Assembly: GCA_903822015.1 (NCBI GenBank)
Contig: CAIJNQ010000172.1
Span: 1 to 42,857, forward strand
Length of the DNA: 42,857 bases
Direction of reading: 5' to 3'
Source: an uncultured Verrucomicrobia subdivision 3 bacterium
Lineage (GTDB): Bacteria; Verrucomicrobiota; Verrucomicrobiia; Limisphaerales; UBA11358
A model generated the notes under the pieces. That model had not been told where the DNA came from. It ran no database searches and was given only the letters and a program-made list of their open reading frames with translations. The position numbers and the translations under genes are program-made. Positions 1 to 42,857 of this stretch are shown here, in pieces (the stretch's first letter is position 1; every line of letters begins with the position of its first letter).

Positions 1-530
1 ATTTCCTTGTAGAGATAGCCGCGGGCGAGCAACTCGATCACTTCGCGTTCGCGCGGCGAAAGATCGTTCGTGCCATCCGTCTCGCTTTCGGTCCGGCGAA
101 ACGACTGGACGACTTTGCGGGCGATCTGGCTGCTCATGGGCGAGCCGCCCGCGTGCACGTCCTTCAAAGCATCGATCAGTTCATTGCGTTTCGTCTGCTT
201 GAGCATATAGCCAGAGGCGCCGGCGGAAAGCGCGTCAAAAATGTGATTAGCGTCTTCATAAACGGTAACCATGACAAACTGGGTGTTGGGCAGGCGCGGT
301 TTCAGGCGCCGGACGCATTCGATGCCGTTCATGCCCGGGAGATTGATGTCAAACAACACGACGGAAGGATTTTCCTGCGGCAACCGGGCCAGCGCCGTCT
401 CGGCATCGTCATATTCGCCCGCGCATTTGAATCCATCGGCATCACGAATCCAGCCGGCGAGGATTTCCCGCGCCGGCACATCGTCTTCCACAATGGCCAC
501 CGAAATGTTCACAGTTGATTTCTGCTTCAT
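1..530 (-). CDS. NarL/LuxR-family response regulator (3' end runs off the window)
   Basis: Not in the ORF track; translated by hand from ATG at 530: MKQKSTVNISVAIVEDD...VVLFDINLPGMNGIECV...VMVTVYED...AGASGYMLK...GGSPMSSQIARKVV...LSPREREVIELLARGYLYKE. This is a REC domain plus the start of a LuxR HTH, directly downstream of a HisKA_3 kinase. Confidence 0.95.
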   Translation of the reverse strand, partial: MKQKSTVNISVAIVEDDVPAREILAGWIRDADGFKCAGEYDDAETALARLPQENPSVVLFDINLPGMNGIECVRRLKPRLPNTQFVMVTVYEDANHIFDALSAGASGYMLKQTKRNELIDALKDVHAGGSPMSSQIARKVVQSFRRTESETDGTNDLSPREREVIELLARGYLYKE

Positions 531-591
531 AATCTACAGCCCGAACCCCGAAAGTCGTGTCCAGTTAATTGATGACACGCCGGAGCCCTTA

Positions 592-3500
592 TTAAGTTGT
601 TTCCCGCGCCGCGGCGGGGACGGAAACGAAAAATCTGATTTCGGTTCCCGCGCCGGTTTCACTCTTAATCTCGCACCGGCCGCCGATTTTCTCCAGACGC
701 TGCCGCAGGTTTTTCAGGCCGTTGCCGCGTCCCAGCCGCTGGGTTTCCCAGTTGTTTTCCGCCGCCGCGACGTCAAAACCTTTTCCGTTATCCTCGATGA
801 TCACCTTAAAGCCGGCGGCATCAGGCGTCAGCGAAACGGAGACGCGGGACGCGCCGGAATGTTTGACGATATTGTGCAGCGCCTCCTTGAAGGCCAGGAA
901 AACGTTATGTCGCAATTCAGCCGTGATCGGCCAGTGCGGCAGTTGCAACGGCACATCGAGCCGGCAGCGGATATTGATAGAAGTCAGATATTCCTGGGCA
1001 AAATTTCCCAAGTAATTCGCAAGGCTGTCCAGCGTGTCGTGTTTCGGGTTCACGGCCCAGACGATTTCATCCATCGAGCGGGTCAGCTCGCGGGAGGTAT
1101 CGTAGATCCGGTCAAGCTGGACGCCGGCTTGCTCCGGATTGTTCAAATCGCCATGCACGGACTGGCTCAGAAGCGAGATGCGGGTGAGGTTGGCGCCGAG
1201 ATGGTCATGGATGTCCTTGGCGATGCGGGTCCGTTCGCGCTCGATGGCCTGCTGGCGTTCGACGCGTTCCAGCTTGGCGCGCATCCGGCGGCGGGCAATC
1301 CACCAGACACTGCCGGCCACCAGGGCGATGGCCGCCAGCACGGTGAAGGCACGAAACCAATAGGTCTGCCAGAAATGTGGCAGCAATGTGAAGGCGAGTT
1401 CCGCGCCGGTGTCGTTCCAGACGCCGTCGCTGTTGCAGGCACGGACTTGGAAGGTATAATGCCCCGGCGGAAGGTAGCTATATTCGGCAACCCGTTTGTT
1501 TCCCGCGTCCACCCAGTCTTTTTCCCAGCCGGCCAGCCGGTATTTGAACTGCATCTTTTCCGGGGCGACGAAACTCAAACCGGTGAAGTGAAATTCAAGG
1601 CGCGGCAGGCCCGGTGGGATGCGGAGCTCGTTTCCCTGGGTCTGGCCGTCCGCGAGTTTACGGCCGTTGGCGATGATTTCTTCAATAACCACGGGCGGCG
1701 GCTGATGATTAATCTTAGTATGATCCGGGTTCACGGCCACCAGGCCGCCGGCGGTGGGAAACCAGATGCGTCCGTCCGCCGTCTGACAACTGGAAGGCTG
1801 CATACCCCCCGATATTTCCACCGAAGGCAGGCCGTCGCCGATGCCGTAATTCAAACAGGGCACATAGTTCGTGCCGCCGTCGGCGCACTTGTCGAGGGCC
1901 ATTTTGGCGACCCGAAAAATTCCCTCGTGGGAGCCGACCCAGAAATTTCCGACATCGTCCTCCTCGATGCCCAATATGAAATTGCTTGGCAATCCCTGAG
2001 CCGAATTGATTTTTGAAAACCGGCCGTCTTTAAAGCGGCACATCCCGTTACCGTAGGTGCCGATCCATAAGGCGCCATCAGTGTCCAGGTGCAGGCACAG
2101 GAGATAGTCGCTGGAAAGCCCGTCGCTCTTGAAAAATTGTTCCAACTTGCCATTTTGCAACCGTCCCAGGCCGCCGCCCAGCATGCCAAACCAGACGGTT
2201 CCGTCAGGGGTTTGGGCGATCGCGCGAACATCCGGCAGTTTCAAACCTTCCTTTTCGCCGTACCATTTTACCGCCCCGGACTGGTAGCGGATCAAGCCGC
2301 TGGCGGTGCCGATCCAGCTGACGCCGTCGCCGGTTTGCAGAATGGCGGGCATGGGCACATTGACGTTTTCCAAACCAGGCGGAACGACAAAATGGTCGTC
2401 TTTTTTGGTATAGATCCCGCCACCCCAGGTGCCCGCCCACAACCGGTTCTGGTCATCTTTGGAAACGCACCAGACGAACTGGTTGGAAAACCCGGCGCTG
2501 GCGCCATATTGTTTCCACTCGTTGTTTTCCAGCAGGTGATAAAGCCCCGCGCCCTCGGTTCCCACCCAAAGGCCGCCATTGCCATCGGGGGTCGCTGAGA
2601 GTGGCACGCAGCCGTGCCAGTGATCCGGCGGGTTAAAGGTCTCCACCTTGCTCGGGCAAAGCGCGACCAGACCTTCGCTGCCCGCTCCCATCCACAGGGT
2701 TCCCTCCCGGTCCTCAATCATGCAGCGGATCCAGTCATGCGGAAATCCATTGCTGCGGCTGAAATGCAGGGCCGGCTTGTTCGAGAGCATGAGATAAAGG
2801 CCGCTATCCACCGTGCCGAGCGCGATGCAGCCGGATCTGGTTTGCAGCATGGTGGAAAATGAAGAGTTGCCCGGATTAGCCCCCAGATCCTGGGTCCAAA
2901 TCCGGCCATTCCATTTCCGGATCAGCCCGTCACTGGCCACCCACATTTCACTATCATGACTGGGGCAGACGCCCAGAACGTAGTTGCCAACCGGATCGTT
3001 GGTGGTGGCCATGGGGACCAGCTGGCCGCCTTTCAAGGGGGCCAATCTTCCCCCGCTGACAACCCAGATCTGGCCCAAGGCGGCCGGCTGCGCGAGCACC
3101 GCCTGTTGCATAAGTACCACGCCGTCATTATTCGGCAGGTTGCAGGTGAAGCCATCGCGGACCCGCACGAGGGTTCCGTCTTCGTTCAGCATCCAAATGT
3201 CGCCGGCTTCATCCGAATTGATGGCCGATATCTTTCTGCGGATACCGCTTTCATGAATCGCGAGCGCGGTGAATTTGCCGTCGCGATAGCTGGTCAGGTC
3301 GCCGCGTTCGTGGCCTATCCACAAGGTGCCCCGGGGATCTTCATATAAACTGGTGATGCGGTCGCTTTGCAATTCCGGCGTGTTCGCACTGGTGAAGACG
3401 GTGAAACGCACGCCATCGAACCGCGCCAGTCCGCCGTACGTGCCCAGCCAAAGATAGCCGTCGCGCGTCTGGACAATCGCCGTGACCACGTTGCCGGGCA

Positions 3501-3690
3501 GACCGCTGTCGGTTTTCCAGGAACGCACAAAATATTTTTGCGCGGTGGGTTCCGCCGTGACGGTCGTCAGGTACGCGCCCAAAAAAACGAACAAGATGGC
3601 GCCGATGCGCGGCACATTTGGAGCCGGGAAACCGCGTGCGGGCCGGACAGAAGCCGCCAAATTTTTTAACACCGGCCAACGGAAGAACAT
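592..3690 (-). CDS. Membrane sensor histidine kinase with periplasmic beta-propeller (Reg_prop) and Y_Y_Y domains, HisKA_3 + HATPase
   Basis: Repeated G-x-LW-x-GT-x-x-GL blades, YRLAGWEKDW...YSYLPPGHYTFQVRACN (Y_Y_Y), a TM helix, ERTRIAKDIHDHLG H-box, EALHNIVKHS, DNGKGF, GNGLKN. Start uncertain: ATG 3690 chosen, ORF open to 3792. Confidence 0.93.
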   Translation of the reverse strand: MFFRWPVLKNLAASVRPARGFPAPNVPRIGAILFVFLGAYLTTVTAEPTAQKYFVRSWKTDSGLPGNVVTAIVQTRDGYLWLGTYGGLARFDGVRFTVFTSANTPELQSDRITSLYEDPRGTLWIGHERGDLTSYRDGKFTALAIHESGIRRKISAINSDEAGDIWMLNEDGTLVRVRDGFTCNLPNNDGVVLMQQAVLAQPAALGQIWVVSGGRLAPLKGGQLVPMATTNDPVGNYVLGVCPSHDSEMWVASDGLIRKWNGRIWTQDLGANPGNSSFSTMLQTRSGCIALGTVDSGLYLMLSNKPALHFSRSNGFPHDWIRCMIEDREGTLWMGAGSEGLVALCPSKVETFNPPDHWHGCVPLSATPDGNGGLWVGTEGAGLYHLLENNEWKQYGASAGFSNQFVWCVSKDDQNRLWAGTWGGGIYTKKDDHFVVPPGLENVNVPMPAILQTGDGVSWIGTASGLIRYQSGAVKWYGEKEGLKLPDVRAIAQTPDGTVWFGMLGGGLGRLQNGKLEQFFKSDGLSSDYLLCLHLDTDGALWIGTYGNGMCRFKDGRFSKINSAQGLPSNFILGIEEDDVGNFWVGSHEGIFRVAKMALDKCADGGTNYVPCLNYGIGDGLPSVEISGGMQPSSCQTADGRIWFPTAGGLVAVNPDHTKINHQPPPVVIEEIIANGRKLADGQTQGNELRIPPGLPRLEFHFTGLSFVAPEKMQFKYRLAGWEKDWVDAGNKRVAEYSYLPPGHYTFQVRACNSDGVWNDTGAELAFTLLPHFWQTYWFRAFTVLAAIALVAGSVWWIARRRMRAKLERVERQQAIERERTRIAKDIHDHLGANLTRISLLSQSVHGDLNNPEQAGVQLDRIYDTSRELTRSMDEIVWAVNPKHDTLDSLANYLGNFAQEYLTSINIRCRLDVPLQLPHWPITAELRHNVFLAFKEALHNIVKHSGASRVSVSLTPDAAGFKVIIEDNGKGFDVAAAENNWETQRLGRGNGLKNLRQRLEKIGGRCEIKSETGAGTEIRFFVSVPAAARETT

Positions 3691-4019
3691 GAGCGGATTC
3701 TGGCCGCCATAAAAACCACACGCAAGCCAAACCATTACGACTGCAGAGTCACCGGCGCATACTCGGCACGTGTTTTCCAGGCTCCAGCCCATTGCGCAAG
3801 AAAGTTTAGCCGGGTTGAAAAAGTCTTGTTTTTTTCCATCGGGGATTGCTTTGGGCTGCCTCGGTTAAACACAAATACCTGTGCGCAAATTGATGAGCCC
3901 CGATTGAAATAAGTACAACCAGAAAGTTCGGGCTGTCGCGGGATATAACCGGGCAATGGAGCGGGCAGGTTGGGTCACCACAAACCAGTGGTTGGGTAAG
4001 GTTCACCTACCGTGTCAAC

Positions 4020-5504
4020 TTACCATGCCATGACCAGCTGGATCTGAAAAACCTCCGCCCGGGAGTGCGCTTCGTTAAAGGCGGGATCCCAGATCATCTG
4101 GAAGTCGGGTTGGATTTTGATCGTCGGTGTCAGTTGCAGGGCATATACCGACTCAATGGTGTATTCGTTCTCATGGTAGACTTTTTTGGTCGAATAACCG
4201 GGCTCGGACCAGATAAAGCCGACTCCGAGGAAATCGTTGCTTATCCGGTGAGTCAATACCTGGTCAAACGGCCCTTTGAAGACGAACCCGGTGCCGACCT
4301 GCTCGCCCGCGCCGCCGGTCACTTTGGAATCGCCGAAGCCATAACGGCCGAACCATCCCAGTGGTGAGGATGAACCTAATTGCTGCTGAAGATCGAAGCA
4401 AATTCCTCCGCCACTGGTGTGTTTGGCCCCGGCTGCGAATGGCTGGACGCGATAAATGCCAGGTCCCAGGTCCAAAAAGTCATGTGGCGCGTAGCCGATT
4501 TCCATGGGTAACGACCAGTTTTCGCTGCTGTAATCTGTCCAAGGCGGGTTGCCAGCTGGGGTGTCGCCGATCGAACCGCCAGCCATGGCATACCATTCAT
4601 CCACCGGTTGCCACTGGAGGTTGAGTCCGAAATCATATTGCGCCAGCGGCAATACCTGCGAGTGAATCAAGGCCGAGTTGATGAATTCGCTGCGTCCACT
4701 GTCGGCATAGGCATTTCCATCAATGTAATTACGCTGGCTTACCACACCAGCCACCACGACGATCTCGCCTTGAAGAAGTGACTCCTGCCAAGCCAGTTCC
4801 GGGATTCGGAACCCGTTCACATCCGACCAAATGCCGGTGGGATCGGTCACGGTGCCAAGATTGGACTTGGCGTCCTGCGAGCCGCTGGCGGAATCAAAGC
4901 CCGTCTTGTTTTCAATCTGGGAACTGATCCAGCCCGCGTTCCCGTCCGCGGGCGCGTTGTAGATGTTCCACTTTGATTTTAAATCGAGGGTATAATAACC
5001 CAGGTCGCCGGTCCCGTTTTTCTCACCGGTCAGGCTGACGAAGGTGATGGTTTGTTGCAAGGAATAGCGGAATCCATATTCCGAAAGCCAGTATTTTGCC
5101 CCTTGCACCGGTCCCTCCAGTGGCACAAAGAAGAATATCGCGCCAGGGCGGATCGCTGTATTGCCGTATTCATCCTGACCGGTTAGATAAGGCATGAGTC
5201 GGGGCGGCCCGCCGTGGAAAATCTGAAAGGCATTGGTGCCAGCTCGCGCTCGTTGCAATATTTCCGGAGGCGCGCTTGCCCCCTTGGTCGGGTCGGGAAA
5301 CTGCCTTTCCAGTATCATATCCGGTGGGGGGTGCATCTCGGCAGGCACTGAATTGGTCGGCACCCAAACCACTCGCCCCAAGCTGTCGAGCAGTAATATG
5401 TCTTGCGATGTTAAGCCGGACGAATTGGTTCCGTTTGCAAAGGATAATAGCGGTATGGCCAGCAAAATTGCCAGAAACGTTCGCCAATTGGATCGCATAT
5501 TCAT
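4020..5504 (-). CDS. Carbohydrate-selective porin, OprB family
   Basis: Signal peptide, ELAWQESL, FINSAL, beta-strand pattern, and a C-terminus EYTIESVYALQLTPTIKIQPDFQMIWDP...LVMAW ending in an aromatic residue. Confidence 0.8.
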   Translation of the reverse strand: MNMRSNWRTFLAILLAIPLLSFANGTNSSGLTSQDILLLDSLGRVVWVPTNSVPAEMHPPPDMILERQFPDPTKGASAPPEILQRARAGTNAFQIFHGGPPRLMPYLTGQDEYGNTAIRPGAIFFFVPLEGPVQGAKYWLSEYGFRYSLQQTITFVSLTGEKNGTGDLGYYTLDLKSKWNIYNAPADGNAGWISSQIENKTGFDSASGSQDAKSNLGTVTDPTGIWSDVNGFRIPELAWQESLLQGEIVVVAGVVSQRNYIDGNAYADSGRSEFINSALIHSQVLPLAQYDFGLNLQWQPVDEWYAMAGGSIGDTPAGNPPWTDYSSENWSLPMEIGYAPHDFLDLGPGIYRVQPFAAGAKHTSGGGICFDLQQQLGSSSPLGWFGRYGFGDSKVTGGAGEQVGTGFVFKGPFDQVLTHRISNDFLGVGFIWSEPGYSTKKVYHENEYTIESVYALQLTPTIKIQPDFQMIWDPAFNEAHSRAEVFQIQLVMAW

Positions 5505-6079
5505 GTCCTCAAGGTCTCTTACCGAAACCCGCGCTGGCTTACCGGGCCCGTCGGTCAGTCTTTTTAGTACCGGGTTAGGTAAAAAAAGTTGTCCTGAAGC
5601 TGTAATAAAATAACGGCCTAGTCCGGATTTTTTTCGATTGGATTACCCGTAACCCTGCTAAATCTGGTGGCATATTATAAAAAAATGTGGCGCGCGCAAA
5701 TGAAAAGTGTCGTCAGATCGAAGAGGCGTAAAGCATGGCATTTCACCTGTTTGCCAAAAACTTGATGTATGTTTGGTTTCATTTTTTAAGCAGCTAGAGC
5801 TTTGGCATTCAAATTCGTGCCAAGTGTTTACATGACAAGACAATCTCCGGGAAAACCTGTTCACTGAGTGGATCAAATGCGCCACCTTTCTCGCAAACCA
5901 CTATTTTTTGGCCTGGTTCCAAGGTTTTCGATTACCCAGCTCAGTCGTTGGTGCGCCGTCGGTTTGATTTTGACGGCCGGCGTTGTGCCCGCTGCCACAG
6001 GTCCGTCGCCGTTGCTCAAACTAATAAGCAACCCGTTTGCCGGCAACGGCGGATGACAAATTCGCAACCCTGGTAACCA

Positions 6080-7987
6080 ATGACCTCCAACGCATTATCC
6101 GGAACCGCTCGGGCGCTTTTTCAGGTATGCCTGCTCTGCCTGCTTTTGATCGCGGCGACCGGCCGCGCCGGCAATTACACAAATTTCGAAGTCGCGATTT
6201 ATATCCCCGTCGGCACCGTGCAAAGTTTTGCGAACCCGCAGAAGCTGGTGGACGATTGGACGCGCATCAGCCGCCAGTTGAAGGTGGACAAGGTTTACAT
6301 CGAGGTGCAACGCGATCACAATCTGGCCGGCGATGAATTGCTTGAATCGGTGAAGCAGTTTTTTCTTGACCGCGGAGTGAAGGTCGCTGGCGGCATGGCC
6401 TTGTCAGACGGCAGCATCGGCGGCCAATTCAAGTCGTTTTGCTACACCGATCCACAAGACCGTGAGTTTGTCAAAAGCGCGGCGGAACGGGCGGCGCGGC
6501 ATTTTGATGAGGTCATCCAGGACGATTTCTTTTTCAACACCACGAAAAACGCCTCCGACATCGCGGCCAAGGGTGAGCGAAGCTGGACGCAATTCCGGCT
6601 CGGGCTGATGGACGATGTGGCCCAAAACCTGATTGTAAAACCGGCCAAAGCCGTGAATCCTAAAGTAAAAATGGTCGTCAAGTTTCCGAACTGGTATGAG
6701 CATTTCCAGGGACTTGGTTATGACCTTGAGCGGGAACCGGAGATTTTCGACGGCATATACACCGGCACCGAGACGCGTGAAGCGGAAATCACCGACCAGC
6801 ACTTGCAGCCCTACGAAAGCTACCAGATCGTCCGCTATTTTGAAAACATTGCGCCGGGTCGAAATGGCGGCGGCTGGGTGGACACCTATGACATCCGCTA
6901 CGTGGACCGCTATGCCGAGCAATTGTGGGACACGGTGTTCGCCAAGGCGCGCGAGCAAACGCTGTTTAACTGGGCGGATTTGCTCCACCCAATCGACCCC
7001 GGCGTCCGCGCGGCTTGGGAAAAATTACCGACCAGTTTTAAATTTGATGAAATGGCAAAGGGCCATGTCGACCCGAACCTGGCGCGTGTCGCCGGTTATT
7101 CGCTGGAACAGGCGGATGTTTTTCTCGGCAAGCTGGGCAATCCGATCGGCATCGCAAGCTACAGGCCGTTCCAATCCACAGGCGAGGATTTCCTGCACAA
7201 TTATCTCGGCATGATCGGCATTCCGATTGACCTGCATCCCGAATTTCCGACGAACGCGAATCTGGTGCTGTTGACCGAAAGCGCAAAATTTGATCCGGAC
7301 ATCGTTGCCAAAATCAAGGGCCAGCTCGCCGCCGGAAAAAATATTGTGATAACTTCCGGCCTGCTGCACGCGTTGTCGGGCAGGGGCATCGAGGACATCG
7401 TCGAAGTGCGCTACACCGACCACAAATTTCTGACGCACGAATATCTCGGCGGTTTTGGCGCGGGCAAAGGCGCCGCGCTCGACGGCGAGACCAACGTGGA
7501 TGTTCTGTTTCCGGAAATCATTTTTCTCACCAACGACGCCTGGCCGGTGGTGCGGGCGATCGCCGGCGACAACGGCTTTCCGCTGCTGCTTATGGATCGC
7601 TATGCCAGGGGCGTGCTTTACGTCTGGACCATGCCCGAAAATTTCAGCGACCTTTATGCGCTGCCGCCAGCGGTCGCGAGCGCGATCAAGGACCAGGTCA
7701 TGCGTGATTTTCCGATCTGGCTGGACGGCGCGAGCAAGGTTGCTTTGTTCGCCTACGACAACGACACCTTCATCTTGGAATCCTATCTGCCGGCGGCGAC
7801 GGACGTGAAAGTTTCCGTCACCGGCGATTTCGCGCAGTTGCGGAACTTGGTCACCGGCGAAACCATTCCCGGCCGGGTTGCCTCCGAAGACCATCATCGC
7901 TGGCAGCCAAACGCTTACGCCGGTCGCACTTCGTTCAATATCCATCTGTTGCCGCACAGCTATGTCGTGTTCGCGGCGGAGAAATAA
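6080..7987 (+). CDS. Secreted hypothetical protein, putative unclassified glycoside hydrolase
   Basis: Signal peptide, strong coding bias, TIM-barrel-like alternation with acidic motifs (QDDFFF, YTGTETRE), first gene of a GH2-GH3 run. Family not recognised with certainty. Confidence 0.55.
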   Translation: MTSNALSGTARALFQVCLLCLLLIAATGRAGNYTNFEVAIYIPVGTVQSFANPQKLVDDWTRISRQLKVDKVYIEVQRDHNLAGDELLESVKQFFLDRGVKVAGGMALSDGSIGGQFKSFCYTDPQDREFVKSAAERAARHFDEVIQDDFFFNTTKNASDIAAKGERSWTQFRLGLMDDVAQNLIVKPAKAVNPKVKMVVKFPNWYEHFQGLGYDLEREPEIFDGIYTGTETREAEITDQHLQPYESYQIVRYFENIAPGRNGGGWVDTYDIRYVDRYAEQLWDTVFAKAREQTLFNWADLLHPIDPGVRAAWEKLPTSFKFDEMAKGHVDPNLARVAGYSLEQADVFLGKLGNPIGIASYRPFQSTGEDFLHNYLGMIGIPIDLHPEFPTNANLVLLTESAKFDPDIVAKIKGQLAAGKNIVITSGLLHALSGRGIEDIVEVRYTDHKFLTHEYLGGFGAGKGAALDGETNVDVLFPEIIFLTNDAWPVVRAIAGDNGFPLLLMDRYARGVLYVWTMPENFSDLYALPPAVASAIKDQVMRDFPIWLDGASKVALFAYDNDTFILESYLPAATDVKVSVTGDFAQLRNLVTGETIPGRVASEDHHRWQPNAYAGRTSFNIHLLPHSYVVFAAEK

Positions 7988-8005
7988 ATTTCCAACCTAG
8001 ACATT

Positions 8006-10984
8006 ATGCGATACAAAATTTCCATGAACTCCCTAAAAAATTCCTGCCACTGGTTTGGTTTGCTGCTCGTTTCCATCGCTTGCGCCTGTGCCGCCGCCGA
8101 CACCAACTCGCCGCGCGAGCATCTTTCGCTCGACGCGAACTGGAAATTTCATCTCGGTGACGACTGGCCGGGCGCGCTGAGGCTCGACAAGGCCGGCGCC
8201 AGCGGCGGCCCGGCGGCGGAAAAATTCAACGACAATTCCTGGCGCATACTGGACCTGCCGCACGACTGGGCGATCGAGCTGCCGTTTGACAAAAATGCCG
8301 ACGGCAGCCACGGTTTCAAGGCGGTCGGGCCGGGCTTTCCCCACAACAGCGTCGGCTGGTATCGCCGCACGTTTGAACTGCCGGCGGCCGACGCCGGCAA
8401 GCGCATCTGGCTGACGTTCGACGGCGCGTTCCGCGATACGACGGTCTGGGTCAATGGCTGGCTCGTGAAGCGGCACGAGGGCGGCTATTACCCGTTTCGC
8501 GAGGACATCACGGATGTGGCGCATTTTGGCGGCAAGAACGTCATCACGGTTAAGGTGGACGCGAGCAAGTTCGAAGGCTGGTTTTACGAGGGTGCGGGCA
8601 TCTACCGTCACGTCTGGCTGGACAAAACCGCGCCGGTGGCCATCGCGCCGGACGGGATTTTTGTTTCCTCAAAATTCCAAAACAATGTGCCGGGCAAGAC
8701 ATTTCAAATCCGAATTCAAACACAGTTACTAGATAAGCGTGTAAACAAAATGGAGACGCCAGCTGAAACCGTTGTACGCGATAAATCTTGGCAGGCTGAA
8801 CCAAAACCAGCAAATGTGGAGGTCTGGGTCAAACATGACGTTTTTGATCCCTCGGGTAAGCGAGTCGGGGGACTTTCAAGGAGCCTGCAGCTGACGCTAG
8901 CTTCAACGGTAGAGGATAATTCTGCAATCGGTTTAGAAGATCCAATCCTGTGGTCACCGGAAAATCCAAAACTTTACAAGCTCATTACGGCGGTGGAAGT
9001 GGATGGGAAAATTGTTGACTGCAAATTAACCGAGTTCGGCATCCGCACGTTTGCATTCGACCCGACGAACGGATTTCTGCTGAACGGCAAGCATTATGAA
9101 CTTTACGGCACCTGCAATCATCAGGACATGGCGGGCGTCGGCGCGGCGCTGCCGGATGCGCTGCAATCTTTTCGCGTCGCCAAATTAAAGGAGTTTGGCT
9201 GCAACGCCATCCGCACCTCGCACAATCCGCCCACGCCTGAGTTGCTCGATGCCTGCGACCGACTCGGCATGATCATCATGGACGAGAGCCGGCTGCTCGG
9301 CAGTGACAAAGAAAACTTGCAGAAGTGGGACGATCAAATCCGCCGCGACCGCAATCATGCCTGCGTCGGCATCTGGTCCATCGCCAACGAGGAATTTTCC
9401 GTGGAGGATTCGCCGCAGGGCGCCGCCGTCGCGCGCACAATGCAGGATTATGTGAAGCGGCTCGATCCGACGCGGCCGGTTACCTACGCCGCGCCGGAAG
9501 GCGACACGTTCGCGGGCATCAACGGCATCATTAACGTGCGCGGCTGGAACTATCACATCGGTCAGGGCATGGATGATTATCACGCCAAGCATCCCGAACA
9601 GCCGGAAGTCGGCACCGAACAGGCCAGCACCGTGGGCACTCGCGGCATTTATGCGAACGACCGGGAACGCGGTTATGTCAGCAGCTACGACAACGACCAT
9701 GTGCCCAGTTGGGGCAATTCTGCCGAGGCTTGGTGGAGTTTCTTCGGGGCTCGTCCCTGGCTCTCCGGCGGATTTGTCTGGACGGGTTTTGATTATCGCG
9801 GCGAGCCGACGCCTTATGGCTGGCCGTGCATCAACTCGCATTTCGGAATCCTCGACGTGTGCGGTTTCCCGAAGGACAATTTTTATTACTACCAGTCGTG
9901 GTGGACGACGAACACCGTTTTGCATCTGCTGCCGCACTGGAAGTGGGCGGGCAAGGAAGGCCAGGAAATCCGCGTGGAAGCGTTCAGCAACTGCAAGCAG
10001 GTGGAACTCTTCCTGAACGGCGCGTCGCTCGGCAAACAGGCGATGAAGCCGAATTCGCATCTGTCGTGGCAGGTGAAATACGCGCCGGGCACTTTGAGCG
10101 CGAAAGGTTTTGACGCCGCCGGCAAGGCCATTGCCGAAACAAAAGTGGAAACCACCGGCGAACCGGCGGCGGTCCAGCTTACGCCGAACCGCACGACCAT
10201 CAACGCCGACGGCGAGGATGTTTCCGTCATCACGGTTTCCGTGACCGACGCGCAAGGCCGCATCGTGCCGACGGCGGGAAGTAAAATTACTTTTGCCATT
10301 GAAGGCGCGGGGAAAATTCTCGGCGTCGGCAACGGCGATCCGAGCTGTCATGAGCCGGACACGTTCATCGCCCTGCCGACGGTGAAATCCATTCCGGTGA
10401 ATGGCTGGCGCTGGAAGCTCGCCGATGTGCCGTCGAAAGGTTCGCTCGTGCCGGAATACGGACCGGCCTTTGATGATTCAACCTGGACCACCATCAAGCC
10501 CAAAACCGACGGCGACACCGGCGACATGTTTTTGGCTGAAGGCCAGACGGCGATTTACCGGGCTCATGTCAACCTGACCGAGGCGGATCTCGCGTGTCTG
10601 GGCGCGCAGGTTCGTTTCGGCGGCATAGACGACCACGGCTGGATTTTTGTGAACAACCAGCGCGTCGGCGAATCCACTGACTGGGCATCGCAGCCGGCGT
10701 TTGACATCAGGAAAGCATTGCGCGCCGGTGACAATGTCATCGCCGTCGGCGTACTCAACGAATCCGGCCCGGGCGGACTTGATCCGGATGTGAACGTGGA
10801 GCTTCTCGGCAAACCGGTTCCGGCGGACTGGTCGCGCAGCGTCTTCAACGGCCTGGCCCAAATCATTGTGCAATCCACGAGGGACGCCGGTGAAATCAAG
10901 CTCACGGCGACGGCGGACGGCTTGACTCCGGCAACGGCGAACCTCCAGACACAGCCCGGCACGCCGCGCCCTGCCTTGCCGTAA
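8006..10984 (+). CDS. GH2 beta-galactosidase-like glycoside hydrolase
   Basis: LDLPHDWAIE, GWYRRTF, FDGAF, YEGAGIYRHVW, NHQD, NAIRTSHNPP, WSIANEE (acid/base), GTE (nucleophile), WTGFDYRGEPTP, GVGNGDP. Confidence 0.93.
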   Translation: MRYKISMNSLKNSCHWFGLLLVSIACACAAADTNSPREHLSLDANWKFHLGDDWPGALRLDKAGASGGPAAEKFNDNSWRILDLPHDWAIELPFDKNADGSHGFKAVGPGFPHNSVGWYRRTFELPAADAGKRIWLTFDGAFRDTTVWVNGWLVKRHEGGYYPFREDITDVAHFGGKNVITVKVDASKFEGWFYEGAGIYRHVWLDKTAPVAIAPDGIFVSSKFQNNVPGKTFQIRIQTQLLDKRVNKMETPAETVVRDKSWQAEPKPANVEVWVKHDVFDPSGKRVGGLSRSLQLTLASTVEDNSAIGLEDPILWSPENPKLYKLITAVEVDGKIVDCKLTEFGIRTFAFDPTNGFLLNGKHYELYGTCNHQDMAGVGAALPDALQSFRVAKLKEFGCNAIRTSHNPPTPELLDACDRLGMIIMDESRLLGSDKENLQKWDDQIRRDRNHACVGIWSIANEEFSVEDSPQGAAVARTMQDYVKRLDPTRPVTYAAPEGDTFAGINGIINVRGWNYHIGQGMDDYHAKHPEQPEVGTEQASTVGTRGIYANDRERGYVSSYDNDHVPSWGNSAEAWWSFFGARPWLSGGFVWTGFDYRGEPTPYGWPCINSHFGILDVCGFPKDNFYYYQSWWTTNTVLHLLPHWKWAGKEGQEIRVEAFSNCKQVELFLNGASLGKQAMKPNSHLSWQVKYAPGTLSAKGFDAAGKAIAETKVETTGEPAAVQLTPNRTTINADGEDVSVITVSVTDAQGRIVPTAGSKITFAIEGAGKILGVGNGDPSCHEPDTFIALPTVKSIPVNGWRWKLADVPSKGSLVPEYGPAFDDSTWTTIKPKTDGDTGDMFLAEGQTAIYRAHVNLTEADLACLGAQVRFGGIDDHGWIFVNNQRVGESTDWASQPAFDIRKALRAGDNVIAVGVLNESGPGGLDPDVNVELLGKPVPADWSRSVFNGLAQIIVQSTRDAGEIKLTATADGLTPATANLQTQPGTPRPALP

Positions 10985-11025
10985 AAAGATTTTTCACGGC
11001 ATCGGTTTCTTGTATTCTCGCGGCC

Positions 11026-13746
11026 ATGAATGCGAAAGCCATTCGGGCGCTGGTCGTATGTGCCACCGCATTATTGGGGTGCACCGCATTTGCCGCTGAC
11101 GAGACCTGTGCCGTGTGCGACCGGAAGATTGTCGTCGCCGGCGACTTCTGCCATTCGCGCGGGCAGGAAAATCCGGCGGTTCAGGGAGCGGCCCGGCAGG
11201 CCGATTTGGCGTTTCTCGAGGATGTTTCCGGTAAAAACTTTACGGTATCCATCCAGAATCTTCCGGCGGGGCGCTATACGCTGCAAATCGGCCTCGCGGA
11301 AATGGAGTACACCAACACCGGCCGGCGGGTGTTTGACATCACTTGCGGTGATCGGATTCTCGCCAGCCAACTGGACATTGTGGCAACTGCCGGCGGTGCG
11401 GGCAGGGTGCTTTATTTAACGAATGAGGTTGATCTTCCCGGTGATGCTTTGGGCGGTCCACTAACGGTTAATTTCACCGGCCGCATCGGCACGGCGAAGC
11501 TGAACACATTTGAGGTGCGGGACGCGGGGAATATTTCCCTGATTTCCATGCGGGCGGCGGACTTGGTGGCCGTTACTGATATGGCGGCGCTGAAAACGCC
11601 GGTGATCAACGGGCCGCAAATCTGGAAAGACCCGGCACAACCGGTGGTCGAACGCGTTCGCGACCTGGTCAGCCGGCTTTCCCTGGCGGAAAAGGTCCAG
11701 GAGATGCGCAACAGTGCCGCGGCGATTCCGCGGCTGGGCCTTCCGGCTTACGATTATTGGAACGAGTGTCTGCACGGCGTGGCGCGCGCCGGTCCGGCAA
11801 CGGTTTTTCCGCAGGCCATCGGCATGGCGGCGACGTGGGACGTGCCATTGGTGCTTTCGGAGGCCGACATCATCGCGACCGAAGCGCGTGCCAAGCACAA
11901 CGATTTCGTCGCCCGGCATGACGGCAACAGCGCGAGATATTACGGCCTGACGTTCTGGACGCCGAACATCAACATCTTCCGCGATCCGCGCTGGGGGCGC
12001 GGCCAGGAAACTTACGGGGAAGATCCGTTCCTCACCGCCCGGCTTGGGGTCTCCTTCATTCGCGGGTTGCAGGGCGACGATCCGAAATACATCAAGGCGA
12101 TGGCATGCGCCAAGCATTTTGCCGTTCACAGCGGCCCCGAATCGACGCGGCACGTTTTCGATGCGGATGTGCCGGAACGCGATTTTTACGAAACCTATCT
12201 GCCGCAATTTGAAGCCGCGGTTCGCGAAGGAAAAGTCGGCGCCGTGATGGGTGCTTACAATGCCGTCTATGGCCGGCCGGCCTGTGCGAATCCGTTATTG
12301 CTGACGAAAATCCTGCGCCGGGACTGGGGTTTTGACGGTCATGTGGTTTCGGACTGCGGTGCGATTTACGACATTTTTGCCAATCATAAATTTGTCGCCA
12401 CGCCGGAAGCGGCCGCCGCCGCCGCGGTGCAGGCCGGAGACGACCTCTGCTGCGGTGCTGATTACAACCCGCTGATACGCGCGGTCAAGGAGGGCTTGAT
12501 TTCAGAAAAGGAAATTGACGTGGCGCTGGGCCGGTTGTTCGCGGCGCGCTTCCGGCTGGGCATGTTTGATGCGCCCGGGAAAGTTTCCTTCGCGCAGATC
12601 CCGATTGCGGAGAACGACACGCCGGCGCATGAAGCGATGGCGCTGAAAGTTGCGCGCGAATCCATCGTGCTCCTAAAGAACAAGGGTGTGCTGCCGCTGG
12701 ATCGCACCCGCATCAAACGGATCGCCGTCATCGGCGGGAACGCGGATTCGGTGCCGGTGCTACTCGGTAATTACAACGGCATGCCCACCCGTCCGGTGAC
12801 GGTTTTGGACGGCATCAGAAGTATCGCCGGCACAAACATCGAGGTGATCTTCGAGCCCGGCTGTCCGCTGGCCTATCCCGCCGGCGGCGCCATCTATATT
12901 GATTCCGCCGGTTGGATGAAGGCAGTTCAGGCCGCGTGGCTGGCGGATGCGATTATTTATGTCGGCGGCATCAGTCCGAAACTTGAGGGCGAGGAAATGA
13001 AGGTGAACTACGAAGGTTTCAGTGGCGGCGACCGGTCGCGGATTGAATTGCCGGAAATTCAGACCGAATTCCTCCAAGCGCTACAAGCCAGCGGGCGGCC
13101 CGTGGTGTTTGTGAATTGCAGTGGCAGCGCCATGGCGATGCCGTGGGAAGCGGAAAATCTGCCCGCGATTGTGCAGGCTTGGTATCCCGGCGAGCAGGGC
13201 GGTCGCGCCGTGGCCGAGGTTTTGTTCGGAGACGTGAATCCAGCCGGCCGGCTGCCGGTCACATTTTACTGCGCCACGAAGGATCTGCCGGCGTTTGATG
13301 ATTACTCGATGGATAATCGCACCTACCGCTACTTTCAAGGAACACCGTTATTTGCCTTCGGCCACGGCTTGAGTTACACCAAATTTGATTACAGCGGCGC
13401 GCGGCTAAATGCCCCCCATTTCAGCGCCGGCGGCACGGTGAAGGTTTTGTTTACTGTGAAAAATTCCGGTGAGCGCGACGGCGACGAGGTGGCGCAGGTT
13501 TATTTCCGGCACGTCAATTCTGCGCAGCCGCAGGCGAAACTCGCCCTCTGCGGCTTCGCGCGGATTCATTTGGGTCAAGGCCAGGCCGCACATATTGCCC
13601 TGAGTGTGCCCATAGAGTACTTCCGTTATTGGGATATTCTTAAAAAAGCATACACGATTGAGCCCGGTGATTATGAAATCTTGATCGGCGCGTCCTCAGA
13701 TGACATCCGGGGGCGCGTCCCGCTGACCATTTCTGCTGTCAAATAA
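11026..13746 (+). CDS. GH3 beta-xylosidase/glucosidase with N-terminal malectin-like domain and C-terminal Fn3-like domain
   Basis: WNECLHG, WTPNINIFRDPRWGRGQETYGEDP, KHFAVH, VVSDCGAI nucleophile, AWYPGE, FGHGLSYT. N-terminal LAEMEYTNTGRRVFDI...LDIVATAGG is malectin-like. Confidence 0.93.
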   Translation: MNAKAIRALVVCATALLGCTAFAADETCAVCDRKIVVAGDFCHSRGQENPAVQGAARQADLAFLEDVSGKNFTVSIQNLPAGRYTLQIGLAEMEYTNTGRRVFDITCGDRILASQLDIVATAGGAGRVLYLTNEVDLPGDALGGPLTVNFTGRIGTAKLNTFEVRDAGNISLISMRAADLVAVTDMAALKTPVINGPQIWKDPAQPVVERVRDLVSRLSLAEKVQEMRNSAAAIPRLGLPAYDYWNECLHGVARAGPATVFPQAIGMAATWDVPLVLSEADIIATEARAKHNDFVARHDGNSARYYGLTFWTPNINIFRDPRWGRGQETYGEDPFLTARLGVSFIRGLQGDDPKYIKAMACAKHFAVHSGPESTRHVFDADVPERDFYETYLPQFEAAVREGKVGAVMGAYNAVYGRPACANPLLLTKILRRDWGFDGHVVSDCGAIYDIFANHKFVATPEAAAAAAVQAGDDLCCGADYNPLIRAVKEGLISEKEIDVALGRLFAARFRLGMFDAPGKVSFAQIPIAENDTPAHEAMALKVARESIVLLKNKGVLPLDRTRIKRIAVIGGNADSVPVLLGNYNGMPTRPVTVLDGIRSIAGTNIEVIFEPGCPLAYPAGGAIYIDSAGWMKAVQAAWLADAIIYVGGISPKLEGEEMKVNYEGFSGGDRSRIELPEIQTEFLQALQASGRPVVFVNCSGSAMAMPWEAENLPAIVQAWYPGEQGGRAVAEVLFGDVNPAGRLPVTFYCATKDLPAFDDYSMDNRTYRYFQGTPLFAFGHGLSYTKFDYSGARLNAPHFSAGGTVKVLFTVKNSGERDGDEVAQVYFRHVNSAQPQAKLALCGFARIHLGQGQAAHIALSVPIEYFRYWDILKKAYTIEPGDYEILIGASSDDIRGRVPLTISAVK

Positions 13747-13968
13747 TTCCATCGGTCAATGTCCTGCAATGATGCCCAAAAATTTCTTGCGACTGCGTGG
13801 GCTTCGGTAATTTGGCTTTCTTCGTATCGACCGTAAGCATCATCCGCGTCGTTGGGACAATGCCAGGGTTCGCTTTGGAGAAAATTTGCGGACTTCCAAT
13901 TGCCTTCCGGCGCGACGCAGGATCTGGCAGAAACCTCAACGGCTATCAAATCAGCTCGGGCGAAACGA

Positions 13969-16284
13969 TCAAGGCAGCCACTCGGCGCGATAGAACATCG
14001 CTGTGTTCGTCGCTGGCAGAACGATTTGCACCGGGTTGCTGGCCAGAAAATCAGTCTGAACCGTCTGCCAGTTGAGAAGATTGCCGCTGGCGAGAATGGC
14101 GTAATGCTGATTGGTTTGGCCGCCTAGCCAGAAGCTGAAAGAATTGGTGGTGGTTATCGTGGCCGATTGCAAGCTCGGCGGCGTGCCGCTGGGCAGAACA
14201 AACAAGGTGACGCTTTGAGCGGGCAGGGTGTTGCTGAACGTGCCGCCGGTGAAATTTAAATCGCTCAAACGGCTGATAATGCTCGCCGAGGTTAACTGCC
14301 AGACTTGCGCTGTGCCGGCGGGCAGGAAATTGGTGAGCGCAATATTAACCACTGCATTGGAGCCGATCTGTTTGTTGATGACCATGAGAGTCAAAGCGCC
14401 ATCTGTTGAACGCGTGGCGGCGAAGGTGGCGATGTAATCGGGGTTCGGACCGGCGGCGGAAACGCTGGTGTCACCGAAGGTGGATTTGCTGCCGTCGTAG
14501 TTGCGATAAATCTTCATTGCCAGGTAGGTCGGCGTGCCGGTCGTCGGCGTGGTCCAGCGGGTTGCCAAATCCAGATTTTCGCGACCGAAGATGCCCAGAA
14601 TGTCGGCTTGCGCGGTCGCGCCGCTGATGTCCGATTCCGCACCCCAGTTATATTCCGTGATGCCGATTTTGGTGCCTGGATAATAATTTGTGACCCAACT
14701 TTTCATGCGGGGAATCAACATGATGATATTGTTGATCCAGCTCGGATCCACATAAGAGGTGTCCCAGAATTGCCGCGTGGAGGCATTGCGGAGCAGGACG
14801 GTGGCGGCGTCGGCCGCGCTGGTGCCGACGCTCCCTTCCTGCGGATAACAGTGCAGGGTGAAATAATCGAGCAGCCGGACTCCCGTGTTGGTGTCATGCT
14901 GATGGAGCTGGTTCAACAGCCACGGCATGTAGTCCATGCCACCGTTGTTGGCGCGGTCAGTCCCTCCTGCATTTTGAATGTCGTAACCGCTGTTGAAATA
15001 TCCCGGCCAGCCCCATTCCTCCGGACCGCAAACCAGTGCGTTGGGATCGTTGGTTTTTACCATGCCGGCGTAGTCCACAATTTTACTGAAAATTTCCTGC
15101 ATTGTTGGCCCGACCGGATGCACGTCCTGATGTGTGGATTGCCAAAGCGAATGCTCATTGTCCATCAGATAAAATCCCACGCCGCCATTGGTGGAATTGC
15201 CCCAAGTATTGATCAGGTGCTGGACGTAACCTTGCTGGAAGGCCGAATTGACCGGGACGTTGGCATCGTTGGGGTCGTTCCAGGTGATGGGCTTGTTGCT
15301 GTTGGTGCTGCTGATGCCGTTGCCGGCGTCAGGCATCCAGGAAGAGTCGCTGCCGGCCTGCGGACCATACTTGGTGATGGAATAGCTGGCCAGTTTGCCG
15401 CGACCCGGTCCAAGCTTGGGCGCCCAGCCAATCATTGGGATGGTGATCATCGCCTGCGCGCCGCCGCTTTTGCTGCCGGACACAAACGAATCCGCACTCG
15501 CGGCCGGTGTGGCGCTGCCGTCATCAATGCTTTCAAAATACCAGTCGGCGGCGTGGTTGTGGGCATTGAGCTGCCAATTGTAGGACGTCTCCGAATTGCC
15601 GCCGGAACGATTCATCGTGAAATTCAAATCCTGCAACTGGCTGGCGGAGGCGAAGGCCGTGCCGTAAATCTGCGGATTGATGGCATGCCGGTTCAACTGG
15701 GCGTTGACCGTGATGGTCACCGGCGCACCGGTGTTGGTTGTTGCACCGGTGGAAACCAAGGCGATGTCGTCCGCATAGAATGTCGGCTCGGCAGCGCCGA
15801 CCGAATCCTGAATGACAAACCCATTGAAATTGGCCAGGCCGGCCACCCCTATCGCCGAGAGCGGCACCGAATACTGCTGCCAGGTGCCGGCCGGCGGTGA
15901 TGCCAGAGAGTAGCGTTGACTCAAGCTGAAACCGTTTGTGGTTCCGAGATGCACCAACCCATATACTTGCAGATGCTGGCCACCGCTGGCACCGCCGTGA
16001 AGCCAGAAGCTGATGCTCGCGTAAGGCGTGGAATCCATGTCAGGATGATAGATCTGGAGACCCTGCCAGGCACCGGCGGTTACGCTGATCGAATCACTGC
16101 CGGAATGTACCGGTGTCGTGTTGGCGTAGTTCCGGGTGGCCCAACCCCAGTCCTCCCAGCCGGTTTGTAGCGAGTCGGTGTAGACCGCCTGATCCGCTTC
16201 CGCACAAAGACAGGCTACCGCGAACAACAGGCACACCAGAACTTGCAGGCAATCATTTTCCGGCTGGAAGCTGCGATTCTTCAT
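13969..16284 (-). CDS. Secreted GH44 endoglucanase/xyloglucanase with N-terminal CBM-like domain and C-terminal FYR domain
   Basis: AINPQIYG, NRSGGN..SYNWQLNAHN.AADWYFE, MDNEHSLW..THQDVHP, GPEEWGW, LDYFTLHCYP, GITEYNWG, AQADILGIFGRE, YRNYDG. Confidence 0.9.
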   Translation of the reverse strand: MKNRSFQPENDCLQVLVCLLFAVACLCAEADQAVYTDSLQTGWEDWGWATRNYANTTPVHSGSDSISVTAGAWQGLQIYHPDMDSTPYASISFWLHGGASGGQHLQVYGLVHLGTTNGFSLSQRYSLASPPAGTWQQYSVPLSAIGVAGLANFNGFVIQDSVGAAEPTFYADDIALVSTGATTNTGAPVTITVNAQLNRHAINPQIYGTAFASASQLQDLNFTMNRSGGNSETSYNWQLNAHNHAADWYFESIDDGSATPAASADSFVSGSKSGGAQAMITIPMIGWAPKLGPGRGKLASYSITKYGPQAGSDSSWMPDAGNGISSTNSNKPITWNDPNDANVPVNSAFQQGYVQHLINTWGNSTNGGVGFYLMDNEHSLWQSTHQDVHPVGPTMQEIFSKIVDYAGMVKTNDPNALVCGPEEWGWPGYFNSGYDIQNAGGTDRANNGGMDYMPWLLNQLHQHDTNTGVRLLDYFTLHCYPQEGSVGTSAADAATVLLRNASTRQFWDTSYVDPSWINNIIMLIPRMKSWVTNYYPGTKIGITEYNWGAESDISGATAQADILGIFGRENLDLATRWTTPTTGTPTYLAMKIYRNYDGSKSTFGDTSVSAAGPNPDYIATFAATRSTDGALTLMVINKQIGSNAVVNIALTNFLPAGTAQVWQLTSASIISRLSDLNFTGGTFSNTLPAQSVTLFVLPSGTPPSLQSATITTTNSFSFWLGGQTNQHYAILASGNLLNWQTVQTDFLASNPVQIVLPATNTAMFYRAEWLP

Positions 16285-16571
16285 ATTATTGAATATCCCA
16301 CATTTTACAATGGTTCGCTATCATCTATTTGCATGACAATGCCGACATTATAAGTGGGTGACCTTAGAAAACCATAAGTGCGCGCATTCTTGTATGTAGC
16401 CGGAGCAGATGGTGTTTGCGGGAAAAGGTATGGACCTAAATTCTACGTCCTAAAAGTGCCTGTTCAAAAACGCTTGCGAAAAGGCTTGCCCCTAAACTAC
16501 ACCCGACCAAAATTGGTGCGAGTGCTGATGTTTTGGATCGTATTGGTTATCCATTTATTTTCAGCTTTGAT

Positions 16572-16647
16572 GGGCCCGTAGCTCAGCGGTTAGAGCAGGC
16601 GACTCATAATCGCTTGGTCCCCGGTTCAAATCCGGGCGGGCCCACCA
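16572..16647 (+). tRNA. tRNA-Ile2 (anticodon CAT, lysidine-modified type), CCA encoded
   Basis: GGGCCCG/CGGGCCC acceptor stem, TAGCTCAGCGGTTAGAGCA D arm, GGCGA-CTCATAA-TCGCT anticodon arm, GGTTCAAATCC T arm, ACCA end. The anticodon arm matches the enterobacterial ileX-type tRNA as recalled, rather than tRNA-Met. Confidence 0.93.
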
Positions 16648-16679
16648 TCTGAAAGGCGTATTCCAACCCTGAAATTTTG

Positions 16680-18212
16680 ATGAGCCAAAGCAATCCGAGC
16701 GCGCCTGGGCGTTTCAAAAAATTTCTTCTGAAATTTCATGTGATGGGTAGCGCGCCACGCGAACTATGGATTATTTACGCGGCTTACATCCTGGAAAATC
16801 TGGCCTACAAGCTCGGCTCGCAAGGTGTGTTACCGCTGTGGCTGTCGTCAGATTTGGGCTATAGCGATGTCAAAGCCGGCGCGATGATAGCGACGTGGTC
16901 GGCGGTGATGACGCTGGTGACGGTGATGGTCGGTTCGCTGGCGGACGCGTTGGGCGTGCGCAAAACTTTCATGCTCGGCTTCTGGGTTTGCCTGATTGCG
17001 CGCAGTGTGATGGCGCTGACAATTTCCCGGTGGGTGGTCCTCCCGTTCGGCCTTTATCTGGATGCGGTGGGCATTGCCCTGCTGATTCCGGTGATGACGG
17101 TGGCGTGCAAGCGATATACCAACGCCGCGCAACGGTCCGTCGCGTTCTCGCTCTATTACGCGCTGATGAACCTGGGCTATGCGATGGGCGACAAAATCTT
17201 TGACCGCCTACGCGGCGCCCACGGTATGGGCGAAATTGGTCATTGGACCCTGCCGGGATTGGGCATCGAGTTGACCACTTATCGGGTTTTAATTTTATTG
17301 GGCGTGGCGTTTACGATTCCCGGGTTGATCACCGTCTGGCTGTTTGTGCGCGAAGGAGTGGAGATGACGGAAACGGGGGTGAAGATCACTCCGCCCAAAG
17401 CGGCGGTAAAATCCGGTGTCAATCCCGTTGTGGTGTTGTGGCGGAGTTGTGGTGAGACTTCGGTTAAGACGGCGGCCATTTTTAAGAGTTTGTGGCAGCG
17501 GCCGGAGTTTTACCGGTTCCTGATCTTCATGACCATGGTGGTGGGGGTGCGGATGATTTTTTATCATCTGGCCTTCACCTTCCCGAAATACGGCATCCGC
17601 GAACTCGGTGCCGGCGCGCCGTTCGCGCATTTGAGCGGCATGCTGAATTCGCTGCTGATCGTGGTGCTGGTGCCGATCTGCGGGGTGCTGACGCAGAAAA
17701 TCGCCGCCTACCGCATGGTGACGATCGGCAGCCTGATTTCGGCGCTCTCGGTCTTTTTCATCGCGCTGCCGCCGGCCTGGTTCCAGACGCTGGCGGACGG
17801 CTGGCTGGGCAATTTCGTCGTGCATGACTGGCTTGAAGTGCCGGGGCCGGTCAACCCGCTTTATATTTCGATGTTCTTTTTTGTGGTGATGCTTTCGGTC
17901 GGGGAAGCCCTGTGGTCGCCGCGCCTGTACGAATATGCCGCCGCCGTCGCGCCGAAAGGCCATGAAGCCTCCTACATGGCGCTGTCGCTGCTGCCGATGT
18001 TCCTCGCCAAATTTGTCGTGGGCGGCATTTCGGGCTGGATGCTTTCCGTTTATTGTCCCGCCACCGGTCCCCGCCACTCGGAAACCATGTGGTTCATCAT
18101 CGGCTGCATGGCCCTGGTCACACCGGTGGGAACCTTTCTGTTCCGCAAGCAAATCCAGGTGCACGAAGAAGGCCGCGACGAGCCGGCGGACCAACAAAAG
18201 ACCGGCGCGTGA
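16680..18212 (+). CDS. MFS transporter (POT/peptide-like), candidate muropeptide or amino-sugar permease
   Basis: About 12 hydrophobic segments, MFS motif A GSLADALGVRK, AFSLYYALMNLG, GEALWSPRLYEY...APKG.EASYM. Substrate inferred from context only. Confidence 0.85.
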   Translation: MSQSNPSAPGRFKKFLLKFHVMGSAPRELWIIYAAYILENLAYKLGSQGVLPLWLSSDLGYSDVKAGAMIATWSAVMTLVTVMVGSLADALGVRKTFMLGFWVCLIARSVMALTISRWVVLPFGLYLDAVGIALLIPVMTVACKRYTNAAQRSVAFSLYYALMNLGYAMGDKIFDRLRGAHGMGEIGHWTLPGLGIELTTYRVLILLGVAFTIPGLITVWLFVREGVEMTETGVKITPPKAAVKSGVNPVVVLWRSCGETSVKTAAIFKSLWQRPEFYRFLIFMTMVVGVRMIFYHLAFTFPKYGIRELGAGAPFAHLSGMLNSLLIVVLVPICGVLTQKIAAYRMVTIGSLISALSVFFIALPPAWFQTLADGWLGNFVVHDWLEVPGPVNPLYISMFFFVVMLSVGEALWSPRLYEYAAAVAPKGHEASYMALSLLPMFLAKFVVGGISGWMLSVYCPATGPRHSETMWFIIGCMALVTPVGTFLFRKQIQVHEEGRDEPADQQKTGA

Positions 18213-18218
18213 CGGAGC

Positions 18219-20009
18219 TCAGGTCGCCGGCGTCCCGGAACTTTGCCGCAACCGTTCCTCCGCCTGCTCGTTGGTCAAATTTTCTTTCACCCGCAACACC
18301 GCCATGCCGACCACCGGCGGATACGCCTGGTCTGCTTTCATGCGCGGCTCGACGTATTCAATGATCTCAAAAAGCAGCGCATTGGCCGTCTCATAATCCA
18401 GGCTCGTCAGCTTTGTGATGTAGCGGGTCGCGCGATCGATCAGTTTCAAATTGCTTGGCACCACCCAGACCATGTAATTGCCCATCACGCGTCCCAACCG
18501 CACCATCGTACAGGTGGAAACGGCGTTCATGACCAGCTTGGCGGCGACACGGCATACGCCGTCGAGCAACAAGTCCGACTCCGGCACGGTCACCAAAACC
18601 GTGAGGCTGGCGGCCGCCGAAAGGGCCGCCGGCAATTCCGTTCCGAAAAAAATCAACCCGGTTTGCGTCCGGCCGGCCCGGGCGGCGTTGAGCTGCTGAA
18701 GTTGAAATTCCCGCGCCGCCGGCTTTTCCTGAGCCGTCAAAACGGCAATCGCACTTTCATGCGGACCGAGCTGGCGATGCCGGACGCCGTGGCGGTCAAT
18801 CTGGTAGCGCATCAATTCACCGGCCTTGATCTTGCCGATGATTTCCAAAGTGCGCTCCACCTTCGCCGGCTCGACCAGGGCGCGGACTTCCGCTTCGCTC
18901 CACTCGACGCAACGGGGCTGACGTTTGAGGATGTTCTGCCAGGCGGTTTCCGTCCGCTCATCGGGCAGAAATAAATACGCCCAGGATTCGGCGGCTGTGG
19001 GGTCGTCAAATTTGCGAAAGGGCGGCGTGCAATACGTCGGCGAACGCTCGGTGGTATCCGTCAACACATCGATGCCCAGCCGGTCCGCAAAATAATTGTT
19101 CCGGTGTCCGCCGCGATAAACTGATTCCTCCAGGGCGACAATTTTCGCCAGCGCCGCCAGCAGGGCCGGCGAGCGCAGGTTTTTGAACAGTTCCTCCATC
19201 CTGGCGAGAAAGTGGGCCGTGGTTTCCGCTGACTTTTTCCCGGAGAGTTCCCGGGCGACGATTTCCAAAATGGCCAGCATCACGCACAGTTGAATCGAAG
19301 TCGCCTGCATCCGGGTCGAACCGGTGATGCTCATCGGCCCGGTCGTGAGGTTGATTTTCTCGATCCGCGCGTCCGTAATGACTTCCCGGCTGCGCTGGAC
19401 GTGTTCGCACAAGATGTCGTCGGGATTATTATAGACGAAATAAACTTTCGCGCCGACGTCGACCCCGGCCCAGGCCGTGCCGATGACGAAAGAGGTTTCG
19501 CCGCCTTCCGTGATGGCGAACACCACGTCGCCGGCGCGCACGCCGAGGTCATGCATCTGCTTTTTTCCGAACGCGGTGAAATCCTCGAAGCCTTCCACCG
19601 ATTTGATGAGCGCATAATCGCCGCCCGCCATCACGCTGAAGGTGCGGTTTTCAAAATCCCCGTTGCCGCGCTGCCGCCAGAAATCGCGCCAGAGGGAATC
19701 CAGCAAAATGCTCAGGCGCCCCGTCGAGCCGCAGCCGGTAAAGTAAATTCGTCCGCCGGATTTGACGGCAGCCAGCACGGTGGCTGCGATGGCCTCCGCC
19801 CGGCCGGATGGCGCAAACTCGCGGAACTTTTTCAAGACGTCCTCGTCGGCCTGGAACAGCAGGCCGAGCGCCGCCGCGATGTCGGCTTTCGCCACTTCGC
19901 TCAAATTCGCCGTGACCGGATGCGACGATTCGGTGACGAGCGCGCCGAGCTTGAATTGGCAGCTGATTTTCAAAAAATCCTGCGACCGGGCCTGCGAACG
20001 AGAACTCAT
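18219..20009 (-). CDS. Double-SIS MurQ (MurNAc-6-P etherase)/glucokinase-regulatory-protein-like protein
   Basis: LVTESSHP, GGRIYFTGCGSTGRL, MAGGDYAL..SVEGFED, GPMSITGSTRMQA, DTTERSPTY, KLVMNAVSTCTMVRLGRVMGNYMV..VPSNLKLIDRA. About 596 aa from ATG 20009. Confidence 0.82.
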   Translation of the reverse strand: MSSRSQARSQDFLKISCQFKLGALVTESSHPVTANLSEVAKADIAAALGLLFQADEDVLKKFREFAPSGRAEAIAATVLAAVKSGGRIYFTGCGSTGRLSILLDSLWRDFWRQRGNGDFENRTFSVMAGGDYALIKSVEGFEDFTAFGKKQMHDLGVRAGDVVFAITEGGETSFVIGTAWAGVDVGAKVYFVYNNPDDILCEHVQRSREVITDARIEKINLTTGPMSITGSTRMQATSIQLCVMLAILEIVARELSGKKSAETTAHFLARMEELFKNLRSPALLAALAKIVALEESVYRGGHRNNYFADRLGIDVLTDTTERSPTYCTPPFRKFDDPTAAESWAYLFLPDERTETAWQNILKRQPRCVEWSEAEVRALVEPAKVERTLEIIGKIKAGELMRYQIDRHGVRHRQLGPHESAIAVLTAQEKPAAREFQLQQLNAARAGRTQTGLIFFGTELPAALSAAASLTVLVTVPESDLLLDGVCRVAAKLVMNAVSTCTMVRLGRVMGNYMVWVVPSNLKLIDRATRYITKLTSLDYETANALLFEIIEYVEPRMKADQAYPPVVGMAVLRVKENLTNEQAEERLRQSSGTPAT

Positions 20010-20131
20010 CAATTCATTAAATGAGATTGCCCACGGCGTGTCACGCCGATTGCATGCGGTCGCCGGGCTGAGCTTATCAAAGCTGGATTTTTCAGGCGTG
20101 CAGTTTCTTTGCCGCAAATTATCATCCCGAC

Positions 20132-21238
20132 ATGACCGAAGCCGAGCCGCTGCAATTCATCGGCGCCAATGCGGTGCGCTGGCGCAGCCGCACGCTCACT
20201 TACTTTTCCGGCTGCGATTATTTCCGGCTCGCGCGCGATGCCCGCCTCGCGGCGGCCGCCCATAAAGCCCTCGCACAGCATGGCTTGAATGTTGCCGCCT
20301 CGCGCCGCACCACCGGCAATCACAAGATTTACACGCAGCTGGAGGCGGAACTGGCGAAATTTTTCGGCGCAGAAACCGCGCTGGTTTTGCCGGACGGCTA
20401 CCTGGCGCCGCTGGCGGCGGCACAGGCCCTGGCGGAAGAATACACGCAGGCTTTGATCGACGAATACGCCCGTGGCGCGCTGGTGGACGCGGCGCGGATG
20501 CTTGGCTGCCCGGTGAAACGATTCCGGCATCGCGATGCGGCGGATCTGCAAAAACACCTCGCCCGAAGCAAGCGCGGGGCGCGGACCATGGTTTTAACGG
20601 ACGGCATGTTTTCGCATGACGGCTCGGTGGCGCCGCTGGGTGATTATCTTAAAGTCCTGCCGGCAAATGGAATAATGCTCGTGGACGACGCGCACGGAGC
20701 CGGCGTTTTGGGCGCGACCGGCAAGGGGTCGCTGGAATATGCGGGCGTCGGCCGGAAACAAATCATCCAGTGCGCAACGATGAGCAAGGCGTTTGGGGTT
20801 TACGGCGGCGTGGTGCTGACATCGCGCGGACTGCGAGCAAAAATCCTGGCCGGTGGTCGTTCGTTCATTGGCACGACCCCGTTGCCGCCGCCGCTGGCCG
20901 GCGCGGCACTGGCCGCGCTGAAAATTCTGCGCAGCGAACCGGCACGGCGAAAACGGCTGCTCCGGAATACGGCTTTGGTGCGGACAAAACTACTGACGGC
21001 TGGTTGGGAAATTACCGAAACGCCGGGGCCGATCATCCGGCTGCCGGCGATGAGCGGCCGGGAAGAAGGCGAGTTGAAAGGGCGGTTGCTGGCGGCGGAA
21101 ATTTATCCGCCGTTTCTAAAATATCCCGGCGCATCGGCGCAGGGCGTGTTCCGGTTCGTCATTGCCAGCGAGCATTCGCCAGCGCAACTTAGCCAGCTGA
21201 TTGCGGTGCTGACGGCGTTCAAAGTGCGGCGGGGTTAG
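20132..21238 (+). CDS. PLP-dependent alpha-oxoamine synthase family protein (BioF/Kbl-like)
   Basis: FSGCDYFRL, AASRRTTGNH, TDGMFSHDG, VDDAHG.G.LG, TMSKAFG (PLP lysine). Confidence 0.85.
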   Translation: MTEAEPLQFIGANAVRWRSRTLTYFSGCDYFRLARDARLAAAAHKALAQHGLNVAASRRTTGNHKIYTQLEAELAKFFGAETALVLPDGYLAPLAAAQALAEEYTQALIDEYARGALVDAARMLGCPVKRFRHRDAADLQKHLARSKRGARTMVLTDGMFSHDGSVAPLGDYLKVLPANGIMLVDDAHGAGVLGATGKGSLEYAGVGRKQIIQCATMSKAFGVYGGVVLTSRGLRAKILAGGRSFIGTTPLPPPLAGAALAALKILRSEPARRKRLLRNTALVRTKLLTAGWEITETPGPIIRLPAMSGREEGELKGRLLAAEIYPPFLKYPGASAQGVFRFVIASEHSPAQLSQLIAVLTAFKVRRG

Positions 21239-21276
21239 GGCGAATCAAATAAAAGCAAGCTAGTTTGGAGAGGGCG

Positions 21277-21400
21277 TGGGCCGCGATGGCAAAGCGGGAG
21301 CCATGACACCGCTTTCGAGCGGGCGAAGATGTTCGAAGGGAGATCAACCCAAGCGAGCGGGCGAAAGCGGCGTGGCGCTTCACTTCCCGCCGCAGTCCAT
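21277..21400. repeat. REP/MITE-like inverted-arm element
   Basis: Left arm tgggccgcg...gacaccgcttt and right arm aaagcggcgtggcgcttcacttcccgccgcagtcca. Positions 21308-21400 are closely similar to 25563-25655. Confidence 0.8.
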
Positions 21401-21579
21401 AAGGCGCTCTGGCAAACCGACCCCAAGACTATTTTTCCGGCTGCATTTTTTCTTACCCCGCATAGTTTCCTGGGCCAGTGATTTCTACCATAATAATTCC
21501 GCCAGAATCCGCACTGTTTTCGACGTAAATTCCAGGACGAATTACTTGGATTTACATAGGTTATTTGCTACGCATGAGA

Positions 21580-22809
21580 CTAGAGGCGCAGGAAAATTTT
21601 CCGCTGGTAAAGGAAGCGGGCGAACCAGAGGAACAGGGCCACGGCGGTCGCGGCGATGACGAGATCGCCGAAGCCGGAGGTAACGTGCGTGTCCAAAAAA
21701 CTTTTCACCGGTCCGCCGGCGAGCCGCCGGGCGAGTTTCTCGAAGCCGAGCCCGCCGAGGAAATTGCTGGTGAGATAAATCGTCAGAGGATTCATGCCAA
21801 TCCACACGAACGGCTGACACCAGGCCCGCCATTTTCGGACGTCCACAATCCAGTAAAACGCGCCGAGCAGCAGCGCGCTGAAGCCGCCGGCGACGAGGAC
21901 GTAGGAGGAGGTCCAGATCTTTTTGATCACGGGAAATTCCAAGCCCCACAAAAAGCCGAGCGCCACACCCGCCGCACCACTACCGAGCAACCACCACACT
22001 TTTTTTTCGTCCGATACGGATGGGTTGCGGAGGAGCAGGCCGGCGAAAATTCCCAGCAGGCCGGTGACGACGGCGGGCAGCGTGCTTAAAATGCCTTCAG
22101 GGTCGTAGGTGCCGTCGTATTTACGGCCGGGCAGATATTTTTGATCCAGATAATTTGGCAGCGTCACGCCCTGCACATAGGAGCCGTGAATCATATTTGT
22201 GCCGGCCCAATTCAACTGCGAAATATTCGTAAAACCGGCCTCCTTGGTAATGATCGCGTCGCCGCCGGGCACCGGCCGCACGTCGGGAAACGGGACCCAC
22301 GCCAGCAGCGCCCAATAACCGAGCAGAATCGCGGCGGCGACGGCAGCCAGCCCCCGGGTCCGGACGAAAATAAACAGCAGCCCGCCGAACGTGTAGCAGA
22401 GCGCGATGCGGTTCAGCACGCCCAGCAACCGCATGTCCGGCCACGGATTCGTGAAGCCGCCGGAATAAATCAGGCCGATAATGAACAGCAGGATGCCGCG
22501 CTGGAGCACGCGTTTCACGGCGGCGGCACGGCCTTCGCGCTCGATGATTTTAGTCAGCGAAAATACGGTCGAGACGCCCATCATGAAAACGAAGTGCGGA
22601 AAGATCAGGTCGTAGAAATGGAAACCCTGCCATTCGGCGTGGTCGAGTTGCGTCGCGAGGAATTCCGTTGCAGCGTTCTGGCTGGTCTCGTGAAGGGCGT
22701 AGACGAACGAGTCGGCCCCGAGAATCCAGAACATATCGAAGCCGCGCAAGGCGTCGAGCGACATCAGGCGCTGCGGTCCGGACGCGGGAATGGTGGTTTG
22801 GGTGGCCAT
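21580..22809 (-). CDS. Heparan-alpha-glucosaminide N-acetyltransferase-like membrane protein (HGSNAT/DUF5009/NagX-like)
   Basis: RLMSLDALRGFDMFWI, QLDHAEWQGFHFYDLIFP.F.FMMGVS, GVLNRIAL, DPEGILST, PVIKKIWTSSYVL, IGMNPL.IY. Confidence 0.9.
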   Translation of the reverse strand: MATQTTIPASGPQRLMSLDALRGFDMFWILGADSFVYALHETSQNAATEFLATQLDHAEWQGFHFYDLIFPHFVFMMGVSTVFSLTKIIEREGRAAAVKRVLQRGILLFIIGLIYSGGFTNPWPDMRLLGVLNRIALCYTFGGLLFIFVRTRGLAAVAAAILLGYWALLAWVPFPDVRPVPGGDAIITKEAGFTNISQLNWAGTNMIHGSYVQGVTLPNYLDQKYLPGRKYDGTYDPEGILSTLPAVVTGLLGIFAGLLLRNPSVSDEKKVWWLLGSGAAGVALGFLWGLEFPVIKKIWTSSYVLVAGGFSALLLGAFYWIVDVRKWRAWCQPFVWIGMNPLTIYLTSNFLGGLGFEKLARRLAGGPVKSFLDTHVTSGFGDLVIAATAVALFLWFARFLYQRKIFLRL

Positions 22810-22950
22810 GGTTTCGGATGATAGATTGCCGAGAACTTTTCGATAATGGATGGATAAACTTCGATGTCCACCCCAAAACCGGCCGATGACACCACCCTAA
22901 ATTGGTTATGGCGTTTGCCCGGATTTGGACCCAAATTTTCCGCCATTGAA

Positions 22951-24351
22951 ATGGGAAATCGTTACGCCCTGAATATTGCCGCCATGCTCTGCGCCGCGAC
23001 CGTGAACGTTCACGCCGAATCGCCGCTGGAAACAGCGCTGCTGCAGGCGGTGCGGGAGGCCCATTTTGAAGGGGTGATATATTTCGGCGCCGGCAACGAA
23101 GAGCGCCCCGTCAAGGCGCACCCGGGCCTGCCGGCGCGGCCGGTCGCCCATCCGCCGAATGTGAATGTGGCGGTCATCCAGTTGGACGCCGACGGCCGCC
23201 TGGTGGACCGCGCCTACGTTATGCTATCCCGCGATTATCCGACCGGACTGATCGTGCCGCTGGGAAATAATCTAGGGGCGGATAGCGTGCGGTTTCTTCG
23301 CTGGGATATTGTGCGTTCCGACGGCGGAACTTTTTCCAGCGAGGATGGCCACCCACTGACCACCAAAGGCTGGACGAACCATCCGCCGCTCACCGCAGCT
23401 GACGACCTCGTGCCGGACCGCACCTCTGCGCCTTATCAATTCATGGCGCCGTATCCGGCGTCGCTGTTCAAGAGCATGGTGGCGTTCCACGTGATGCGAA
23501 TGGTGGACGCGGGGAAGATTACGTTGGACACGGAATACGACTATGCGGTCGCCGGCGAAAAGCCGGAACCGCGCAAAATCCGCGACTGGCTTGATCCTAT
23601 GATCACCGTGAGCGACAACCATGCGACCCATGCGCTGTTGAAAATGCTCCACGACCAACATGAAATCGATCCCCTGAACCGCGAGTTTCGTGAACTGAAC
23701 CTGCCGACGCTGCAAATCAACGCCACGGATCCCAAAACCGGCCGCGGCTGGAACACGGCGCAGATCAACCTGACGGCGTGGGACATCGCCCGACTGTTCT
23801 GGCTGATCGACGGCGGCGCCGGAGAATTCTGGCAGGAGGCCGATGGCAAACCGGTGACGGCGGGGATTCTTTCCGATGCGTCGCGCGCCTATCTGAAAAG
23901 GCTACTGACCGAACAGGCGTTCAACGACTGTCTGACCACGGCGAATTTTCCGGGCGCGAAAAATGTCCGGCCCGGGATCCCTTCGCGGGTCGCCGAGCGG
24001 TGGATCAATCCGACCAACGGGCACGTCACCGTTGAAGGACAGGATTACGGTGTGGATATCCGCGCGGCGAACGCGCAAGCCGAGGTGACCTTCGCGCACA
24101 AGACCGGGCTGACTTTCAACTACGGTTCGGACGCCGGCATCGTCACGTCACTGCCGGGCAAGCCATTCCGGCATTACATCATCGCGTTCGTTGCCAACCT
24201 GGGTCACCGTTATGCCGATGCGGTTTTCGCGACGCGCACCAATTTCCCCGCGTTTGACGCCGTGAGCCCGATTGCCTATACGCAACGGATTCCCGCGCTG
24301 GGCAAGGCGATGGACGAGGCCGTGACCAAACTTTCCGCTGATAAACAATAA
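22951..24351 (+). CDS. Secreted class A beta-lactamase-like serine hydrolase (PBP-like)
   Basis: YPASLFK (SxxK), MITVSDN (SxN), AHKTG (KTG), SDAGIV. Signal peptide follows ATG 22951; ORF open from 22864. Confidence 0.82.
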   Translation: MGNRYALNIAAMLCAATVNVHAESPLETALLQAVREAHFEGVIYFGAGNEERPVKAHPGLPARPVAHPPNVNVAVIQLDADGRLVDRAYVMLSRDYPTGLIVPLGNNLGADSVRFLRWDIVRSDGGTFSSEDGHPLTTKGWTNHPPLTAADDLVPDRTSAPYQFMAPYPASLFKSMVAFHVMRMVDAGKITLDTEYDYAVAGEKPEPRKIRDWLDPMITVSDNHATHALLKMLHDQHEIDPLNREFRELNLPTLQINATDPKTGRGWNTAQINLTAWDIARLFWLIDGGAGEFWQEADGKPVTAGILSDASRAYLKRLLTEQAFNDCLTTANFPGAKNVRPGIPSRVAERWINPTNGHVTVEGQDYGVDIRAANAQAEVTFAHKTGLTFNYGSDAGIVTSLPGKPFRHYIIAFVANLGHRYADAVFATRTNFPAFDAVSPIAYTQRIPALGKAMDEAVTKLSADKQ

Positions 24352-24360
24352 TACCCGAAT

Positions 24361-25317
24361 ATGAAATTGCTCAAACCCAAGCGGCTTTGCTTTGGCGACA
24401 CCATCGGCATCGTCGCGCCGGCCAGCGCGCCGCCGGATCCGAAGGCGGTGGACCGCGCCGCCGCGGCGCTGGAGAAATACGGGTTCAAACCGAAGCTGGC
24501 GAAAAATGTCCGCGCCCGTCACGGCTTTCTTGCCGGGACCGACCGCGAGCGCGCCACGGACCTGATGGCGATGTTTGCGGACAAAAAAGTGGACGCCATC
24601 ATCTGTCTGCGCGGCGGCTACGGCGCGGCGCGGCTCCTTGAGCGGCTGGATTACGAGGTGATCCGGCGCAACCCGAAAATCCTTTCCGGCTACAGCGACA
24701 TCACCTCGCTGCATGGCGCGCTCGCCAGAAAAGTGAACCTGATTTCCATCCACGCGCCGATGTTGAACGGCGCGCTGGCCGACCCGAGGGTTCCGGAATT
24801 CACCCGCCGCTCGTTTCTGCGCACGGTCATGGAGGCGCGACCGGCGGGCAGCATCAGCGACGGCTACGAAGGGAAAATGGTTTCCGTTCTGCGCGGCGGC
24901 GTTGCGGCGGGGCGTTTGATCGGCGGTAATCTGTCCCTGCTATGCGCGTCGCTTGGCACACCGTTCGCGCCGTCGTTCAAGGGAAAAATCCTGTTTTTCG
25001 AGGACATCAGCGAGAAACCCTACCGGCTGGACCGGATGCTGACGCAATTACTGAACGCGGGGATTTTGCAGCAGGTCGCGGGCGTCGCCGTGGGGGTGAA
25101 CCGGGATTGCAATGATCCGGATGCCAAGCCGGGCGGCGAATATCGCCAGACGGCGGCGGACGTGGTGAAGGAACGGCTGGCAACGCTGCGCGTGCCGGTG
25201 GTGACCGGGCTGCCGTTCGGGCATGTGGATTTGAACGCGACGATACCCGTGGGCGTGAAAGCGATTTTGGACGGCAACAAGGGCGACTTGATCATCACCG
25301 AGGCGGCGGTGAGATAA
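24361..25317 (+). CDS. ldcA: LD-carboxypeptidase (peptidase S66)
   Basis: GDTIGIVAPAS, GTDRERA.DL, RGGYG, GYSDIT (Ser), GGNLS, FEDISE.PYRLDRML (Glu), PFGH (His). Confidence 0.95.
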   Translation: MKLLKPKRLCFGDTIGIVAPASAPPDPKAVDRAAAALEKYGFKPKLAKNVRARHGFLAGTDRERATDLMAMFADKKVDAIICLRGGYGAARLLERLDYEVIRRNPKILSGYSDITSLHGALARKVNLISIHAPMLNGALADPRVPEFTRRSFLRTVMEARPAGSISDGYEGKMVSVLRGGVAAGRLIGGNLSLLCASLGTPFAPSFKGKILFFEDISEKPYRLDRMLTQLLNAGILQQVAGVAVGVNRDCNDPDAKPGGEYRQTAADVVKERLATLRVPVVTGLPFGHVDLNATIPVGVKAILDGNKGDLIITEAAVR

Positions 25318-25375
25318 AATTATTTAGAGCAGTTTAAGTAACCCATGGCCGCAAGTTCCGGGAACCGCGGCGTTT

Positions 25376-25420
25376 CCCCTCATCCTGACCTTCTCCCGCG
25401 GAGAGAAGAGTCAACCGCTG
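25376..25420. repeat. Partial arm of a CCCTCATCCTGACCTTCTCCC-type palindromic repeat
   Basis: cccctcatcctgaccttctcccgcggagagaagag contains a cttctc/gagaag hairpin and resembles a widespread REP-like intergenic family. No partner arm seen. Confidence 0.5.
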
Positions 25421-25562
25421 GCTGGGCTTCGGAGATGCGATTGATTTGCGCGCAGAATGCCATCGCGGTTTCGCTCAAGCCGGGAAACATTTCATCCGCT
25501 TACAGCGGGAACGGGCTGGGTGGTGACCGGGCTGCCTTCCGGCATGTGGATTTGAACGCGAT

Positions 25563-25655
25563 ACCGGTTTCGAGCGGGCGAAAATGTTCGAAAGGAAACC
25601 AACCCTTGTTTGCGTGCGAAAGCGGCGTGGCGCTTCGCTTCCCGCCGCAGTCCAT
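25563..25655. repeat. Second copy of the REP/MITE-like element (left arm missing)
   Basis: accggtttcgagcgggcgaaaatgttcgaaagg...gcgaaagcggcgtggcgcttcgcttcccgccgcagtccat aligns to 21308-21400. Confidence 0.8.
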
Positions 25656-25907
25656 GATGCGCTCCGTATACCAACCCTCCTGGATTTTTCAGCGGCTACA
25701 GTTTTACATGGAGCATTTCAATCAATCCATTAGCAATGAGCTGAGGGTGCTGACGGAATGCGATCTTTTTGGCTCTTGGCTTCGTTTCGGCTCAATGACA
25801 GGGTGTTCAAACCTGCCTTCGCCAAAGCCTGGCCAAAATACAAAAAATCCTCGTGGCCCATCGCTATGGCGGTTTCAGACAACATTGGCGCGGACGTCTG
25901 ACGCCGG

Positions 25908-26061
25908 AAAAGCGGCGGAGGGCCGCCGCACTCCACGACGCTGGCGCGTTTGCCAACGGGCATCGGATTGCGCAAAGCGATTTGGAGGGCGCGACGGCGC
26001 TTTGGGACGACGCGACATTTCGCGTCGGGGGGGAAAGCGGCGACATGTCGCCGCAGTCCAT
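25908..26061. repeat. Cluster of related REP-like arms
   Basis: aaagcggcggagggccgccgcactcca (25908), tttggagggcgcgacggcgcttt (25981) and aaagcggcgacatgtcgccgcagtcca (26034) share an AAAGCGGC..hairpin..GCA(C/G)TCCA frame. Confidence 0.7.
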
Positions 26062-26121
26062 ACTAGTGCACTGCTCCTGGCAAAGAATCTCTGCGTTCTT
26101 TGCGGTTAAATGATTGGGTCC

Positions 26122-28476
26122 TTACGGGCCGACGCGCGCCCGGTAAAATTCCTGCGAATTATTGGGATCCATCGGGATGGAGAAATTAAAGACGCCGTTG
26201 GTGCTCGTGAGATTGGTGACCGCACTCCAATTGATCAGGTCGGCCGAGCTTTCAATCGTATAATTCCAGACCGCATCGCCGGTGAAACCGATCTGCACCA
26301 CGCCGCCCTGCACACTGATGGCTTGGAATCGGGCGGCGGCCGGCGGCAGCAGCGCCAGCAGCGCGCCGGAACTCGTCGCGGTCCCGGCGAGGTTCGTCGC
26401 GGTAAGGGAATAATATCCCGTGTTCGTCGGCGAAACGAAACCGAGGGCGAGGCTGGTGTTGGTCGCGCCAGCGATGTTCGTGCCGTTGAACTGCCATTGG
26501 TAATTCGGCGCAGGCAGGCCGCTGGCGGCGGCGAGGAAGATCGCATTGGCTCCGAGCGTCACCGTTTGCGGCAGCGGGTTGGTGGTGATCACGGGCGCGA
26601 TGGCGGGCACTTCCACGCGGAGGTTGTCCACGAGTCCGAAGTTGATGACGCTGTTTGACGAGAGCGACGCGAACGGATCCCAGAAGCCGACGCAGACATT
26701 GCTCGCAGTGAAGGACGCGTTGGTAATGGTCGCGATGCGGATGCCGTCGATCGCCCAATCCACGGTGCTGCCGCGCCGCGAAACGATCACGTCGTGCCAG
26801 GCCAGCCCGAACGTGCCGGGATTCAGCGTGCCGGACTGCTGCGGATAATTCGTGGATTGCAATGCCGGCGCGGGATGGCCACCGGGAAACGCGGAGGTGT
26901 AATAAATATTGGCGTTGTCGAGCGAGCCGGCGGCGTAAATGCCGGTGGCGGCATTTTTCCAGGCGGTTCCCGCGTAGCCGGCGTAATCGCCGGATGTCGT
27001 CGAGGCGGCGCTCACGCCCCCGTCGCCGTCGGCGGAGAAATAAAATCCGTCGGCGGTCGAGCCGCTGCCGGTCCATTCGGTGCGGTTGCCCGCCGTGCCG
27101 AGGCCGGCGGTGAGAAATTCCGTGGAGCCCAAGCCGCCGCCGGGGAACGGGCCGTTGACATTGATCCAGGCGTCAAAGTGCAGGCGATAATCGCCGCCGA
27201 AACTCTGGTTCGCCGGCGAAATTGAAAGGGCGGCGACCACGCCAAGCGTGAGGTTGGCCTTCAGCTGCACACCGAAGGTCGAGCCGCCGGTGGAATGCGG
27301 TGCGGACGGAATGCCGAGCGCCGAGTAATCAAAATTAAACACGGCTGAGTTGTCGCCGGAACTTTTGTTGACAATCCAGTTCGCGGCGGAATTGGTGTCG
27401 AAGGCGTCGGTGAAAACCGGGGCTTGAACCGGATAAACTGTGAGCGAGACGACGCTGCTGGTGGTGCTGCCGACCGAGTTGGTGACGACGAGCGCATAAT
27501 TTCCCGCGTTCGTGGTTTGCACGCCGGTGAACTGGTAGATCTTGTTGGTGGCGCCGGGAATGGGCGTGTTGTTGAACAGCCACTGATAAGTCAGCGGCAG
27601 GGCTCCGGAAACCACGCCGGTGATGCTCACGCTGCCGCCGGCATCCATGACGCGGCTGAGTTGCGGGGATAGGCTGACGGCCGGGGGCGCCGGAGCCGGC
27701 GCATTGGTGCCGACCACAAGAGTGGCAACCAACTGGGCTGGCGTGCCGTTAAAAACATCCGCGTCGCACCCGCCGGCAATGCCGGGAACCGTGGCGGTCC
27801 AACTATATTGCCATGCGGTCCAGACACCCGGCCCCCAGACTTCATCGCTGGAACTGTTGCAGGAAGTGGAGACCCAAGGCGAACTGGTTTGGGCCGGGTT
27901 GCCGCTGGGATTGGCGATCCATGAGTTCCATTGCGCCACACTGGTGTCCAGATACCCGCCGCCGCAGGTGGAGGTATAAATGACGGGCTTGACGGTGATG
28001 CCCACCGCCGCCGCCTTGCTCACGATGGCATTGCACCATTGATTAGCCCAGTCGGCATAACTGGCGGCGCCAGTCACGCCGCTAAAAGTCTCGAAATCGA
28101 GGCACGGCTGGAGAGTCAGGCCGTCGTTGGTGATGGAACCGCCCGCCACGCTCCAGAAGAAATCAGCCTCCGCCAGAGGCGTGTCCAGTTCGGGGTGGGC
28201 AAAATGGTACGCGCCGATCATCACGCCGGCGGCCTTGGCGCCGCTGATATTGCTAGCGAACTGCCCGTCGGTGGTGGAAGCGTATTCCGTGGCCTTGGCC
28301 CAGCCGAAACTTACGCCGGAGCCCTGCACGAGCGTCCAATTGATGGCCCCCTGATAATGGGAAACATCCACACCCAAAGGCCGCTGCGCCATGGCCGGCG
28401 GGGTGGCCCAGCCGGCCGCCGCCGCCAAGCCCGCCAGCGCGATGAAACGGAAAAATAATCCGGGTCCGGGTTTCAT
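26122..28476 (-). CDS. Secreted GH25 lysozyme with two Ig-like domains, an unnamed central domain and a C-terminal FYR domain
   Basis: LGVDVSHYQG, AKATE, GAYHFA, PCLDFE (DxE), PVIYT, WQYS, DADVFNG. Ig motifs PLTYQWLFN...AGNYALVVTN and PNYQWQFNG...GYYSLTATN. Confidence 0.92.
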   Translation of the reverse strand: MKPGPGLFFRFIALAGLAAAAGWATPPAMAQRPLGVDVSHYQGAINWTLVQGSGVSFGWAKATEYASTTDGQFASNISGAKAAGVMIGAYHFAHPELDTPLAEADFFWSVAGGSITNDGLTLQPCLDFETFSGVTGAASYADWANQWCNAIVSKAAAVGITVKPVIYTSTCGGGYLDTSVAQWNSWIANPSGNPAQTSSPWVSTSCNSSSDEVWGPGVWTAWQYSWTATVPGIAGGCDADVFNGTPAQLVATLVVGTNAPAPAPPAVSLSPQLSRVMDAGGSVSITGVVSGALPLTYQWLFNNTPIPGATNKIYQFTGVQTTNAGNYALVVTNSVGSTTSSVVSLTVYPVQAPVFTDAFDTNSAANWIVNKSSGDNSAVFNFDYSALGIPSAPHSTGGSTFGVQLKANLTLGVVAALSISPANQSFGGDYRLHFDAWINVNGPFPGGGLGSTEFLTAGLGTAGNRTEWTGSGSTADGFYFSADGDGGVSAASTTSGDYAGYAGTAWKNAATGIYAAGSLDNANIYYTSAFPGGHPAPALQSTNYPQQSGTLNPGTFGLAWHDVIVSRRGSTVDWAIDGIRIATITNASFTASNVCVGFWDPFASLSSNSVINFGLVDNLRVEVPAIAPVITTNPLPQTVTLGANAIFLAAASGLPAPNYQWQFNGTNIAGATNTSLALGFVSPTNTGYYSLTATNLAGTATSSGALLALLPPAAARFQAISVQGGVVQIGFTGDAVWNYTIESSADLINWSAVTNLTSTNGVFNFSIPMDPNNSQEFYRARVGP

Positions 28477-28480
28477 GGGG

Positions 28481-29575
28481 TTAATTGGCGGCCAACGGCA
28501 AGCCGTGCGCCCCGGCCACGGCGGGATGGGTCACCCGGCCGTTTTTGACATTAATGCCGCCAACCAGCGCGGGATATTTCTGGCACGCTTCCTCGACGCC
28601 GAAGTCCGCGAGCATCTCGAGATAGCGATAGGTGACGTTGGTCAGCGCCTGCGTGGCGGTGCGCGCATAGGCGCCGGGCATATTGGCCACGCAATAGTGC
28701 GTCACGCCTTCCTCGACATAAACGGGATCGTGATGGGTGGTGGCGCGCGACGTTTCGGCGCAGCCGCCCTGGTCAATCGCAATGTCCACCAGCACGCTGC
28801 CGGGCCGCATCCGGCGCAGCATGGCGCGGGAAATCAGTTTCGGCGCCTTGGCGCCCGGCACCAGCACGGCACCGATGAGCAAATCCACCGCCGGCAGCAA
28901 ATCCAGGAGGTGCGATTCGCTGGAAAACAAGGTGTGCGCCGTGTGGAGCGTGATGTCGAGAAAACGCATCCGCTCGAGGTCCACTTCGAGGATGGTCACG
29001 TCCGCGCCGAGGCCCTGCGCCATGCGCGCCGCATTGACGCCCGCCGCGCCGCCGCCGAGCACGACGACTTTGCCGGGGAGCACGCCGGGCACGCCGCCGA
29101 GCAAGGTGCCGCTGCCGCCGAAATGTTTCGCCAGAAAATAGCCGCCCACCAGCACGCTCATGCGCCCGGCGATTTCGCTCATCGGCTCGAGCAGCGGCAG
29201 CCGGCGGTTGACCTCGATGGTTTCATACGCGATGCAGGTCGCGCCGGATTTCATCAAGGCATCGGTGAGCGGTTTGCTGGCGGCGAGGTGCAGGTAGGTG
29301 AAAAGGATTTGTCCGGGCCGGAGCAAAGGCAGTTCAGCTGGCAGCGGCTCCTTGACCTTGATAATCAAATCGGCCTCCGCAAAAACCGCGGCATGCGCGT
29401 CCACGAGCCTGGCGCCGGCCGCTGCATATTCCGCGTCCGGATAGCCCGCGCCAATGCCCGCGCCGCGCTCGACGACCACCTGATGGCCGCGCTTGATGAG
29501 CTGATACACGCCGCCGGGCAGCAGGGCGACGCGGTATTCCTGCTCCTTGATTTCTTTGGGGACGCCGATAGTCAT
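28481..29575 (-). CDS. ald: Alanine dehydrogenase
   Basis: [78 protein letters not shown]. Confidence 0.97.
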
Positions 29576-29746
29576 GGCCGTTTTGCGTTGGACCGCTGGC
29601 GCAACCTAACAAAGTTCAAAGCGGAGTCAACGACCCGCCGGCTGGCCGAGGGGGACCCGTTTTGGGGGTGGCATTATTCGATGACTCCCACCAGAATCGT
29701 TTCGTCAGCCAGCCCGCGGATGCTGGTATCGCAACTGAAGCCAAAC

Positions 29747-32101
29747 GTGCGAAAAATAAAATTCCATCTGGCCGTCCGGGTTTTGTGCCTGGTGGTCTGG
29801 CTGGCGGCCCGGCCCGCGAGCGCGCTCGAAACCAACGGTGCGGCCACCGTGGCCGAGCTTGCCGGCCGGATTGAAACCCATATTTCCCAGCCGCGATTCA
29901 ACGCCGCCTTGTGGGGGGTTAAAATCGTATCGCTGGATACCGGCAAATTGATTTTTGAAAGCCACGCCGACCGGCTGATGAGTCCGGCGTCGAACAGCAA
30001 ACTTTACGCCGGGGCGCTGGCGCTCGACCGGCTGGGAGCGGATTACCGCATCGGCACGACCCTCCGCGCCACCGCCAAACCGGACGCCGGGGGAACCGTG
30101 CGCGGAGACCTGGTGATCACGGGGCGCGGCGACCCCAGCTGGAACGCGCGCCGTACCGGCACGAACTTCTGGAATCGGTTTACGCCATTCGTCGCCGCGC
30201 TGACGCATGCCGGCGTGCGCCACGTCACCGGGGATTTGATCGGCGACACCACATTTTTTCATTCGCCGCCGCAGGGGAGCGGCTGGGCCGTGGACGATCT
30301 GGAAGATTCCGAAGGCGCGGAGATTTCCGCGCTGACGCTGGACGACAATTTCACCCACATTCGCGTCACGCCGGGCACGAACGCCGGCGGGCCGTGTGTG
30401 TTGGAAATCCTTGATCCGTTCACCGGTCTGCAACTCGATAACCAGACCGTCACAGAAACCAACGGCTCGTTTCCCCGAATCATTCCGCGCCGTTTTCGCG
30501 GTGAAAATGTCGTCCATATTTTCGGTGCGCTGCCCGCCGGCGGCGGATCAGCAACCGTGGACGTGCCGGTGCTTCGTCCGGCGGAATGGTTCACGGCGGC
30601 GCTGAAGGACGCGTTGCGACAGAATGGAATCATCGTAGATGGCCTGGCGCGTTCCGTGTCGTGGCCGTCACCGCCGCCGGTGGCAGAGGTGATGTTGGGT
30701 GAGGTCGTTTCTCCACCGCTGCGCGAACTGGTTCACGATTTCATGAAGCCGTCGCAAAATCTGGAGACGGATTTAATTTTTGAACATACGGGCGAAAAGC
30801 TGCGCGACGCCGCAACGCCGTGGCACACCTCTGAAGATTGTGCGGTTGAATTGCTGCATCAATTCCTGGTGACAAACGGTCTTCCTGCCGGCGACGTGCA
30901 TTTCGACGAGGGATCAGGGCTTTCGCGCAACAACCTCACGACGGCGAACGCCACGGTCGCCCTGCTGGAATTCATGGCAAATCACCGCGCGGCGGCGGAT
31001 TTTATGGCCGCGCTACCGATCGCCGGGGTGGATGGCACGCTGCGCCGGCGCATGAAAGACACGCCGGCGTTTCAGAATGTCCGCGCCAAAACCGGCACGT
31101 TGCGCTGGGTGAACGCGCTTTCCGGCTTCGTCACGACGGCGGCGGGAGAGCAGCTGGTGTTCAGCCTGATGTTAAACCGCTATGACCCGCCGCCGGACCG
31201 CAAACGCACGGATGAACTGGACGACATCGCGGTAGAGCTGGCGCGATGCAAGGGGCGCACCGATGATTCGCTGGAAAAACAGTTCGCGCCTTTCGGAACC
31301 TTGATCGTCACGCAATTCGTTTCGGCGCCGTTTCCGCATCCGGCGCGCGCGGCCGGCCACCCATACCACGATGAGTTTTATCCGGCGCCGGAACATTATG
31401 CGGACAGTACCGTGGCGCTGTTCATCCCGAAGTATTTCCGGGCGACGGACAAAATAGATTTTGTGGTGCACTTCCACGGCTGGCGCAACACCGTCGCCGG
31501 CACGCTGGAGCAGTTCAAACTGGCCGAGCAACTGGCGGGCAGCGGCAGGAACGCGGTGCTGATTGTTCCGGAAGGGCCGCGCAACGCGCCGGATTCCTTC
31601 GGCGGAAAACTGGAGGACACGAACGGCTTCAAGGTTTTCATGACGGAAGCGATGGAAAAACTCCGCGCCAGCGGGGTGGTGAGCGGAACGAATTCCGGGA
31701 TCGGGAAGATTATTCTATCCGGCCACAGCGGCGGGTATCACGTGATGGCGGCGATCCTGGACCACGGCGGATTGGCGGAAAAAATCAAGGAAGCGTGGCT
31801 GTTTGACGCGCTTTACGGCAACACGGATGATTTTGTCGCCTGGCAGAAAAGCCAGGGCGGCCGGCTGCTCGACATATACACGGACCACGGAGGCACGAAG
31901 GGCGAAACGCTTAAATTGATGGAATTCTACAAAGCCCGTGGCGTCCAGTTTTTCGCGGCCGAGGATACCGATGCGCCGCCGGAAGCGCTGCGGACGAACC
32001 AGGTGGTTTTTCTGCACACCGACCTGGCGCATGATGAGGTGATTGCCAAGCGCGGCATGTTCGGCCAATTTCTCAAGGCCAGCGGCCGGGAGAACCAATG
32101 A
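29747..32101 (+). CDS. dacB: D-Ala-D-Ala carboxypeptidase/endopeptidase (PBP4, S13) fused to a C-terminal alpha/beta-hydrolase domain
   Basis: PASNSK (SxxK), GRGDPS, PSQN (SxN), GSGLSRNN, LPIAGVDGTL, AKTGTL, then VHFHG...SGHSGG...LFDALY. Start set at GTG 29747 before a signal peptide; alternatives are 29681 and 29720. Confidence 0.88.
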   Translation: MRKIKFHLAVRVLCLVVWLAARPASALETNGAATVAELAGRIETHISQPRFNAALWGVKIVSLDTGKLIFESHADRLMSPASNSKLYAGALALDRLGADYRIGTTLRATAKPDAGGTVRGDLVITGRGDPSWNARRTGTNFWNRFTPFVAALTHAGVRHVTGDLIGDTTFFHSPPQGSGWAVDDLEDSEGAEISALTLDDNFTHIRVTPGTNAGGPCVLEILDPFTGLQLDNQTVTETNGSFPRIIPRRFRGENVVHIFGALPAGGGSATVDVPVLRPAEWFTAALKDALRQNGIIVDGLARSVSWPSPPPVAEVMLGEVVSPPLRELVHDFMKPSQNLETDLIFEHTGEKLRDAATPWHTSEDCAVELLHQFLVTNGLPAGDVHFDEGSGLSRNNLTTANATVALLEFMANHRAAADFMAALPIAGVDGTLRRRMKDTPAFQNVRAKTGTLRWVNALSGFVTTAAGEQLVFSLMLNRYDPPPDRKRTDELDDIAVELARCKGRTDDSLEKQFAPFGTLIVTQFVSAPFPHPARAAGHPYHDEFYPAPEHYADSTVALFIPKYFRATDKIDFVVHFHGWRNTVAGTLEQFKLAEQLAGSGRNAVLIVPEGPRNAPDSFGGKLEDTNGFKVFMTEAMEKLRASGVVSGTNSGIGKIILSGHSGGYHVMAAILDHGGLAEKIKEAWLFDALYGNTDDFVAWQKSQGGRLLDIYTDHGGTKGETLKLMEFYKARGVQFFAAEDTDAPPEALRTNQVVFLHTDLAHDEVIAKRGMFGQFLKASGRENQ

Positions 32102-33420
32102 ATGCGCCCCGATTTTGGGTTGTGCTTTTCGCCGCGCTGTTGGCCGGCTGTCAATCTATGCCCATTAAACATCCCACCACCCGACCGCCGGTGAAGCTCG
32201 GGGTCGAAGTCCTGTTTGAGAAACATCTCGACCTGATTCGCGGCAAGCGCGTCGGTCTGATCACCAACCCGACCGGCCTGGACAGCCGGCTCGACAGCAT
32301 CATTGACCGCTTTCGCGCGGAACCGGAGGTGAAGCTGGCGGCGCTTTACGGCCCGGAACACGGTGTGCGCGGCAATGCGCAGGCCGGTGAATATGTGCCG
32401 TTTTATTTTGACGAGCAGCTCAAGCTGCCGGTGTTTAGCCTCTACGGTCAGACGCACAAGCCGCCGGCGGACATGATGACGAACCTTGACGAATACATGC
32501 GGACCTTTGACACGAAGCACGAGGGCAAGCAGGTCGAAGCCGGCATGATGCAGTCGGTGGATGTGATGGTGTTCGATCTGCAGGATGTCGGCACGCGGGT
32601 TTACACCTACATTGCCACAATGGCCTACGCGATGCAGGCCGCGGCGGAGGCGGATATTCCGTTCATCGTCCTGGACCGGCCCAATCCGGTCAACGGCGTC
32701 GCGATGGAGGGGCCGATTCTGGAGTATCCCCAATACAGTTCATTCATCGGGCTTTATCCGATCCCGCTGCGGCACGGCATGACGGCGGGAGAATTGGCGC
32801 AACTGTTCAACGAAAGATTTGTCGCGGCGGACGGACACCATAAAAAATGTAAACTCACCGTCGTACCCATGGAAAACTGGACCCGCGGGGAGTGGTTCGA
32901 TGAAACGTCGCTGCCGTGGGTGCTGCCATCGCCGAACCTGCCGACGCCCGAGAGCGCGACGGTTTATCCCGGGCAAGTGATCCTGGAAGGCAGCAATCTA
33001 TCGGAAGGGCGCGGGACGACGAAGCCGTTTGAAATGTTCGGCGCCCCGTGGATTGACGGTTTCGTGCTGGCGAAGCAATTGAACGATTTGAACCTCCCGG
33101 GCGTGAAGTTTCGCGAAGTCTGGTTTACGCCGACTTTCTCGAAATTTGCCGGCCAGCAATGCGGCGGCTGCCAGTTGCACGTCACGGATCGAGACGCCTA
33201 CCGGCCGGTCGCCACGACACTGGCCATCCTGTCAGTGGTGAAGCGAATTTATGGCGGCAAACTGGAACTGCACGCGAGCTATTTTGACAAGGTTTTGGGC
33301 ACGTCATCCGTCCGGGAGGCGCTGGAGCGGGGCGAACCGGTGGATAAAATCGTGGCCGGCTTCAAGTCCGGCCTCACTGAATTCGCCAGGCAGCGCGAGC
33401 CTTACCTGCTTTATCGCTGA
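32098..33420 (+). CDS. namZ: Exo-beta-N-acetylmuramidase NamZ (DUF1343/GH171), lipoprotein
   Basis: LLAGC lipobox, GKRVGLITNPTG, YGPEHG.RG, SLYG, FDLQDVGTR.YTYI, VLDRPNP, RHGMT.GELA, PSPNLP, SEGRGT..PF. ATGA overlap with dacB. Confidence 0.93.
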   Translation: MNAPRFWVVLFAALLAGCQSMPIKHPTTRPPVKLGVEVLFEKHLDLIRGKRVGLITNPTGLDSRLDSIIDRFRAEPEVKLAALYGPEHGVRGNAQAGEYVPFYFDEQLKLPVFSLYGQTHKPPADMMTNLDEYMRTFDTKHEGKQVEAGMMQSVDVMVFDLQDVGTRVYTYIATMAYAMQAAAEADIPFIVLDRPNPVNGVAMEGPILEYPQYSSFIGLYPIPLRHGMTAGELAQLFNERFVAADGHHKKCKLTVVPMENWTRGEWFDETSLPWVLPSPNLPTPESATVYPGQVILEGSNLSEGRGTTKPFEMFGAPWIDGFVLAKQLNDLNLPGVKFREVWFTPTFSKFAGQQCGGCQLHVTDRDAYRPVATTLAILSVVKRIYGGKLELHASYFDKVLGTSSVREALERGEPVDKIVAGFKSGLTEFARQREPYLLYR

Positions 33421-33429
33421 CCTCATTTT

Positions 33430-34617
33430 ATGCGCGCAAAATGTCTGATTGCTTTCGGGGTGATCTGGTTTTGTGCCGTGGCGGCGGGTTTCACCCAAGA
33501 ATTCCGCGCGGACAAACTGGCGGCGATGGATGCGGCGATCCGGGAAGCGATCACCAACCACCAATGTCCCGGCGGCGTGCTGTGGCTGGAACATCGCGGC
33601 GCGGCGTATCACAAGGCCTTTGGGGACCGCGCCCTGGTGCCGGTGCGCGAGCCGATGACCGAGGACACGATTTTTGACGCGGCTTCGCTGACGAAAGTCG
33701 TCGCGACCACGCCGGCGGTGATGCTGCTGGTGGAGCGCGGTCAGGTGAAGCTGGACGCGCCGGTGCAGGCCTACCTTCCCGAGTTCACGGGCGAGGGCAA
33801 GGAGGCGGTCACCGTTCGCGAGCTGCTCACGCACACGTCCGGCCTGCCGCCGGACATCGAAACGAAAACCGACTGGCACGGCCAGGCCGAGGCGATCAAA
33901 AAGGCGTGCGCCGTGAAATTGCAATCCCCGCCCGGAACCAAATTCAAATACAGCGACATCAACTTTTTCCTGCTCGGGGAGATCGTCCAGCGCATGAGCC
34001 GGGAGCCGCTGGAAATCTTCGTCCAGCGCGAGATTTTCGAGCCATTAAAAATGACCGACACCGGTTTCCTGCCGCCGACCAACAAGCTGGGCCGCATCGC
34101 GCCGACGGAAGTGGTGGACGGCCAGCCGTGGCGCGGCGTGGTGCATGATCCGACCGCGCGGAAGATGGGCGGCGTGGCCGGGCACGCCGGACTATTCACC
34201 ACGGCCGCGGACCTGGCGCGCTACGCCCGAATGCTGTTGAATCTGGGCGAACTTGACGGCGTGCGGCTATTCCAGCCGGCAACGGTGCGGATGATGACCA
34301 GCGTGCAGACGCCGCCGGGAATGGCCGCCCGGCGCGGCTTCGGCTGGGACATCGACACCGCATTCAGCGGGCCGCGCGGCGATATTTTTCCGGAGGGCTC
34401 GTATGGTCACACCGGCTGGACCGGCGGCTCGTTGTGGATTGATCCGTTCTCCCAAACCCTGGTGATCTTTTTGTCGAACCGGAATCATCCGACGGAGGCG
34501 GGCAGCGTGACGGCTTTGCGGCACGAATTGGGGACGCTCGCGGCGGAGGCGCTGAAAAAGATTGATTTTACCAGGGCGGCGAGCACATTCATGAGCACGG
34601 GCAGCGACGGAAAATAA
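33430..34617 (+). CDS. Secreted serine hydrolase, beta-lactamase class C/AmiE(YbbE)-like
   Basis: FDAASLTK (SxxK), LLTHTSGL, YSDINF, G.VHDP.AR.MGGVAGHAGLF, YGHTGWTG. Adjacent to namZ, as amiE is in Bacillus. Confidence 0.85.
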   Translation: MRAKCLIAFGVIWFCAVAAGFTQEFRADKLAAMDAAIREAITNHQCPGGVLWLEHRGAAYHKAFGDRALVPVREPMTEDTIFDAASLTKVVATTPAVMLLVERGQVKLDAPVQAYLPEFTGEGKEAVTVRELLTHTSGLPPDIETKTDWHGQAEAIKKACAVKLQSPPGTKFKYSDINFFLLGEIVQRMSREPLEIFVQREIFEPLKMTDTGFLPPTNKLGRIAPTEVVDGQPWRGVVHDPTARKMGGVAGHAGLFTTAADLARYARMLLNLGELDGVRLFQPATVRMMTSVQTPPGMAARRGFGWDIDTAFSGPRGDIFPEGSYGHTGWTGGSLWIDPFSQTLVIFLSNRNHPTEAGSVTALRHELGTLAAEALKKIDFTRAASTFMSTGSDGK

Positions 34618-34667
34618 TCAGGGCGGCAAATTCCGAACATTGAGCGGGCCGGGATGCAAATCGCCAC

Positions 34668-34696
34668 ATCCCCCCAAAACAGGGGGGGATTTTTTC
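34668..34696 (+). terminator. Probable intrinsic terminator of the dacB-namZ-hydrolase operon
   Basis: atcccccc stem, short A-rich loop, ggggggat, then a T run, about 50 nt after the stop. Confidence 0.6.
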
Positions 34697-34846
34697 CTTG
34701 AACTGCCCGCCTCTAAGTGAATAATCAAAACTAACTGCTGAAGAAAGAAATTCAGTTGATCGAGTGGAATGTTGTGGAAGATTGAAGAGGAAGTGCGGCA
34801 GTGCGGTGAAAAAATCGTAGTAAAATCCAAACCAAAAGGAATCAAG

Positions 34847-37800
34847 ATGAACATGTTCAAAACCCAAACCCCCAAATCCGCGTTTATGCGCGCGGCGGCT
34901 TTGGTGATTACAGCGGGCGCGCTGGTTACCCAGAACGCAAAGGCGCAGCAGATATACAAACAGACCTTCAACACTGATGACAGTGCAAACTGGGCGGTCA
35001 ATTACAGTTACAATTGCACTGATCCCAATTGGCTAACCATCTCCAACCAGCTGACCGATTTTAACTTCGATTACACCACGGCTGGCATTCCCCTGGCTCC
35101 ACACAGTTCCATATACGGGTCAGCTGCAATCCACCACGGATTGAAAATGAGTGCGGTCTATACGAATTTAACTGCGAATATAGTAGCGAAAGGCTCTGCA
35201 GCAACGGCGGGCATATCGGCTACGCCGCTTAATTTTAGTGTCACCGCCGATTTTGTGATGCATGCGGATATGTGGATTAACGTCAACTGCGCCCCTTACA
35301 GTGTCGTGGATACCAATTATGCCGACAGCACCGCCAGCTTTGCGACCACGGCACACAACGGCTCGGCTTCGACTGTTCTCTACGGTTGCGGCTACGGCAC
35401 GGCGGGCACGGTGGCAACCACACCCGGCGTGACGGATGCGATTTTTGTGGGAACTACTACGGATAATGGTTCCTCGGCGCAGATACGCATGTATGGCCCT
35501 TCAACCATAGGCCAGTCCTCTTATCAGAACGGCACCTATCAGTCCACCGGCACCGCGACACCAGGATTTACGGGTGATCCCCTTGTCTACAATATCGGGA
35601 ATACACCTAATGGCGCCGGTGCCCGCGCAATGGTAAGCACCACGCTTAATCCTCCATATACCGCAAGCCAATTATCAACAAACTTGGCCAGCAGTGTGGC
35701 CTGGCGCGATATATTTCCCTCCTCTGCGGTTCCCCTGCAACAACAGATTCTTTATCCGCAGCAAACGAACAATTACTCAATCCCCGGACTGCTTACGTTT
35801 GGCTGGCATGACGTCTCGGTTGAGAAGATTGGCACTGTGATTGTTTATAAGATAGACGGGAACATTCTCGCCACGGGCAACTATTCCTCGGCTGGAACTC
35901 CATCCGGCAGTTTGCTTACTTTCGTGGCTTCCCGCACAGGTCTCTCGGCGGCGAGTGCTGCCACTTCCAATTATACCAACTTGAACTTTGTGGTGTTCGC
36001 CAACATTGTCGTTTCCAATTATGCCAACGTGGTAAACGTATCGGCGTCGCAACCGACCTGCCAGGAGGGAATTCCCGGTACGCCCGGGCTGTTCACCCTC
36101 ACCCGCAGCTCGGCGGGGGTGCCTTTGACGGTTAATTACACACTGGCAGGCACGGCAACCAATGGTTCCCAGTACACCGTCTCCGGAGGCACCACCACCA
36201 GCGTGACGTTCAGTTCGACGGCCACGTCCACCAACGTCGTCATCACGCCCGTAGACGACGGCATTCCGGAACCGACGCACACAGTTATTTTAACCCTTCA
36301 ATCCGGAACCGGCTACGCCGGAGCTGGTAACGCGGTCGTTAGCATCCTTGACGGGGATACGCCGACAGTGGATATTACCGCTCCGAGCGGTGCGCAGGCT
36401 TATGGACGTTATACCGGCATCACACCAGGATCCGGAAACAATGACTACATCCCCTTCACCCTGACGCGCCGTGGCCTTTTGACCACCGGTTCCGCCTTGA
36501 CCGTGAATTTGTCCTACGGCGGCACGGCAGTGGGCGGCACGGATTACTCCTCCGTAAGCAGTGTGAACATTCCGGACGGCGCGCAAACCGCGAATTTGGC
36601 AATCGTGCCGCTGAATAATCCTGCCACGACCAGCAATCTGACGGTCATAGCCAATGTGACTTCCGTCACGGGTGGTGCCGTTGGGGCCAGCCCAGCGACC
36701 GGGACGATTATTTCCGCCAACTATGCGGTAACAGCCCCGGTGCTGCTGACTGATGCGCTAACTGATTCCAGCTCCACGGAAACCCAGAAATGGTATGTGG
36801 TTTACGGCACAGGCGATCCGGTGAATGACGCGACCAACTACAGCGCGGATTTCGGATATAGCCTCGCCAGCGATCCAGCAGGCAATCTCATCCCTCCACC
36901 ACCGGGCGGAAACACCCATGCGCTCCACCTGACCTGCAATAAACAGAATGCCGTCAACCCCGCACCCGGGGCGGTGAACTGCTACTTCACCAACCTCCTG
37001 CTGAGCGGCAATTATGCCGTCCGGTTCAACATGAACGTAGTTGAGGCCCAAGGAACAGCCAACGCCACCGAGGGCCCGGTCTTTGGTATCAACCACTCGG
37101 GAAGTTTGAGCAACTGGTGGTATGGCGCCGGGACCCTTGCCCCCTGGACCTGGTCCAGCGACGGCATCTGGTATTGGATCGACCCGCAAGCCGGCGGCAC
37201 GGTGGCGGGCGACTACCAAGAATACACCGGACAAGGCGGCACGAACGCAAACACCGGCTGGACGCGGGTGGCGACGGGAGTGGCGAGCACCTTCGGGCAG
37301 GCGTTCAAGAACAATGACCTGGGGATTTACGGCCCCTTCACTTGTTATGACGGTTTCGGCAACCACAGCTCCGGCATCCCGGCCAACGGCTCTTCGGTGA
37401 CCGATGACGACAGCACCTGGAGCGACGTGGAAATCAAGCAGATTGACAACATCGTTACCATGTCGATCAATCATACACCCATCTTTGCCTATACCAACAC
37501 CACGGTATGGACGAACGGCTATTTGATGCTGGGTTATGCAGATCCATATGGAGCCTCAATCGCCGGCGTTGAAGCGGGTGTCTATTATGCCAACCTGCAA
37601 GTGGTGCAGTTACCTGCGACCATCAACACCACCGTTACCATCAACAAGATTGCCGTCAGCGGCGGCAATGTGGTGATCACCTTCACCACCTCCAACCCGG
37701 CGGACACCACGTCCTCCTTTACACTGCAGAGTTCCGGAACAGTGGGTGGTGCCTACAGCGGCGTCAGTCCGGCGGCGAGCATCACCTCGCTGGGCAGCAA

Positions 37801-37867
37801 CCAATTCCAAGCCACGACCCCCTACCTTGCGGGAACGCAGTTATTCTATCGCATACAACATCCCTAA
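34847..37867 (+). CDS. Large secreted Ser/Thr-rich protein with two Calx-beta-like domains between two copies of an unnamed domain, and a C-terminal FYR domain
   Basis: AAAGGA RBS before ATG 34847, signal peptide ending AKA/QQ. FTLTRSSAGVPLTVNYTLAGTATNG...ITPVDDGIPE..TVILTL..GTGY and FTLTRRG...LTVNLSYGGTA..GTDY are Calx-beta-like. Confidence 0.85.
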   Translation: MNMFKTQTPKSAFMRAAALVITAGALVTQNAKAQQIYKQTFNTDDSANWAVNYSYNCTDPNWLTISNQLTDFNFDYTTAGIPLAPHSSIYGSAAIHHGLKMSAVYTNLTANIVAKGSAATAGISATPLNFSVTADFVMHADMWINVNCAPYSVVDTNYADSTASFATTAHNGSASTVLYGCGYGTAGTVATTPGVTDAIFVGTTTDNGSSAQIRMYGPSTIGQSSYQNGTYQSTGTATPGFTGDPLVYNIGNTPNGAGARAMVSTTLNPPYTASQLSTNLASSVAWRDIFPSSAVPLQQQILYPQQTNNYSIPGLLTFGWHDVSVEKIGTVIVYKIDGNILATGNYSSAGTPSGSLLTFVASRTGLSAASAATSNYTNLNFVVFANIVVSNYANVVNVSASQPTCQEGIPGTPGLFTLTRSSAGVPLTVNYTLAGTATNGSQYTVSGGTTTSVTFSSTATSTNVVITPVDDGIPEPTHTVILTLQSGTGYAGAGNAVVSILDGDTPTVDITAPSGAQAYGRYTGITPGSGNNDYIPFTLTRRGLLTTGSALTVNLSYGGTAVGGTDYSSVSSVNIPDGAQTANLAIVPLNNPATTSNLTVIANVTSVTGGAVGASPATGTIISANYAVTAPVLLTDALTDSSSTETQKWYVVYGTGDPVNDATNYSADFGYSLASDPAGNLIPPPPGGNTHALHLTCNKQNAVNPAPGAVNCYFTNLLLSGNYAVRFNMNVVEAQGTANATEGPVFGINHSGSLSNWWYGAGTLAPWTWSSDGIWYWIDPQAGGTVAGDYQEYTGQGGTNANTGWTRVATGVASTFGQAFKNNDLGIYGPFTCYDGFGNHSSGIPANGSSVTDDDSTWSDVEIKQIDNIVTMSINHTPIFAYTNTTVWTNGYLMLGYADPYGASIAGVEAGVYYANLQVVQLPATINTTVTINKIAVSGGNVVITFTTSNPADTTSSFTLQSSGTVGGAYSGVSPAASITSLGSNQFQATTPYLAGTQLFYRIQHP

Positions 37868-37902
37868 TTGACCAGGGTCAATTAGCAGGAAAATTATCTT
37901 GG

Positions 37903-37935
37903 CCGGGACATCCGCCGCGGTGGCGGGTGTCCCGG
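37903..37935. terminator. GC-rich stem-loop between the Calx-beta gene and the prepilins
   Basis: ccgggacatccgcc-gcggt-ggcgggtgtcccgg, a 14-bp stem with one G-U pair. No long U tract, so it may be a stabiliser or attenuator. Confidence 0.45.
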
Positions 37936-38004
37936 TTCAAGAAAATGCGATAGGGATTTTCTGGCGGCTGTGAAAATAAAGTAATTGAAGTATTTGTATT
38001 TGAT

Positions 38005-38871
38005 ATGAAAGCGCAACAAGAGAGGCGGTTGCCCGGTGACAAGCGAGAAGGTTTCACCCTGATTGAATTACTGGTGGTCATCGCCATCATTGCCATTCTG
38101 GCGGCGATGCTGCTGCCCGCCTTGGCCGCCGCCAAAAGGAAGGCGTACTCCATTCAATGTGTTAGCAACATGAAACAGCTCCAATTGGGCGGGGTGATGT
38201 ATGCCAGTGAAAACAACGATTTCATGATGCCGAATTCTCCGTCCACGACATCCGGCTTAAGCTGGGTTGGCAACCAAAGTGTACAACACTGGAATGCCGC
38301 CGATTCCAATACCAATGCATCACTTTATCTGACCAATCTTATGGCGGGGTACATGACCGGCCAGTTGGGCGTTTATCATTGTCCGGCTGACAGAATTCCC
38401 TCGGCCAACGGACAGCGAATACGCAGCTACTCCATGCAAGGCCAAGTTGGTTGCAGTGGCCCCGTTTATATGAATCAGAATAATGCTAAATTCTATCTGA
38501 AGACTTCGGATGCGATCGGATTTCCAGGACCATCTGATCTAATTGTTTTTCTCGAAGAAAGCGGGGGTAGTTTGGGAAATGCCGGAATGGACGGCTGGTT
38601 GCAGGTTAACAATGCCTATGGTGCCACCCCTGGGGCATATACCGGTTCGGCTACTTTTCCCGACGTGCCTGGTGCTTACCACCTCTGGGGTTGTGGAATG
38701 TCCTTTGTTGACGGCCACTCGGAAATTCACAAATGGGTGACCAGCGCCCTTCAAATACCAGTAAATTATGGGCTTGCCGTGCAGAATGTTGCCGCCGGTG
38801 GGCTTCCACCCTCGCCAAAGGTCAATGCTGACTGGCAGTGGTTCACCTCCCATTGCGCGGCCCATAATTAG
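38005..38871 (+). CDS. Prepilin-type N-terminal cleavage/methylation protein with H-X9-DG motif (DUF1559-like)
   Basis: [51 protein letters not shown]. Confidence 0.92.
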
Positions 38872-38907
38872 TCAGATACCGGCGACTGCCAAAGGCCGTG
38901 ACGAAAT

Positions 38908-39780
38908 ATGCAGGAAGAAAAAGAGCGCACGTCAAATTGGAAAAGCAGCGCCTTTACCTTGATTGAACTGCTGGTGGTGATCGCTATTATTGCCATCTTG
39001 GCGGCCCTGCTGCTGCCGGCATTATCCCAGGCCAAGGAGCGGGCCAAGCGCATCGGTTGCCTTAACAATGAGAAACAGATGGGGCTAGGCAGCCAGATGT
39101 TCGCTGACGACGACGCCAACCACGCCTTCACGGGCACGTTGAATTACGCCGACGACGATATGAACTGGCTTTACTGGTCCTATGTGCCTGCCACCAAAGC
39201 CTTCTATTGTCCCTCCACGGTGAATTTCGTCCGCACGAACACGGCACCCATTGATCCTGCCATTTGGGAGGCACCCACCTCACCTTTTCTAACACTGGGG
39301 AACCAGACGACCGTGTCCACTTATGCCGAACGCATTCATGGCGGCACGGTTTATATGACGGATTTGTTGACCAATGCCGGGGGAAAGCTTCAACCATTCG
39401 GAAGCAGCTATGAAGTTTCAGGCTTTTTTAATAGTTATACCACCAGCGGAAACAATTACAAAAACATACGAAAGACCCAGAACTCGTGCTCGCGCTACAT
39501 CACCACGATCACCGAAAAGCCCTACGTCACAGCTGGCCAGGCAGTCGGTCCTTCGGATATCCTGATTATTTACGACGCAGACGACGTCGGGCATCTGGCA
39601 AACGGCAGTGTGGATCCAAGCCGCAAAAACGACAACTATCCCGATCCGGGAGACAACCATGGAGCAGCGGGGGTCAATTTTGTATTTTGCGATGGTCACG
39701 CACAGTGGATCCCGCAGAAAAATTACATGCGCGACTTCATTCTCGGCACGGACGAATATCACCTGCCCATCGCTCCCTGA
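38908..39780 (+). CDS. Prepilin-type N-terminal cleavage/methylation protein, H-X9-DG-like
   Basis: [54 protein letters not shown] (10-residue spacer). Confidence 0.92.
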
Positions 39781-39831
39781 GGAGGGTGGTCCGGTTTTTC
39801 CCTTTCAAAAACCAAAAAACTTTCGATTGAA

Positions 39832-40884
39832 TCAACGCGGACTCACTTGGAGTCCGCGTTTTTCTTTGGCGGTGGCGAATGAGAGGATGCCTTTTTCCGC
39901 CGTCACGCCGGCATAGGGGTCGTTGGTGATAAGCAGATTCCCATCAATGTCGAGGTAGTCGGCCAGTTCCGCCAGGTGCGCGGCGGCGCTGATCAGCACG
40001 CTGGTTTCGATCATGCAGCCGATCATCGTTTTCAAGCCGGCCCGGCGTGCGGCGCGCAACGTCTCAAAGGCCATGCTCACGCCGCCGGTCTTAACCAGCT
40101 TCACATTCACTCCGTGGAAGCATTCCGCGCGGCGGGGGATGTCCTTGACCGTGTGGCAGGATTCGTCGGCAAAAATCGCCAATGGCGAGCGGGTCTTGAG
40201 CCAGATCAGATCCCGGTCGGCGGTATCGCGCGGCATCGGCTGCTCGATGAACTGGATTTTTCTATCCGTGGCCACGAGCCACTCGATCATCCGCAGGGCT
40301 TCCTCCTTGGTCTTCCAGCCCTCGTTCGCGTCCACGCGCACCGGCTTGCCCGGGGCGACGGAACGGAGCGCGGCGAAATTTTCACGATCACGCGGGTCGC
40401 CGACCTTGAGCTTGATCACCGGATATGGGTCGGCGTCCAAAACCTTTTTGCGGATGATGTCCGGCGCATCAATGCCGATGCTGAAGGACGTGACGTGATG
40501 GTGCTCGCGGAAACCCAAGCCCAGAAAATCGTGGAGCGGCTGGCCGGCGCGCCTGGCCGCGCCGTCGCACAGCGCAAGGTTCAGCGCACATTTGGCGGCG
40601 AACGGGATGCCCGGGATCGCCTCAAGCCGGGCCATGGCCCCGGGCACATCGGCAAACGACAAATGGGCCGCGTCGAGCTGTTGCAGAAACTGGAGGACGC
40701 CATCAGCGGATTCGCCATACAAACTGGACGGCGCGGCCTCGCCGAGGGCTGGCACGCCGTCGGCGTCGGTCAGTTCCACAATGACGGTGTGGTGGATGCC
40801 GGAGCCCCGGGAGCTGGCGATTTTCCAAGGGTTAGCGAGGTGCAACTCACAGGTGCGGGCGGTCAATTTCACCCTTAAATTCAA
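39832..40884 (-). CDS. Dipeptide epimerase (L-Ala-D/L-Glu epimerase, enolase superfamily)
   Basis: GEAAP, SFSIGID, IKLKVG (KxK), VDANEGW, IEQP, ADES, VNVKL.K.GG, MIGCMIE, DIDG (DxD). TTG start. Confidence 0.92.
   Translation of the reverse strand: MNLRVKLTARTCELHLANPWKIASSRGSGIHHTVIVELTDADGVPALGEAAPSSLYGESADGVLQFLQQLDAAHLSFADVPGAMARLEAIPGIPFAAKCALNLALCDGAARRAGQPLHDFLGLGFREHHHVTSFSIGIDAPDIIRKKVLDADPYPVIKLKVGDPRDRENFAALRSVAPGKPVRVDANEGWKTKEEALRMIEWLVATDRKIQFIEQPMPRDTADRDLIWLKTRSPLAIFADESCHTVKDIPRRAECFHGVNVKLVKTGGVSMAFETLRAARRAGLKTMIGCMIETSVLISAAAHLAELADYLDIDGNLLITNDPYAGVTAEKGILSFATAKEKRGLQVSPR
39834..39867 (+). terminator. Intrinsic terminator for the prepilin genes, inside the 3' end of the convergent epimerase gene
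   Basis: aacgcggactc-acttg-gagtccgcgtt, a perfect 11-bp stem, followed by tttcttt. Confidence 0.65.
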
Positions 40885-41107
40885 ACAGTTTCCCCACCGT
40901 TTGCAATCGGATTGGCTTCAAGGATGCCACCCTAAAATTGGCTATATCATCCTAAAATGCGAGGTTCAACCACGGAGGGGCAAGGAGTACGAAAACAGAA
41001 GTCAGGAGTCAGAATTCACCGCTGACGACAGAGAGGAAATCAGGAGGCTCACGCAAAGACGCAAAGGCGCCAATTCACCGGGAAAGTGAAGCCGATGGGG
41101 ATCGATA

Positions 41108-42265
41108 TCACCAGTGGCCGTAAAGGTTTTTTGGGATTTTTGCGTTATCCGGGAAGACAAGATAAATGGCGTTATGCGATTTCGTCCATGAATGGATGAC
41201 ATTGGCTCGCTGGTAAATGTGCCGGACCGACTGCCCGAGAGCGAGATTGGTGGCCGGGTCGTTGATGACCACATCCCCCGCTGGCGTGAAGCCGATGCAG
41301 ACGATCAGATGACCGTCCGTGTCCGGCGGCCGCCCCGGCTGGAGCCAGTCCCAGCGTCCGGAAAGAACCACCGGGATGCCCGCGACAATCCAGTCTTCCA
41401 CTTCCGAAAGGTCGTCGAGCCGCGTGACGAAGCTTCGCATGCCGGGGAAACTGCCGGCGAACGCCGTGTTGAACGGCCAGTTGCCCGTGCCGGCAAAATC
41501 GTCGTCATAAACATTGGCCGCGACTTCCGGCACGGTCAGATTCATTTCCGGCCGGTGCAAAACATCCGCCCAGCGCGACAGGACCATCGAGAGGGAGGTC
41601 GGGCTGCACCAGCCCTTTTCGTTCGGGTAGCCATGCTGCGAATGTTCCGGCGTGGAAATGATTTTGCCCCAGGCCGCGCGGTTCGGCGGCCGAGTGGCGG
41701 GGGGAACCCGGGTGTTGGAGAAGGATGCCCCGAGGAATTTCAGCGTCGGCCGCACGCCGTTGGTGCCGCCCAGCGTCACACGAATCCGGGCCGCGCCGGC
41801 GGGCTGCGTCAAAATCAAAGTGTCCGTGTCCACGGTGCCGTCGGCATCCTGCTGGTGGCGGACACTGGCGCGCGGGAAGGTTTTGTTGTCGGGCGACCAG
41901 TCGCCCAGCGTGTAAAATTTTGTGGCGTGGTCCGGCAAAATGGCGCAGGCCTCGATTTTCAGGAAGGTACCGGCGGGGGCAGCGGCATTCCAGGAGAGAA
42001 TCAATTCATTCCACGGAATGCCCGATTTGATTTCCGGCGAGAGCAGGACAGTTTCGCCGTTTTCAGATTGCGAGCGATTGAACTTTGAGAATTGGTTCAG
42101 GCCGACGAAATGGCTGAAGTCGGACCGGGTAGAAGGGGGAGCGGTTTTGCAACCGGCCAGGATAACCGCAGTCAGCAGGAGCAGAAGTGCATGGAACCTC
42201 TTAGAGCGTGTCAGAAAATTACGCGGGGCCCTGTTTTGATGGCACAGACTGGTGGCACAGGCCAT
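41108..42265 (-). CDS. Peptidase C39-like lipoprotein (start uncertain)
   Basis: LLLLLTAVILAGC lipobox, HSQ...WCSPTSLSM (Gln/Cys), GNWPFN.A.A, GHLIVCIGF (His), VINDPA (Asp). Confidence 0.82.
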   Translation of the reverse strand: MACATSLCHQNRAPRNFLTRSKRFHALLLLLTAVILAGCKTAPPSTRSDFSHFVGLNQFSKFNRSQSENGETVLLSPEIKSGIPWNELILSWNAAAPAGTFLKIEACAILPDHATKFYTLGDWSPDNKTFPRASVRHQQDADGTVDTDTLILTQPAGAARIRVTLGGTNGVRPTLKFLGASFSNTRVPPATRPPNRAAWGKIISTPEHSQHGYPNEKGWCSPTSLSMVLSRWADVLHRPEMNLTVPEVAANVYDDDFAGTGNWPFNTAFAGSFPGMRSFVTRLDDLSEVEDWIVAGIPVVLSGRWDWLQPGRPPDTDGHLIVCIGFTPAGDVVINDPATNLALGQSVRHIYQRANVIHSWTKSHNAIYLVFPDNAKIPKNLYGHW

Positions 42266-42596
42266 TCTAAAGCTGAGATTCTGGATGGACCAACGGCTAC
42301 AGAATGTCGAAGACTGGTGATGTGGGGCCAGAATACCCTTTGGGCGGCGGATCTGTTGGTTGTGGCCGGCGTTGGCTCGGTCGGCACAGCCCGCAATGGG
42401 GATGCTTCTCCCTAGCCGCCTTGACCCCGACCAAAATCCCACGCCGCAGCTCCCCGCGAAATTTTCGGACAAGCTCTTAAACATTGGGGCCATTCTGGTT
42501 GCAACCGGCGGCCCAAGTCCAGCCCCCGATTTTGGTGGGGCAAGCAGTTAATGATTCAGTCACCGGTCAGGCCGGGGTTGCAATCCGGCAATGGAT

Positions 42597-42857
42597 TTAT
42601 GTTTGTCCAGGGCCGCCGCCGGATTCACCGGGGTTTTTTCCCGCCGACCACAACAGCCATGACCAACCGGCGAGAAAGCTCAGTCCGCCGACCGGCGTGA
42701 TGGCGCCGAGCCATTTCAAATTTGTCACCGCGAGCAAATACAGCGAGCCGGAGAAAATCACGATGCCGGCAAAAAAGCCCCACCAGGCTATGCGGGCAAA
42801 CGGTTTTCGGCCGGCAACCACAAACAGCATGAGGGTGTGGATGAAATGGTAGAACAC
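42597..42857 (-). CDS. DUF423 (YgdD/TMEM256) membrane protein, 5' end outside the window
   Basis: YHFIH, GIVIFSGSLYLLA, LGAITPVGG..F..GW. Confidence 0.9.
   Translation of the reverse strand: MFYHFIHTLMLFVVAGRKPFARIAWWGFFAGIVIFSGSLYLLAVTNLKWLGAITPVGGLSFLAGWSWLLWSAGKNPGESGGGPGQT

Follow-up and report, generated by a model that had tools for sequence, protein, structure and literature searches.

A freshwater Verrucomicrobium carries a murein gene set of ~26 kb that we read, with a probability of about 0.68, as an accessory peptidoglycan-utilisation locus, which would combine exported wall deconstruction with cytoplasmic peptide and sugar catabolism and act mainly on exogenous wall. The set lies at 16.6-42.3 kb of the window, i.e. 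the whole 42,857-nucleotide stretch analysed. Pfam and NCBIfam profiles were run on the window genes, the latter being judged against equivalog cut-offs, and every gene named in an initial annotation was found where it had been placed. The murein-catabolic cluster proposed there is real, and its extra genes are kept beside murein genes in relatives. The clustering is not due to chance, since the DacB-NamZ-AmiE-like core recurs in 23 (DacB) and 22 (AmiE-like) of the 25 closest NamZ loci, with the other members around it. The models for PBP4 (TIGR00666) and alanine dehydrogenase (TIGR00518) match above their NCBIfam cut-offs; those for MurQ, BioF, NagX, LdcA, PBP4B and Ala-Glu epimerase/DgcA match below theirs. 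The host genome is a MAG, 73% complete and split over 310 contigs, which gives absences in it little weight.

Layout and boundaries of the cluster

16572..16647, + strand: tRNA-Met (CAT); Rfam tRNA 72.3 bits, also ARAGORN
16677..18212, + strand: MFS permease, 511 aa, ATG at 16680; Pfam MFS_1 E 3e-19
18219..20009, - strand: long MurQ-like protein of GKRP architecture, 596 aa; GKRP_SIS_N 45.4 bits
20132..21238, + strand: BioF-like alpha-oxoamine synthase paralogue, 368 aa; Aminotran_1_2; TIGR00858 262.7 against 426.45
21305..21409, unstranded: dispersed intergenic repeat copy, 86% identical to part of 25560-25664; copies on many contigs
21580..22809, - strand: NagX/TfMurT-family membrane protein, HGSNAT-like, 409 aa; DUF5009-like; NF046061 NagX 263 bits against 480
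22951..24351, + strand: exported class-A-like serine hydrolase, 466 aa; Beta-lactamase2 50 bits
24361..25317, + strand: LdcA, LD-carboxypeptidase, 318 aa; Peptidase_S66 N E 2e-41, C E 4e-39; no signal peptide
25345..26109, unstranded: repeat-filled spacer (254-aa ORF); no family
26122..28476, - strand: exported GH25 muramidase with Ig-like repeats, 784 aa; Glyco_hydro_25 97 bits; Ig_3, I-set, Ig_2; signal peptide
28481..29575, - strand: alanine dehydrogenase (Ald), 364 aa; AlaDh; TIGR00518 487 bits against 391.85
29720..32101, + strand: exported PBP4/DacB (S13) with a C-terminal alpha/beta-hydrolase domain; Peptidase_S13 313 bits; TIGR00666 251 against 107.8
32098..33420, + strand: NamZ exo-beta-N-acetylmuramidase (GH171), lipoprotein; NamZ_N 272 bits, NamZ_C 188 bits; LAGC lipobox
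33430..34617, + strand: exported AmiE/PBP4B-like beta-lactamase-fold protein; PF00144 252 bits
34668..34690, + strand: terminator-like hairpin after the DacB-NamZ-AmiE-like operon; 8-pair stem with 6 GC pairs, then a T run
34847..37867, + strand: exported 1000-aa protein; Calx-beta 22.9 bits, below cut-off; Ig-like repeats
38005..39780, + strand: two prepilin-type (N_methyl, DUF1559-like) proteins, 288 and 290 aa; N_methyl above, SBP_bac_10 below cut-off
39832..40884, - strand: MR/MLE-superfamily epimerase/racemase, Ala-Glu epimerase-like, 350 aa; MR_MLE_C 88.8 bits
41108..42265, - strand: C39-like cysteine peptidase lipoprotein, 385 aa from ATG 42265; Peptidase_C39_2 61.5 bits; LAGC lipobox

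The tRNA-Met forms the left edge of the cluster and is flanked by a GH44 gene of a neighbouring glycan locus and by the MFS gene. On the right, the contig runs on into another contig of the genome (C150) via a 141-base identical overlap, and since the genes beyond it (an unassigned 340-aa ORF, a histone-deacetylase-family deacetylase and PrmC) are unrelated, the cluster ends at the C39-like gene. Extension of the latter frame upstream of ATG 42265 was rejected as coding, this being repeat DNA. The 254-aa ORF between LdcA and GH25 was likewise rejected: blastn recovers pieces of 25345-26109, at 74-95% identity, from over 30 further contigs of this genome, none of the 80 related loci has a homologue, and in relatives LdcA directly abuts GH25. 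A long plus-strand ORF (28391-32101) was discarded as the extent of DacB because it overlaps Ald on the opposite strand; the most likely start is the ATG at 29720, followed by a signal peptide, and the identical 793-aa product is present in the protein database.

Spacing is tight, with gaps of at most 9 bases or 4-base overlaps, within three groups: class-A-like/LdcA (9 bases apart), Ald/GH25 (Ald directly upstream and co-oriented, GH25 4 bases downstream) and DacB/NamZ/AmiE-like (with a 4-base overlap between DacB and NamZ). Signal peptides are predicted for GH25, DacB, the class-A-like and AmiE-like proteins and the 1000-aa protein; together with the two LAGC-lipobox proteins, NamZ and C39-like, they make seven exported products, which would act outside the cytoplasm. 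Export-signal prediction found nothing in LdcA, Ald, the epimerase, the BioF-like or the MurQ-like protein.

Enzymes, membrane proteins and their families

The AmiE-like protein is a presumed MurNAc-L-Ala amidase judging from its sequence (PBP4B model 153.7 against a cut-off of 385; S-x-x-K at residue 86), and its gene adjoins NamZ in 22 of the 25 close loci and 19 of the 55 distant ones. It is followed in 18 of the 25 close loci by the gene for the 1000-aa protein, which shares Ig-like repeats with GH25 (tblastn cross-hits to GH25 residues 354-583) and whose Atlas neighbours are Verrucomicrobial Calx-beta hypothetical proteins. The first pilin-like gene comes after the latter in 17 of the 25. 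These prepilin-type proteins have GspG-like N-termini and many paralogues genome-wide.

The alpha/beta-hydrolase domain listed in the initial annotation does exist and is located at the C-terminus of DacB (31232-32098, the last 289 residues of the gene). It carries the motifs HFHGW (HG), GHSGG and FDALY (Asp) and a conserved His, and searches of Pfam and of PDB sequences returned no match. Its model (pLDDT 84.5) has the same predicted fold as esterase D, feruloyl esterases and acetyl-xylan esterases (PDB 1gkl, 2uz0, 3fcx, 6ne9), with the GHSGG Ser and the conserved Asp and His, whereas it differs from them in its PBP4 fusion, in the lack of a Pfam model and in low similarity (8-16% identity, TM 0.45-0.62). 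The domain occurs in 214 proteins, with S13 present in all among the 120 matches listed, and is joined to DacB in all full-length copies; other fusions in its family involve a GDSL esterase and a DD-peptidase domain of class-A/S11 type. From the fold and the fusion partners, we would guess that O-acetyl groups on MurNAc are its likeliest target.

The class-A-like hydrolase, in which the N-terminal ~150 aa have no family assignment, retains intact S-x-x-K, S-D-N and K-T-G motifs, all of them conserved. A PDB sequence search gave no match; by fold, the model (pLDDT 66.7) resembles class A beta-lactamases and the DD-peptidase PBP-A. LdcA scores 196.7 against 378 with NF008424. For the epimerase, which abuts LdcA in two relatives, the DgcA model gives 206 against 400 and the L-Ala-D/L-Glu epimerase model 142 against 343.

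The long MurQ-like protein has two SIS domains in the order SIS1, SIS2-like insert and lid, and is matched by MurQ models below cut-off. Its best match is solved MurQ, to which residues 19-237 and 488-546 align, flanking a 250-aa insert. The family profile is also collinear with human GKRP at both ends (MurQ 120.7 bits, GKRP 64.4 bits). In the window protein, as in GKRP in that alignment, SIS1 is devoid of the 'SEC' Glu motif, to which a TER-S-P-T-Y motif of the insert aligns; the protein keeps both glutamate motifs, one per half. Active etherases have been reported among non-mammalian GKRPs, and the Naegleria GKRP-type etherase, as outlined there, shares the SIS1, SIS2, lid order and the length of ~600 aa (bioRxiv 10.64898/2026.05.08.723886). 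Unlike eukaryotic GKRP, the window protein is bacterial and nearer to MurQ in sequence, implies no glucokinase partner and has a putative etherase role; on these sequence features it is presumed to be a MurNAc-6-phosphate etherase. The long form and canonical MurQ occur together in none of 41 genomes, nor in any of the five in a separate set. In three of eight relatives the gene is divergently adjacent to that of a 941-aa FAD/Fe-S D-2-hydroxyacid dehydrogenase, which could oxidise D-lactate. Linkage to the cluster is found only in the window genome and, loosely, in one relative; the gene is unlinked in seven of eight relatives and present in 16 of 24 congeners, most without the cluster, which counts against our main reading.

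The genome encodes a second, nearly universal paralogue of the BioF-like enzyme on another contig (C143), which is far more BioF-like (PDB E 2e-72 versus 6e-43 for the window copy). The BioF-like and NagX-like genes are convergent and not co-transcribed, another point against the main reading.

The initial annotation held that the extra genes have no established role in murein breakdown; this does not apply to the HGSNAT-like gene, the product of which belongs to the NagX/TfMurT family, with a proposed amino-sugar role. NagX proteins have been proposed to be transmembrane glucosamine N-acetyltransferases, and Price et al. 2022 (PMC9007349) also link the family to TfMurT, a MurNAc transporter of Tannerella. 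In the window protein, RxxSLDxxRG and the L-D-H-A-E-W His are conserved; it falls in the same NCBIfam-model family as NagX and human HGSNAT as treated in that study, but scores below the equivalog cut-off, has an extra predicted loop of ~35 residues and lies in a murein rather than chitin context. Homologues adjoin NamZ in 6 of the 25 close loci and in 5 of the 55 distant ones, with Bacteroidales among them. Judged by its sequence, the MFS permease could take up wall sugars or muropeptides; it does not match the AmpG model TIGR00901. Homologues with 46-48% identity lie less than ~15 kb from the cluster in three of five relatives, adjoining GH20 in two and a NagB-like gene in one.

Distribution among relatives and the canonical recycling genes

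We surveyed 80 NamZ loci (the closest 25 and 55 distant ones), counting genes within 10 kb of NamZ; many of the closest 25 are cut off by contig ends. Among the latter, DacB is present in 23, the AmiE-like gene in 22, the 1000-aa protein in 18, pilin-like genes in 17, GH25 and the epimerase in 13 each, Ald in 9, LdcA in 7, NagX-like and class-A-like genes in 6 each, and BioF-like and C39-like genes in 3 each. The order GH25, Ald, divergent DacB is kept in 9 of the 25. The extra genes that the initial annotation had singled out are again found beside murein genes in five larger relatives, within regions of 70-75 kb: C39-like in all five (duplicated in two), NagX-like in four, MFS in three, class-A-like and BioF-like in two each. 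In one relative with a closed 5.9-Mb genome, gene order from BioF-like to the epimerase is that of the window, minus Ald; that none of the five larger relatives has Ald in its cluster is counted against the main reading. The relatives' clusters add GH20, a sugar porter, Amidase_2 (in two), and transglutaminase-like, D-amino-acid-aldolase-like and NagB-like genes. LdcA, the BioF-like orthologue (at least 55% identity) and C39-like all show one distribution, namely 5 of 24 sampled congeners (G005, G009, G015, G021, G024), four of which have NamZ and two the class-A-like gene. The cluster is thus accessory, and the shared phyletic pattern could stem from physical linkage alone.

As initially noted, AmpG, AmpD, NagZ, AnmK, MurK, NlpC/P60 and M14 families have no match among the genes called at 16.6-42.3 kb, and the search elsewhere found no complete canonical pathway. 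AnmK was found in none of six genomes (the window genome, 73% complete, and five relatives of 4.9-7.0 Mb); in five genomes the search recovered neither NagA nor an above-cut-off NagZ, and canonical MurQ in only one of five. Mpl occurs in four of four relatives and as two contig-end pieces in the window genome, making tripeptide recycling, and a role of LdcA in it, possible. An AmpG-like gene elsewhere is a weak match, below cut-off. The suggestion that the unknown genes fill the missing steps fared less well, several steps being covered outside the window by contig C72 (sugar porter, GH20, ROK-like protein, PIG-L deacetylase). Neither the cluster nor its surroundings yielded a MurK-type kinase; hits to BadF-type kinases are absent or sub-threshold in two genomes (G041, G042) and in G000 are confined to a 1462-aa frame; and the distribution of the C72 ROK-like protein across genomes does not follow that of the MurQ-like gene. 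That no MurNAc kinase was identified also counts against the main reading.

Muropeptide recycling in Escherichia coli employs AmpG, NagZ, AmpD, LdcA, AnmK, MurQ, NagA, Mpl, MpaA and YcjG. LdcA, an MR/MLE epimerase, a MurQ homologue and, elsewhere in the genome, Mpl are present here, whereas AnmK, NagA, NagZ and M14 MpaA were not found and the AmpG-like match is sub-threshold; moreover, breakdown would start outside the cytoplasm with hydrolases, not from lytic transglycosylase products.

Alternative readings and proposed route of wall utilisation

The strongest competitor, though unlikely, is self-recycling, in which products of the cell's own turnover are salvaged as by the murQ-murR-murP-amiE-nagZ-namZ operon of Bacillus subtilis, LdcA feeding tripeptide to Mpl. 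That operon, as described, serves utilisation of MurNAc and wall fragments (PMC8054146; bioRxiv 10.1101/2021.12.02.470905), and shares with the window an adjacent exported NamZ/AmiE-like pair, a nearby etherase-type gene and a hydrolytic, non-anhydro route. In B. subtilis, NamZ, AmiE and NagZ work on the cell's own wall, so such enzymes fit self-turnover as well. So would the adjacency of NamZ and AmiE-like, the turnover pair of that species, in 19 of 55 distant loci, the classical recycling enzyme LdcA, genomic Mpl and the AmpG-like permease. Compared with the operon as outlined in these sources, the window locus lacks PTS MurP, the MurR regulator and GH3 NagZ (GH20 being encoded elsewhere or, in relatives, within the cluster), has a 596-aa GKRP-type etherase and adds the endo-lysozyme, PBP4-esterase fusion, class-A-like, C39-like, LdcA, epimerase, Ald, NagX-like and BioF-like proteins. 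Housekeeping salvage would be expected more widely than in 5 of 24 congeners, and soluble fragments need no exported Ig-repeat endo-lysozyme, large surface protein or pilin-like proteins. The DacB-fused esterase and possible re-acetylase suggest modified, heterogeneous substrates, and Ald and the epimerase point to catabolism rather than re-use.

A parallel for the exogenous wall substrate presumed here is the Tannerella forsythia salvage cluster NamZ1-MurT-MurK-MurQ-AmpG (PMC5790795; bioRxiv 10.1101/2021.12.02.470905), in which, as described, NamZ likewise adjoins a NagX/TfMurT-family membrane protein and no PTS is involved. The window cluster differs from that account in that no MurK-type kinase was found in it or nearby, in lacking AmpG, in a host not known as a MurNAc auxotroph, and in adding a stem-peptide branch (LdcA, epimerase, Ald) and exported peptidases.

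An antibacterial or predatory weapon, with lysozyme, DD-endopeptidase, amidase and peptidase mainly lysing competitors and catabolism secondary, seems improbable. The seven exported wall hydrolases or binding proteins and the patchy, accessory distribution would suit it, and GH25 lysozymes serve as antibacterial effectors in other systems. However, window scans turned up no gene for immunity, no marker of secretion-system effectors and no toxin-like partner. LdcA, Ald, the epimerase and the exo-acting NamZ have nutritional rather than lytic roles; NamZ and C39-like, as lipoproteins, would remain on the producer; and the outer membrane of a Gram-negative target would shield its wall. Least credible is a chance or mobile-island assemblage with BioF-like, MFS, MurQ-like and pilin-like genes unrelated to murein: the tRNA-Met edge, intergenic repeats, unlinked MurQ-like gene, convergent BioF-like gene and genome-wide abundance of pilin-like DUF1559 genes would fit, but the same families stay together despite shuffled order, no integrase or transposase was seen in window scans, NagX-like/NamZ adjacency recurs in other phyla, and LdcA, BioF-like and C39-like phyletic patterns are identical.

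In a peptidoglycan-utilisation locus, family membership suggests that the GH25-Ig lysozyme would cut glycan strands, PBP4/DacB open DD cross-links, NamZ take off terminal MurNAc or disaccharide, and the AmiE-like protein strip stem peptides off MurNAc. The esterase-like domain may free foreign wall of ester-linked groups so that glycosidases can act; the class-A-like hydrolase may be a PBP-A-like DD-peptidase, and the C39-like lipoprotein a stem-peptide endopeptidase with the role of NlpC/P60 or MpaA elsewhere. The MFS protein may import sugars or muropeptides, and the NagX/TfMurT-type protein either re-N-acetylate de-N-acetylated sugars from cytoplasmic acetyl-CoA or import MurNAc. In the cytoplasm, LdcA would trim tetrapeptide to tripeptide, the MR/MLE enzyme may epimerise L-Ala-D-Glu, and alanine dehydrogenase would deaminate released L-Ala. 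The GKRP-type MurQ-like protein would convert MurNAc-6-phosphate to GlcNAc-6-phosphate plus D-lactate; release of GlcNAc and breakdown of amino sugars would be supplied from contig C72, where, NagA not having been found, we infer a downstream route via the PIG-L deacetylase. The substrate is most likely wall material of other bacteria; both the accessory distribution of the locus and its seven exported proteins would accord with such feeding on foreign wall.

Gene content and borders of the murein cluster

The window is a complete contig (C172; 42,857 bases) from a metagenome-assembled genome of 2.85 Mb (310 contigs, 73% complete). Pfam and NCBIfam scans recovered, at 16.7-42.3 kb, every gene that the initial annotation had named in a proposed peptidoglycan-utilisation cluster:

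16.7-kb side: MFS gene; long MurQ-like protein (18219-20009, minus strand, 596 aa); BioF-like protein; NagX/HGSNAT-like protein; class-A-like serine hydrolase; LdcA
Middle: GH25 lysozyme with Ig repeats; alanine dehydrogenase (Ald); PBP4/DacB; NamZ; AmiE/PBP4B-like protein
42.3-kb side: exported protein of 1000 aa with a weak Calx-beta match (34847-37867); two prepilin-type DUF1559-like proteins; MR/MLE epimerase; C39-like peptidase

Among the cluster genes, only PBP4 and alanine dehydrogenase exceed NCBIfam equivalog cut-offs. The Pfam cut-offs are exceeded for NamZ, S66, S13, GH25, PF00144 and C39_2, and the remaining genes are family-level matches.

The first 16,284 bases (genes at 592-16284) hold a separate glycan-utilisation locus, not related to the murein cluster, with a hybrid sensor kinase (Reg_prop and Y_Y_Y), an OprB porin, a 635-aa protein, GH2, GH3 with a malectin domain and GH44. 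A tRNA-Met gene (16,572-16,647) lies exactly between the two loci and is the sole Rfam match in the whole window; no integrase was seen in the family scans of the window. At the opposite end, bases 42717-42857 are identical to the first 141 bases of contig C150 of the same genome (locus L139), so that C150 and the contig under study, C172, probably join. Contig C150 encodes a 340-aa ORF, a deacetylase of the histone-deacetylase family and PrmC; since these genes are unrelated, the cluster ends at the C39-like gene.

A 1236-aa ORF was rejected as the DacB frame, as it overlaps Ald on the opposite strand. Translation likely begins at the ATG at 29,720, with a signal peptide at the N-terminus, and the resulting 793-aa product has an identical counterpart in the protein database. 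Dispersed repeats, short (about 100-320 bases each) and 74-95% identical, occupy the intergenic spacers at 25345-26109, 21305-21409 and 42200-42480 and produce spurious long ORFs. One of these is the 254-aa ORF between LdcA and GH25 (25345-26109), which we discarded as a pathway gene: it is repeat DNA, belongs to no family, has a homologue in none of 80 related loci, and further copies of its repeats lie at 21,305-21,409 and across over 30 other contigs. The other is the upstream extension of the C39-like ORF, likewise repeat DNA, whereas translation from the ATG at 42,265 gives a lipoprotein precursor.

Signal peptides are predicted for GH25, DacB, the class-A-like and AmiE-like proteins and the 1000-aa protein, and LAGC lipoboxes are found in NamZ and the C39-like protein. 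The same check found no export signal in LdcA, Ald, the epimerase, the BioF-like or the MurQ-like protein. Spacing is tight: 9 bases separate the class-A-like gene from LdcA and 4 bases Ald from GH25 (minus strand), while DacB, NamZ and the AmiE-like gene overlap or lie 9 bases apart. A terminator-like hairpin follows the AmiE-like gene (34,668-34,690).

Conservation of the gene set

A NamZ scan of species-representative genomes returned 80 loci, the closest of which are labelled Verrucomicrobia subdivision 3, Limisphaerales or Verrucomicrobiae. For the 25 close loci (NamZ at least 70% identical), genes were counted within 10 kb or to the contig end; in the 55 distant loci, only the genes with a number in that column recur. 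For the five larger relatives (G041-G045; 4.9-7.0 Mb, one with a closed chromosome), 70-75 kb around NamZ were compared.

Table. Genes beside NamZ: close loci (n=25); distant loci (n=55); larger relatives (n=5). Dash, no entry.
NamZ: -; -; 5
DacB: 23; 1; 5
AmiE-like: 22; 19; 5
1000-aa protein: 18; -; 4
Pilin-like (close loci, first gene): 17; 3; 4
GH25: 13; -; -
Epimerase: 13; 2; 4 at 60-80% identity, one at 38%
Ald: 9; -; 0
LdcA: 7; -; 4
NagX-like: 6; 5; 4
Class-A-like: 6; -; 2
BioF-like: 3; -; 2
C39-like: 3; -; 5
MFS: 1; -; 3
Long MurQ-like: 0; -; 1 (11 kb away)
Canonical MurQ: -; 7; -

Gene order is shuffled among the larger relatives, and the gene set is kept together. Across the NamZ loci and these relatives, the genes to which the initial annotation gave no established role in this pathway are retained beside murein genes. 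Among 24 sampled congeners, the genomes with LdcA, with a BioF-like orthologue (at least 55% identity) and with the C39-like gene are one set of five (G005, G009, G015, G021 and G024). NamZ is present in four of them and has no match in G009, an assembly of 440 contigs. The class-A-like gene is found in two, and a NagX-like gene with at least 76% identity in three; six further genomes carry weaker NagX-like homologues. Because the genomes are akin and linked genes are gained and lost jointly, such co-occurrence shows membership of the cluster, not function.

The relatives' clusters also contain families that are not in the window, namely a sugar-porter MFS (5/5), GH20 (3/5), Amidase_2 (2/5) and a NagB-like protein (2/5), together with transglutaminase-like and D-amino-acid-aldolase-like proteins and a ROK-like plus PIG-L pair. 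In the genome under study, a sugar porter, GH20, a ROK-like protein and a PIG-L deacetylase are found together on the 6.8-kb contig C72, where they stand in one row (locus L140, 753-6399; the ROK-like match of the 459-aa protein is weak). In relatives, a module of this type plus a NagB-like gene adjoins the murein cluster. A family of 430-580 aa lies beside the MR/MLE epimerase in three relatives (L137:16979-18358, with homologues in G043 and G044). It has a copy on contig C289 of the genome under study, matches neither Pfam nor PDB sequences, and is a candidate for a missing stem-peptide step.

Predicted activities of the cluster proteins

NamZ passes both domain thresholds in Pfam (NamZ_N 272.4 bits versus a gathering score of 26.9, NamZ_C 187.8 versus 25) and is, by sequence, a member of the GH171 exo-beta-N-acetylmuramidase family with that predicted activity, which would free MurNAc or GlcNAc-MurNAc from non-reducing ends. 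According to a preprint (10.1101/2021.12.02.470905), the two NamZ proteins of Tannerella yield different products and are indistinguishable by sequence. Full-length DacB belongs to PBP4 (TIGR00666, 251 bits versus 107.8; PF02113, 313 bits), and Ald passes the alanine dehydrogenase equivalog (TIGR00518, 487 bits versus 391.85). LdcA has both S66 domains (N, 141.4 bits; C, 134.5 bits) and scores under the muramoyltetrapeptide carboxypeptidase equivalog (NF008424, 196.7 bits versus 378). The AmiE-like protein, a putative MurNAc-L-Ala amidase that adjoins NamZ in both close and distant loci, matches PF00144 at 252 bits and keeps the S-x-x-K motif (S-L-T-K at residue 86); its closest named model is PBP4B, with a score under the cut-off. 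For the MR/MLE enzyme, superfamily membership alone can be established from its sequence: it falls under the L-Ala-D/L-Glu epimerase equivalog (NF011708, 142.3 bits versus 343) and is matched better by the DgcA N-acetyl-D-Glu racemase model, also under its cut-off (206.3 versus 400). The C39-like protein is a putative peptidase (PF13529, 61.5 bits versus a gathering score of 24). Searches of the ESM Atlas with this protein and the 1000-aa protein returned only Verrucomicrobial hypothetical proteins and C39-family clusters.

The class-A-like protein has intact S-x-x-K, S-D-N and K-T-G motifs, kept across 35 sequences, and no match among PDB sequences. Its structural model, of moderate confidence, retrieves GES, PER, BEL and PBP-A in Foldseek at E of about 1e-8; PBP-A is a DD-peptidase and the others are class A beta-lactamases. 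Since it scores 30.6 against a beta-lactamase equivalog cut-off of 200, we do not file it as a beta-lactamase. Residues 93-167, in the N-terminal region, have a pLDDT below 50, so no fold is assigned to this region. Among its database homologues, one carries a fused PF00756 esterase.

The last 289 residues of DacB form an esterase-like domain that matches neither Pfam nor PDB sequences. It carries the motifs H-F-H-G-W and G-H-S-G-G together with conserved Asp and His residues. The model of the domain (pLDDT 84.5) finds feruloyl esterases, pneumococcal EstA, esterase D and acetyl-xylan esterase as best folds (E 4e-8 to 1e-6, TM 0.45-0.62). Within the length range covered, 436-1388 aa, the domain occurs in 214 proteins, with an S13 domain in all 120 of the matches listed. 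A profile search of 1.84 billion representatives yielded 2,279 clusters at E <=0.001, and most members of the family are stand-alone proteins of about 300 aa. Family scans of ten members showed one fusion to a class-A/S11-type DD-peptidase domain and another to a GDSL esterase; six members lack any Pfam match, and the other two have only sub-threshold STN or DUF4960 matches. In none of the ten (drawn from entries P0361-P0510 and including P0420 and P0423) did a Pfam model match this domain. Judging from the modelled fold and the fusion partners, the domain may remove O-acetyl groups or other esters from foreign walls.

The NagX-like protein scores under the NagX equivalog (NF046061, 263.3 bits versus 480). 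Price et al. (PMC9007349) give the catalytic histidine as His72 in the Shewanella protein and His297 in HGSNAT, and describe the NagX family as distantly related to TfMurT, which, according to the Tannerella preprint (10.1101/2021.12.02.470905), adjoins TfNamZ1. The histidine of H-A-x-W-x-G is present in all nine full-length NagX-like homologues, aligned by themselves and apart from the Shewanella and HGSNAT references; a tenth sequence (locus L076) is a 132-aa fragment with H-S at this site. NamZ-adjacent homologues with the motif come from Verrucomicrobia, MAGs labelled Eubacteriales and Aminicenantes, and Bacteroidales; those of other phyla are at L060, L064, L068, L086 and L091. The motif raises the question of whether so-called MurNAc transporters are really transmembrane acetyltransferases.

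The BioF-like protein falls under the BioF equivalog (TIGR00858, 262.7 bits versus 426.45). Of 41 genomes, 39 carry another alpha-oxoamine synthase paralogue, which is far nearer to solved BioF (E 2e-72 for the copy on contig C143, versus 6e-43 for the cluster protein); the cluster copy is therefore not the housekeeping BioF. Comparison of the cluster protein with solved structures gives no separation between BioF, Kbl, SPT and ALAS.

The MurQ-like protein and its GKRP architecture

The long MurQ-like protein scores under the MurQ equivalog (TIGR00274, 131.7 bits versus 302) and has 596 aa, versus about 300 aa in single-SIS MurQ. Two stretches of it, residues 19-237 and 488-546, align with solved MurQ and flank a 250-aa insert. 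In E. coli MurQ, the two catalytic glutamates are Glu83 and Glu114. The V-E-G-x-E-D motif is retained in SIS1 (V-E-G-F-E-D), the S-E-C motif is gone from it, and a conserved T-E-R-S-P-T-Y in the insert aligns weakly to the S-E-C-P-P-T-F of MurQ (hhalign E 2.8e-4, probability 41%). The protein exceeds the cut-off of Pfam GKRP_SIS_N, and its family profile lines up with both ends of human GKRP without a shift in register (25-300 with 41-331, 497-586 with 491-580; E 7e-17), which points to a SIS1, SIS2 and lid architecture collinear with solved GKRP.

Elsewhere in the order, other families encode single proteins of about 495 aa in which a BadF-type (MurK-like) kinase is joined to canonical MurQ (loci L143, L144 and L145; L142:5561-7909), and these fusions keep the usual S-E-C-P-P-T and V-E-G-A-E-D motifs. 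Each genome searched has only one of the two, the fusion or the 600-aa GKRP-type protein. The long form and canonical MurQ occur together in none of 41 genomes in one search and none of five in another. Three of eight relatives carry, divergently beside the MurQ-like gene, the gene for a 941-aa FAD/Fe-S D-2-hydroxyacid dehydrogenase (YdiJ type), an arrangement that would fit D-lactate disposal; in the genome under study the dehydrogenase gene is on contig C299. On the MurQ match, the GKRP alignment, the non-overlap with the canonical form and the dehydrogenase neighbour, we consider the MurQ-like protein a probable GKRP-type etherase.

Its tie to the cluster is weak: the gene is unlinked to it in seven of eight relatives, and 16 of 24 congeners carry the gene, for the most part without the cluster. 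No MurNAc kinase was identified in the genomes searched. As a candidate for this kinase the ROK-like protein of C72 finds no support, as it occurs in nine of 24 congeners and does not track the MurQ-like gene; it lies within the GH20/PIG-L amino-sugar module and has no NCBIfam name. A 2026 preprint (bioRxiv 10.64898/2026.05.08.723886) derives GKRP from duplication and unequal fusion of murQ. Our literature search, made in main papers at the level of main text, found none on a bacterial GKRP-type etherase or on a Verrucomicrobial cluster of this kind. A 2009 paper by Veiga-da-Cunha et al. may already mention bacterial long forms.

Missing canonical steps and a joint reading

The canonical pathway was sought in the genome under study and four or five relatives, which carry most weight given the 73% completeness of the assembly. 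AnmK is represented only by two partial sub-threshold matches, NagZ by matches under the cut-off (the highest, 187 bits, is in G043 and has an internal stop; G041 gives 57 bits and the genome under study 45) and AmpG by sub-cut-off matches far from the cluster. No match above 24 bits to NagA was found in any of five genomes, and no M14 (MpaA-like) peptidase in the genome under study or in G042. Canonical MurQ occurs only in G043, beside a BadF-type kinase. Mpl is over its cut-off in four relatives and is split between two contig ends in the genome under study; Amidase_2, not in this assembly, lies within the cluster in G041 and G044. The initial proposal of a cluster with non-canonical members therefore stands on both counts, the conservation of its extra genes beside murein genes and the lack of a full canonical pathway elsewhere in these genomes. 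As NagA was not found in five genomes, the PIG-L deacetylase may stand in for it. The lineage appears to be without NagA and AnmK, which implies an amino-sugar route unlike the textbook one.

The cluster is real, conserved and accessory, and fits together as an exported wall-deconstruction set joined to cytoplasmic stem-peptide and sugar catabolism. It is a variation on the type of system known from Bacillus and Tannerella, differing in several additional candidate enzyme types. A more speculative joint reading, to which we give a probability of only about 0.15, is that the cluster is dedicated to eating bacterial necromass. The Pfam-less alpha/beta-hydrolase family, with its PBP4, class-A/S11 and GDSL fusions, would strip O-linked modifications off foreign peptidoglycan. 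The NagX/TfMurT-type protein would re-acetylate de-N-acetylated wall sugars across the membrane from cytoplasmic acetyl-CoA, which the BioF-like enzyme, as a Kbl-like partner, may help to supply. The GKRP-type fused etherase, with its two catalytic glutamates divided between the halves, would replace the MurK-MurQ fusion of sister lineages, and this bacterial form would be ancestral to eukaryotic GKRP.

DNA runs containing the stretch 26122-36000 or part of it number 12, from eight studies, and are labelled lake water or freshwater metagenome; five cover at least half of the words of this stretch, and the best may be the source sample. No RNA runs matching 26122-36000 are listed. In lakes, soils and oceans, peptidoglycan makes up a large and nitrogen-rich share of what dead bacteria leave behind. 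To our knowledge, its consumers and their enzymes are poorly known beyond Bacillus, Tannerella and enterobacterial recycling. A conserved yet optional locus in abundant freshwater Verrucomicrobia would mark wall-degrading populations genetically. It also offers candidate enzymes for study, namely the PBP4-esterase fusion, the class-A-like protein with its new N-terminal region, the C39-like lipoprotein, the NagX/TfMurT-type protein and the BioF-like paralogue, while the probable GKRP-type etherase bears on the descent of the vertebrate glucokinase regulator from MurQ.
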